This document shows, piece after piece, positions 1-64,000 of a stretch of 64,000 bases of DNA (position 1 is its first letter; every line of letters starts with the position of its first letter). Origin of the DNA: Takakia lepidozioides. Its lineage: Eukaryota; Plantae; Bryophyta. The DNA is taken from positions 53,320,001 to 53,384,000 of the forward strand of contig CM060734.1 in the NCBI GenBank assembly GCA_030704615.1. Direction: 5' to 3'. A model generated the notes under the pieces. That model searched no databases. It saw only the letters and a list, made by a program, of their open reading frames with translations, and was not told the origin of the DNA. Both the position numbers and the translations under genes were made by a program.

Positions 1-3000
1 TACACAACATTTTCTTCAGGTTGTTTGTTGTGGCGTAGGCGTCCTCAAACCTCCACAGGTTGTGGTCTCGCAAACTCATTCTCCGCCTATCCCCTGTCAC
101 ACTCGACCCCCCCCCCCCCCCCCCCCCTCTGTACATCTTGATCGTCGTGCTGCGTTTAGGGAGGCGATGTGCTCATGCAATGGTCAAGCACGCGGCCACT
201 GCACCCATTACCGACTATGAGAGGCTAAGATAAGCTAATATTGCTCGCATCAAGCTGGTTGAAGCGGAGCTGCTGAAAGACATAGCACAGTGAGTTCACT
301 TTTGAACTATCAAAGTCACTCTTTCCGTAGAGGTTTGCAGCTTGCGAAGCTTGATTTCATGCAATGTAGGTAGCTTTGTGAGTTCCTAAGACACCATGAA
401 GAGGATGAGATGAGTGCGAGTGCAGTGTAGGTTATGCTCGCATGGTGGAGTGGGCGGGAGATCGCCGCATGTCGCGGGTCGTGAAAGTGGCTACACTTTT
501 AGGGTTGAGGGGTGCATTAGTTCGTCATCTCCTCCATCATGTTTTCTTTGTCATGTTACACTCAGGGAACTAGTGGTTGGTTTAGGGCTTACAACACCTT
601 CCATGGGCGTCCAATGCAGGATTGTGGGAGAGAAGCCAAAGCGTGTAAGACGACGGCCACCAGCCCGCCCCTCTGGTCCCCCAAGACGCAGTGGAAGAAT
701 AGAGTCCATGGCCCCTCCCACACGGAGATATGCAATTGATGATGACGATGGGGACGACCTCTATGTGCCTGCGATGGAGCACATCGGGGACTGACGAAGA
801 CATGCCCGGCAGTGAACCTGCCCTAGCCACCATCTCGCACAAACATCCAGCAGCTGCGGAGTCTCCATCTATAAGTACCCAGCTCAGTGTAGGTCATGTG
901 TAAGTATCCAACCAGATAGAAAAACTGCCCGTCTACAACTGCATTGCCCCAATGTTGCATTGCCCCAATTTTGAAAGTACTTGCCAAGTACTTTATGAAA
1001 AGGAAGAAAAAAAGAAAAAAAAAGTATGACGCCTCCCGAAGGGAGCGTAACCACATCCAACATGGTATGTGCCCATTACCACTGGGCTACATGCTGGTTG
1101 TCTAGAAAGGAAGAATACATACCCCATTACAGGGGGGCAAACACAGTGCATGAGAATATGGTGGTTGCATTTGCCAAAAAGAAGCAATTGAATTGACCTC
1201 TCTAGCATTCCAGGGGGAAGAGGCATTGGTAGCATGCCAAAAGAGGGTGAAAGCCAACCATTCCCTAAAACCATGCACCGGACGCACAACAATAGTGAGG
1301 CCTATTACATTTGGTCGATTTTCTCCCCAAGACCTGCATGACTTCTTGGTAAATGACACCTGATTTCTATTTTATCGTTGTATGATCCTCATTACCAATG
1401 TGCTTTCCCTGGTGGTTGTGTGAGGGTTGAGTTTTTGCCAATTGTCTAGGGTGAGTTTTGACCAGCATTGTGTTGTGTGTTGCACAGGCGAGGAAGAAGC
1501 GTGCAGCGGTTGGTGGACCCAGCGCTGCCACACAGGGCAGCCCATCGGGGCATGGTTTGCTGAAACATGTGAACCCAACTGTTGGCAAGACTCCACCCTC
1601 CAAATGGCCTCCCACCCGGCATCTTGCCAATTATCCTCCATTCACACATTACCCTCATGCTTTTCCCCATCCAACACACTATGACCCTCACTCTCAATAC
1701 CCCCGACCCCCATCTGGTTATGCAGAGTAGGCCTATGGCCATTCTCCACCCCCTCATCCGTCTTTCGAGCAGCTTCTTCATAGCTACCCTCAACCTGCAA
1801 TGCGACCACCATACCCACCCTATGCTCCTTATCCTGGGCCCTATGTCACATCTCCCCAGCTCCAGTCACAGCCCCCAGTGGATGAAGTCCCTAGTGATGT
1901 CCCCGAGCCCCCGATTGAAATGTCCAAGAAGGAAAGAGACAATGCACTGTGGCGTCAGAACCGGAGAGCAAAGGCAGCGGCAACAAAGGTGAAAGTGGAG
2001 CGGGAGCAGCTCGGCCTTCCCTCGCAGATCGTTGTTGTCAACAAGTTTGGGGAGTCAGTAGGCCCTTCTTGCAATTCTTGGCATGCAGCCCTTAAAGGGC
2101 AGATGTTTTGATTGTGTGACTTATCATTGGCCATTCAAGAGCAAGATGATGAGGACATTAAGGCAGTCCAGTGCGTGCTGGCGTCCACTTTTTCATACAC
2201 TCCACGCAGTCTGGACTATGAGCACATGCGACACACCATTGGCAAAGCTTTGAAGACACAACGAAGTGAACTGTATGCAAAGTTCAAGGCAGGGGAGGGC
2301 AGACCTTTGTATGTGGACGAAGGGCAATGGACCAGGCTTGTTGCGTACTGGTCAACCCCAAATTTCAGCACCGTATCAGCCAAGATGAAGAAGGCAAATT
2401 CGTGTATACATAATCCATCAAAAACTGGTCGTGGTGGGAAGGCATCTGTGGAGGCACGTCTGGTAAGTTATTGATCACACCCCCTGGCACAAACTATTGC
2501 TAAGGTACTTCAACAGTATGATATGTGGCATCAATTCTTCAACCAGACTTGCAATTTGATTTATTTCTTCAACCCGACTGGTTGATTGATTGGTTTACTG
2601 ATTGATTTAATTCTTCGATACGACTGGTTTGTCTTCCCGCTCTGAGTTTAAATATCAGCCAATTACCGAGGGTAGCTAGGCCCTTCAGGCCATCCTTAAA
2701 GGTCCTCGCCTTTGTCACAGACCGACAAGTTCAGGGAAGTTTAATGCCTAACCTGATTTTGCTAGGAATTTTATGTGCTTCCAACTTGCCCTTAGCCACT
2801 TCAGCCTCCAAATTAGCTTCATCTACCATGCTCAATGCTTCCTGCCTAATATTTGTTTTATTGAGAATCTCTTTTGCCCGATATTGCCAGTACTTGATTT
2901 GTTTAACATGATGGTCTTTCTTCTGCAAAATAGAGTGAATCATCTTAAGGTATTTGGTATTTCAGCTGGCACTCGCATCTGACCCAAATGTCAGGATACT

Positions 3001-6000
3001 TTACAACGTCCTTGGAAAGCTCAAAGAGCTTATGGGACAGGAGAAAGCATGCATGAAAGAAGAAAAGAGAGTGCATTGTACAAAATGAGAGGGTCTCTCT
3101 CTGTCTAAGTGGTTTTTGAATGCTCCTAGACATCTTGCAAGTCTGATATGGTAGGTTTGTGTCATTGCGTGAAGGCTTTGATTGTCTCGTGTAGACTGTC
3201 AGGATGTTATATCATATCATGTTAGTAAATTGTCGTTCAGTACGTGGCTGCATTTTGACTTTGCTGGCTGATTTGCAGGAAGCCCATTGCGGGCGATCAG
3301 TCGAGCTGCAAGAAATCCAGGAGTTGTCTATGAGCAAAACAATGACATCAGAGAGAATGGTGAGTTGTTTGTAAATCTCAACTCAGTTGCAAATGAGTCT
3401 GCATGTGTCAGTGGTGTGCACCCATTAGGATATGTGAGCGGGTCCATTCGATTGCACATGATTCCTTTAAACCTCCACTTCATGATAACATTTAGGGTTC
3501 ATTTTCTTGCAACATCGTGGTTGTGGTGATAATTTTTTTTCTCATTCAATATTGTTGTTGTTGGCAGGAGGCAAGTGAGGGCTATTGTAGTATCGTGCGC
3601 AAAGTCGAGGAGCTAGGAAGAGAAACCACAAGTCAGCGAGAAGACATCATCGATTTGAAGGCTTGCGTCTCGCAGATGATGCTTTACCAAAAAGCGATAG
3701 CCAGCAAGTTTGGCATCTCTATATCAGTGTCTACGGCTGTAGGGACATCTGCAGCAGCCAGCGAGTGCATAGACGCAGCTCGCACATCTAGGCGCCTAGA
3801 GGACAACTTCGAGACACCCCCTGCAGTTGCATCAGTGTTGTCTTCCCCCCGTGTCTGTCATGATCAATTGCAGGTGGGCAATTCCCCCTGCGATGGCACG
3901 GGAGATGAGGACGCAGACAAATTACCTGGCATGCTGAAGGATCCCGTACCTTTGTCTGGCGCTATGGATCCCATGTCAAAAGTAGCATGCCTTGATTCAG
4001 AGGCAGTCGGAGAATCACTGGGCATGAAGGGGGATGATTTTGGAATTGATCTTGGTTCCCCTTGGGTTGTCCCTACCACTCCCCATTATTTGTTAAAGAA
4101 AAAGGACAGAGATCCGACCAGTGCAAAACATTTACTGATTCTAGATATAAATGGCTTGCTTTGTGAGTGCGTACATGTTGGTAGTGCTGCAGGGTATATT
4201 CCAGATGGCTTTGTTGGCAGAACCTGTGGCAGTAAAATGGTGTTGATGAGGCCTAGCTGCATTGATTTTTTGAACAAGTGTTTTATGCATTTTGAGGTGG
4301 CAGTGTGGTCTTGCATGACACTTCGCAACTTTCAACCTGTTGTGGAGTGGATTTTCTGTGGCCGGCCTAATCCTATGTTTCAATGGGATGGTGCTTATTG
4401 TGAACAATCAAGTGAGAGAAATGACAGGCACCCATATAAGGGAAGAAGAATCCTGCCTTTACTGGCATATTCCCAGAGCCTTGGAGAAGTGGGGCTGTCG
4501 GGGCGACTTTTGACCAATTCCTCAATATGAAGTTGTGGCCTTTCTTGGAGGGGGCAGCAAAGGCAGCCTCAATTACAGAGTATGTGAGGGCCCATCCTCA
4601 GTTTGGACAAGCTTCACATAGCACCTTCACAACCCAGCACCCGCAGGTAACTCCAGATTTTATGCATCATGGCATTGTGTTGCCTAGAGGGAAATACTTT
4701 ATGCAAACATAGTGAATTGTATGTCAATGCAATGTGGAATGCTAGGTGTGTAGCTCTGTCTAGTTTAGCTTTTGTCTAGTTTTAGTTTAAGTTTGTGTGT
4801 AGCTTTAGTTGTAGGGGAGTAAGCTGCTAGCATAGCAAGTAGTATGGTTGTAACCTGCTCATAGCTCGGTATATCTCCGCTACCATTCATCGTACAATAT
4901 GCTTTGTCTGTGCAGGTGCCTGCCGGGATTACGCAAGTCTCTGGCCACAGGGCATTGCAGGTAAGATTAATCCACTGCCCCATGAAATCTGCATTGGCTT
5001 ATTGCCAACCCATTTGCGAGTGGTACTTGTGGAACCCAGTCCAATGTGTGGAGCATATGTTCCTGTGTGTAGGTACCTGGCCGTTCACAATCTGCGGCAG
5101 TTGAAGGGGTAGCCACCGCACTACCTGCCAGCAAGACAACTCCCAAACCTCCAGTCCTTGACTGCCAGAATGGGGCAAAGGTTCCCTACCTACCTGCAAT
5201 TTTTGAATTTGCACACATGGAGTTTGTGTAATGGTGCTTACACATATTCTTAGCGATGTTTGTTTGTTTCACATATGTATATGTTGTTGTTGCTTTGATT
5301 TTTGCCTGAAAGCTTGCTCATGTATCTTCTGGGGTTTTCGGGGTGGATGGCAGTTGAAGGTGGGTGACCAAGTCCGGCTTATCGACACGGTTTCGAGGGC
5401 AACAGCAACATCTAGCCACATTGTTGGTCTACAAAGGTCTTCAGCGAGTGTCGGGAACCCTTTGGTGCCTGAGGGGTATGTGGCCATCATGATCACACAT
5501 GTGACACTTACCAATACTCCTCTACCGTATCACAACAAGTCCATGAAGCCAGCGCACACAAAGTTGGGAGACATTCTAGATCATGTTATAGTTTGGAGTG
5601 ACAAGTTTGTGAAAATCCAGAAAGTGAAGTGATGAGCGTTTGACTGCCCCGAATTTTGAGTGCATCATCTGCCATGTGTTAGGATTGCACCAGTCCGAGA
5701 GATGCCAGTGTATGCATCTTCTGCTCAGGCATTTGGAAGACTACTTAGACTTTGCAGGTTTGTGCAATTTTGTAGCGGCACCGGATTAGATTATGGAAAT
5801 AATCTCTGATCATTAACTCACGTTGTATTTGAATTGATGTTCCAATTTCAAATGTGCTTTCATGTTTCAATGATGTTTTCGCGTGCTTTCAATGGTGCTT
5901 TATGTTTCAATGTTGTTAGAGTCAGGCCCATGACTACACTCATGTATAGGACTACCTCCCATCCACAGATCCTTCGGCACGTGCCACTTTAACCCCCCAT

Positions 6001-6712
6001 GTTCGCCCGTACGCGTGCCACGTGCTATATCCAGACTCCACAGAGCGCCATGGAAGTCATATGTTCCAGTCATAACGACCACCCCCACCCTGCATAATTT
6101 GACTCCATGTGTGGACCTGACATTAAACGTCCGAAGTCATACATGCCAGTCACGAAAAGCCCCTCCCGAAGCCCAATGTACTGGCACGTGTCATGTCCCA
6201 TATTTGCCACGTGTGATACTGGGGTTAGTCGGTGGGAGTCATACATGCCAGTCTTGGAAGACCCCCTTTCCCTCACCCTGTCACGCCACGCGTCATATCC
6301 AGTCTAATCCACGTGTTGTCTTGGGGTTAATCTGCGGAAGTCACCCTGTCATGCCACGTGTCGTTCCCGGTATTCTCCACGTGCTGTCCTAGGGTTAATC
6401 CTCTGAAGTCGTATATGCAAGTCGTGAAGACCTTGTCGCCTTGCCTTGGTCGTGACACGTGGCATATCCCTTCCGTTCCACGTGAAGCTGACATGGATTC
6501 GCAGTCAATTATTACGGTCTTATCAATGACTATGATTAGGCGTCCCCGTTGCCACGTCAATAGTGAGCTCCACGACTGGCACTTACGACTCTATGGTGCT
6601 TACGACTCATTTGTCACAACTGACTGGGTTTATCTGACTGGGCAGTCATGCAGTCGTAAAAGGCTGATACGACTGGAAATAGTAGACGTAAAAGCCAAAA
6701 TCTGTTGTAGTG
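1..6712 (+). mobile_element. CACTA (En/Spm) DNA transposon, right-hand part; left end lies outside the window
   Basis: Ends in ...AAAATCTGTTGTAGTG at 6712, the reverse complement of CACTACAACAGATTTT, a typical CACTA TIR. Subterminal short repeats (GTCATACATGCCAGTC, CCACGTG) lie at ~5930-6690, and an internal TnpA-like gene is present. Confidence 0.85.
178..5632 (+). pseudogene. CACTA TnpA/Ptta-like multi-exon gene, degenerate, with an internal FCP1/HAD-like domain
   Basis: Motifs: DYERLRIANIAR (~215-250); a Pro/Tyr-rich segment; Ptta/En/Spm-like RPLYVDEGQWTRLVAYWS...SKTGRGG (2112-2474); HAD-like KHLLILDINGLL...RPSCIDFL...FEVAVWS (4120-4600); C-terminal GDQVRL...PLPY...LGD...IVW (5350-5632). 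Stops and frameshifts near 2110 and 4450-4530. Confidence 0.7.
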
Positions 6713-6728
6713 GTTTAAGGTTTTTTTA

Positions 6729-6996
6729 GTGTGCGGTGCCACTGAAAGAGGTGTGCGGTGCCGCACACCCCTTTTAAGGTTTTTCTTTTTTCTTTTTTTG
6801 GGATTTGTTTTTGTTTTTCTAGGGTTTTTTAATGGTTTTAAGGGTTTTCTTAGGGGTTTTTTCTTATTGTGCGGTTCCACTGAAAGAGGTGTGCGGTGCC
6901 GCACACCCCTTTTCAGGTGTTTTGTTTTTGTTTTTGTTTTTGTTTTTTCCCTCAGATGTCACTGAAAGTGGTGTGCGGTGCCGCAGACCACTTTCA
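6729..6996. repeat. Three copies of a GC-rich hairpin repeat (CACTGAAAGAGGTGTGCGGTGCCGCACACCCCTTT) separated by T-rich spacers
   Basis: Copies at ~6740, ~6878 and ~6960, each with the inverted repeat GGTGTGCGG/CCGCACACC. Confidence 0.8.
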
Positions 6997-8668
6997 AGGG
7001 ATATTTTAGGTTTCAGGTTTGGCAATTGTCACTCAAAATTGTGTTGTCTTGTTTGCAATATGCAGCATAGGTCAGCAGTTGACAGTCCTACCTATTCACC
7101 TTCTACCGGAAGGCAATAGCTCTTGAGACAACATAATTTATGCTTGCTTCGGCAACATGTCCACATTTTTCTTAGATGGCACCCATGTTGAGTCCATATA
7201 CTTGCATATTAAAACAGGGAAATACCAAAAATGTTTGTCCCAACAGTTTTTTATAAGAGGGTGCTGTTGGAGAGAAACCGTCATTCATTTATTCTTTAAT
7301 GTATTTACCATAATCTGAAGGTCGACTATATATCGTTGAAATGCATGACAAAACAAGAATCAGGTCATTATGTAGTGTTCTCATTTTTCTGGGTCATTGA
7401 GTGGCTTGTACATTGGCTAGTTTTTGGATCTCTCAAGGAGCAATATGAAGAGTAGGAAGAGCCATGCACTAAGAAATTTAGAACAAGACCAAACAACTAA
7501 AATGCTGGCCAACTTAATCTTCTATATACATCAAAAATAAACAAATTAAGATACAAAAATTACAGAATATTAAAAATACATGTACATAGATTGAAAACTC
7601 ATAAAATTGTTGAAAAATAGGTTTGAAATTGGGGCAAAACCAAGCGGAAGTTTGCCACGATGCAATTGATGCAATAAACATGGCATGTTTACAACAAGAA
7701 ATGGTGCTCCACGAGGTCTAACAATAGCACCCGCTTTTACGGCCATTCAGATCATCCATACAACAAATTACTAACCACTTTCCCCACTTACCAAATGGAT
7801 GGAAGCACCCAACGTGGATTCTGGATGGATATGATGTAGTTCAGTCGGATGGATGAAACGCCGCCTACTCCAATTTGACGCTCAAATTTGAAACGACTGC
7901 CTTCCCAAGTGTGCGAACCATTTGAACGATTCTCTGTTACCACGGACGGACTCTGTCGCCGTACCTGTAGCTGTACCTAGCCTGTCGGACGCAACGGCTG
8001 CTTACACCCCCCCTGCCACCCTTTTCAAATTCTTCTTGCCTCCTACTCTACCCCCTACTTTTAGGTAGGCTGCCTATTACCTAGCCGACCGGACATTATC
8101 GTATTATTCTCATTATTATTTATTCTGCCGGCTCGATGACATCCAACGGATGCGAGACGAACGCTGGTGGGGTGGGTCCCCCTCAAATAATCCCCGCCCC
8201 GCATAATTCCGGGCCCACCTACGGTCGCCCCTATTGTTTGTGGGGCCGCCCGTTGTCTCGGACTTAGTCCGACTTAGCCAGCCATTACAAGGATTTTTTC
8301 AATAACAAATATGACAGGATTATAGATGGCTTTCTTCCGCCGATTTTCATAATATGGACGGTAAAGATCATCTTAAGGATTGTGTAGTTTGTACGGTGAG
8401 GAGTGTCCGAGATTAGTCTGTGAATTTTCGTATTTATGTAAGGAAATAGGTACCCGCCCGGCGATTGGCGCTATGGACCCGGCGGACCGACTGGGATGTG
8501 GCATGTTTTCTTTCGTGTCTGCCGTGTACGATGTGAGGATCGGCGAGTCTTGACCGTTCGAGGGTAAAGAGGCGGGGGAAGCGTAGAGTGGATTGGATAT
8601 GAGATCGCAGCCGGTGGATGGGAAGGACGGAGCGCGTACGTAAAGGATGGGGAGGAGGAAACCTAGGG

Positions 8669-8672
<4 letters not shown>

Positions 8673-8702
<30 letters not shown>
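8673..8702 (+). repeat. (GA)n microsatellite in the probable ETO1 5' leader
   Basis: Direct reading of the sequence. Confidence 0.9.
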
Positions 8703-8705
<3 letters not shown>

Positions 8706-9111
8706 TGGGGGAGATGCTCTTGACTCTCGACTTGTGTGCACACCATCGCTTTCCGAGCTGGCGTTCATGGCGGAGATGGTGATGGGAGCCAGTGGGCTTC
8801 TCAGAGGCGTGCAGCAGCTGCCATGCCTTGTTTCCAAGAGAAGGAACTCTTGGTTGTAGGGAGAATGTGGCCAGTGTGGAGTGGGGTAGCACTAAGTTTG
8901 CTATTGGCGTCAAATTTGGACGGGGTCTAGATGTGGGCAGCTCCATGGGGTTCGGAAGAGATTCTAGATGTGGGTGTTGGTTTATCAAGGGTGTTGTACC
9001 CGCCGTGGGTGCTGGGTAATGAGAATGGAGCAGCAGGAGGAATTTTGAGGTGCTGGATGGAAGTGCGAGGAGAGTGATTGCTAGATTCATGATCTAGCAG
9101 AATCTCCGGAC

Positions 9112-12100
9112 ATGAGAAGTTTTCGGATGGCGGATGGATGCAGGAGCAGCCAAGTGCATGCTGTCTGTCCTGTCGAAAAGAGTTCTTCCTACCATGTGAA
9201 GCATGAGTATGGAAAAGCTGGCAGGCAAGTTCGTGCAGAGCCTGCCCCGTCCACCAGGTGCTCCTCTCTCGCATTCATTTTTGATGCCTGGTATGTTAAG
9301 TTGTTGCTCAAGGAAATGGTGACTACTCAAGTCCCCTTTGCTGGTGCATTTAATGTCATTTAGTGTCTGCCTCTTCTGTGTCTGGTAAGCAAACAGCCAC
9401 CCCCTCTCCCAACATTACTTATCCTCAATCCTTGGGACTGAGATTGTTCTGGTCTCTAATTGCCATTGCTATTTCCTATAGTACAGGGGCAGGGATGCAT
9501 CTGGCAACAGTATTATCTTCAGATTGGCTGAGTCTTTACTTGCGAGTGACTGTGGAGATCTGAACGTCCTTCTCTTGCAAATTCCTGTTGTTTAACTGGC
9601 TCTATGATGTCTGGACATAGCCCTATCTTCCTTCGTGTGGAGAGATGCCTGGTTTTGTGCTAATGAAGTCTACTTAATTGCAATGCAGCTCATCAGTGTC
9701 CAAATTGAGTGATCCCCAGCTGGAGCCTTTTTTCAAGCCCGTCGACTATGTGGAAATCCTATCGGAGATTCACGAGGAGGTGGAATTAGCTAACCAGCAG
9801 GAGAAGGCAACACTGTATCTAGAGCAGTCATTTGTATTCAGGGGCCTGGGCGAAACGAAGCTGTTGCGGCGCAGTCTCCGGTCAGCTCGACAGTATGCCA
9901 TAACAGTGCATGAGAAACTGGTGTACGCAGCCTGGTTGAAATATGAGAAACGAGAAGAAGAACTTAGTGATGGCTTGCCAACCTACTGCAGTGGACGGAA
10001 GTACGAGTGCCTCCACTCTGCAATGGTGCCTGGTTTTGTGGCAGATCTGCCCTCTGATCCTTGTGCCTGTCGCCTTTGTGTTGTGGATCCCGGTTCCAGT
10101 GTTTCGGACTTTCCCTCTGTTAGCACCTTCTCCAATGACATTGTGTTCCACATTGGTGATAGCCAAGTTCACTGCAATCGCCAAAGGATGGCTGCTCTTT
10201 CTGTCCCATTTCATGCGATGCTTAATGGTTGCTTTGCAGAGGCACGGACTGCTGATATAGGGTTTTCGGATAATGGGATCACTTCAGCTGGCTTGAAGGC
10301 AGTAGATGAGTTCAGTAAGACAGGCATTTTGGGGCATCTCTCTCCTGAGATGCTTCTTGAACTATTATCCTTTGCAAACAGATTTTGCTGTGAGAAGTTG
10401 AAAGATGCATGTGACAAGAGCTTGGCAGCACTGGTGCTAAATGCACAAGATGTGATGGCATTCATTGATTACGGCCTGGAGGAAAGTGCACCAACACTTG
10501 TGGCTTCATGCTTACGGGTGTTTTTGCGGGAGCTTCCCAGCTCCCTCAGTTCACTGCCACATGTTATACATCTGCTATGTAAGGCTGATGGTGGGAGGGA
10601 GAAGTTTGTTCTGGTTGAGCATTGTTCCTTTGCTCTATATGCTCTTTTAAGTCAAATTAGTATGGAAGAGGATATGCAGTCAGAGCATTCTGTTTCGCTT
10701 TTGGAGCGTCTGAATGACTGTGCTGTCTCTCACAGGCAGAAATCATTGGCAATGCACCAGCTTGGTTGTGTGATGCTTGCTAGGAAGCAGTATAGTGAAG
10801 CACAAAATTGGTTTGAGGCAGCTGTAGAGGAAGGCCATGTCTACTCCTGGGTTGGGGTGGCCAGAGTAAATTGCAAGCGTGGCCTGAAAATTACATCCCA
10901 CACCGAAGCCACTGCCCTTATCTCTAGCTATAAGCCCAGTGGGTGGATGTATCAAGAAAGGGCTCTTTGCAGTGAAGGAAGGGAAAAACTAGCAGATTTG
11001 AACAAGGCAACAGACCTCGATCCAACCTTACCATATCCTTATAAATATCGGGCAGCGGCACTTATGGATGAGCAGAAAGTTCATGCTGCCATCACTGAAA
11101 TCAATCGTATATTGGGCTTCAAGGTTACTCCCGATTGTCTGGAGCTGCGAGCATACTTTTGCCTTGCCCTTCAAGAGTATGAAGGAGCTGTCAGGGATGT
11201 ACGGGCTTTGCTGACCCTTGATCCAACGTACATGATGTATGGTGGTCGTGTTGGTGCGGTGCAGTTGCTTAGATTACTTAGTCAGCATGTGGAGCAATGG
11301 ACGAAAGCAGATTGTTGGATGCAGCTATATGACCGGTGGTCGTCAGTTGATGACATTGGTTCTCTTGCCGTGGTGCACCAAATGCTAGAATCAGATCCTG
11401 GGAAGGGCTTACTATTTTTCCGTCAATCTCTTCTCCTTCTCCGGTAAGTTGAAGTTGCCTTACAAGGAACTTCTGGGAGGTTGGTCATTATTTGAGAGAT
11501 GGAGCGATTTGTTGGTGGCTTTTTGTGGGCTGCTATTGGAAGTTGGGTCTCATGGCTTGAAATGCAATGGTCTGCAATGCATGGGGTGGTACATGTGAAG
11601 TTTCCCACTTTTGAGATGTTCTCCAAAACTTGTCCCAAGTGGGATCCTGCAGTTGTTGGAAGGTTAGTTTAGGTTTTGATTCTCTGGTTTAGTGTTGTAG
11701 TTTTCTGAAGACTGGCTTCTAGATACGTTGAATAGAAGGTCAGCAGGGGGTTGATGCATGAATACAGGGAGATGCTGATGAGAACCATGGTTGCACCAGG
11801 TTGAACTGTCCTAAAGCGGCAATGCGCAGTTTGCGTTTGGCTCGTGAACATGCAAGTAGCAACCACGAACGACTGGTTTATGAGGGTTGGATTCTATATG
11901 ACACTGGTCATCGTGAGGAGGCTTTGCAGAAGGCGGAGGAGTCAATAAGTCTTCAAAGATCATTTGAGGCATTCTTTCTAAAAGCATATGCATTGGCAGA
12001 TACTAGCTTGGATCAGGCTTCCTCTGCCAAGGTGGTGGAGCTTCTGGAGGAGGCGTTGAAATGCCCATCTGATGGTCTCCGGAAGGGACAGGTTGGTCTC

Positions 12101-14204
12101 TTGTCTGCCTGCCTTCTGTTTAGATGTCTTGTGATTTGTGCATTGCTAAAATTGTGGGACATTCCTCTGCAGGCACTGAACAACTTGGGAAGTGTCTACG
12201 TGGATTGTAGCCAATTCAAGCTTGCAGCAGATTGCTACGTAAGTGCTCTCAAGATCAGACATACACGTGCTCATCAGGGACTGGCTCGCGTACATGCATT
12301 GCAAGGTGATAGGAAATCTGCACACGAAGAAATGACAAGGCTTATTGAAAAAGCCCGTAACAATGCATCTGCATATGAGAAACGGTCTGAATATTGCGAA
12401 CGCGACATGACAATGGCAGACCTTAGCATGGTCACCCAGCTGGATCCACTCCGCACATATCCCTATAGGTACCGCGCTGCAGGCAAGTATCTGTTCCCTT
12501 CTGCTGGTCCTTGTAGTGGGTCAAACTTGCCCGAGGCAACTTTTTACTCCTCTTTTTACTCTTCAAAGCATCTTTGAGTGGCGTCCAGTTTCGTGTCACA
12601 TGCTTATGTAAGAGGAAAATGAAGTATGAAAGCTATCAAGGACTACTTCAAACATTTATGCCTTGTGGGATGCACACGGAAAGTGCTCGACCTATTGTTT
12701 ATGAGTATAAATGGGGTGAGTGAAAGGAGTAAACTGCTCAGAATTATCTGCTGCTTTGCACTGCCCCCACCTGATCCATGTGCAACTGTCGGTAAGTCAT
12801 TGGCAGGGGTTGGAAAGGGACATTGATCTCAGTTTTCCTTTTCTGTTATGCTTTTGAAAGCTAACGTTGTTGCAGTGTACTGCTGATACACTCATGGATG
12901 GAGGTGGATGCAAGTGCTCTGTCAGCAACATCAAGCTGAGACATTCAGCTTTGGAGCTGTAGTATCACAGGCTGTTGACGGGATATGGCAAAGCCGTCAG
13001 TCAATGACGCCTCTCACTTACTTTGCTGTTTGCCTGGAGTGCAGGGGCCACAGACAGTAGCAGTAACCAACAGACTTAGAAGTTAGTCCTTAGGATCCTT
13101 GGTGTGCTCTCTCTTCAAGGCAAATGCTATGTTGCCTTGCATTTGCAGCACGCCCTTGGTGCCAACAGAAGTACTAAACTCATTTTCAGTCTTCTGAAAC
13201 TGGATTGTGGATGGCTGCATTATTGCTGCCATACTGTTGTGTGGAGTTTAGACCTGAGTGGGACCAAATTTCATGTCTGGGTCTTGGAAGGTCGGTATCC
13301 CTTCAGCACTATGGCTTGGTTGCCCATCGTAGCCAAGGTCAACCCAGGACAGTCAAAAGTACATGTTGTAACTGCAACCAGAATGCTGTTGCGCTTGTAT
13401 AAGGTCCCATGATATCCCAAAAGATGGCATAGACTGTTGAGTGAACTCCGGGTGGTAAGGGCTGAGTCAAGTCTGTATGCTGAAGAATGCTGGCTCTTCA
13501 TGCTAGGTTTACCTGTATCTAAACCCAAGATAAAAGTTGAGTGTTGACGTTGATGGTTGCTGGACGTTTGCTTATGTGGCCAATCTTGAAGTGGACCACT
13601 TCCCTTGTCCTCTGCTTTTGACGAGGTTTCTGAGGGGTGGTGGATTAAGTGACTGATATATAAACATATCTTTTAGGGGTAGGATCCACAAGCAAGCTGT
13701 ACTGATGGACGTGAAGAGCAAGGGGTACTAGCAAAGTTCTGTTGAATATTATGAAAAAGCTTGTGCTATTCATGATTGTAACTTGACTTACTGGAGCTTA
13801 CACTTAGTTTGGTTCGACACCCTCTATTAGACTAGATGAATAGGAATGAAAAGGTTCGGTAAGCTCTGGAAAAGGATTGTGGAAGTCTCCCAAGTACTAG
13901 TTAGGGGTCCTCATCAAGTGTGTTTATGCAGCTTGTTCACTGCAAACTGGGATGTGGGGACTGATTTAAGGGTCTGGGTTCAGTGTTGATGGATGGCCGC
14001 AAGGAGAGGGAAGCAATCATGGAGCTGAGCAAGGCAATATCGTTTAAAGCTGATCTGCAACTGCTGCACCTACGTGCTGCCTTCCATGAGTGCAACGAGG
14101 ACTTGTATGGAGCACGTCGCGACTGTCGTGCTGCCCTCTCAGTGGACCCTACTCATCGGGAGACGTTGGAGTTGCATAATCGCGTGCACAGTCGGGAACC
14201 CTAA
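9112..14204 (+). CDS. ETO1: ETHYLENE-OVERPRODUCER1-like BTB-TPR protein. Exons ~9112-9257, 9689-11443, 11800-12091, 12173-12482, 13984-14204
   Basis: N-terminus MRSFRMADGCRSSQVHA resembles ETO1. BTB domain, then TPR motifs DLDPTLPYPYKYRAA, LYDRWSSVDDIGSL, ERLVYEGWILYDTGH and YPYRYRAAVLMD. Splice phases are consistent; the last intron is GC-AG. Confidence 0.95.
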
Positions 14205-14457
14205 TTTTGTGACTGACTGTTGCAGATCAAGGGGACCAAATTTGTGGTCCTTTTGGCAACCAACTGGAAAGCCATGAGGGGGAGTTGCCAAGGACCAAGT
14301 TTGGTCCCTTGTGATATATGTCCACCTCCCTTGCCATATATATTTAGTCCCCCCATTTCATTACAATAGCAAATGACCACCATTTGTTTGACGTTTGTGT
14401 ATTATGGGATGCAATCTAGATTCAATGGCCTAAAGCCATGGGAACAGGTATTACCTC

Positions 14458-14521
14458 AGTCTCTCAAACCAAGTCTCTCAAACCAAACCAGTCTCTCAAA
14501 CCAAACCAGTCTCTCAAACCT
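14458..14521. repeat. 18-bp tandem repeat (AGTCTCTCAAACCAAACC), about 3.5 copies
   Basis: Direct reading of the sequence. Confidence 0.85.
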
Positions 14522-16324
14522 GGGAAGTATTTTGCTTGACATTGGTTTTTGGTGTTCAATGGAAGTAAATGAATAGAATATCAAGCTAAATTACCCCAGA
14601 AATGAGCCAATGTGACTGCTAAAATTGAGTCAATGCCGGGGCAATGTTTATGAGTCATTGCAGTTTTCCCATTCTCCAAGCTTGCACTAGTAAAGTAGAT
14701 TATCCAGTGGGTCTCTTGCTGGGCAATGAAGCTCATGCAAGAGCTATGCCCATTAATGATCACTCCAGCCAGCGTGACACACATCTGTCTCCTCTGTTTA
14801 CTCTCACATCAGTCTCCTGAATTGGGTTCCGCAGGGCTGTTTCCAGTAGTCCGTTTGGCCAACATACCCTGCTGGGGAGATCTCATAGTCTCTTGCAGTG
14901 GCTTGAGATCAAGAGATGTGTGCACATGTACATGCTTGGGCACTATCTGGTCCCTTTGCTACCATAGTCCTGTATGAGCTGAGGTTTGTGCCAAAGTTGG
15001 TGATGAAATAGGACAGCTTTCAGCTGTCACCACATGAAGGGCCATTAACTAAGAGATGGAGTACAAGGGCCAGATGAGAATCAATCATGTGGTAAATGAG
15101 CTGTCTATGCCAGTTTGCAAGTGGAAAGTAAACGTCTGAGGAGTAAAATTCTGCAAGTCCATGGTGCAATTTCCAGGTGAGGGCTGAGACCAAAGTGTGA
15201 AAGAAGTAATCACAAGGAAGAAGTCAAATTGGCTTTGTCTTCTCAACACATGGCCTCTCCCACCAAACCTTCTTGTCCAGACTCGACTCTGCAGCTTCAG
15301 TGAATTTGCCACCACCCCACTATGCAGCCCGCAACTGTGTGAAGAAAAGGGAATGATAGATGTATTCTAGGTAACTGTGTATGACTTGACTTGCCCAGTC
15401 AAAGATTCCTTGTTCTAGCCGACCATGTTGATTCTAAATACTTGTCTATTACACACGAAGATAATAGGAATAATGTAAGAACTTAATGCACCCGTGCAAT
15501 CTCTGACAGGATGGTACGCCGGTTTCCGACATGTCAAATCTCCCCCACCCTCTAGTGACATGGAACTGAAGGAGTGTAAACTGTCGGGGTTACACTACGA
15601 GGTGTGTAACTCCACTCGGGGTTACATAGAATGGAGTGTAACTCCTCTCGGGGTCACTCACACCTGGTCTCGAAATTTGACTGTGTCCAAATTTGGTGAA
15701 GTATAAAATGGACTACCGGTTATCAACCATGGTATTGGAATTCAAGTGTGCCATAGAGGCTGATCGAGCCGCTTCCAAACCCTAGTCTAAGGGAGAATAG
15801 AGTATCTATCTCAAGGACGGAAAGATACTAGGAGGCTGCCAGTTGACAAGTGCGGCAAAAAACACAAGGGTCTCAAAAAAGCTACCGCTCTTTCGCTTGT
15901 ATGTTCTAAAAGCAAGCTGGGTCCTAGAGCGGGTTTTTCTAAAGGAACGCTGATGCCGCCAATCCACCTCGGACTCCTCTCCATCAGCAGGGGACTGATG
16001 CGCACTAAAGGAGCCCCCAGCCATGTGGAATGGTGTCGTTCCACCAAATTCTCTCAGCCTCCGCATCTCTAGAGCAAATGGTGCCTCCCTTGCCCCACGA
16101 GCTGTCAAACTGAGCGAGCAGTTGGTCCCTTCGACCGCTGCTACACCTGCAAATAACTTCCCTCAACACCCGCCAAGCCTTGGGGGCCTCAGACAAGAGG
16201 TCTGAGTGAACCAAACATAAAATCACCAAAAAAAAACCATAGTATCACAATAGCCAATACCAGCCGGGTCCGTGGTTGATACCTTGATTGATACCCGGCC
16301 AAAGCCAATATACCAGTCCAACAC

Positions 16325-16440
16325 CGGGTCAAGTCCCTAGCATGGAGAGGTTATTATGAAAGAGGTTATTTTCTCCTCTCACTATAACTAAGCCCTGATT
16401 TGTGAGCTGTCGCTCCCAGGTGTTTCCCTTTAAAAAAAAA
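16325..16440 (+). mobile_element. SINE, partial or diverged copy of the family at 42938-43145
   Basis: 3' part AGAGGTTATTTTCTCCTCTC...GATTTGTGAGCTGTCGCTCCCAGGTGTTTCCCTTT(A)n is nearly identical to 43059-43130. A B-box-like GGGTCAAGTCC sits at 16326. Confidence 0.75.
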
Positions 16441-16741
16441 GTAAAGCAAAAGGAAAGTGTTGGTGAGAGGGGCTGGCAAGGAGGCAGCGGAGCTGTCAAA
16501 GTGCAGGCGCTGCCGGCCAGCCAAGCAGGGCCAGTGTTGGTTGCTCAAACACTGCTGCCATCTCTTGCTCGCATCACTGCACTTATGCCAGTGTTTATTT
16601 TGCATGTGGGTGCTGTTGATTCTCTCTGACGTCTGGCTGTGAAGCTTGGATTGGCACTTGGGGTTGAGGCTCTGCAACAGGGGGTGTGATTGCTTGTGGG
16701 TAGTGTATGCTGTCCATGCTTGAGACGCAGACTACAAGCGC

Positions 16742-19700
16742 ATGGCAGCGGGAGGTTTTGCACAGGCGGAGAAGCATGTGGCGAATTTGTTCCTGCTGCC
16801 ATCCTTCCCGTTATGGCAACTTCTCATAGTGGCGTGCGTGCTGAGCTGGTTGGTGTTGGCGCGCTTTTACCTGCTTACCCAGCGCATTCGCTCGGCTGTG
16901 CAGCCCTTTGTTACGTCATGGGTAGAGAAGGGCATACCAATGGTCCTCAGAATTCAGGTGGGCTTTCTGTCTGTGTTGAATCTGGGAGAGGTTGTGTGAT
17001 GCATTCCGGAAAGGTGGGGTTCGCGTTACTACTTCTGGTGTTAGGGAATTCGTCACGTAGATGTCTTACAGTGAAGGGGATTGGCACCCAGTATTGAGGA
17101 TTTAGGAATGAGTCACAAGCAGGGGGTAGTTTGCCTTGGATTTATAGGCTTGTAATGAGCTGGTAACGTCTCAAAGAAGCAGTTGTTTGAGAAGTTGGGC
17201 TAGTTAACGGGGGTGCCACCTCCTCTATTGCCATTCTTCAGGAACAGCGGTATGTAGATGAGATAGACTTTTATGCAGGGTTCTACAAGTGCGTTGTATA
17301 GCTGCATAGCCCTTCCACATGTCAGAGTACCGATATCAACACACCTAGCTTTGCAGCGCTACCATTACCACTTGTGTCTGGAAAAGGTCGTGACTGATGA
17401 TTTAAGAAGCGTTTTTAAGTCTGTCCGTAATTTAGAAGAGGAATTGGCAGTGGATCTAAAAGACCGAGGTGTACAACCCTTCTTAACAAACTAGCTTTTC
17501 ACGCATCATTCACCACTTCAGTCATTTTTGAGCCCAGTGCTTCTGGCTTGTCTATCTGCTCCTACTTCATATTTTCTTTTTGATGCCTGAAGAACGATAC
17601 TTGAGTAATTTCGAGGGGATTCTGCCATGGGAAAGTTGCCATAGAGCCAGGAGCTGCTTGACGTTAATTGATTTTGGGCGTTTGTTGTCAATATTGCAGA
17701 AATGGGAGCATCCTCTTCTGGACATCCTTTTGGCTTCTATAGCAAGTGTAGTCTCAGTGGAGTTTTATACAGCGTTTCTTCCACTGCTTTTCTGGGTATT
17801 TTCCTGAGCAGTCGTGAAATGTTGCTGAGTTGTTTGTTTCCTTGATGACTGTATGTTGATGGGTGCCTTTGGTAATCCTAGTGTTGTGTACGAGCGAGTT
17901 TAGAAAAATATCAGAAATTTGAAATTCCAGAAATTCACCCTCTGATAGAGAAGATGTGGGTGTGATTTCCTTGAGTTTTAGCCTTCATCACAAATTTGCA
18001 TGAGCTCTTAAGACAGTGGCAAGTACTTCTGTCGGGAGGCACTCAGGGATAGGCTTTTGTGGGTGGGGCAGAGTGGGCACGTTAAGCTTGCAAGACAATT
18101 GACTGTGTTAATGGCGGTTTGCATCTATGTCGGCAACTGCATCAAGGTTTTGATCTCCTCCTCTCTTCTGCTCAGAACGCCAGCAATCAATCTGTCATGC
18201 TTCACTTTTTGAATATGGATTGGGCTTCTAAAAGCAAGGAGTGTTTGCATATAGCCGTTGTGGTGATACCTAAAGCCAATTTTAACGTGGGCCTGGTTCA
18301 GAGGAGGGCTAGCATAATCTGACCTGAAAATACAATACATACCCTGACTTCCGTCATCCAACTATTGGGTATATCTGTCTCAAAAATGGCTGTGTGTTGT
18401 TAGGCTGGTATTTTAAGTTCACTTTAAAGCAGCAGGTAGCAGTTCCTCACCGCATACTTGACGATATGCATCATTCACATTGAGGCTCACCATCTAGGAA
18501 AATTATCTACAGCCAGAGCAAGTGGAGTCACTGCCCCCAGCTGGTTTATCATCAGTTCAAAGGCAGTTTTACTATATATTCTGGCGTGCCAGCCACCTCT
18601 GCAGAATCTGGTGGCACAGACTAGTGCCTATTTCACCACTTTACATTGCCGGATGCCCATTAACTATTGCTCATCTCCATCCCTCCTCATGAGTGCTCTG
18701 ATGCATACTACTGATTGCAGTACTCCTTCAGATTTAGTTGCCTGTAGCTGCTATGTCCATGGGTTGGCATTGCTTGAAACAGCAAGTGACCATCTCGCAT
18801 AGGCGATCTGGTCAAGTGCTTCCTGTATGCAACCAGTAGAACCACTGTGTTTTGGTTTAGTGCAGCTTGTCCAGAAAGAGGATACGTGTTCATCAGACTT
18901 GATGTTCATGTAGAGGGTACCGGCCCTCAAACAGTCCAGTGTCTGACTCTTTGATTATAACACAGACCAATATGGTTTCAGCCAACCATCTGCTGGAAAC
19001 ACATGAATTATGCCTTGACAGCTTTCCTCGTCCATAAGAAAAAAGGGAAGGGATAAGGTGTTTCTAGAGAGTTGGTGGATTGACAAAGGATATGTTGCAG
19101 GACCTGGTCTGTGCTCCCAGGCCACCCTCTCCACCTGTCAGAAGATTACACTTTTCAGAGGGCGAAAAAGAGTCAGCCCAAGAGTATGGTCTACCTTCAT
19201 CACACAGCATCAACACAATTTGCTTGTCAGGGTACGCTGTACTGATCAGTTGCACTCTTCTTCGGTTCCTTACCACTGTTATCAGCCCTTGTAATCTGCA
19301 GTGTTTGCTGATCTTGGCGTCATGTGTATATATATATATTTGCAATTTTTCAAGTTTGGAAAATCTTAATTGATGTATGCTTTGGCAGGTATCTGCTTCA
19401 TTATCTTGTGAGGCACTTGGATGAAACAGCGAACTTTCCCATTTGGGTCCTTGCTACTCTTCTTGCAATGACTGTGCTCATGGTTCTTTTTGGTATGTCG
19501 ATTGGTTGCCCGGAACTCAGCCTCTCCAAATATTGCTCCTCAGTAGTAGACAGGTTGGGTAGAAGGAGGGATTGTTCTGGTGGAGCACGTTCTGGTTGTG
19601 AATTATTGCAACAGGTGGACATTATTATGGATGCAGCAAGCAGTGTGGATAATGCATGGATGACAGAGGGTTAGGAAGGAATCTTTTCTGGAAACTTGTT

Positions 19701-21436
19701 GTGCAGTTAGGTGAGTAACTGGGTCTTGGGATTCTACACTGTTGCTATCAGTCCCAGCATCACTGCAGGTGAACAAGGGGAAGGTGCAGGACTGATGAGG
19801 TCTATCGCTGTCCCTTGCAGTTTGATACCAAATGTATTGTTCACTCACTACATTCAATTATCTATTGTTTCCACAGGGAGAATATATTTAGGGATGCACA
19901 GCCCAGTAGATGTCATTGCAGGAGCTGTGATTGGAGGCAGTGTGTTACTTGGCTGGTGTATGGTTGATGAGTATGTGGATACCTTCATCACTGCTGGTGA
20001 AAACGGTAAACTACAGTGGCCATACCCTTTTTCTGGGACGTTTCAGCGGAGGTCTGTGTCTGGCACTATGGCATAGCTGTTCACTAGAAACCTTGGAACT
20101 GTCCATCATTTTGTGAAGAGACACATAGTATCAAATGAATGCTGGTCGAAGACTGCACACTTACACTCTTGCACTGGCATCTTCCACATCGAAAGCCAGT
20201 GTGCAATGTCATCTGCAGATTGGTTATTTGGAGGCATGTAGCATTGATATGAGATATTAAGCATACAGTGTACAAGCTACTTTCAAAGCTTTGCAAGTAG
20301 CATCCGGTTTTTGGTGTCAACAGGGTTAGAATGGTTGAGTCAATTTTGTAAGATTGTTGATGGGTCCAACCCTACCATGGCTTTACTGTCATTTGGGCTT
20401 AACAGAGTGCAGTCAGCCGAGGGATGTGTTCTTTTGTTGCTCTTGGAAGTTCTATGAACATATTTCACACCATCTGGATTCTAATTGTGCATTGTGTGTT
20501 GGATATTTGCATGGCAGTGGTATCATTCTGGGCGAGCATTGCTGTGCTGCTACTGTTTGCCTATCCAGCACCGGAGCTACGAACCCCCAGCTTTGAGTAC
20601 CACACAGCGTTCAATGGTGTTGTGTTGGGTGTGGTATGCTACATACTCTGCTTATTCAATTGCGCAGATTTTAGACTGATCTGTAGATCTTTCAGATTGG
20701 ATTTGACTAATGAGGTTGCTGTTAACCATTTCTGGTGCACTGCATTATAGGGGGTTTACTTTTGAGTGATAACTTACGGACAAGCCGCATTTATTTCCCA
20801 TCATGAGTCCTTTGTCTCAAGCTCTGCTGCTCAAGTTTCGTGCAACAGTAGTCTTATTTTGGAGGAAATGTGTGTCCAACCTATTGACCCCAGTGACTTT
20901 CTATGTCTCCACTTGAGTGCCCTTCATGATGACCATCGTTGCTTAAGACTGACTGATCTTACCATCTCATCATAGTGTACAAAGCACATTTCTCAACAAT
21001 GTGGGAACGTGGGGAAAGTTATAATTTGGCCAAGTTTCTGACCCACGGATATAACTCGCAGATATGTGGTGTAAATCAGACATACTCTCAGTACCATTCT
21101 AATGATGCACCGGTCATTCCCATGAGCACCTTGGTAGGAGTGATGGCGTTGATGCGGCGGTTGGTGGTTGGCTTGCCTGTTATTCTGGTTGCCAAAGCTG
21201 TGAGCAAAGCTTTAGCAATTCGGTTGCTTCCATTGGTTTGCAACATCATTGGGTTGCCTGCTCGGTCCTCCTACTATGTGGCTGATTTGAATGGTACAGA
21301 GACCCTGAAAATCTTTCGAGGTGGTGCTGGTGAAGTGATGGATGTTGACACAGGCATCCGGTTGGTGCAATATGCAGGGCTTGGCTGGGCAGTTGTGCAG
21401 TTGACACCCTTTGTCTTTGAATGCCTGGCATTGTAA
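16742..21436 (+). CDS. LPPD: Lipid phosphate phosphatase delta / sphingoid phosphate phosphatase (PAP2 family). About 8 exons: 16742-16957, 17700-17795, 18072-18146, 19101-19231, 19389-19491, 19877-20006, 20518-20633, 21062-21436
   Basis: Motifs KDLVCAPRPPSPPV, EYGLPSSH, GRIYLGMHSPVDV, PTPS-like RTPSFEYHTAFNGV, and DVDTGIRLVQYAGLGWAVV. GT-AG boundaries were found for each exon. Confidence 0.92.
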
Positions 21437-23023
21437 TCAGGCAACTCTGGTAACCCTTGTACTTTAGATCGACATACCTGGTGAGGAATACGGGCTCCCA
21501 TTTATGCTTCACTCTGGTACACCCTGAGATGAAGTTACAAAGCCCTTATTTGGCTTTTGTGGGCAACATCCACGAAGTCAAATTATGTATATTAGAGTCT
21601 CTTGAAAGAAATTTATTTTCCAATAAATCAGGGAGTCATGCGTCAATAGATCTCACATGAGATTGGGCAAGCCTTTCACAAGTTCTGATTCTTTGAAGAT
21701 CCTCCTTACAGCCTACTGGGTACTGTCTTTTCATGTGCCGACTACCTCTTAGTCTCCAAGGTGGAAAGCTCGCGGAAATGTGCTCTGCCATACATCTGCA
21801 CCTCACTGCTGGTAGAGTATTTGGTTTGCAGGCAAGATGAGATTTTGTAGGCTGATAAGAGAGGGAACTTGCGATCTATGAAATTATTTACATGGCAAAT
21901 AGTGTGTGGGTAATACTAGAGTGGGAAAATCACAAGGAGATGGTGTAAATGAGGCTGATTTAGACATTGACTTACCAAAGTTTGAACAGGGAGTAAACAT
22001 TTTTGTGGTGTCCTCTGGAGGAGGAATCAACAGTAAAACCTGGAAACGTGGCATTATTTGCAGAACAATTTACACAAATGGATTGAAGACAGCAAAAGGT
22101 CACACTAGTTCCTTGTTCCTTTTGACTGAAAGGTCTTGGTCAAACTGGATACTGGATACCCTGTCTCTTCACTTCACCGCTTCGACCTTTTGATAGCCCA
22201 AGTGCAGGCAACGGGTTTTCCTTTGACCCAACTCGGGTACATTACCCATGAATCCATGTGTGTAACTCCACTCTCGAGCACCTTTCAATCAACAATTGCT
22301 ATTGATCTTGGGAGATCTTTTTAAACCCTCAAACTCTTCCTCACCAACCATATTCGGAGTTCTGTCCGGAGACCGTCCTGGCACTTGTCACATGTCAAAT
22401 AGAACACGAATACTTAGGTGGGTCCCCAACAGGCTGATACATGATGGAGGGGGAGAGAGAGAAGGGACGGAATGGAGATATCCAGGGAAGTAGCTAATAA
22501 GGCCACATCCAATACTACAACGGTGGAGATTTGAGTTGAAAGGTGCATGACCATGGTATGGCGAGGGATGAGGTGGGAACCCTAAGAATGTCGCACGTCT
22601 TCAGCAGGTCTGGATTGGATCTGCGAATGCAATGCGTCATCTACGGTGTTTGGTTGGGCCTTCTGTCTCATATCCGAAGTTCGGGGGTTGGGTATGACTG
22701 TGCACCTTCAGGTGCTCGTGGGGATGCGCGGGAGCGGTCTGCGAGTGTTTGTGAACCTGTTTCTCGTCTTGGGTGGAGGTGCGAATACAGTATAGATTCG
22801 GGAGCCCTTTGGTATGGGACCTTGCAGTGGTAAGGCATGCATAGAACAAGTGCTATTCATGTGCGTGATTTCTGTGTGTACAGAGACGCTCCTGGTGTAG
22901 AAACAAGGCAATATCGTAGGTGCAAGGCGAGGCAACAGTTACCCAGGAATTTCCTGGACGACGCCCATTTTGAGTCACATTACTTTGGGTTCTGGGCGGC
23001 TCTGGTTGTAGTGAAGGACGGCA

Positions 23024-24001
23024 ATGTCTGGTGGGGCTAGTTTTCAGATTGGGTATGCATTGGCAGAGAAAAAGCAGCGCAGTTTTGTGCAGCCGTCGTT
23101 GATTGCACATGCAAAGAGCAAAGGGGTGAACCTGGTATGCGTCAACCTGCACAAGCCGCTTGAAGAGCAAGGACCCTTTGATGCCATATTGCATAAACTT
23201 AGCGGGGCAGATTGGAGCAAACAGCTTGCGCAGTACGAGGTGAGGCATCCAGGTGTGATAATTGTGGACGCACCCGAGGCTATTGAGAAACTACACAACC
23301 GGATCTCCATGCTGCGGGCCGTGGCCGACCTTCGCATTAGAGAGGATAATCGAGCAACTTGTGGCATCCCAAAGCAACGTGTGGTTGAAAAAAGTGAAAC
23401 CCTCAGCGATGCCAAAGTAATGGCTGATTTGAACTTCCCCGTGATTGCTAAACCCTTGGTGGCGGATGGGAGTGCGAAGTCGCATGCCATGTTTCTCATC
23501 TTCAATGCTCAAGGCCTCACAAAATTAAAACCTCCCATGGTACTCCAAGAGTTTGTGAATCACGGCGGAGTGATCTTCAAAGTGTATGTCGTGGGAGAAT
23601 ACATCAAATGCGTGAGAAGGAAATCACTTCCTGACGTAGACGAAGATCAGATGCAGAGCGCAGAGGCCCCTCTATCATTTTCACAAATTTCAAACATGGC
23701 TGCTGCAGGTCAGTCTGGAGCTTCAGTTGATGAGAATCTTTCAAAGGCTGAGCTACCGCCGCAAACATTCATTGATGATATTGCAAATGGGTTGAGGGAG
23801 GCACTTGGACTACGCCTGTTCAACTTTGATGTTATCAGAGACGTGAAAGCTGGGAACCATTATCACGTGATAGACATCAATTACTTCCCAGGATATGCCA
23901 AGATGCCTGCCTATGAAACTGTTCTTACCGACTTCTTTCTCCGCCTTGCCCAGGAGAAGGCTGGAGGCGCAGAAGCAGAGTCCTTGGCGGCCGCCTACTA
24001 G
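23024..24001 (+). CDS. ITPK1: Inositol-tetrakisphosphate 1-kinase (ATP-grasp), intronless
   Basis: 325-aa ORF with [51 protein letters not shown] and [13 protein letters not shown]. Confidence 0.96.
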
Positions 24002-24132
24002 CTGTCTTTGGTCATGCATAACAGACAGGGGGGAGAAGGAATAACCAGCCACTGGATGTGCCGAGTGAAGCAGGTCAAGGCTTCAACAAACAGAGAGGCT
24101 GAAGGGCATAACCATCTGGCATCTCCTGTAGC

Positions 24133-24165
24133 TCTTGCCTTGCCTTGCCTTGCCTTGCCTTGCCT
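24133..24165. repeat. (TTGCC)n pentanucleotide microsatellite
   Basis: Direct reading of the sequence. Confidence 0.9.
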
Positions 24166-25947
24166 GCAAGTAATACTGCGGCTCTTATCAATGTGATGCT
24201 ACTCTTTGCTGTCTCATGACAGTCATCTCGATAGCTTCATGTTGCCATCGAAGCGGCTTCCTAGCGCTTGTAATCCATGGTATGATGTAGTTCTCCATTT
24301 ACTACCATTGCTGTGCTGTATGTGCCGTCAGCTTCCGAATCTGGGGCTTCTCAATCAATCTTATTTGGCTGTTGTCTCTTACCTTCTTTGTTGGATGGTT
24401 CACCCACCCCTCTCGGCCTCCATCTACTTTGGTGGTGTCTTTCATGGGCCAGATTTCACTGGAAGACCTTTAGTCAGTTCGGTTTTTGGCTGTGCCTAGG
24501 TTTCCTGAGTGAGCATCGTGTCAGCCCATCAGAGTCTATAGTGATGCTCTTAAGCACATGCGTAACTCAGAAATTGAGACATTCATAACTTGGAAGTTGA
24601 GTCTGCAAATCTTGGTCCATGAATCACGCACAGATTTCACCCGCTTGTCTCTGTGCTCCCAAGCCCTAGTAGAAATATTGCCAGTAACTGGGTGCTTGCT
24701 TGGGAATCTTGGGAGCCAGGTTTCTGTCCCGGACACACTTGTTGTGGATTGAGATAAGTATGTGAGGGGGTGGATGTTAAGGTATCCACTGTGGTTGTAG
24801 GTGGGGACGCATGTGACCTCGGGAAGTCATGAGCAAGAGGTGTTGGTGGTGCTTCTCTGAGTTTTGTGTGACCTCGCAGTTATGAGGTCAGACTGCTGTA
24901 GATGGGTCCTCAAGTCCTCTGACAAGTGGGACCCTGACTTGGTTTTGGAGCCACCCTGAGAAATTTGAAAGCTACCTCCGGTAGCCCATGGTAAAGAAAA
25001 CCCTTAAGGTAGTACACAATCTTTAGTTCACATCCTTGTTGATGGTCATCAATTGAGGTAGTGTAGAGGAGTATCCAGTACTGGTAATGTGATTTGCAAA
25101 TACCTCCTTTGAAGACAGTTTTGATTGTGGTTAGAAAAGTTTCTAGGTCTTTTGGGTGACTACTTTCCCTGCATGGCCCCACAGGTGCAAGGCTCCTACA
25201 GGACTGTCTCCTCTGCACCCTGCAGCCATCCAAAAAATTCAGGAGTTTGTTTTCAGTGACAGGCACAAAGTAGGAATCTCTAGTCATGGGACAGAATATT
25301 TGATGGACAAGTCTATCCAGAACTTTTGTGATCACATCAGCAGTTGTGCTATTTGTCGCATTCCCAACTTGCACCAAGACATCAGACATGTGCCTCAAAA
25401 CCCAGTGAAAGTGACAAGGGCTGGTCTTCCAATTTACTTGACTGATTGCATTCCAGATAGGGTGCATGTAGAATCCCACCATGTAAGTGGTCATGTTCCA
25501 ACCTGGTGTCCACGGCATATATGGAGAACCACTGATGAAAGACAAATTTTATTCACATTGGTGGAAACCATGCAGAGTGTCTGTTGTAATTTACTTGCTT
25601 GACAATAATAGCATATCTTTTCACCAAAAGTAACAAAAATTGGTACCCATAATCTTCACTACAGTACATTGAGTGCATGAGAAGATATGCCTATCCAGTT
25701 GCCCTGTACAACATGCATCAGCAAATGATCACTCTCTTCTATTTGAACCAACCTTGAAATTAGTAGGTCCATCAGGCTACAACCTCTATCTCATTTTTAG
25801 TATAAAAACACATGCAAAATTTGTCATTGAATGGTTTTGCACTTTTGATTGGCATAGAAAATCCATGAAAGGCATCCCATCTTGTTTCAAACTGTTGAGG
25901 AGTAATCGCCAATAGTAATACAAAACTCTGCATAAAGGAAGCCAACA

Positions 25948-27642
25948 TCATCTGTTCGACTCTGCGGGCAAAGGCCTGTTGAAGCCACCTGCAAAGAAAA
26001 ATGATATATTTCAATTGAAGCCCATGTGACCAAAATTACCATATGACTATGTATTGACAGAGACATCCATGCCTTACAGGTCCCACTTGCAATGTGAACA
26101 CATGAAACCCTCAAGAGATGCCCCTTTGGAGACCCCTGTACACTGGGGCATGTGTTGCTGGAACCTCCAGTGCAACCTCCCAGAGACTACAAGATTTGAA
26201 CCACAATGAAAGGTTGAACCACAAAAGGTGCACTCAACGAAAGAAAGATATGGAGGGAATAGGCACCTCTTCTATTCATATATTGCCTTGGCTGACGCTT
26301 TGTGGTTAGCTTGACAGCACTATGATTAGCATCTCCAACATACTTCCCCTGCAATTGATACAGCACAACCAGAAAATGCATGAGACTACATCCATGGTTC
26401 AGAAAGAAGGAATCCAGCACACAAGGGAAATCCTAGGGTAGAACAGGGTACAGCCATAGGGAAAAATGAAACAGTTAATATTGCTATGGGCATCAGAACT
26501 GGACAGTACAGCAGAACAAGTCAGGTGCTTACATTGCATGATGGAGAACCTACAAGGCTTTGCAGGTGCGATTTTGTTAAGGGCATGTAGAGTGACCAAG
26601 AGAGAAAGAGAAGACCACATTATAGCTTACTTTTGTGCTATTAAAGCCAGTTGGTATTCCCAGTTTTTTCATAACCTCCTCATCGTTCTCCTGAACAAGA
26701 GGCATAGAGGACGGAGGACCCTCCCCTCGTTGCTCACTGGCAATCCCATCCACAAACTCCGCAACAATGGCTGCTCGCTGTCCTTCTAAGCCGTTCACCG
26801 CATCTCCTTTTTCTCTCTTATCTGCAGCCTTCCTATCTCCTCTTTCTCTCCTCTCACCCTCCGACCCATTCCAGCCTCTGTCTCTGCTTCTCTCACGAGT
26901 TCTGCCCTCCCTCCTATCATCTGACTTGTGAGGGCGATCTCCATGGCGATCGAACGGGGAGGCTGATCGGCGATGCCGATCATTGAAAGGAGACCTGGAG
27001 CGCGAGCGCAGCCGCCTTTTATCTCTTTCCCTGTCCTTATCTCTGTCTCTCTCCCACTCTCTATCCTTGTCCTTATCCTTTTCTCTATCCCGTTCTCTGT
27101 CACGATCGCGTTCTCTCTCTCTCTCACGGTCTGTGCCCCGGTCGCGCTCCCGGTCGCGCTCCCGCCTCCTATCCACTGACAGACGAGAATGCACGCACAA
27201 ATCTCATGCCCAAAACACACACATGCAAAGGAAAGATCTTCCGCCTGAGAAGAGGAGAAATAGCTGCACACATAGCAAAAATGGTTCCCCCCGAAACCCT
27301 CATTTCTACGCTCTTTTTGATATAGATCCTTCAGTAAAGTCCGATTTCCCGGGTTAGAAGGCAGCAACCTGCAGGCAATTACATTTTATACTCCTTCTAC
27401 AATGCACATCCCACGACACACATAATTTTCCCCACGAGACGCGACACATAAACACCACATTGGTATCATCTTTGATATGTTTCACATTGGAATCCTAATA
27501 TTACAAGCCAGAATTTACACTGAACCAATCGCATGGTCTCCTCTTTAGGGTTTCTGCAGCGTTCCAAAAATTACAAAAGAAGCGAAACAGACACAGAACT
27601 GTTGTCATAGCGGAAAGGAAGCGAGAAAGAGGATGACTTACT
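25948..27642 (-). CDS. SNRNP27: U4/U6.U5 snRNP 27 kDa protein. Coding exons: 27642 (1 nt), 27175-26631, 26348-26267, 25988-25948
   Basis: RD/RE/RS-rich N-terminus followed by the conserved EEVMKKLGIPTGFNSTK|GKYV...TKRQPRQYMNRRG|GFNRPLPAE. The ATG is inferred to be formed by splicing (A|TG). Confidence 0.9.
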
Positions 27643-27938
27643 GCAGATAGACAGGTGCGTGAGCTTGTGCGGGCAAGGCTGTCGTGCAACACACTGCGGA
27701 CAAACGAAGAAGACGACCCTGCGCTAAGCCTATGAAACCTATCCTCATCGACAGTATTCGTTCCGACCATAATCCATGTCGAGTTCGCTGTTTGACCGGC
27801 AGATGACTATAGCTGAAATGGATGGATACGGATGGATGTCGATGTGGATGGATGGTGGAATGGACGAGTATTGGCACGTGTGAATGAAAGGTGATAAGTC
27901 GTCTCTCTCTCGCTATCTCTGTTTGAGAAGTGAGAGCT
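27643..27938. promoter_or_regulatory. Short bidirectional promoter / 5' UTR region between SNRNP27 (-) and the fibrillin gene (+); G-box CACGTG at ~27875
   Basis: The divergent start codons are only ~300 bp apart. Confidence 0.6.
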
Positions 27939-30900
27939 ATGGCAGGCTTGCTGGGGGGGCATGCAACTGAGCTGCTGGGTGGGATTGTGAATGTGGGCCG
28001 TGTCCAGAAGCAGATCAGAATCACAGGCTGCCCTTTTAGTCTCATCTCTTCTGGTTTCCCAAGTTCTCAGGGGCTTGAGAGGACTGTGTTAAGGAGAAGA
28101 GGTGCACTTGATGGAGACAGGCAAGCTGTCGGAAGAGACAGAGGAGGAGGAGCGAATTTGTGCATTTGGGATTTACGAAAGGGCTTTTCAAATTCAGAAT
28201 TATGTAGAATTCGTGCCTACACTTCTACAGTAGCTGAGGTACCTTCCTGTTCCTCCCCTACAATCTGCCAATGCTGATGTTGATGTGGATATGTGTGTAA
28301 AGTGCGAAACATGTTTGAATTGCGAGCACATTCCCTGATGGATTCTGTCCTTTCATGTGCCTGTCCAACACTTCTTTCCATGTAAAACTGCGCACGTCTG
28401 TACAATGGGGTCACTGGATTAATGTCGAGCAGAGAAACAGAAAAGGGTAATCTCATCACGGGGAACGGCTTCTACCAATCTTAGGAAGCGGGTGCGATCA
28501 TACCCAGATAACGGCAGTGAGAAAAGCGGGATGGGAGGGGCCGAGTGCAGACGGAGCAGGAGCAGGAGCTGGAGAAAGCCAAATTTAACCTGTTACAATC
28601 AGTGTTGGCCACGAAGCGTGGCTCTCGGGCTTCTGAGGATCAACGTGGCATCATTGAAGAGGCCATGGTGGACTTTACTGACCGCATTTACACTGGCTCT
28701 TTGTCTGTGATCACACACTGCTGGTCTTGCAAGGAGCAAAAATGATGGGTGGGTGGTAGCAACGTGTATTTTCTGGACAAGTTAGTCACATGCCGTACTG
28801 TTTGTTATTACAAGTAGTGATTGTGTGGCAGCCATATCACAATTTAAAGTCAGCAGATCTCCTCTCCATAAGGATTGTCGAATGATCAGGCAAGTTGGGG
28901 TGCTGAGTCAGATTTTACACATATTTTTGGCCGGTGGCCCTTTGATCTGGTCCCTTGGGCACTAAGGGAAATTGGGTCCGGTAACTAGTGTAGAGACACC
29001 GGATGCCCTTTGATATTTACTCACGACAAACAGGCTAACATATATGAGAAAGCCAGGTGGCCGTGGAGAAGTACAATGCAGGCACAGCGCTGGAGCTTGA
29101 CCAGCTTCATGGCACCTGGCTGCTGCAGTACACCTCTGCCCCTGATGTCACTTCCCTCCTACAAGCTACTGAGCTGCCTTTCCTCCAGGTTCTGGAATCT
29201 TGTCCATGTCAAACCATGATTAAGTAATGAGGGATTGTGGGAAGAGAGAAAGGGGAGAGAGAGATTGTACTCATAAGACATTGTTTGCCGTAGCCTTGTG
29301 GCCATTGACCCCGCGCCCAGTTTGAACGGAACATAAAGGGACAGAAACTACCTTTGTCAGGGGCTGACGCCGGTAGTATGATTTACCTTGGAATAAACAG
29401 TTGATCCAAGATTTCCAGATATCCTCCAAAAATCCCTTCACACAAGCATCAATCTGATGTGTGTGATTTGCCCAACCAAAAGGGCCTGGGCTTTTGGCTC
29501 AGCCTCAAGATTTTCAAAGTTGTTAAACAGAGGTACAGGCACAATTTCCTTGATGGAATTGAAGAGGGTGTCCCGTTGGTGAGAGTACCCAGGACAATGA
29601 ATCAGGAAGTGAATGTTGTCTTCAGGTTGCCCACACAATGGGCACTTACAATCCCCCTTTCCTCTCTGCGACTGTTTGTTGTTCAAAGGTAGGCTACCCG
29701 CCCTGAGTTTGAATTTCAGACTAGTGCCGAGGGTGGGTAGACCCATGAGGTCATCCATGATGGCCTCACCCATGTCACAGACTGGAAACAGGTTCAGGGA
29801 AGTTTTCTGCCTAACTTCATTTTCTTCAGACAATTTCCTGGCAATAGACATGGCTTCGGAAACTTCAGCTTCTAAGCCAGATTTATCCAGCAGGGTCATG
29901 GCTAGAGGACTAAGATTCAGATTCTTGAAAATCTCTTCTACCCTTTTCCGCCAGGATTTAGCCTGTTTGACAGGGCGGTCCTGCTTCCAAGCTATAGAGT
30001 CGATTAACTTAGGATATCCGGTATTAGCCATACGTTGCAGCTGACCCCACCATCTGATTTTGAATTCATCGTGTCGGGAGCTTAAGGGAGGAATGCCAAA
30101 CCCACCCTGAACATCCACATTAGCTGTTTTGGAGCATGCTGACATGCACTCCTTGAGCACCCCGACTTGGATGGATTCAAGAGACTTAGCCTGGTTGGAG
30201 TTATCAACCCATACAGCAGATGCATACTCCAAGGCCGGCCTGATAACGCGGCAAAGCATGGTTTTTTTGACTTCAGAGTTGATCCCTCTGCAGTGGAAAA
30301 ATTTAGTGAGACCCAGCGCTTTGCGTTTGCCAGATTGAACCACTCTTTGAATATGTGCTTCCCAATTACAGTTGGAAGAAAACTCAACGCCAAGATAGGT
30401 GTAGGAGGGGAGAACAGCGATCCACTTCCCCACTGCCACTTGAGATCGCCTCCTCCTTCCCCCCGGTCGTTGAATGCCACCACTGTGCATTTACTGACAT
30501 TGGCCTCTAGCCCCGAAAGATCAAAATATCTCTTCGCGCAATCTATCAGCCCCTGGAGGTTGGAAGGAGTCTCCCCTATGCCTGCGAAGTCATCCGCAAA
30601 CATAAGGGCTGGTATGGTGGCATCACCCACCCTTAACCCAAATCCCTCACTTTCCACATCCTCCAGTAGTTGATTGATGAAAACATTGGAGAGCAGAGGG
30701 GAGAGGGTACATCCTTGAGCTACACCTTGGTCTATGTCAAAGAAAGTAGACTTCTGTCCATTAACAGTGACACAGCTTTTAGTGTGAGCATACAAGTTAT
30801 GGACCACTCTCCACATCTTTCCCTTGATCCCGGAAGACCAGAGTCGGAGCCATAGACCGTCTCTCCACACAGTGTCATAGGCCTTTTTGACATCCAGGAA

Positions 30901-33900
30901 AAAGACAAAAGTAGGTTTCCCTTCTTTTTTCCTTCCCTGGATAATCTGGCTGAGTGTGAAGATATGATCCACGCAGCCCCTGTTTCGCCGAAAGCCAGCT
31001 TGGCCTTCATGGAAACAACCTCTGGACTCCAGATCAACCTCGAGACGAGTACTTATAACTCTGCAGAATATCTTGCCAATTGCATTAAGAAGCGTGATGC
31101 CCCGATAGTTACCCGGCTCTTCTCTGTCACCTTTCTTATATAAATTGACAATGACCCCCTGCCGCCAGCGAAAGGGGGTAATTTCAGTCCTCCATATAAG
31201 GTTAAAGAGAAGAACAAGGGCCTCTATCATAGGGTCACATCATAAGCTCATTGACAATGCCATCAGGGCCACCAGCTTTGTATCCGTTTAGATGCTCAAT
31301 TGCTTCCGCAATCTCAGAGGAACTAATGGGAGCGTTATAACCCTTTGAAATATACTCCAGTTCATCAGGGCTGTCTTGAATCATAGTTCTTTCTACTGTG
31401 TCATTCCATTCTTCAGAAAACCCCTCGCTGCTAGAACTAGAATTTCTGCCAAGTGTACTGTAGTGGGTTTCAAAGGTGTTGACAATGTCAGCCGTTGAAG
31501 TCACCACTGCACCCTTAGGGGTCCTCAGCGCTTGTACTTGCTGACAATTTTTCGGCTTGTACAGACGTTGAAGGGCCAACCAGAATTTCTTGTCATTACC
31601 ACCGTGGTGGTTTGAGTTTATTTCCCCGTATAACTTATCCCAATATAGTTTCTTCTGAGACCTTACAAGCTGATTGATATCTTTGCGGAGCTGGTAGTAC
31701 CTAACCCAAAGGTCATTATTGACTTTCATTCTGCAGCACTCTCATTGGTCCACCAGTTAACAGCTCTACCGCACACAATTAGTTTCCTCCCAATGATCTT
31801 TTCAGCCACAGAAGAGACGAAACTCTCCCAAGAGTCCACCGCTCTTTTGACTTCATTTCTTGCATTGCCAGCGCAAGATTGAAGGTCTTGGAGCGAATGG
31901 ACAAAGTTGGGCAGAGCCTCTTGCAAGGCCTGGACATACTCAGCCTTGACCTCTTCATTTTGGAATTTTTCAATGCGCCACTTCTGGATCGAACGTTTCA
32001 CAGATCTCTTGGTGTTGGGGAAACACCTTTTGATCTCAGTCCAAACCAGAAAGTGGTTAGAGGTACCAATATCAGTTCTGTCAATTAACACATTGGCACA
32101 CTGGGGAAACAGATTCTTGTCCACTATGATATAATCCACAATGGATCGTTCCCCAGTTTGGGCTTTCTCACGGGTCCACTGCATCGGGTCACCTTTTGAC
32201 CTATTGTTCAGGGTCGAAAGCTGAAGCTCTTCCAGACAGTTAATTAACCGTCTTCCATTAGAGTTCAGCTCGTCCTCACCAAAAGGTCCGATGATATCAT
32301 CCTGGTGAAGACCTTTACCCACCCGGGCATTGAAGTCACCCAATAAGACCACCTGATCCTTGGCAAGGAACTTAGCACAGTCCAGCTTTACGTCTTCGAA
32401 GGCTTTATCTGCGTCAGCACCAAGTAGCCTTGTAGCCATTGACATGCACATGTGGGTTCTTGCAGCCATAAGTCTGAAGCGTTGAGTTTTGTTTTTGTAA
32501 AATTGCTTTGACCTCTACAGAAAGCCTGGATGTAGAAATTTTCAAGAATGCGGGTGGATCAGGTTGGACAAGTATACCAAAGGTTTGACTGCCGTGGAAA
32601 AACTGATGGTGGGAGCGTTCAAAACATTGTCCGATGGAGTATTTCAGGCCTCTTGCAGGTAATTGCTGTTCTTCAAGGACTAGCATGCTGTTTATACTGA
32701 AATGTGGCCCCCAGATCAGAGCGTTGTTTTGCCCCATAGCTTTTAAAGTTCTGTAGCTATCAATCTAGAATGGTGAAAGTGGATTACCACGCAGCACAAT
32801 TTGACTTTTGCAATGAGCTTCTGAGATATTTTCTGTGGATGCTCGTGACTTCCAGTTTTGACATCAACTTTTGCCACATACTTCATATGAGCCTATAGGT
32901 GGGCCGGCCGTTGTTATACTGATTCCCAACGTGCCTCAGGATTTGTTGACTGATATTATAGTGATGCCTGGGCTGTAGGCTGTAACCCATCATGGTCATA
33001 TGGGTCTTCTCTTGCTTGAATCATTTTGTGTCAGTCCCCTGGCTGACCAAACCTACTCTCCCCTTAGATGAATTTCCCTTCCTCTTAACCACAATCCTTG
33101 GTCCGTGTTCGGGATTGAACTTGCAGGCTAGCTGCTGCTGATGAATAGGGTTGCTATGGTGCTAAGATTCAAATTGCTGTCATGCGCCTCTCTTACTACT
33201 TGCCTGTCAGGATTTGGTCTTTAGTTCTAGCAGAGTCTATTGATCAAGTATAGCTCCTTTAGTTCTGTTTATATGTATACATTATGCTACTATGGCGAGA
33301 GTGCATATGATGCATTGCTGGTCAGATTGAAACTGCTGTGCAAGTTAGCTAAGCTCTAAAAATTGTGACTCGTCAGTTGTACTAATTTGCAGTATATATA
33401 TTACTACTGGTGCAGGAGACTGAGGGAGCAACACTCACTGTGACAGCCCAGTTCTTTGTTGCGAGCCCACGCAGCATAGTTCTCCTTTTTGAAGAGGTAT
33501 GTCGAGCTAGATATGACTATTCTTTGTGCCTATACAGTTGACAACACACTTGAGAACAAAATCTCTTCCAACTCTGTTTTGGAGAACTTCCACGGTGCAA
33601 GCCTCCTGTATCTGTATTGGCAATCAGTAACTTCTTATGTAGAAGCAAGAGTTTTTGACATTGCGTTGAATCCTCCATTATAGCAATGTTGCAGCAGTTC
33701 TCACTCAACGTTTGTTCCTTTCCATCCCCAGTGTGGGATTCTTGAGAAGGCAATAGCAAGCATAGTACATCGTGGACACATTTCTTTGTGTCTCTCTCTC
33801 TATCACTCACACACACACAGACACAGACACTCTGCTTTCTCTCTCTCTCTATTGTCTGCCCTGTCAAACAGGCTAACTCCTGGCAGAAGAGAGTAGAAGA

Positions 33901-36900
33901 GATTCTCAAGGACCTGGACCTGGATCCGCAAGCCTTGACCCTGCTGGATAAATCTGACTTAGAGGCTGTAGTGTCCTCAGCCATGTCTGTTGCCATGAGA
34001 TTGTCTGATGAAAATGAAGTTAGGCAGAAAACTTCCCTGAACTTGTTTCCAGTCTGTGACATGGGGGAGGACATCTTGGATGACCTCAAGGGTCTACCCA
34101 CTCTCGGCACTAGACTGAAATTTAAACTAAGGGCAGGAAGCCTACCTTTGAACAGCAAACAGAAGCAGAGAGGAAAGGGAGAGTGCAATTGCCTGCTGTG
34201 TGGGCAATCTGAAGACAGTATTCACTTTCTGATACACTGTCCGGGGTTCTCTCACCAAAGAGACGCTCTCTTCAACTCTATCAAGGGAATTGTGCCTGTA
34301 CCCCTGTTTAACAACTTTGAAAGTCTCGAGGCTGAGCCAAAAGCCCAGGCCCTCCTGAGGCCTAGTTTTTGGGCAAATCACACACAGCAGATTGATGCTT
34401 GTGTGAAGGGATTTCTAGAGGATATCTGGAAAACCCGGATTGATTCTATATATGGAGGTAAGTCTTACTACCAACGTCAGCCCCTGACAGAGGTAGGTTC
34501 TGTCCCTTTTGTTCCCGCTCAAACTGGGCGCGGGGTCAATGGCCACAAGGCTACGGCAAACAACGTCTTATGAGTACAATCTATTGTCTGCTTCCCTTTG
34601 TGTTCCGCTCAAACTGGGCGCGGGTCAATGGCCACAAGGCTACGGCAAACAACGTCTTATGAGTACATTCTATTGTCTGCTTTCTCTCCCTGTCCTCTAG
34701 GAAGCCTATTGACATTGGGTGGACTTGAAACTGGAGTACATTAATGTCTCTGTGACTAAATGCCGGCCTTGTGACCTCGTGTTCTTGTTTGTTTCGACCT
34801 GAAGCGCTTTGCTTGAGGTAAGGTAGTGCATTGGATTTAGTTGGAAAGCTTGGGGCCTTTCCCTCTTTAGAATATGCCTACACGGGCCATTCCCTGCAAC
34901 TCCCTGGAGTGTGATCTCTGAATGGTAACAAGCGGACTCCTACCGCTTGGGGGCAGCCCCTCCGCCCAAATTGGGCAGTCGTATGCTCTGTCTAGCATAC
35001 TCGGCGCTTGGGCTCGGGTTGGTTCCTGTGCTTAAACTTATGGCCTGCGAAAACAATCAAAAATTTAGCTCCTATCAACATCAACACTCCTCAGGGTGAT
35101 CCCTGGGAATTGGTTGCTTATGCCAAATGTAGGGCTTCATGTGTAGTTTTTGGGGTGAATCCCAGGATGGACGATGTGTCCTTTAAAACTACATGCTCTA
35201 GCTTAGGCTTGGATTTCATGGCTAATGGTACCATCTCGAGACTTGATAACAGGGGTACGTTGAAGGTTGCAATGACCAAAAGTGCTTCTAGTAGAGTCCT
35301 GCATCAATTCAATCTCAAAGAAGTTCGTCCCTTGACTGGCTGGAGAGCGGTCTTAGACATTGGTGATTCAATGGGGCGCTCTAGGAAGACAACCAAGGGC
35401 AACAACTTCAACTTGAGAGTTTCTAATCGGTTTGATGCTCTGGATGAGGTTGAATCCAAACAGCCAGAAGGACAAGATGCCCCTAAGTGTACGGAACCTG
35501 AACGTCCTGAATCTGAAGGATTTGGTACTCTGAATGGTTTACAACTTGTATGCTCACACCAAAAGCTGTGTCACTGTTAACGGACAGAAGTCCAACTTCT
35601 TTGACATAGACCAAGGTGTAGCTCAAGGATGTACTCTCTCATCAATCAACTCCTCGAGGATGTGGAAAGTGAGGGATTTGGGTTAAGGGTGGGTGATACC
35701 ACCATACCAGCCCTTATGTTTGCGGATGACTTCGAAGGCATAGGGGAGACTCCAACCAATCTCCAGGAGTTGATTGATTGCGCGAAGAGATACTTTGATC
35801 TTTGGGGGCTAGAGGCTAATGTCAGCAAATGTGCAGTGGTAGCATTCAACGACAGAGGAGAGGGAGGAAGTGATCTTAAGTGGCAGTGGGGTAGTCAAGA
35901 GATCCCGGTCCTCCCTTCCTACACTTACCTGGGCGTTGAGTTCTCCTCCAATTGTAATTGGGATGCACATATCCGGAAAGTTGTGCAAAGCTCTGGGGCT
36001 CACTAAATTTTTCCACTGCAGAGGGGTCAACTCTGAGGTTAAGAAAACCATGCTTTGTCGCGTTATTAGACCTGCCTTGGAGTACGGATCTGCTATATGG
36101 GTTGATAACTCCAACCAGGGTAAGTCTCTAGAATCCATTCAAGTGGGGGTGCTTAAGGAGTGTATGTCAGCATGCTCCAAAACAGCCAATGTGGCTGTTC
36201 GGGGTGAGTTTGGCATTCCGTCCTTAAGCTCCCGACGAGATGAATTCAAGGTCAGATGGTGGGGTCAGCTGCAACATATGCCCAACACCAGATATCCTAA
36301 GTTAATCGACTCTATATCTTGGAAACAGGACCGCCCTGTCAAACAGGCTAAGTCCTGGCAGAAGAGAGTAGAAGAGATCCTCAAGGACCTGGACCTGGAT
36401 CCGCAAGTCTTGACCCTGCTGGATAAATCTGACTTAGAGGCTGTAGTGTCCTCAGCCATGTCTGTTGCCATGAGATTGTCTGATGAAAATGAAGTTAGGC
36501 AGAAAACTTCCCTGAACTTGTTTCCAGTCAGTGACATGGGGGAGGACATCTTGGATGACCTCAAGGGTCTACCCACTCTCGGCACTAGACTGAAATTTAA
36601 ACTCAGGGCAGGAAGCCTACCTTTGAACAGCAAACAGAAGCAGAGAGGAAAGGGAGAGTGCAATTGCCCGTTGTGTGGGCAATCTGAAGACAGTATTCAT
36701 TTTCTGATACACTGTCCGGGGTTCTCTCACCAAAGAGACGCTCTCTTCAAATCTATTAAGGGTATTGTGCCTGTACCCCTGTTTACCAACTTTGAAAGTC
36801 TCGAGGCTGAGCCAAAAGCCCAGGCCCTCCTGAGGCCTAGTTTTTGGGCAAATCACACACAGCAGATTGATGCTTGTGTGAAGGGATTTCTAGAGGATAT

Positions 36901-38077
36901 CTGGAAAACCCGGATTGATTCTATATATGGAGGTAAGTCTTACTACCAACGTCAGCCCCTGACAGAGGTAGGTTCTGTCCCTTTTGTTCCCGCTCAAACT
37001 GGGCGCGGGGTCAATGGCCACAAGGCTACGGCAAACAACGTCTTATGAGTACTGCTTTCTTTGGGCTGGTTCTGACATGAGTAAGATGTGCTGGGCAACA
37101 GGCAAGAGTTGGAGAGGTACGTATCAGTGATGTTTTACAGGGGTGGCTGGCACCTGCAGTTTTACCACGAACCTTCTTCAGCATGCAGGTAGATTACACT
37201 GAATTTATGGGAAACGTTGTTTGTTCATGGTTTTAAAGTCAGTGGGGTGGTTACTGTTATGTAGTTGAATTGTCTCCTTTTTTCGGCAAAGCGAACAGAG
37301 GCCCTGTAAATCATATTAAAAAAAGCGAGGTTGTCTCCTCTTGGATTGACTCTCTAATTGATGAGATAGCATTCTTTCTGGTTTGCTTCCTCTTCCTTGA
37401 GGTTTCATCTTGGTGCCTTTGTTTTCATTTACATGTCCATGGCTCTGCCATGTGTATGCAGAGTTATGTATATTTGCATCTCAGGTTCTACAAGGGTTTA
37501 GATCCTGCTTGTTTCACGGAGTTCAGTGTCTTAACTGGAGCACCTGACACACGAGTTATTTCTGAATTTTGCGTAGTGCCAGTGATAGTTGCATGTGTGT
37601 CCTCTTATTCAAGTGAAGGAGAGACTCCTATGGGTCAAACTAGGTGCTAGCAGGTCTGTCTCTCTTTTGGAATTGTTGACGATGCTGCTGTTGTTGGATG
37701 CGTAAGACATAGTGTGGTTCAAGTTGATCCATATCTGCAGGTTTCCTATTTATGATGTCATGCAGGTTCTACAGTTTCTACGCAGCCTGGAGGTGCGTGT
37801 TCCACTGGGTGGACAAGCAATAACAGAAGAATCTCGTAGGAGGTATAATATCTGAAGATGCTTTCTATGATCTGTATGTTTGTGGGAGTTAAAGCAGTTA
37901 TGGTTGTGTCCAAGCATCCTACAATTCTGGTGGCTTTTGTGGTTTTGTAGGGCTCCTATTGGACTGCGCTATTACCTCACGTTTCTGGACAATGACATGC
38001 TTTTGGGACGTGCTCTTGGTAGTGGCGGTATGTTTGTCTTCAGCCGAACACAGCCACTCCAGATTCCACAGTTGTGA
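27939..38077 (+). CDS. Plastid-lipid-associated protein / fibrillin (PAP10/FBN8-like). Exons ~27939-28237, 28551-28667, 29057-29188, 32563-32657, 33416-33496, 37102-37187, 37767-37842, 37951-38077
   Basis: Spliced product includes KRGSRASEDQRGIIEEAM, LHGTWLLQYTSAPDV, VGQVYQRFDC, EGATLTVTAQF, LAPAVLPRTFFSMQ and YYLTFLDNDMLLGRALGSGGMFVFSRTQPL. Introns 3 and 5 carry LINEs. Confidence 0.9.
29264..32423 (-). mobile_element. Non-LTR retrotransposon (APE-RT-CCHC; RTE-X/L2-like), 5'-truncated, frameshifted, older subfamily
   Basis: APE motifs LGDFNARVG, SIVDYIIV, SNHFLV. RT motifs YRGITLL, QAGFR, LDVKKAYDTV, GVAQGCTLSP, FADD. C-terminal CPLCGQPEDNIHFLIHC. The 3' end TTATGAGTACAAT abuts (CT)n. Confidence 0.93.
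33858..34669 (+). mobile_element. 3' fragment of the same LINE (33858-34580) plus a second short tail (34592-34669)
   Basis: Near-identical to the 3' part of 35545-37052. CTATTGTCTGC occurs at 33849, 34581 and 34670, consistent with target-site duplications. Confidence 0.92.
34690..37052 (+). mobile_element. Internally deleted LINE copy: putative 5' UTR and ORF1-like part (35008-35545) joined to the 3' half of RT and the zinc finger
   Basis: ORF1-like segment containing VSNRFDAL. Sequence switches abruptly at ~35545 to RT sequence homologous to 30790. TGCTTTCT occurs on both flanks (34678, 37053). Confidence 0.85.
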
Positions 38078-38861
38078 GTCTGAAGGCTTCAGATGGCAGT
38101 AATAGCCAGTAGGGTGCTTATCTACTTGACAAGCATAGTAGAACTGATAGATCAGTGGAAACTGCTGCTCTAAGTGCATCCTAAGAGTAGAGAAGAGTTG
38201 GGTCTTCTAACCACGTGTCACCAAAGAGCGGTGAAGCTCTGCAAATGATGTCTTGGCCTACACATATATGTAGCATGTACAATGGCCAGCTCTAGTAGTC
38301 TAGAGATCAGGATTTGTGTAGGGTCCCTCTGTACCTTCTTGGGTTACTGCAAAAAGCTTCTATGTCATGGTAAATGGAAATGGATGGTAACATTCAAATC
38401 CATGGATCAAAGTCTGCAGCTGATCATGGTTAGAGTTGACTGGGGGAGGCCGATTTGACCGATAGTTGAATAGTCAGGATGTGTCGCCTGGGATTCTGCA
38501 TGAGCATAGATATTCTTTAACATGAGATCTGCAACCAAAGGGTCAATGCATTGAGTGCCAGCTTGGATTTCACTTTGTCAAGTTGCTGCAAGTTCTTTAC
38601 TGGTGGTTTCACTCAATCTGATCACACTGCAAAAACATTATTCTCCAAGATCACTCTACCAGTTAGTACTAGTTCTTAAGAAGTGGGTACTTGATGAGAA
38701 GCCACTAAGTATTCCTCAAATGGGCTCTCTTGCTTTGGCAAAACATAAGAGGAAGGGAGACTAAGAGAGCATGACTCAGCACAACATACCAATAGGAGCC
38801 TTAAGGTCCTTTGACCACATTTTCTCCATTGACTTCAACATGATGCATAGTCCTCTCTGGG

Positions 38862-38938
38862 AACTTTTATCTGTTGAGCATCAGCCCTTCCACTTGGCAC
38901 TGCCGGATCACTAAGGCTGACTTTTGTCCCTGCTCGAC
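38862..38938 (-). pseudogene. rrn23: Organellar, most likely plastid, 23S rRNA fragment (NUPT), ~80 bp
   Basis: AACTTTTATCTGTTGAGCATCAGCCCTTCCACTTGGCACTGCCGGATCACTAAGGCTGACTTTTGTCCCTGCTCGAC matches, from memory, the reverse complement of 23S rRNA domain V. Most differences are C>T at CG sites. Confidence 0.8.
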
Positions 38939-39709
38939 CTACAAGATGAAGAGAGGTAACAAAGCAAGCTCCAAATAAAGATAGAAGGATGCCACTTCTA
39001 GACTTAAGTGGAAGAACGAGTTGCATATAACAATAAAAGATTTAATAGTTTATCTTTATATTTTAATCTTTTTTTAAGTTATTTTTAGTATTCATCTTTT
39101 TAGTCATAACCTAAACTTATTAGAATCATTAAAAGTTATATTACTGTACGAATTAAATCAACACATATTTATTATTAAAAAAATATTTATTCAAAATTTA
39201 ACTTTTATACAACCAGTCACTTGTAACTACACAATGCTCTTAACAATCAAGTATGTTATATATATATATATATATATATTCAAAGATCTATCACACAACA
39301 TTCAGTCTCACTTTCATTTTCTAAACATCTAAAGATCGGACATGTAACAATCTGATTCTAAGTATTTCAATTTATTTTTTCTTTCTACTGTAATTAATTA
39401 AGAGAGTCGGACTATAGGCAACATTGTCAAAAACTGCGGAAGATGTACAGAAAAGTTGGAAGAGGCTAAGTGAAATCATGAGAGACTTGAAAACTCTAAA
39501 AGAAAAGAATATTTCCTAAGGGAAATAGAAAAAATATAAACTACTATAATAAATGTATATTTATGAATCACATATACTATTTACTGGTATGTACCGTCAA
39601 AATTGGTACGTTGTCATCATTTATTATAATTAAAACAAAACATGACAACCTTTTTTGGAAATAAACCTTTACGTGTTAATACCTATGTTTTTAAAAAAAA
39701 TAGTCAAAT

Positions 39710-40455
39710 ATATATTATTATTTATAATTGCCCTAAGGACTCTTTAGGATTGCCCTAAGGAGTCCTAAAGGGGGGGAATGGAAATACTTAAATTATTATT
39801 TATAATTGCCCGTAGGACTCCTTAAGACGGCCCTAAAGAGTCCTAAAGACGGGAGAAATGAAAACATATATATTATTATTTATAATTACCCTTAGGACTT
39901 CTTAAGACAGTCCTAAAGAGTCCTTTGAGGAAAAAAATGGAATGACATAAATATTTGCCCCCTAAGACCCATTTAGGCAGTCCAAGGGGTTATAAGAGAG
40001 AGACATTGAAAAAATATAAATTATTATCTATAATTGCCCTTAGTAAGAGCAGGAAAATTGAAAGATGTAAATTATTATTTATAATTGCCCTTGGGACTCC
40101 TTAGGGCGACCCTAAGAGTCCTAAGAGGGGAAAAATATAAATTATAAATTATAAGAAAATAAAAACATATACATTATTATTTATAATTACCCTTAGGACT
40201 TCATAGGATACTCCTAATGAGTCCTAAGAGGAAAAATGAAAAGACATAAATAATTGCCATTAAGACCCGTTTAGGCAACCTAAGGAGTTATAAGAGGGAA
40301 AAATGGAACATATAAAATATAATTCATAATTGCCCTTAGGACTCCTTAAGAGTGCCCTAAGGAGTCCTAAGAAGGGAAAATGGAAATATATAAATTGTTT
40401 TTTTTTTAATTGCTCTTAGGACTCTTTAGGGCGGCCCTAAGAAGTCCTAAGGGAA
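39710..40455. repeat. Tandem array of ~60-80 bp units, each with the hairpin CTTAGGACTCCTTA...TAAGGAGTCCTAAG; flanked by ~160-200 bp direct repeats (39541-39700 and 40475-40680)
   Basis: About 9-10 recurrences of ATTATTATTTATAATTGCCCTTAGGAC. Confidence 0.85.
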
Positions 40456-40779
40456 TATATATATATATATATATATACTATAATAAATGTATCAACTTTG
40501 ATCATTACCTTTAAGAATCATGTATACTATTTATTGGTACGTACCGACAAAATTTATAGGTGACACCATTTATTACAAATTAAACAAGATTTTGTCCTCG
40601 ATAGACGTTCATACAACTATTTGTAATGCACCGACATCCATTTTTAAATAAACCTTCATGATTATTACCTATTCAAAAAGTGTGTGGGATAAGGTTAATA
40701 AATAGCAACTTTTCATTCTGTTTTCATCCAATTATTTTATTTTTCATTCAATCTTTTTAGACTGTACCTCATTTTTCCC

Positions 40780-42320
40780 CCTATAAGTATAGAAAACGAG
40801 GATCATTTTCTTCTCTTTTTTCTGCAAGTTGTTTGCAGACAATAGAACTCTCTCTCAGTTTTGCTCTTTTACCTTTGTTTCTGTGTTTCTTCTTTGTTTA
40901 TGTTTATCTGTTCTTTCGGTTCTTTGGCAAGGTTTTTTAGTTCTTCTCAGAAGATTCATTTGTCTTTGTTCTTCACTTTTGGTTCTCTGTTTATGTTTAT
41001 TTCTAATCTCTATTCTTTGTCTTTCTGTGTGAGTTTTTTGATAGAATAGAATTTTATTTTTATTTTTTTCTCTTTCATTCTGTTGTTTTTTTTTTTCTTC
41101 AAAAACTCTATAAGTATGCAGAACGAGGATCATTTCCTTCACTTTCTTCTGCAAGCAAGCTTTTTGTATAGAATAGAATTATCTCTCAGTTCTGCTCCTT
41201 TGCCATCGTTTATGTTTCTTCTTTGCTTCTGTTGTTTGTTTATGTTTCTTTGTTCTTTCGGTTCTGTGGCAAAATACGACTGTCTCTTAGTACTTCTCAA
41301 CAGCCTACATTTATTTTTTTCTTTCACTTTCTGTTCTTTGTTTATGTTTCTTTCTGGTCTCTGTTCTTTATATTTCTGTGTGAATTGTTCAGCGGAATAG
41401 AACTTTCTATTCGTTCTTTCTCATTCGGGTCATGTGTTATTTTTACTTACTACACAATTATTTATTCATATCACTTTATATTTTATCATTATATTTTGTA
41501 ACTGATAATGATTGATTTATGAAAATGGATGGAATGATAATTGACTGGTTGATGGATAGAATGATAGTTTGATTTATGTAGCGACGTCGTTAGGTTATAT
41601 CTATATTTTAAAATACACTTATTTATATTATGTATATCATTCTGATTATAATTAAATATTTACAATCTCTAAGTTGTATATATTATATTGATATCATGCT
41701 TGAATATCATATATAATATAGATTATGATGTAACATTCAAGTGGCATAATCACAGTGTAATGAATGATGATTTCTTGGAAATATAAGATAGTGTTTTTGA
41801 TAGTTATCTGATAGTGTGTCTGATATGTTAGAAGAAAACAAAACGAAACGAAACGAAAGAGAAAAAACGAAGAGAAAGAAAGAAGGGAAAGTTCTATTCC
41901 ACTTAGCAACTTACACAGAAATACAAAGAACAGAGATAAAAAAGAACCATAAACAAAGACAGAAAGTGAAAGAAAAAAACAAATGAAGTCTATTCAGAAG
42001 AACTAGGAGGCAGTTCTATTTTGCCACAGAACCGAAAGAACAAAGAAACATAAACAAACAAAATGAAGAGGAAAGAAACAAAACGATAGAGAAAGAAAGA
42101 ATGAAAAGTTCTATTTTGCATTACAATTTACACAAAAATACAAAGAATAGAGACTGGAAAAAAACATAAACAAAGAACAGAAAGCAAAAGGAAAAAAACA
42201 AATGAAGGCTACTCAGAATTAGAACTAGGAGACAGTTTGTTTTCTTTCCTCTTTGTTTGTGTTTCTTCTTTGCTTTTGTTGTTTGTTTATGTTGCTTTGT
42301 TCTTTCAGTTCTGTGGTAAA
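40780..42320. repeat. Foldback-type degenerate T-rich / A-rich inverted repeat arms
   Basis: For example, 41235-41300 TTTGTTTATGTTTCTTTGTTCTTTCGGTTCTGTGGCAAAATA has its reverse complement at ~42017-42060. Confidence 0.75.
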
Positions 42321-42647
42321 TTTAAAATCTATATTATTTATATAAATAAACATACTAAAATATTTATTTAAAAGAACTAAAATTATAATGTATTTATTTA
42401 AAATAATGATGTATATTATATATATTATCAATTTATGTCATGCTTTCAATGTCAGATTCATCATTCCAATTTAAATCTAATCAATCAAGTATAAATATAA
42501 ATCAATATATAATCTATAATGTATAACTAGGGTAGCTTGCGCCGTTGGCCGAAGTGTCCAATGTCATCTAAGTCCAAGTGCATCAAGAGCGGCTTAGAGC
42601 GGCTCTAAGGGATCCTTATAGCGAATGTAAATAGCAATTTGTTTCTT

Positions 42648-43731
42648 TTTAGGATGCCAGTGCCAAGTTTTTGTTTCTCGGCAAGACAGAAGGCCACGTC
42701 GACAAGTTCTGGCTAAACCCTAATATATTTTAGCCAAAAAATCACATTATTTTTAGCCAAATAACTATATTGTTAATAGTTGAATTATTGAAGAGTTAAA
42801 TCTCAAAGGGTGCCATATGGCCTCAAGAGTCAACCATTTATTTTCTTACTCTAACTAATACTTAGATCGAATGTAAATAGCAAATTAGTTTTTTCTGTTT
42901 TACCACTCTAAAACACCGCGGCTCTAAAGGATTCTTAAACCAACAGTCAATAGCTCAGTTGATAAAGTGCACTGAGTGCCATCCGGATGACCCTGGGTCA
43001 AATCCTGCTACTTGACGGGTGTTGCGCGGTGTCGCATCTCCTTACGGCGAGGTTACTGAGAGGTTATTTTCTCCTCTCTCTATCGATTTGTGAGCTGTCG
43101 CTCCCAGGTGTTTCCCTTTAAAAAAAAATAAAAAAAATAAAAAAATCTTAGAGCGAATATAAATAGCAATTTAGCTTTTTCTGTTTTCCCGCTGTTAGAG
43201 CGGCGTAGAGCGGCTCTATTAATCCTTAGAACGAATGTAAATAGCAATTTAGCTTGTTCTATTTTCCCAATCTAACAAATCCTCACATTGGCTCTAAGGA
43301 TATTAAGGGATCGTTAGAATAAATGTAAAAAATATGTTAAGGTTTATCTTCTTCGTCATGGTTGACCGATTTGTTTTCCCGCTCTATGAAATCCTTAGAG
43401 CGGCTTAGAACGCTATAAGGGATCCTTACAACAAACGTAAATAAAAATTTAGTTTTTTATTATTCCAATTTAAGAGATCCTTACATTGGCTCTAAGGGAT
43501 CATTAGAATAAATGTAAAAAATATGTTAGGGTTTTTCTTCTTGGTCATGGTTGACTCTTGAAGCCATATGGCACCCTTTGAGATTTAACTCTTCAATAAT
43601 TTAACTATTAACAATATATTTTTTTGGCTAAAAATAATGTGATTTTTTGGCTAAAATATATTAGGGTTTAGCCAGAACTTGTCGACGTGGCCTTCTGTCA
43701 ACAAAAACGTGGCACTAGCTGGCATCCTAAA
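42648..43731. mobile_element. Non-autonomous long-TIR element (MULE/foldback MITE-like) with ~185-bp TIRs
   Basis: 42651-42836 is the reverse complement of ~43548-43729. Internal ~70-bp tandem units (GCGGCTCTAAGGGATCCTTAGAGCGAATGTAAATAGCAATT). No clear TSD. Confidence 0.75.
42938..43145 (+). mobile_element. tRNA-derived SINE with A-rich tail
   Basis: Box A TAGCTCAGTTG (42951), box B GGGTCAAATCC (42995), body, then A-rich tail. It interrupts a host repeat unit with TCTTA on both sides. A second copy is at 16325-16440. Confidence 0.82.
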
Positions 43732-43799
43732 GACATGCTGCACAAATCATGAACTGACACTTCAACCGCTGCAGCCATTCAAGGTCTCAAACTTCCACG

Positions 43800-44700
43800 A
43801 TCATTGCCATCCCCTCATAGCATCAAAGCGTCCCTGTATGCTGACGACACTGTGATAACTCGTCTGCTTCCAATGTTTCTGCCTCCCTGCAGGCTCTCTG
43901 GACTCGTTTTGTCATGCATCGAGGCTCAAGGTGAATTGGTCTAAGTCTGTTGCTATTCTTTCTAAGCTGTTTCCGCAGGCCTCTGTTTCGCACATTGCTC
44001 CCTGGGATCACGAGCTAGGTCTTCGTTGGCTTCAACAAGGGCAAGCTCATAATCTTCTTGGTCATCTGTTGGGTCACGATCTGACAGACCAACAGCGCTG
44101 TGAGGCGGTCATTTAACAGGAAGCTGAGCTACTGGAGCTCTCTCAATCTGTCCATCGCGGGAAGGGCTCTCATTGTCAATCAGGTGCTCTTGGCTTCCGT
44201 CTGGTTTACTGCCTCTGTCCGGTTCCCGGGTTCTGTCATTATTAGTCAGATCAAATCTTTGGTGAGGAGCTTTCTTTGGGGAGCCACCCCAACTTCCCCT
44301 TCCCGGAGGGCTCTTGTGAGCTGGTCCCATATTACCCAAAAAAGAAATTTTGTGGTTTGGGTATCATAGATCCGTTCGCGCACATTATCTCCCTGGCCAA
44401 ATTGGTTCCCAGGATGCTTACGCATCTTTCTTCTCCTTGGAGCTTAATGGTTAGAAGTCACGTCCTCAACGCATGCCCTATGTCTAGTCCGTGGCCACAA
44501 TCTATAAGATGGATAGTCCAGGGTGCCAGGACATGATCTAGAGCCAAATCCCTTGGCTCCAAGGCCTGGCAAAGAGCAGCCCTGCTTCCCACAAGCTCCC
44601 TGCAGTGTCTTTCTTGGGTTACTATTTTTTGAAAAAGTCAGACTATGGCACTGGCGTGTAAGGGTACCTAATCTCTGAGTAGTTAAAGCTGGGTTAGGGT
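43800..44700 (+). mobile_element. Degraded L1-clade retrotransposon RT fragment
   Basis: LYADDT, GLKVNWSKS, LSIAGRALIVNQVL, RSFLWG and GLGIIDP read across frameshifts. Confidence 0.85.
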
Positions 44701-45123
44701 AAGAGCAACCTTGTTTTATGATCACAAGGGAAGGTTGCTCTACAGGGGAACCGACTAGCCCAGACAGATCTCCAGCTTACAATAGCAATGGAAGAAGGAG
44801 CATAGTTCACTTCCTGGTCTATGCATATTCAACCACTCCTAAGCCTCGATCCATCAATTCACTAGGCAGAGGGGTGGGTGCAGTCAATGCAGGATCGAAC
44901 AAGGCAGCAGCCAGAATTGTAGCCAATGCAGCCAGAGAGACACGTGACGTCAACAGATTGGATTGATGTCTTCTTTCTCGTGTCCCACTTGTCCTCTGGA
45001 ACTAGTCTCTTTTGCTTACTTTCCATGGGGTCTCGAGCTGTATTCTTTCAGAGCTGCCTCTGTTGCATTGGCTTGGGGAATCACGAAGCAGCTCCAACGC
45101 AGGGGTGTTTTTGAGTGTGACAG

Positions 45124-48100
45124 AATGAAATACTACAATAACTGCTTATTCCACTCAGTGCAGAAGGACTTCATTGTACAAACTGGGGACCCTACTGGCA
45201 CAGGTGTAGGTGGAGACTCCACCTACAAGTAAGACACCGTCACTTGCCTTATACCGTTGAAACATAAGTGTTATTTCAGTAAGGTCAGCACACTTATTTG
45301 TACACTTGATTCTGTAAACCCCAAATGCAAAATGCAGTCAGACTGCTACGACTTGTGTGCGACTATGTGTCACAGAAACTGAATTGCAGGTGCTGTCTGC
45401 CCAGCTTGAAGACCTGTGGGCCTTGATTGGATGGGCCTGGTTATTTTGCACATTGTCACAACCAAAATTTTCTGATAGTGTGCTTTTCTGACTGACCCAT
45501 AAGTGTTGCGTCCTATAGGTCAACAAACGAATATGCACTTCATTTATGCATATGTGGGGTGCCTGGCTTGCTTCTGTAGACCCTGTTCTTTGTAGGTCTG
45601 CCTTTGAAGTTCAATATGTGAGGTGTGCACAATTAAGCCGGCATACAAGATGCAGCAACATAGGCTGTTATGACTTGTGTGCGACTATGTGTCACACAAA
45701 TCAAATTTGCAGGTGCTGTCTGCTCGCCCTGAAGGCCTGTGGGCCATGATGGGAATGGGCCTGGTTATTCTGCACATCATTCCCTTCAAATTGTCAGTTA
45801 GTAAACTGTTCTATTCTTCTTTCTGAGTTGGTGTGGGCTGGTTCATCCTGGCTTTTCATGGCAACATGTATCACAGTTTGAGAGTTCAGTTTTGATGAGA
45901 TGTTGTAAGGCTGTGTTAATGTGTGCATGCAGATTTCTGTATGGGGAGCAGGCAAGGTTTTTCGAAAATGAGCTGCATCCAAAACTCAAGCATGACAAAG
46001 TGGGCATTGTTGCCATGGCCAGTGCTGGTGAAAATGTGAATGCATCCCAGGTACAACATCTCTCCCTCGCTCGGGGGAAAGGTACAAACACCTCTTACTT
46101 ATAAGCTAACAACCTTTGATCACTACTTTGCTGGCCAAGAGTTTCTTGAGGGGCTTAATTCTTCTCTTCCCTACCTTGGCCTTTCTTAGACAGTGCGATT
46201 TGGCAGTGTTATACTTCTGTTGGACTTGGGCGCTAGAGCAGCAGACCCCAAATCAACATTGTATTTATAGTGTAAATAATTACAACCCACTGTAGCAAGG
46301 CATTCAATTGCCTTAACCAGATTGTCGGTGGTTGTGCTCAACAGTGATGGTATTTTGGGTGATGTTCCCTTAAAAACCAGACAAGCAGTGGGTATATCAT
46401 ACCAGATGTTGGCATGCAATGGTCAATGTCTACAATGATTACGTTTTCTTTACCCTGTTTCTCCATTTGTGTTTGATGTTGTCTTGTCCTCACTGGTTGT
46501 GTTGCAGTTTTATATCACCACAAGAGCTGAACTTGACTACCTCGATGGAAAACATACGGTCAGTGTGTTGTTCCTTCTATCATCCTTTGGTGAGATGTAT
46601 TAGTGCTGAGCAGTTATTCTTTCTAGAGCAGGACTGCTTTCCTCCTTGCCAGGTAGTATGCTGACTGGGAAGTTGCAGGTGTTTGGAGAGGTAGCAGAGG
46701 GCTTGGAGACACTAATGAGGATAAATGAGGCTTTTGTGGATGAAAAATTTCGGCCATACAAAAATATTCGGTAAGTTCCTTTCAAATGGCCACTGAAATA
46801 TTAGGCTATCTGCTTTGTATTGACTTCTTAGGTTTATGTTTTGTGTAGTAACCAACCACTTCCACTTCTTTGATGTATAAATTGTACTCATAAGACGTTG
46901 TTTGCCGTAGCCTTGTGGCCATTGACCCCGCGCCCAGTTTGAGCGGGAACAAAAGGGACAGAACCTACCTCTGTCAGGGGCTGACGTTGGTAGTGTGACT
47001 TACCATCATATATAGAATTAATCCGGGTTTTCCAGATATCCTCTAGAAATCCCTTCACACAAGCATCAATCTGCTGTGTGTGGTTTGCATGAAGGGAGAG
47101 AGAGATTGTACTCATAAGACGTTGTTTGCCGTAGCCTTGTGGCCATTGACCCCGCGCCCAGTTTGAGCGGGAACAAAAGGGACAGAACCTACCTCTGTCA
47201 GGGGCTGACGTTGGTAGTAAGACTTACCTCCATATATAGAATCAATCCGGGTTTTCCAGATATCCTCTAGAAATCCCTTCACACAAGCATCAATCTGCTG
47301 TGTGTGATTTGCCCAAAAACTAGGCCTCAGGAGGGCCTGGGCTTTTGGCTCAGCCTCGAGACTTTCAAAGTTGGTAAACAGGGGTACAGGCACAATACCC
47401 TTAATAGATTTGAAGAGAGCGTCTCTTTGGTCAGAGAACCCCGGACAGTGTATCAGAAAATGAATACTGTCTTCAGATTGCCCACACAACGAGCAATTGC
47501 ACTCTCCCTTTCCTCTCTGCTTCTGTTTGCTGTTCAAAGGTAGGCTTCCTGCCCTGAGTTTAAATTTCAGTCTAGTGCCGAGAGTGGGTAGACCCTTGAG
47601 GTCATCCAAGATGTCCTCCCCCATGTCACTGACTGGAAACAAGTTCAGGGAAGTTTTCTGCCTAACTTCATTTTCATCAGACAATCTCATGGCAACAGAC
47701 ATGGCTGAGGACACTACAGCCTCTAAGTCAGATTTATCCAGCAGGGTCAAGACTTGCGGATCCAGGTCCAGGTCCTTGAGGATCTCTTCTACTCTCTTCT
47801 GCCAGGACTTAGCCTGTTTGACAGGGCGGTCCTGTTTCCAAGATATAGAGTCGATTAACTTAGGATATCTGGTGTTGGGCATATGTTGCAGCTGACCCCA
47901 CCATCTGACCTTGAATTCATCTCGTCGGGAGCTTAAGGACGGAATGCCAAACTCACCCCGAACAGCCACATTGGCTGTTTTGGAGCATGCTGACATACAC
48001 TCCTTAAGCACCCCCGCTTGAATGGATTCTAGAGACTTAGCCTGGTTGGAGTTATCAACCCATATAGCAGATCCATACTCCAAGGCAGGTCTAATAACGC

Positions 48101-51100
48101 GACAAAGCATGGTTTTCTTAACCTCAGAGTTGACCCCTCTGCAGTGGAAAAATTTAGTGAGCCCCAGAGCTTTGCCCTTGCCAGTTTGAACAACTTTCCG
48201 GATATGTGCATCCCAATTACAATTGGAGGAGAACTCAACGCCCAGGTAAGTGTAGGAAGGGAGGACCGGGATACCCCACTGCCACTTAAGATCACTTCCT
48301 CCCTCTCCTCTGTCGTTGAATGCTACCACTGCACATTTGCTGACATTAGCCTCTAGCCCCCAAAGATCAAAGTATCTCTTCGCGCAATCAATCAACTCCT
48401 GGAGATTGGTTGGAGTCTCCCCTAGGCCTGCGAAGTCATCCGCAAACATAAGGGCTGGTATGGTGGTATCACCCACCCTTAACCCAAATCCCTCACTTTC
48501 CACATCCTCGAGGAGTTGATTGATGAAAACATTGAAGAGCAGAGGGGAGAGAGTACATCCTTGAGCTACACCTTGGTCTATGTCAAAGAAGTTGGACTTC
48601 TGTCCGTTAAGGGTAGAGAGAGAGAGCTTGTCCCTCTTCTTCCCCTATATGATTGCAGTGTGATCAACCAACTCAACAATGATGGGTGAGGTCTGGAGTA
48701 GAAAGAGAGCAGATGCAAAGATGCATACCATCTCCAAAACCACTGCACGTGACTGGGCCTCCTTCCTCCGCAGCGACTTGTCAAGTCCCTCTGGTTCTAT
48801 TTGTTCATCCATAGGTACCCAATCATCTTCCAATCGAACTTCCTCACCCTGCCATTCATTTGTAAGAATGTCAAACAGGACTAATATGATCTCAATTGTA
48901 TGATATAAACCTCTCTGCTCGAAATCTACCTTGCATAAACAAGAGTAACTTGGTTCAGTTTATCCAGCCCAATAAACCCATAGCAGTAAGTCTCATTGAG
49001 CACTTCCAAGTGAATCCCTTAATTGGAAATGCTATATCCATCACCAAGATGATGCTTTGACCCAAAGTGATACATGGTCCACTGCCTGTCATGACGTCCC
49101 TACCACGTGCAGAATAATACAGAACAAGAATAACCAAAATGAATCAGTCATGGAAGATGTATTTAGCTGGTACTGCTGGTATTAGAAAAGCTTCGACTAA
49201 TAGATGCTACCATATTACATTAGTCATTGAGCCAAAAGAGGTTCTGCAAGGCAAAAGAGTCCCTCTGCTGGTGGTTTCAACGCTGGTGATTGGTCTGGAA
49301 TCATGTCAGCAAGGGAGCATTAGGTCTAGGGTTGTCTAAGATGTTTCTCCAAAATGGATTTGTCTTTGTTTTTGCTCAATACTTGCTCATTGATTGGTAC
49401 TTCCTTCCTCAGATAGCTTTCTTTCAAACGTGATCTGCCTAAAGTTAATTATGGTTTGAGTGTGCAGGAAGGTGAGCTTGAACTCATTTTTGGGCGCTTT
49501 GGCAAGGTTGTTTTGTAAGTGTAACGCAACCTGATTCAACACTTGTGCATTTATAAGAATTTGTGGCTGTTGGTCATAGGAGAGACAGCATCAGTTTGTG
49601 CAAACTCTTGTCTGTTTGCTTGGAGTCTAATGCTGGGTTGCCGCAATTGGTCAGGGCTGCCATCATACGGGACTACAAAACTGGGGATAGCTTATGTTAT
49701 GCTTTCATTGGTAAGTGGTGCACCCATCATATTACAACCGTAATACTCCTTGCCCTGGTGTCTCGCACCTACTTTAGGAGCAGTCAATTTTTTGGCAATC
49801 TCATTGTCAGGGGTTGTTTGTTGGGCTGGTTCACACAGTGCACTGCTTGTCTCTCCTGGATTCTGTATTCCCTATGTCACAAAACTGGGACTCAAAGACT
49901 GTAGCATGTAGCCTGTAGCAAAGCCATGTGACAAGATGCTTGATACAAGTCTCCAGAGTCATCCTGCGTAGGATTATGTGTTCAGCATATACCATCCCAG
50001 TTGAAAGAAAAATACTCTCAGATATCCCTGTATTATGGAGTCCTCTTACTATACCTGGTGGTTGTTACCTTGTGACTGCAGAGTTTGAGGGACAGGAAGT
50101 GTGTAAGGCTGCCTGCTTCAAGGTTTCATGTCCAGCACTCACTCTCTTGGACATAGCTCTAAGATTGGTTACAGAAGATGCACTACTTGGGTAGAAGACT
50201 GCTGCTTTGATGCTAGAACTGCTATAGTCACTCAGGTTATGTTGCAGGCTTGAAAGGTTATACATATTTGCCCATTCCCCACAAAACACCATATGTTTTA
50301 CATGCACATGCTGCTTCATGATCTTGCAGATGGACAATGTGCTGATAGATGATCGGCGCATTCATGTAGACTTCAGCCAGAGTGTGTTGCGCCTGTGGAA
50401 CCGTTATCGTCGGTTTGGCATGAAGGAGGGTGGTGCTGAAGGTCTGTTTCCTGCAGAGCCTGAAGCTGCCTGTGTGTGAATTTTTTGCTGGTATTGTCTT
50501 ATGAATATCTCAGTGACAACATGTTTGAAGAGAGAGGGAGCTTGGTCCAGAAGATTCTGAAAGTTAGGTCTGGTGTGATATGCAGGAGTGAATTTTGCAC
50601 TGGGGCAGAGAAAGGGCAAACGTTGTTTCAAATGTGGAGAGGTTGGTCATTTTGCAAAGGATTGTCCCAATGACAGCAATGATCAGAAATCTGCAGCCCC
50701 TGATCAACTCAAGTACTCTATACGAGACACAGGCGGTCAACGCAGAAGTACAGGCAGGAGGTAATCTAACGTCAATTTTGTTGAAATAATCTGCCAGAGG
50801 TAAAAGGTCTTAATGAATCTCCAATTGGTACTGTATGCATCCTCACGCTGCAGATGAGCTACCGATGCGATGAATGCAGCGATGAATGACTGTAGAGTAT
50901 ATGAGTTCCAGAGTACAGAACTGGGTTCTTTATAGGTGGTGAAATTGTGGCACTGAAAGTGCAATTCTGTTTTGTAGTTACGACATGGTATTTGAAGACG
51001 AGGAGAATGTAGGGGATGGTTCTGGCCGAACAAAGTCAGCAGACAGACAGGTCGTGCACTTCCAGTCAATGTGGCCTTGAGGGGTGATGAAGAAGACAAC

Positions 51101-51650
51101 AGGAAGAGATCACAGAAATATAAAGGAGGGCGTGAAATGCATGAACAAGGGCATCGGTCCTACACGGAGGGACAGGAGATGGGTAGTGAAAGGCTTCGAC
51201 AGGACGGTAGACGTGAGAAGGATAGTGAGACATATCGAGAAAATACAAAACAGCAGAGAGGTTCTGAGAGGGGCAATGAAAGGGAGGAATCTGAACGAAA
51301 TATATGGCATGGGAGAGTGGGGAGGTCTGGGAGAGTGCCTGAAAATGTTGGAGAAAAGGGGGAAACCAAATACTGGGAAAGAGGTGGTAAGATGGAAAGC
51401 GGTAGGCATGAGGGAGAGGGGGCCATGGGGAGAGAGACACTAGGAGTCAGCTTGGATCAAGGCCTGAGAGGGGCGTGATACAGGTAAGAGGATGCGGTCT
51501 GATGAGATAGAGGAGAAGAGGAGTAGCCAAGCTTGAGAAGGATATAGACCTTGAGCAAGGTAGAGGCAGTAGATGGGATAGTCAACAGGAACGAGACAGA
51601 CACTTGGATGAGAGGGTTTTGCCTAGAATGGCAGGCATGAGAGGGATCAG
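45124..51650 (+). pseudogene. CYP59: Cyclophilin-RRM-zinc knuckle CYP59/PPIL4-like gene, rearranged: first exon not found, internal exons inverted or lost, frameshift in the RS-rich tail
   Basis: Plus-strand exons: 45124-45228 ([16 protein letters not shown]), 45933-46050, 46508-46558, 46679-46770, 49468-49514, 49655-49710 (IIRDYKTGDSLCYAFI), 50082-50122, 50330-50441 (MDNVLIDDRRIHVDFSQSV), 50586-50760 (CFKCGEVGHFAKDC) and 50978 onward. Minus-strand exons: 48848-48729 and ~49316-49263. Confidence 0.88.
46881..48610 (-). mobile_element. LINE 3' half (47105-48610) plus a tandem short 3' fragment (46881-47087)
   Basis: 463-aa ORF near-identical to 35629-37048. The larger piece is bounded by (CT)n on both sides. 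Confidence 0.93.
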
Positions 51651-51745
51651 GGGTTCTGCCGTATTTGACCCACCATACAAAATTTGATCGGGAGTGAAGA
51701 GTCTCCTCTTCTTGCATTGAGATTCTCTGTCTTGCAGCTGCTCCC

Positions 51746-53913
51746 ATGGCGGCACTGTGTCGGGCAACCATTCTCAATGGAGGATGCCGTAGTGCTTTAC
51801 TTCTGTCGAACGCACCCTCGACATTATCAAGGAGCTCTTTGTTTGGAGTGCAGCTGTCTTTTTACGCAATGAACTCCTCGTTCGATTCTTCGGCCCTGGC
51901 TTCACCATTGATCTGCTATGCAATGGTAATTTCTGTACTTTCCGCTCCTCAAAGACCCTTTCTTAGTTGGACCCTGCGGCGTTCATGTAAGTGAACTCTA
52001 AGGATGCTAGTAAAACATGCGAAATGATGGACCTCTAAAGTTGTCTCTATGATATGTCCTTGTGCCAGACATGGTGGTCGGACGCCGCCCGACAACTGCA
52101 ACCAGATTGGCAGGTATGTTTCACATTGACCTTATATTTAAGTGCAGGCTCTTGCCCCTCTGCATATTCGATATCCTTTTGTCACTTTCTTGCCTGACAA
52201 AGTGGATGAGAATTAATTCATGTTCTACAGATCGAAACAGTCCCAGGTTAGTCGGAGGTGTTTAAGAATGGAATCCGGTTGTGAGGTTTCTAGACTCGTG
52301 ATTGGAGTTAAGTGAGTTAAGTGTACACACTCTCTCTCTCTCCTCTCTCTCTATCAAGGGAATCTATCAAGGGAATTGTGCCTGTACCCCTGTTTACCAA
52401 CTTTGAAAGCCTCGAGGCTGAGCCAAAAGCCCAGGCCCTCCTGAGGCCTAGTTTTTGGGCAAATCACACACAGCAGATTGATGCTTGTGTGAAGGGATTT
52501 CTAGAGGATATCTGGAAACCCCGGATTAATTCTATATATGAAGGTAAGTCTTACTACCAACGCCAGCCCCTGACAGAGGTAGGTTCTGTCCCTTTTGTTC
52601 CCGCTCAAACTGGCGCGGGGTCAATGGCCACAAGGCTACGGCAAACAACGTCTTATGAGTACAATCTTTCTCTCTCTCTCAATTGCTGGGCAGCTCACAC
52701 ACAGCAGATTGATGCCTGTGTGAAGGGCTTTCTAGAAGGATTCTGGAAATCAACGTAATTCCCACTACTGGAGTGAGCCCCTCACAAAGGTAGTGTCTGC
52801 TCCCTCTTGCTCCGCCCAAAAGTCCTGAAAGAGAGAACGAACTCATAAGACATTGTTTGCCACAGTGCCACAGATCCCCTGCCCAGTGAAAAAGAGATAT
52901 TTCAATCCTCAATGATTTACTCAATGGAAATTGTTCATGCTGGTTGTTCTCTACGTCAGAAAGCTCACATGGACAGAGTCCAAAAGCTGGAGGCCTTGCA
53001 AGAACGGTCACCAGCAACCACTCAAGAAATCCAAATTTCGAAAGTGAAACAGCCAACAGTTTTTGAAGACCTCAAGAAGCAGGGGGCCGAGGCACTGTTT
53101 GGTGGGGGTTTTGCCCAGGAAATGATAATTGGACGGGCTGCAATGCTTGGTTTCTTGTCAGCTATGACTACTGAAATTGAGGCAGGCTGTAGTGTATGGC
53201 AGCAGCTCTCTGTCAGGTACATCACTTCTCTTTTGTTCAGTTGAGGGGATTTCTTGTGCTCGTGCCAAATGTGGAAGTTCTAGACTCAAGAATGAGTTTA
53301 CTGGAAGTTGAGGCAGTCGTGTTGTGATATTGTAGAGCTTGAGAGCCACACTTGCGCTAGTCAACAGCAGACTGTTAAGGCAAACCTTTGAGTATTTGTA
53401 CGCATAGACATGTGGTAAAGATCCACAATCCAACTACAGAGGTAGCATGATTGGTCCCTTTCAGTTCATAAGGCGATTTTTTGTCAGGGAAACTGATGTT
53501 GTTCATGTAACTGAAAGGGAGAGAAGAGTGCTGAGAAGAGAAGGGAGATAAAAGACTGCCATTAAGGCCCAGCATGAACAAGTGTGTTCTCATTCAATTT
53601 GCACTGGCCAGTTGTGTGTTTAACTCAGACGTGTAGACAAGAGATTCTTGGCTGAAGCATGTCAGAAGAGGGGATCTAGAATTCACCTACGATTGTTGTC
53701 TTGTATGCAGGGGAGGGTTGGCGCTAATAGTGATGGGGGCAGTGTTGGCTGGATCATTAACTCCACGCATCAAGGAGAATGGACTAGACTGCTCTGCCAA
53801 TCCACTTGGACCATTCACAGCAAGAGCAGAACGCCTAAATGGTCAAGCAGCTATGGTGGGATTTTGCCCTCTTACTTGTGATTGAGACGGTCAAAGGCAG
53901 TGCGGTGTTCTGA
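51746..53913 (+). pseudogene. ELIP-like three-helix LHC-family protein. Exons 51746-51925, 52069-52113, 52960-53216, 53711-53913; frameshift near 53860
   Basis: Transit-peptide-like exon 1. LHC motifs EMIIGRAAMLGF and AERLNGQAAMVG. The expected C-terminus FALLLVIETVKGSAVF is in another frame. Confidence 0.75.
52362..52752 (+). mobile_element. LINE 3' fragments (52362-52665 and 52685-52752) within a (CT)n tract
   Basis: Same family tail GGCTACGGCAAACAACGTCTTATGAGTACAAT, flanked by (CT)n. An inverted tail relic sits at ~52840-52860. Confidence 0.9.
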
Positions 53914-55973
53914 TTTGAAGATGGGCAAGCATGGTGACTTGTATTTTAAGTTCGAGGAGCAATGACATGTCACACATCTACCCCTGCAGCACGGCCATAT
54001 TTCTGCAAAGTCTCTTCTTTGGAAACTCCCATCCCCAAGTTTCTGTGCAGTAGTACCTTGATACATTGAGTTTAAATGTCAAAATGTCTGTGTAGTGGAC
54101 AATCTGTACGGTATAGTATGTACATCTAGCCATCTCTCTATTGTTAACATGGGTAAAGAGTTTTTGACAAGCCGGAGGAATCAGGCAATTGGGATATATG
54201 CTTTGAGGAGTCTTCAGAACATTCTGAATTTGAGGCAGCACCCCAGTGTCTAACTCATGAGGCCCAAAAACAATTGGTTCTCTTTCTGTAATGTGCTATC
54301 TTCGGACTCACTTCTGAGTGTCATGAGCATCACAGCAGTGCTGCATGTTTGGCATCCACACCACCAATTTACTAGCGGTTTCTTCACTGCACGACACCAG
54401 GGGTTGCCGCCATTCCCCCACCCCGCTCAACTACATGACTTTGCAAGCTTCCCCGCTAACTGTCCAACACACGCCCGTTTTGTTCGCTTTGCAGACAAAG
54501 GTGCTGCATTATCCTCTTGGATTGAGTTTCATTCAGTTTCATTGAGTTCCTTTGAGAGATCTTTTGGACATGTTGCACAAATCATGAACTGACACTTAAA
54601 CCCGCTAGAGTCCAACTGCAACGCTGCTCGCAGCTATAAAGCAAGATGGAGGCAATGCCGGTAGGTGGGTGGATGTCTGAATGCAAAGAAAGTCTCCTTC
54701 CTGGAAACTCACAAAGAGCAGCGCTGCTTCCACAGCTTTCTTTTTTGGGTTATCGCGCTTCCTCACAGCTGCGAGAAACAGGGCTATCTTCGTTTAAAAA
54801 TGAACGAAGGCATTCGTCACTGTGGAGCAACGGGCCCTAAAACATGTTGAAGCGATGGTGGCCTTGAGGACGCGGCGAGCATGTGGGGACCAGTGAAGCC
54901 GTTTGCGTGCAAGGTAAAGCCGCTCTCTGTGTGGATATCTGGATGTTGTCCATGGTGATCTGTACTCGGACCCTTCAATTTCCTTTGCAATCTGTTTTTT
55001 TGAATTGTTTGGATGGACGAACGAGGGAGCAGAAGAGACGCAGGTGTAGGGAGGGAGAGGCACGGATTGGGCATTTATAGTATCTTTGGTTTTGATCAAA
55101 GTGAGCTGAGGAATGGTGCCACTCTTGTGGCAAGCATGTTCTGGAAGCGGTTCAGATCGGCAATTGACCCCAAAAGGGACCACGGGCCTCCATGAATAAT
55201 AGGCGCTGAACTTTGACATGCACCGTACTGCATTGTATGCTATCTTCATCTGCAAAGGTCGAAGGATCCCCTATGATAGATACAGGTTGTTATGCATCCA
55301 TATTTCCTTGTGAAGCCCTGCTGGATGCAACCAATTTAGCATGGACTTTCCTTTACGCTCTCACGGCCATCCTTGTGCTGTGTTCAAGTTTGAAATTCTT
55401 CATGTGGTGCCGACCATAACGCTTACGGTGAGCGGCAGTGAAGGGGGTACCGGGATACTGTCTAATTATGATGCTACCCGGGCTGAAATCCAACCGTGCT
55501 AGTCTTGAAAAGCATGCCAGCTAATTTTCGAGAGGGAGGTTAGATCATCTGTCCGGAGATGTAACATCAGAAGGGCCTGTACTTTGTTGGTGTTGTATTT
55601 CTGCTTGCAGTGCAGCCATGGATGATTTCTCTCAAATAAAGCTCGCACTTTTGATTTCAGCTTTGACCAACATTGACTGAGTAGCAGGTGGGTGTTCAAC
55701 CCTTCTAGATACAACGGAATCTTTCAGAAGTTTAAGGGCCAGGAAGTAACAGCAAATTAAGCAACCTGTCCTCATATTGAGTTATGATGTATGTTGCCCT
55801 GAAGATACTATTCTTGATTAACTGTTATGGTACAAGTATATGGGGGTGCCTTTCAGACTTGCTTGTCACTTCCCAAATCATGAGACTTCTACCAGTAGAG
55901 GGATAGAGCGCAAGCATTTGTCCACAGATGGGTTTGTGTAGGAGATAAATGGAGCCTATTTTGCATGCAGGCA

Positions 55974-58881
55974 ATGCTTCGACCAAAACAGCTGCTGCCC
56001 TTGTGCAAGGGAGCCCGATCATGGCTTGTAGCTACAACATATGGGACCCGGACTGGTGATCAGCCGGGTAGTCCACATGGTCTGCCTAATCCTGATGATC
56101 AAGATGGAAAGTATGAAAGGCCTCCTTACATCTCCAAACCGGCTCTGGGCCAGGCAGAGAAACTCTCTTCTCCAGCAAAACCAGCTGAACCATCTGCTCC
56201 TGGTAGAGAAACAGCTGCGTTGCAGCCTCCTTTCTGCAATGCATCTATTCCTGGCATCTATTTGAAAGAAACATTTACAAAATGTGCAGGCCTCGATGGA
56301 ACTGCAAGTGCAGACCACTCGGAGGGAAAACCTTCCCAGAGGACAGGAAATTCAGCTGGTGCAAGTTTCAATGAGCCCTCTGCAGAGCCTAGCACTTTGC
56401 AAAAGGTTGGGTTGGCAGCTATTAGTGGGTTGTGTGGTTTGGAGACTGGTGTGTTTCCCTCCGCTGGTAATGGATCCAGCCATGGTAGGATACCTAGAGA
56501 ACGACATGGTGCAGCAGGTGTCAGGAACACAGCTGCAGTTATATTTGAGAAGGAAGGATTTGGGAGCCATAATGAAGTACCACGCAGCAATCCATCTTCC
56601 ACCACTTCTGAGTTAGAGCTTCAGTCTGCTTCTGCTGGAAGAGCAGCAGCCTCCTGCCTCTCAACTGCTGGGAGCACTCACCGAAGTTCAGGTAGTGGCA
56701 GCACCTTGCAGAACACAGGTGGCACCTCGAGGTTTGAATGTCAAAGCCATATTCGGCAGACCCGGCCTTCATCCCAACAGGCTCCCCCGCCGTCTCCATG
56801 GTCATCGATTGGAGGCAAGGTTGGACAAACCTCACCTGCTGTTCTCCCTAGGCAGCTGTCCGTTGCAGGGTCTGCAACAAGTTTCCCGAGGGTCGAGGGA
56901 CAGAGGTGGAATGGTGGAGCAGCACGAGGTGGGCACCATGGCATGATGCAAGTGGGAAGCAGGCGGCACACACACAAGGCAGCCACTGAGTCGAGAGCTG
57001 CAGTAGGGGAGGTGGTGGATCATGTTTGCAACATTCTCAGGCAGCTGAACTGGAATTCTGACACCTTGGAGGAGCTATCTCATGTAAATACAAAGCTTAG
57101 TGCATTTCACATCAATGAGGTGTTGAAGCATCAGAAAGAAGCTGGGTTAGCCTTGAAGTTTTTTGATTGGGCCAAAGGGCAAACTGGGTATAAGCATGAT
57201 GTATGCACGTACACAACCATGATTGGGATATTGGGGCGCACTAGAAACTTTGAAGCCTGCACCCGGTTGCTGGAGGAGATGCGTAGAGAAGGCTGTGAGC
57301 CCTCTGTTGTCACCTACAACAGGATGATTCATTCATATGGCAGAGCCAATTACTTGGGAGAAGCACTTCGAATATTCCATCAAATGCAGGAGGTTGGGTG
57401 CACTCCTGATCGGGTGACCTATTGCACACTGGTTGATCTGCATTCTAAGGCTGGCTTTCATGACATTGCTATGGACATGTACCAGCAGATGCTGCAGGCT
57501 GGGTTCCAGCCTGATACCTTCACCTACAGGTCTACTCTTGTGATTAGTTCGCACGTTCTCTGTAGCTTTCAGTATGAGCCTTGTGGCATAACATATTGGC
57601 ACTTGTGTATTTCCCAACTCCAATTGTAGTAAGCCTGTTCTCTCTCATTCTGGCTGTCCAATAACTTTTTAGCTGTCAGTAGTTATCAGAGCTGATTATT
57701 GACATGTGGTGTGTATTCTATGCAGTGTTATCATCCACTGCCTGGGAAAGGCAGGCAAGGTGACTGCGGCGTACAAGCTTTTCCAGGAGATGATTGATCG
57801 TGGATATACGCCCAACCTGGTGACTTACAACATTGTTATTGACTTGCAGGCTAAGGCAGGCAATCCACACATGGCTATGAAGCTCTACAATGATATGCAG
57901 GATGCAGGTTTTCAACCCGACAAAGTTACTTACAGTATAATGATGGAAGTTCTAGGCCAGGCAGGCCATATTGATGAGGCTGAGCGTGTTTTTTTTGAGA
58001 TGGAGCAAGCTGGTTGGACACCTGATGCACCAATGTATGGATCCATGGTTGACCTGTGGGGCAAAGTAGGGAATGCTGACAAAGCTTGGGAATGGTATAA
58101 AAAGATGCTGGATTCAGGGCTCACAGCCAATGTGCAAACTAGTAACGCCTTACTGGGTGCTTACCTACGAGTGCAGCGGTATGATGCTGCGCATGAGGTG
58201 GTAGAGTCAATGTGTGCATGGGGCATGTTTCCTACCCTGCAAACTTACACTATCCTTCTGAGCTGCTGCACTGGCAGTGAGCAGAATGAGCAAGTTATGG
58301 GGCTAATGGCAAGCACTTCTCACCCAGCACACAACTTTGTGTGCACCTTGCTTTCCCCAGACCTGCAAGGTCAGGAGCTTAAGCCGTTTATGCAACACTT
58401 TTTTGATGGCTTGCATGGTGAGGAGCATGACAGCAAGCGCGGCTTTGCAGATGCATTGATCGAGTTTCTGCATCAGCTTGGGCACAAATCAGAGGCCGGG
58501 GTGGTTTGGGAAGTTGCAAGGGAGCATAACCTCTACCCCCTTGCCGTGCGGCAGAAGTCAAAGAATCACTGGTCCATTGATTTGCATGTCATGTCAATAG
58601 GGACAGCCTTGGTGGCTTTGTCAAGAACACTGGTCGACTTTAGGGAAGCGATGCTTCTCACTGGAAAGGCACCTGACCGCATTGAGATCATCACGGGCTG
58701 GGGTAAACGCAGTCGAGTGACAGGTTCCTCCTTGGTAAGGCAGGCCGTGCAAAACATGCTGAGAGGTGTAGGTTCTCCGTTTTTTGTGGAAAATGCGAAT
58801 TTGGGGTGTTTTGTGGGATATGGCAAACCTCTTTCACAGTGGTTACATCAGCCACAAGTCGAACACATGCTTTTGCTTTAG
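55974..58881 (+). CDS. P-class pentatricopeptide repeat protein with C-terminal SMR domain (At1g74750/At1g18900-like). Exons 55974-57529 and 57726-58881
   Basis: ALKFFDWAKGQTGYKHDVCTYTTMIGILGR, tandem PPR motifs, and SMR-like WSIDLHVMSIGTALVALSRTL...IEIITGWGKRSRVTGSS. Confidence 0.93.
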
Positions 58882-59654
58882 GCTCAACCATTTTGTCACT
58901 GCTTCCCATTCGATTCTTATGTGTGCATTACAAGTGATCCCGGGGTTTCCCTCGGCCGACCCACTACAGGCATGCTTCCCAAATCATAAGGATCTAGCTT
59001 CTCCCTTATGGAAAATATGAATTGGGATGCTTTGTGGTATGCGTCAAACCACTTTGAGAGTGGATGGCACATCTGGACCACAAGCTTTTGCTATAGACTA
59101 AAACAAGTTTGTCATACCGGCGATTCCTTCATTATGTCAATTACTACTGCTTTTTGCTTGGCACATGCCAATTCTTATATTTATCCATGGCTACGCCGAA
59201 TGCTTGGGAAGTGAGACTGCATTTAAATCTGTGCAATTGAGCTGCAACTTGCAGACTTCACTTTCCTAAGAGATTGGGCAGCTTGTTACTTCAGTACCAC
59301 ATATACAGCTGATGTCAAGTATGACATCAGGACTTACATCTTGAGGTTATAGTAGGATTTCAGAATCCTGTTTGACATTTGCATCTTCAGGAAAACATAG
59401 GTATTGTGTTATCCTTCTTCAATTCTTCATCTCAGATGAAATGATTCCATCTTGTATATTCCATTCTACTCAAATTCAAGGGATATGGAATGTCTGTCCT
59501 CAAAATACAGAGCAGAAACTCCTAAAATTACGATGTAGCACTAAATGTTCTGTGGTGCCCAACGCCCTGCTACCCTTGGACCTTTGTTACAATCTATGCT
59601 TCTACATGGCGGAAGTGCTTGATATATATATTGGTATTCCATACCTATGAAATA

Positions 59655-60165
59655 CCAAATGACCATTTCCATTTCCAATAAGCTTGGTCTCATGTCCAAT
59701 GAACTTTGCTTCATTTCCAATAAGCTTGGTCTCATGTCCAATGAACTTTGCTTCATTTCCAATAAACTCTGTCTCACTTCCAATAAACTTTGCCTCACTT
59801 CCAATAGTAAACAGTGACTCATTAATTGAGCACGATTTAATCAGATTTGGTTTAGTGATGCATGATTTAATGGTCTAATGGCGCACTTGGAAACCCTAAT
59901 GACCACTTCCATTTCCAATAATCTTTGCCTGGCTTCCAATAAACTTGTCTCACTTCCAATATGCACCGGCTCACAATGGAGCACAATTTAATGAGACTTT
60001 GTTTAATGATGCATGATTCAATTGTGTAACGGCGCACTCGGAAAGCCAAATGACCATTCTTTCTTTCAATAAACTTTGCCTCACTTCCAACTAATGGATG
60101 GTTTAATGGAACATGATTGATGGTCAAACCACACCCTTGGAAGACTAAGCGTCCACTTCCAATAC
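59655..60165. repeat. 21/42-bp tandem repeats (TTCCAATAAACTTTGCCTCAC-type), probably subterminal repeats of the adjacent MULE
   Basis: Direct reading of the sequence. Confidence 0.75.
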
Positions 60166-60784
60166 ATGTTTCACTAAAAACAAATCTTAGATTTCTTAAG
60201 ATTCTTTAAACAATCATATTCAAATTTCAGCCATATCTTTTTAGGCCATATTCAGCCCAAAAGGCCTCTCATTTTACAATAATAGGGTCATGAATGCAAG
60301 CGTGCGAGAAGGACGGTGGGCCCGTCGTCCAGACGAGGGCCCCTCGCGCCCACCCGCCCGCCGCGGCTGCCCCTCCCGGGGTGCGTCCACCAGCCGCTCC
60401 GCTGCGGCTAGTCCGCTCCCGCTAGTCCGCCTGTCCGCTAGTCTGCCCACCCGCAAGATCTGGGCCGTCCAGGACGAATCCCATCGCAGCCCTCCAATTT
60501 AGGGCCTTATCTCTGCCGCCTGCCATCTGCCACCAGCTGTAAACGTGGGTCCTGTTTCTCCGTGCACGTTCTCCATCGTGTCATGCGGCGCTTTCGTTGC
60601 AGGTTCTGGAGCGTGTGTTCTGCACTGTACAACGCATGGACGTAGGAGCGAAAGCCGACGACATGCAGCAATTAAAGAGCCGGCTTATACGCCCTCTTCG
60701 ACAAAGTTTGCAAACACCAAAACCAGGATCTTTCAACAATAGGACCTCCATTGGAAGTGTGAAACGCAATATGAGTTTAGGGGG

Positions 60785-62093
60785 GTGCAAGTGCGTGTTA
60801 AAAAGGCCTGTATACCTTGGGATAGAGTTGCGGACTTCGTCCATAGAGAGGAGAGTGTGGAGGACTGCCCCACTCAATATTGGGTACATGTGCACAGTAA
60901 AGTGGACGCCGGAGTGCGGAAAGCTCCCAGAGGGAACACCTTCTTGAGCAGTATCATGTGTGCATCATCCTCATTGTGGTTTAGGGATGTCACTGCATTG
61001 TTGTTGTGATTTGTATTTGTCTCCAACTGTGGCTTCCATAAGTCCATAGGTTGATATTTCGAATTCCATTTGATAGGTATCAATGCTGCTACGGACCCGA
61101 CGACAAGCGCACGGTCAATGCAACTGTCGAGGATCCAAAACAAAAGCGTGGAGGTCCGGATGTGGGTGCTGGCACTAAACACCCACATAAAGGCCCAAGA
61201 AGGAAGAAGTCGGACTACGGGTTGTCGTACAAGCGTGGGTGTCTTTGTTGTTTCAAAGTGCAGCAATCTTATCTTGCCCCGGACATTTGTGTCCTCACAT
61301 ACTACAACAACATGGAGCACGTGGATGCCTTAGGGAAACCCTCATATGGCAAGACCGCAGAGTTCATGAACACACGGGCACCCTACGCACCCCGCATTAG
61401 CGAGGAATTGAAAGCCTGGGTCGTTGAGTGTTTGTGCCAAGGCCTCACGGTCGCACAAATAGAACACAAGGAGCACGTCATGAACAACACAGGTTTGGGA
61501 GATGCATGGACACGTGATGATTTCCTTCTCGAGCAAGATGTCCGCAACTTGGCTGAGAAACGGGCGTGGTAGACGTTCAAAAAGCATGCCAACGATGCCG
61601 ACAGCGTCCGCATGTGGAAAGACCTAAACCCCGCATCAGTCTTCTTCTATCGAGAAGAAACATTGGCGCAAACCTTCAAGGAGATTTGACATTCACTATT
61701 GGCATTCAAACTGAGTGGCAGATTCAGAGAATGCTTCAATTGGGACATGTCCGTATCGTTGCATGCGATGCAACCTTCGGGACAAATCACCACAAGGTAC
61801 GATTCATCCCTCTTACCATTTCTGCAAATCAATTGTTTGTAGGATGTTGCACATTGGAACCAACTGACATAGTGACATAGTGCATCTGAACAGTTCTCAT
61901 TCTACACTTTGATGGTTTTCGACAAGTGGCTGAACGGTATACCAGTTGCGTACATCATATCCGCCAGGAATAGGACAACAGACCTGGTGCCAAGGATGAC
62001 AGCCTTGCGTGACCGACTCCACTCAGATATGCTGACCTGGCCACCCAATGCCTTCATTGTCGATGATGCGGACGCTGAAATAAACGCTATAAG
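60785..62093 (+). pseudogene. MULE/SWIM-type transposase-like gene (At4g13970/At1g60560-like family), disrupted
   Basis: IPWDRVADFV, YQCCYGPDD, KRGCLCCF, FTIGIQTEWQ, ACDATFGTN, GIPVAYII and FIVDDADAEINAIR. In-frame stop at 61570 and a frameshift near 61660. Confidence 0.82.
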
Positions 62094-62169
62094 GTGAGTC
62101 TTCCATACCTCAATAGACACCCACTGTTGAAGTCCTCTGGCATGCAACTGTCGTCATAGTGTGCTTTGG

Positions 62170-62545
62170 TAGAGTCGCGTACAACAGTTCCCCGAGAGAC
62201 TCACATGCGGGAGTCTGCTGGCAGACTGGACTCGGACCAAGTCGCGTGGGCAAGCCTAACTCGCCCGACCAAGTCGCTGGCAGACTTGTCCGGCCGAGTC
62301 CGCCAGAAGACTCGCATGGGCGAGTCTGCTGGCACCCTCCATGGGTCTGCTGGCAGACTTGGGAGGGGAAGTCGGCCCGCCAGACCCGTAGGCAGGGTCT
62401 TGCGACCAAGTTCGTTTAGGGGTGGGTGTGGAGTCTGCTTTGGGCTACTCGGCTGGCAGACTCGCATGTGCGAGTCCGCTGGCAGACTCGTGTGGGCGAG
62501 TCCGCTTGCAGTCAACGGACCAAGTCCGCTGGCATACTCGGCTGT
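62170..62545. repeat. GC-rich array of palindromic GAGTCTGCTGGCAGACTC-type repeats
   Basis: About 7 variant copies at ~62210, 62272, 62322, 62344, 62450, 62472 and 62523. Confidence 0.85.
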
Positions 62546-62589
62546 CAAAATGGCCAACTGCCCAACAGACAAAGCACTCCAACAGATGC

Positions 62590-63270
62590 AATGGACTAGC
62601 AGTCCAACAGACCAACAGTCCAAGATGATCACCCCATGTGCAAAAGAGATTGCAGGGAAAGTATAGATACGGCACTGGGACTCCTGCAGGAAGAAGTTCA
62701 CAACGCTCCGAATGCTACGCCGTCAGCCATTGCGCTTGCGGCAAGCAAGACGTTGTTGCAAAAATATATTCTTGGAGAACCAGATGATATCTTAGCCAAA
62801 TTGGACTCCTCAAAGCTAGATGCTGTTATGGACCATTTTTCCACTTTAAGCTCGCCCAATGTCCGGAATCACATCAACGAACTGCGAATAGGCCCAAGGA
62901 ACAGAGGTCCTCTTGATAGCATTCTGGACTTGAAGCGTAGAAGCAAATTGACTTTATTCAAGATAGTGTCTTTCCAGGCCAGGGATCCTTGAAAGTGTAC
63001 TTATTCAAAATGTCCACGGTGGGGGAGGGTAGTGGAGTTAGCCTGGTCCGAAGAATGCAACCTGGAGGCGATCTGCAGAAATCATGGCTCATGTTCGACC
63101 ATGTCAAATGTGTTAAAGAGTGGACAACCATGGCTTGTCATGTGTATGATCCCACTTACCAAAGAGTAATGACTATAGCCGTTTGCGACATGCAATCCGA
63201 GGACACAGAATCTCAAATTCTGATGTGGAGGTCTCTTGTGAACATCATGAATTTGAATGGTGTGTCAAGT
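62590..63270 (+). pseudogene. Second, different MULE-like transposase fragment
   Basis: KVYLFKMS...SGVSLVRRMQPGGDL...WLMFDHVKCVKEWTTMACHVYDP...IAVCDMQSED, with frameshifts. Confidence 0.65.
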
Positions 63271-64000
63271 TATTTTACCACTAGTGTGAAGTTAGCTAGG
63301 AAATAGCTAACTTTTATATATTGACATTTGGGATTGACCCAAGTGTCAATCCAGGGGCCAATACATGTTTGGGCACCTGACGTTGTTATCTTCACGGCAG
63401 ATCGCGGTGGGCTCATCTTTCTCGAGTTGAGCCTCACCGCGTCTAGCTATGGCGCTGTAGTGTGGATTCCCCATGGCATAGGGTGCACTTGGCTCGACTT
63501 AATATATGAGTGATGTTTTCATGTGCAAGTATGTGAGTTTGAGAGAGCTTGTGTGCTTGTATTATTCTCTTTCCTTATCACTCGAGAAAAATGAGCTCGA
63601 GTCTGTGAGTGCCAGGTTCGAGTTGTTTTGTAGCACTTGTGTTTTCATGAGAAGTGGTTCAGCCTCGAGTGCAGGGATCCGTGCGTGAGCCTATCTAAAG
63701 CGGATAGAGTGCAAAGGCGAACATGTTGCAGATTTGCAATGGATAGAGAGGCGGGTAGCCTATGTTGAAGAGCGGCGTTGCATAGCTCAACGCTATGGCA
63801 ATCAAGTTTGGGCTTCTAGTGTGAAGCGGAGGAGATGCTAGCCACGAGTGGGCGAACTGGTGGTCGTCTTCTTCAGTTGCAGGCCAAGTTAAGGAGCTGC
63901 AGGAATGTGGGTTGTGCATGGGAAGCTAGCATGTTGCAGGTTGGAGATGATATGATCAGCTCCAAGTATTTCTACCCGAAACTAGTTGTTGCGGGTAGAT

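Follow-up and report, generated by a model that had tools for sequence, protein, structure and literature searches.

Which feature of the target DNA draws a LINE that has no poly(A) tail, and how does such an element recognize its own RNA? Both questions are raised by a 64-kb stretch of DNA (the window) from a moss-like land plant, where fragments of a single LINE family repeatedly adjoin (CT)n tracts.

Copies of the element and the genes around them

Self-BLAST and sensitive BLAST of the window revealed at least nine pieces of one LINE family between 29.2 and 52.9 kb. This agrees with the earlier note, in which at least seven pieces had been claimed; two further pieces (G and H, see below) were absent from its list. 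The 32-nt tail of the element returns seven matches in the window at up to three mismatches, while none is expected. No intact full-length copy occurs within the 64 kb. The element is very abundant in the host genome: 38291 contigs of run X1 match the stretch, nearly all of them on the element (a count of contigs only, not of reads).

Copy A (29264 to about 32740, minus strand) is the oldest and longest piece. It comprises the APE, the RT and the C-terminal domain, and is about 86% identical to the younger copies (BLAST). A CT tract (29255..29263, minus) lies directly behind its 3' end and continues CT-rich for about 25 nt. Copy B (33858-34580, plus) is 5'-truncated, measures 723 bp and is 98% identical to C and E. 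It is preceded by a (CT)n tract (33838..33857, plus) that runs into the target-site duplication CTATTGTCT(GC), repeated at 34581-34591. The neighboring copy B' (34593-34669, plus) consists of 77 bp of tail only, used the same nick as B and is flanked by CTATTGTCTGCT on both sides. Copy C (about 35532-37052, plus) is also 5'-truncated and has no (CT)n in its flanks.

Further downstream, D (46881-47088, minus) comprises 208 bp of tail. No CT-rich sequence adjoins it on the 3' side, and on the 5' side lies the CT tract into which E later inserted. The latter copy (47105-48610, minus) is 5'-truncated and retains an intact ORF of 463 codons (47112-48503). Its 3' flank (47089..47104, minus), (CT)4CCC, matches the 5' flank (CT)6ACCC at 48611-48626, which makes up a target-site duplication containing the CT tract. 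Copy F (about 52353-52665, plus; about 310 bp) is bordered by CT tracts at 52330-52352 and 52666-52681. Directly behind the second of these tracts follows copy G (about 52682-52820, plus), an older and diverged piece without a 3' end, so that F and G are stacked. A loose contig end coincides with the boundary of G at 52820 (contigs of run X1 on the window). Piece H (52841-52861, minus) is a 21-nt tail fragment in inverted orientation, after which CT-rich sequence follows. An origin of E+D and F+G as one duplicated composite was ruled out, as the junction sequences differ.

All pieces had been claimed to be intronic. Exons of a fibrillin gene were located by open-frame domain search at 28.5-29.2 kb (plus). 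A cyclophilin exon at 46.6 kb (plus) and a zinc-knuckle exon at 50.6 kb (plus) both fit CYP59, and an ELIP-like helix is encoded near 53.1 kb. The claim stands for D and E, which lie between the two CYP59 exons, and copy A directly follows a fibrillin exon. Downstream fibrillin exons were not found with Pfam on 10 further open frames, nor were upstream ELIP exons located; B, B', C, F, G and H are therefore only probably intronic. Some copies are antisense to the host gene (A, D, E and H) and others sense (B, B', C, F and G), and this mixture does not support the suggested use of introns as a safe harbour. Most simply, the intron location is a by-product of the positions of CT tracts and of selection against exonic insertions. 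The window also contains a PPR-SMR gene that shares 52-53% identity with proteins of Ceratodon and Physcomitrium across 94% of its length, so that the plant is probably a moss from outside these two lineages.

The 3' end, the protein and the relatives

In copy E the ORF stops at TGA, and only seven nucleotides (GTACAAT) remain until the end of the element. The 3' ends of A, B, D, E and F are identical and the sequences diverge immediately beyond them, while B' ends in GTACATT and C in GTAC, without the final AAT. Inspection of the 3' junctions of the copies in the window revealed no A-rich tail in any of them. The claim that the element ends about 4-7 nt behind its stop codon, without poly(A), is confirmed by these termini.

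Pfam detects both catalytic domains in copy A: RVT_1 at 30082-31230 (2.3e-31) and Exo_endo_phos_2 at 31726-32469. APE and RT are in order and on one strand, although the copy is decayed: its ORF is split into five pieces, the 5' part cannot be read and the 5' end was not found. In an alignment with relatives, the four residues of a C-terminal C-x2-C-x7-H-x4-C motif (C337, C340, H348 and C353) are invariant in eight sequences. The APE-RT-CCHC layout that had been read from the window is hereby corroborated. A similar Cys/His motif is visible in the sequence text of RTEX-1_Ec32 (PMC12477816).

The best named RT matches in a protein search are Ectocarpus proteins. One of these, P0003, and over a shorter stretch also P0002, is a near letter-for-letter match to RTEX-1_Ec32 (PMC12477816 supplement 2). 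The RT identity amounts to 52% over 216 aa with the RTEX-1_Ec32 copies vs 27% with another Ectocarpus LINE RT. The latter is not RTE-X and is taken here to be RTE-type. The L1 ORF2p matches only distantly, over the RT core (E 1e-21). Best-hit identity, rather than a tree with reference elements, points to an RTE-X-type LINE. From the assignment to an RTE-X/L2-like lineage in the earlier note, the RTE-X part could be kept and the L2-like part is dropped. The element is a new family of an already known kind, namely an RTE-X-type LINE in a moss-like land plant.

Relatives were found by an exhaustive representative protein search; a word-indexed search with the C-terminal ORF gave only two matches. 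In three metagenomic relatives (L002, L004 and L125) the stop codon is followed by 7, 6 or 1 nt, respectively, and then by a (CT)n whose length ranges from 18 nt to over 50 nt. Other or unclear tails are seen in L003, L128 and L129. The sequence of P0179 (L126, L127) stops short of the end of the element. No exact match to the tail was found in JGI metagenome contigs.

A conserved hairpin (GUC-AA-UGGCC-loop-GGCUA-C-GGC) is located within the last ~45 nt of the ORF, in copy E at 47128..47150 (minus), 23 nt before the end of the element. It is conserved in related families. In an alignment of nine sequences, two of which belong to the family of the window, 97% of the cells of the eight pairs are paired and three pairs have changed on both sides. 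The covariation score was reached by none of 500 shuffles, and in slid controls 8-45% are paired. Depending on the family, these nucleotides encode GVNG or GSMA, in two different frames. By fold energy alone, the 3' end does no better than shuffled sequence (z about -1), and no family matching the hairpin was found in Rfam. A scan of the metagenome with a degenerate hairpin core gave 120 loci, all of them unrelated, GC-rich chance matches of apparently bacterial origin, and none combined a continuation of the hairpin with a CT run. The conservation of the hairpin, with its compensatory changes and two frames, fits the earlier suggestion that the RNA is recognized through the 3' coding sequence. 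Between families the overlapping frame changes and the hairpin persists in the nucleotide sequence, which makes it a candidate for a compact handle by which the reverse transcriptase could recognize its RNA.

CT tracts at the target sites

CT/AG tracts of 8 nt or more number only 22 in the window. The six tracts that had been reported next to the copies (at 29255, 33840, 47095, 48615, 52330 and 52666) are all real, and each reads CT on the sense strand of the element. They are found on the 5' side of B, E and F and on the 3' side of A, E and F. CT stands at the very start of five of the eight 3' flanks (p=5e-5). Over 20 nt, the 3' flanks have an average pyrimidine content of 0.76, which none of 20000 random sets attained, and (CT)4 occurs within 14 nt in 3/8 of the flanks vs a background of 0.13% per site. 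The random sites were drawn within the window, mostly from the same non-coding DNA. As stacked copies share sites, the window offers only about five independent target sites. Loose contig ends at the 3' junctions are mixed (agreement 0.44-0.51), and their first bases are pyrimidine-rich on the element strand. Within the 64-kb window, the link with CT is far beyond chance.

How strict is this link? A truly microsatellite-specific LINE would possess an endonuclease that recognizes and cuts (CT)n, and copies elsewhere would be rare accidents or would have lost their flanks. The tracts on either side of the copies are in line with this, as are the stacking of copies at tracts and the long (CT)n adjoining the three metagenomic relatives. 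Other observations speak against it. Neither C nor D has a (CT)n at its 3' junction or a clear target duplication. The duplication of B is preceded by (CT)5 and holds only one CT unit itself; at the site shared by B and B' only CT follows the nick, and for B' the tail of B, not a repeat, lay upstream of it. Moreover, 14 of the 22 tracts are unoccupied, including (GA)15 at 8673-8702, and the RT falls outside the Tx1/L1 group, which includes the (TC)n-specific Kibi elements (PMC3812793). Strict specificity is hence unlikely. What can be retained of the proposed (CT)n targeting is the insertion of B, E and F at CT that was already present.

Could the (CT)n instead be the tail of the element itself, copied from its RNA or produced when the reverse transcriptase slips, at an essentially random target? 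The relatives with a long (CT)n directly behind the stop codon would agree with this, and short repeat tails are reportedly usual in the related CR1, L2 and RTE elements. Copies B, E and F, however, also carry a tract in front of their truncated 5' ends, within or beside the target-site duplication, and in E and F the tract on the 3' side does not exceed the 5' one in length. The CT tracts were therefore present at the target and are not merely a tail, the alternative that the earlier note had named. In B, B', C and D, only 0-2 nt of CT stand behind the terminus. An origin of the tracts as a tail is accordingly improbable, even more so than strict specificity. Finally, that host introns are simply rich in pyrimidine tracts, so that a LINE surviving in introns would often adjoin one, would suit the position of all copies in non-coding parts of a gene-dense stretch but is hardly credible in view of the scarcity of tracts, the flanks of the random sites and the constant agreement between tract strand and element strand.

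Proposed insertion mechanism and known LINEs

The reading that we prefer, and consider probable, is that of front-truncated RTE-X copies whose RNA is recognized by a hairpin, which insert at pyrimidine-rich nicks and stack via duplicated CT tracts. A single APE-RT-CCHC protein would act on an RNA without poly(A) that ends 7 nt behind the stop codon. The reverse transcriptase would find this RNA via the hairpin within the coding sequence. Nicks in pyrimidine-rich DNA would then serve as sites of target-primed reverse transcription; the duplicated target usually starts with CT and often lies inside a pre-existing (CT)n run. Either a purine-ended bottom-strand primer may pair with the last bases of the RNA, or the endonuclease may loosely prefer such sites. 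Since each insertion would duplicate the CT tract, a fresh landing site would arise directly in front of each copy. This would allow later copies to line up head to tail (E before D, F before G, B before B').

Such a self-renewing CT tract would explain the head-to-tail trains, and the family provides a clear land-plant example of site choice and recognition of its own RNA by a LINE without poly(A). For annotation, short CT-flanked tail fragments in host introns should be masked as the moss RTE-X family. No new kind of biology is opened by this family. A wider reading, which we regard as rather doubtful, is a cross-kingdom RTE-X subclade (mosses, environmental eukaryotes and perhaps brown algae) with a hairpin handle in the coding sequence and an endonuclease tuned to pyrimidine microsatellites. 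If true, these elements would keep creating landing sites for themselves, insert preferentially into intronic polypyrimidine tracts and affect host splicing.

Several features are known from other LINEs. The eel UnaL2 (L2 clade) is said to be of the stringent type, with a 3' stem-loop in its 3' UTR and a repeat that is part of the element. The moss element resembles it in the absence of poly(A), in a conserved hairpin near the 3' end as the likely handle for the RT and in a short simple repeat at the junction. In contrast to UnaL2, the moss hairpin lies inside the ORF and the repeat appears largely target-derived. A single ORF and a very short 3' UTR without poly(A) are reportedly also typical of the RTE clade (RTE-1, BovB); the moss element shares the short 3' UTR without poly(A) and probably the single ORF. 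To our knowledge, RTE elements have no C-terminal CCHC domain. The moss element differs from that clade by possessing one and by its low RT identity (27%) to the Ectocarpus LINE presumed to be RTE-type.

The Kibi elements are (TC)n-specific LINEs of fish and belong to the Tx1 group of the L1 clade (PMC3812793). Like these, the moss family is an APE-type LINE associated with TC/CT microsatellites. An insertion of the Kibi type would imply a repeat on both flanks of essentially all copies and an RT of the Tx1 group. Here, (CT)4 occurs in only three of the eight 3' flanks, the best relatives are RTE-X, and insertion also takes place where only CT or no repeat is present.

The closest likeness is found in the Ectocarpus RTE-X elements, for which (C)n termini, C-rich duplications and tandem copies have been described (PMC12477816 supplement 3). 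As in RTEX-1_Ec32 and RTEX-2_Ec32, a probably single endonuclease-RT protein with a C-terminal Cys/His motif is encoded, and the ORF extends almost to the end of an element without poly(A). The tandem copies, the run of pyrimidines that marks both the terminus and the target duplication, the very high copy number and the many intronic copies are likewise shared (PMC12477816). The two differ in the run, which is (CT)n or CT-rich here and (C)n there, in the host, a moss-like land plant, and in the 3' hairpin, which was found here and is not described for the Ectocarpus elements in PMC12477816.

Copies, protein layout and host genes

By DNA self-comparison together with protein-level mapping, at least nine pieces of one LINE family were resolved in the window, where the earlier note had counted at least seven. 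The 32-nt tail, the 3' terminal sequence of the element, occurs seven times with at most three mismatches across the whole window (none expected by chance). The oldest copy, A (29264 to about 32740, minus strand), shares about 86% identity with the other copies and is the only piece in the window that reaches the endonuclease domain. Copies B, B', C, D, E and F are younger (96–98% mutual identity) and all 5'-truncated. Piece G (about 52682–52820) is older and lacks its 3' end, while piece H is an inverted 21-nt tail fragment (52841–52861, minus strand). The 3' end of G is missing exactly where H and its CT-rich flank start (52821–52861), and this coincidence suggests that it was removed by a later insertion or deletion.

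Copy A matches RVT_1 (2.3e-31) as well as Exo_endo_phos_2, and an invariant C-x2-C...H-x4-C motif is found in the C-terminal domain upon alignment with relatives. The APE-RT-CCHC layout read from the sequence is therefore correct. Copy E carries an uninterrupted frame of 463 codons (47112–48503), with the stop TGA followed by GTACAAT; five copies share this exact end point and then diverge, and the end of the ORF aligns with the ends of related proteins. None of the 3' junctions inspected in the window bears an A-rich tail, so that the proposed near-absence of a 3' UTR and of poly(A) holds. A 330-bp fragment (2633–2961, minus strand) shows 39% amino acid identity to the C-terminal domain and 68–78% DNA identity to the main LINE across 130–330 bp; it is a remnant of another, more distant LINE family of this type.

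Nearly all of the 38291 assembled contigs that matched the 6-kb query stretch in the best DNA run fall on the LINE, where the summed depth exceeds that of the flanks by a factor of thousands, a figure that is not a copy number. Run X10, labelled as a different organism (B), contains LINE pieces at 98.5–100% identity (window 47176–48610), with unique flanks almost absent (sole match: 34 nt at 50623–50656). These pieces could stem from a close relative or from carry-over of a very high-copy repeat.

The fibrillin exons (28.5–29.2 kb, plus strand) cover positions 2–81 of the PAP_fibrillin profile, and 29 nt separate the second fibrillin open frame from copy A. In a CYP59-type gene, the cyclophilin exon (46.6 kb) and the zinc-knuckle exon (50.6 kb) flank D and E. 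Later fibrillin exons and upstream ELIP exons were not located by a profile search of open frames in the window, which leaves the intronic position of B, B', C, F, G and H as probable. The claim that all pieces are intronic is thus borne out for D and E, fits A beside the fibrillin frame, and is only probable for the rest. B and B' are situated 31 nt upstream of an apparent 3' splice site, the usual place of a polypyrimidine tract. The orientation is mixed (four pieces antisense, five sense), and nothing in the window points to a preference for introns over and above what target composition and survival would give. An open frame with an ELIP-like helix (52849–53241) has its first codon within H; the true start of the exon must therefore lie downstream of this point.

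Elsewhere in the window, a PPR-SMR gene of the At1g18900/At1g74750 type has an intron-free first part (55965–57629, plus strand). Over 94% of its length it shares 52–53% identity with its orthologues in the mosses Ceratodon and Physcomitrium, and matches to liverworts and seed plants are confined to the conserved third. The host is thus probably a moss that belongs to neither of these two lineages. An AT-rich block (38000–44000; GC 29–36% versus about 46% elsewhere) is packed with diverged direct and inverted repeats of 80–280 bp and could represent either a degraded satellite or a further cluster of transposons.

CT tracts at the junctions

Only 22 CT/AG tracts of at least 8 nt are present in the 64 kb. 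Seven of these adjoin junctions, and all seven read CT on the element strand. Five of eight 3' flanks start with CT (p=5e-5 against random), and the mean pyrimidine content of the 20-nt 3' flanks (n=8) is 0.76, which was matched by 0 of 20000 random sets. (CT)4 is found within 14 nt in three of the eight (random: 0.13% per site). The association with CT proposed earlier is real.

Such tracts might be the element's own 3' tail instead of its target. Copy B is preceded by (CT)5 then ATTGTCT and followed by CTATTGTCTGC; its target duplication of 9–11 nt opens with the final CT unit of the tract already present. Copy E has (CT)6ACCC on the 5' side and (CT)4CCC on the 3' side, and copy F bears CT tracts on both sides. 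In B, E and F the 3' tract never exceeds the 5' tract in length, and therefore the LINE supplies at most 1–2 bases of CT. The CT tract preceded the insertion.

Copies are also stacked: E is placed inside the CT tract directly 5' of D, F inside the tract preceding G, and B' behind B. Copying of one composite was ruled out, as the junction sequences differ between the pairs, and the pairs therefore represent separate insertion events. Each insertion would duplicate the CT target and thereby provide a fresh landing site at the 5' side of the copy.

The targeting of (CT)n is not strict, however. The 3' flanks of D (TTATACATC) and C (TGCTTTC), the reuse of B's nick by B' (upstream of which lies the tail of B and no repeat) and the 14 of 22 tracts that are without a LINE all speak against strictness; of the (CT)n-targeting proposal, the association stands. 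The longest CT/AG microsatellite of the window, (GA)15 at 8673–8702, is without a LINE insertion.

A hairpin in the 3' coding sequence

Relatives gathered by exhaustive protein search share nucleotides around GGGGUC-NA-UGG, 20–45 nt from the element ends. When aligned, the 3' termini of nine sequences support an 8-bp hairpin interrupted by a 2-nt bulge, in which 97% of the cells are paired, versus 8–45% in slid controls. Two-sided changes occur in three pairs; one of them, at the centre of the outer stem, is seen as U-G, U-A, C-G and G-C. The covariation score was reached by 0 of 500 shuffles. The same nucleotides translate as GVNG in the window family and GSMA in others, and the conservation is therefore in RNA or DNA, not in protein. 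The fold energy of the 3' end alone is not significant, and Rfam holds no family matching the hairpin. The covariation and the two reading frames support the proposal that the LINE RNA is recognized through its 3' coding sequence, a function that we infer. The frame-independent coding hairpin is the one new detail of the window family.

Directly upstream of the hairpin, related families encode Ser/Pro-rich, low-complexity protein in CT-rich DNA (L001, 1320–1370; L002 and L004, 60–110 nt before the stop). The corresponding place in the window family is likewise T/C-rich (47165–47190).

Clade and known relatives

In a protein search, the best named RT matches are Ectocarpus proteins. One of these (P0003) is over a long stretch almost letter for letter the protein of RTEX-1_Ec32, a curated RTE-X element, and another (P0002) likewise over a shorter stretch (PMC12477816, supplement 2). 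The window RT shares 52% identity with P0002 over 216 residues, versus only 27% with a different LINE RT of Ectocarpus, and the solved structures of L1 and R2 match it only distantly. This best-hit comparison supports the RTE-X part of the earlier RTE-X/L2-like assignment and argues against L2.

In three related metagenomic families (L002, L004 and L125) the stop codon is followed by 7, 6 or 1 nt and then a long (CT)n. For the curated RTE-X elements of Ectocarpus, the annotation gives (C)n termini, target duplications rich in C, and copies in tandem (PMC12477816). Together, these ends show a pyrimidine run at the junction to be a habit of the clade. The window LINE is a new family of a kind already known. 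(TC)n-specific LINEs (Kibi) occur in fish; Kibi and the window family are both associated with TC/CT repeats, yet Kibi belongs to the Tx1 group (PMC3812793).
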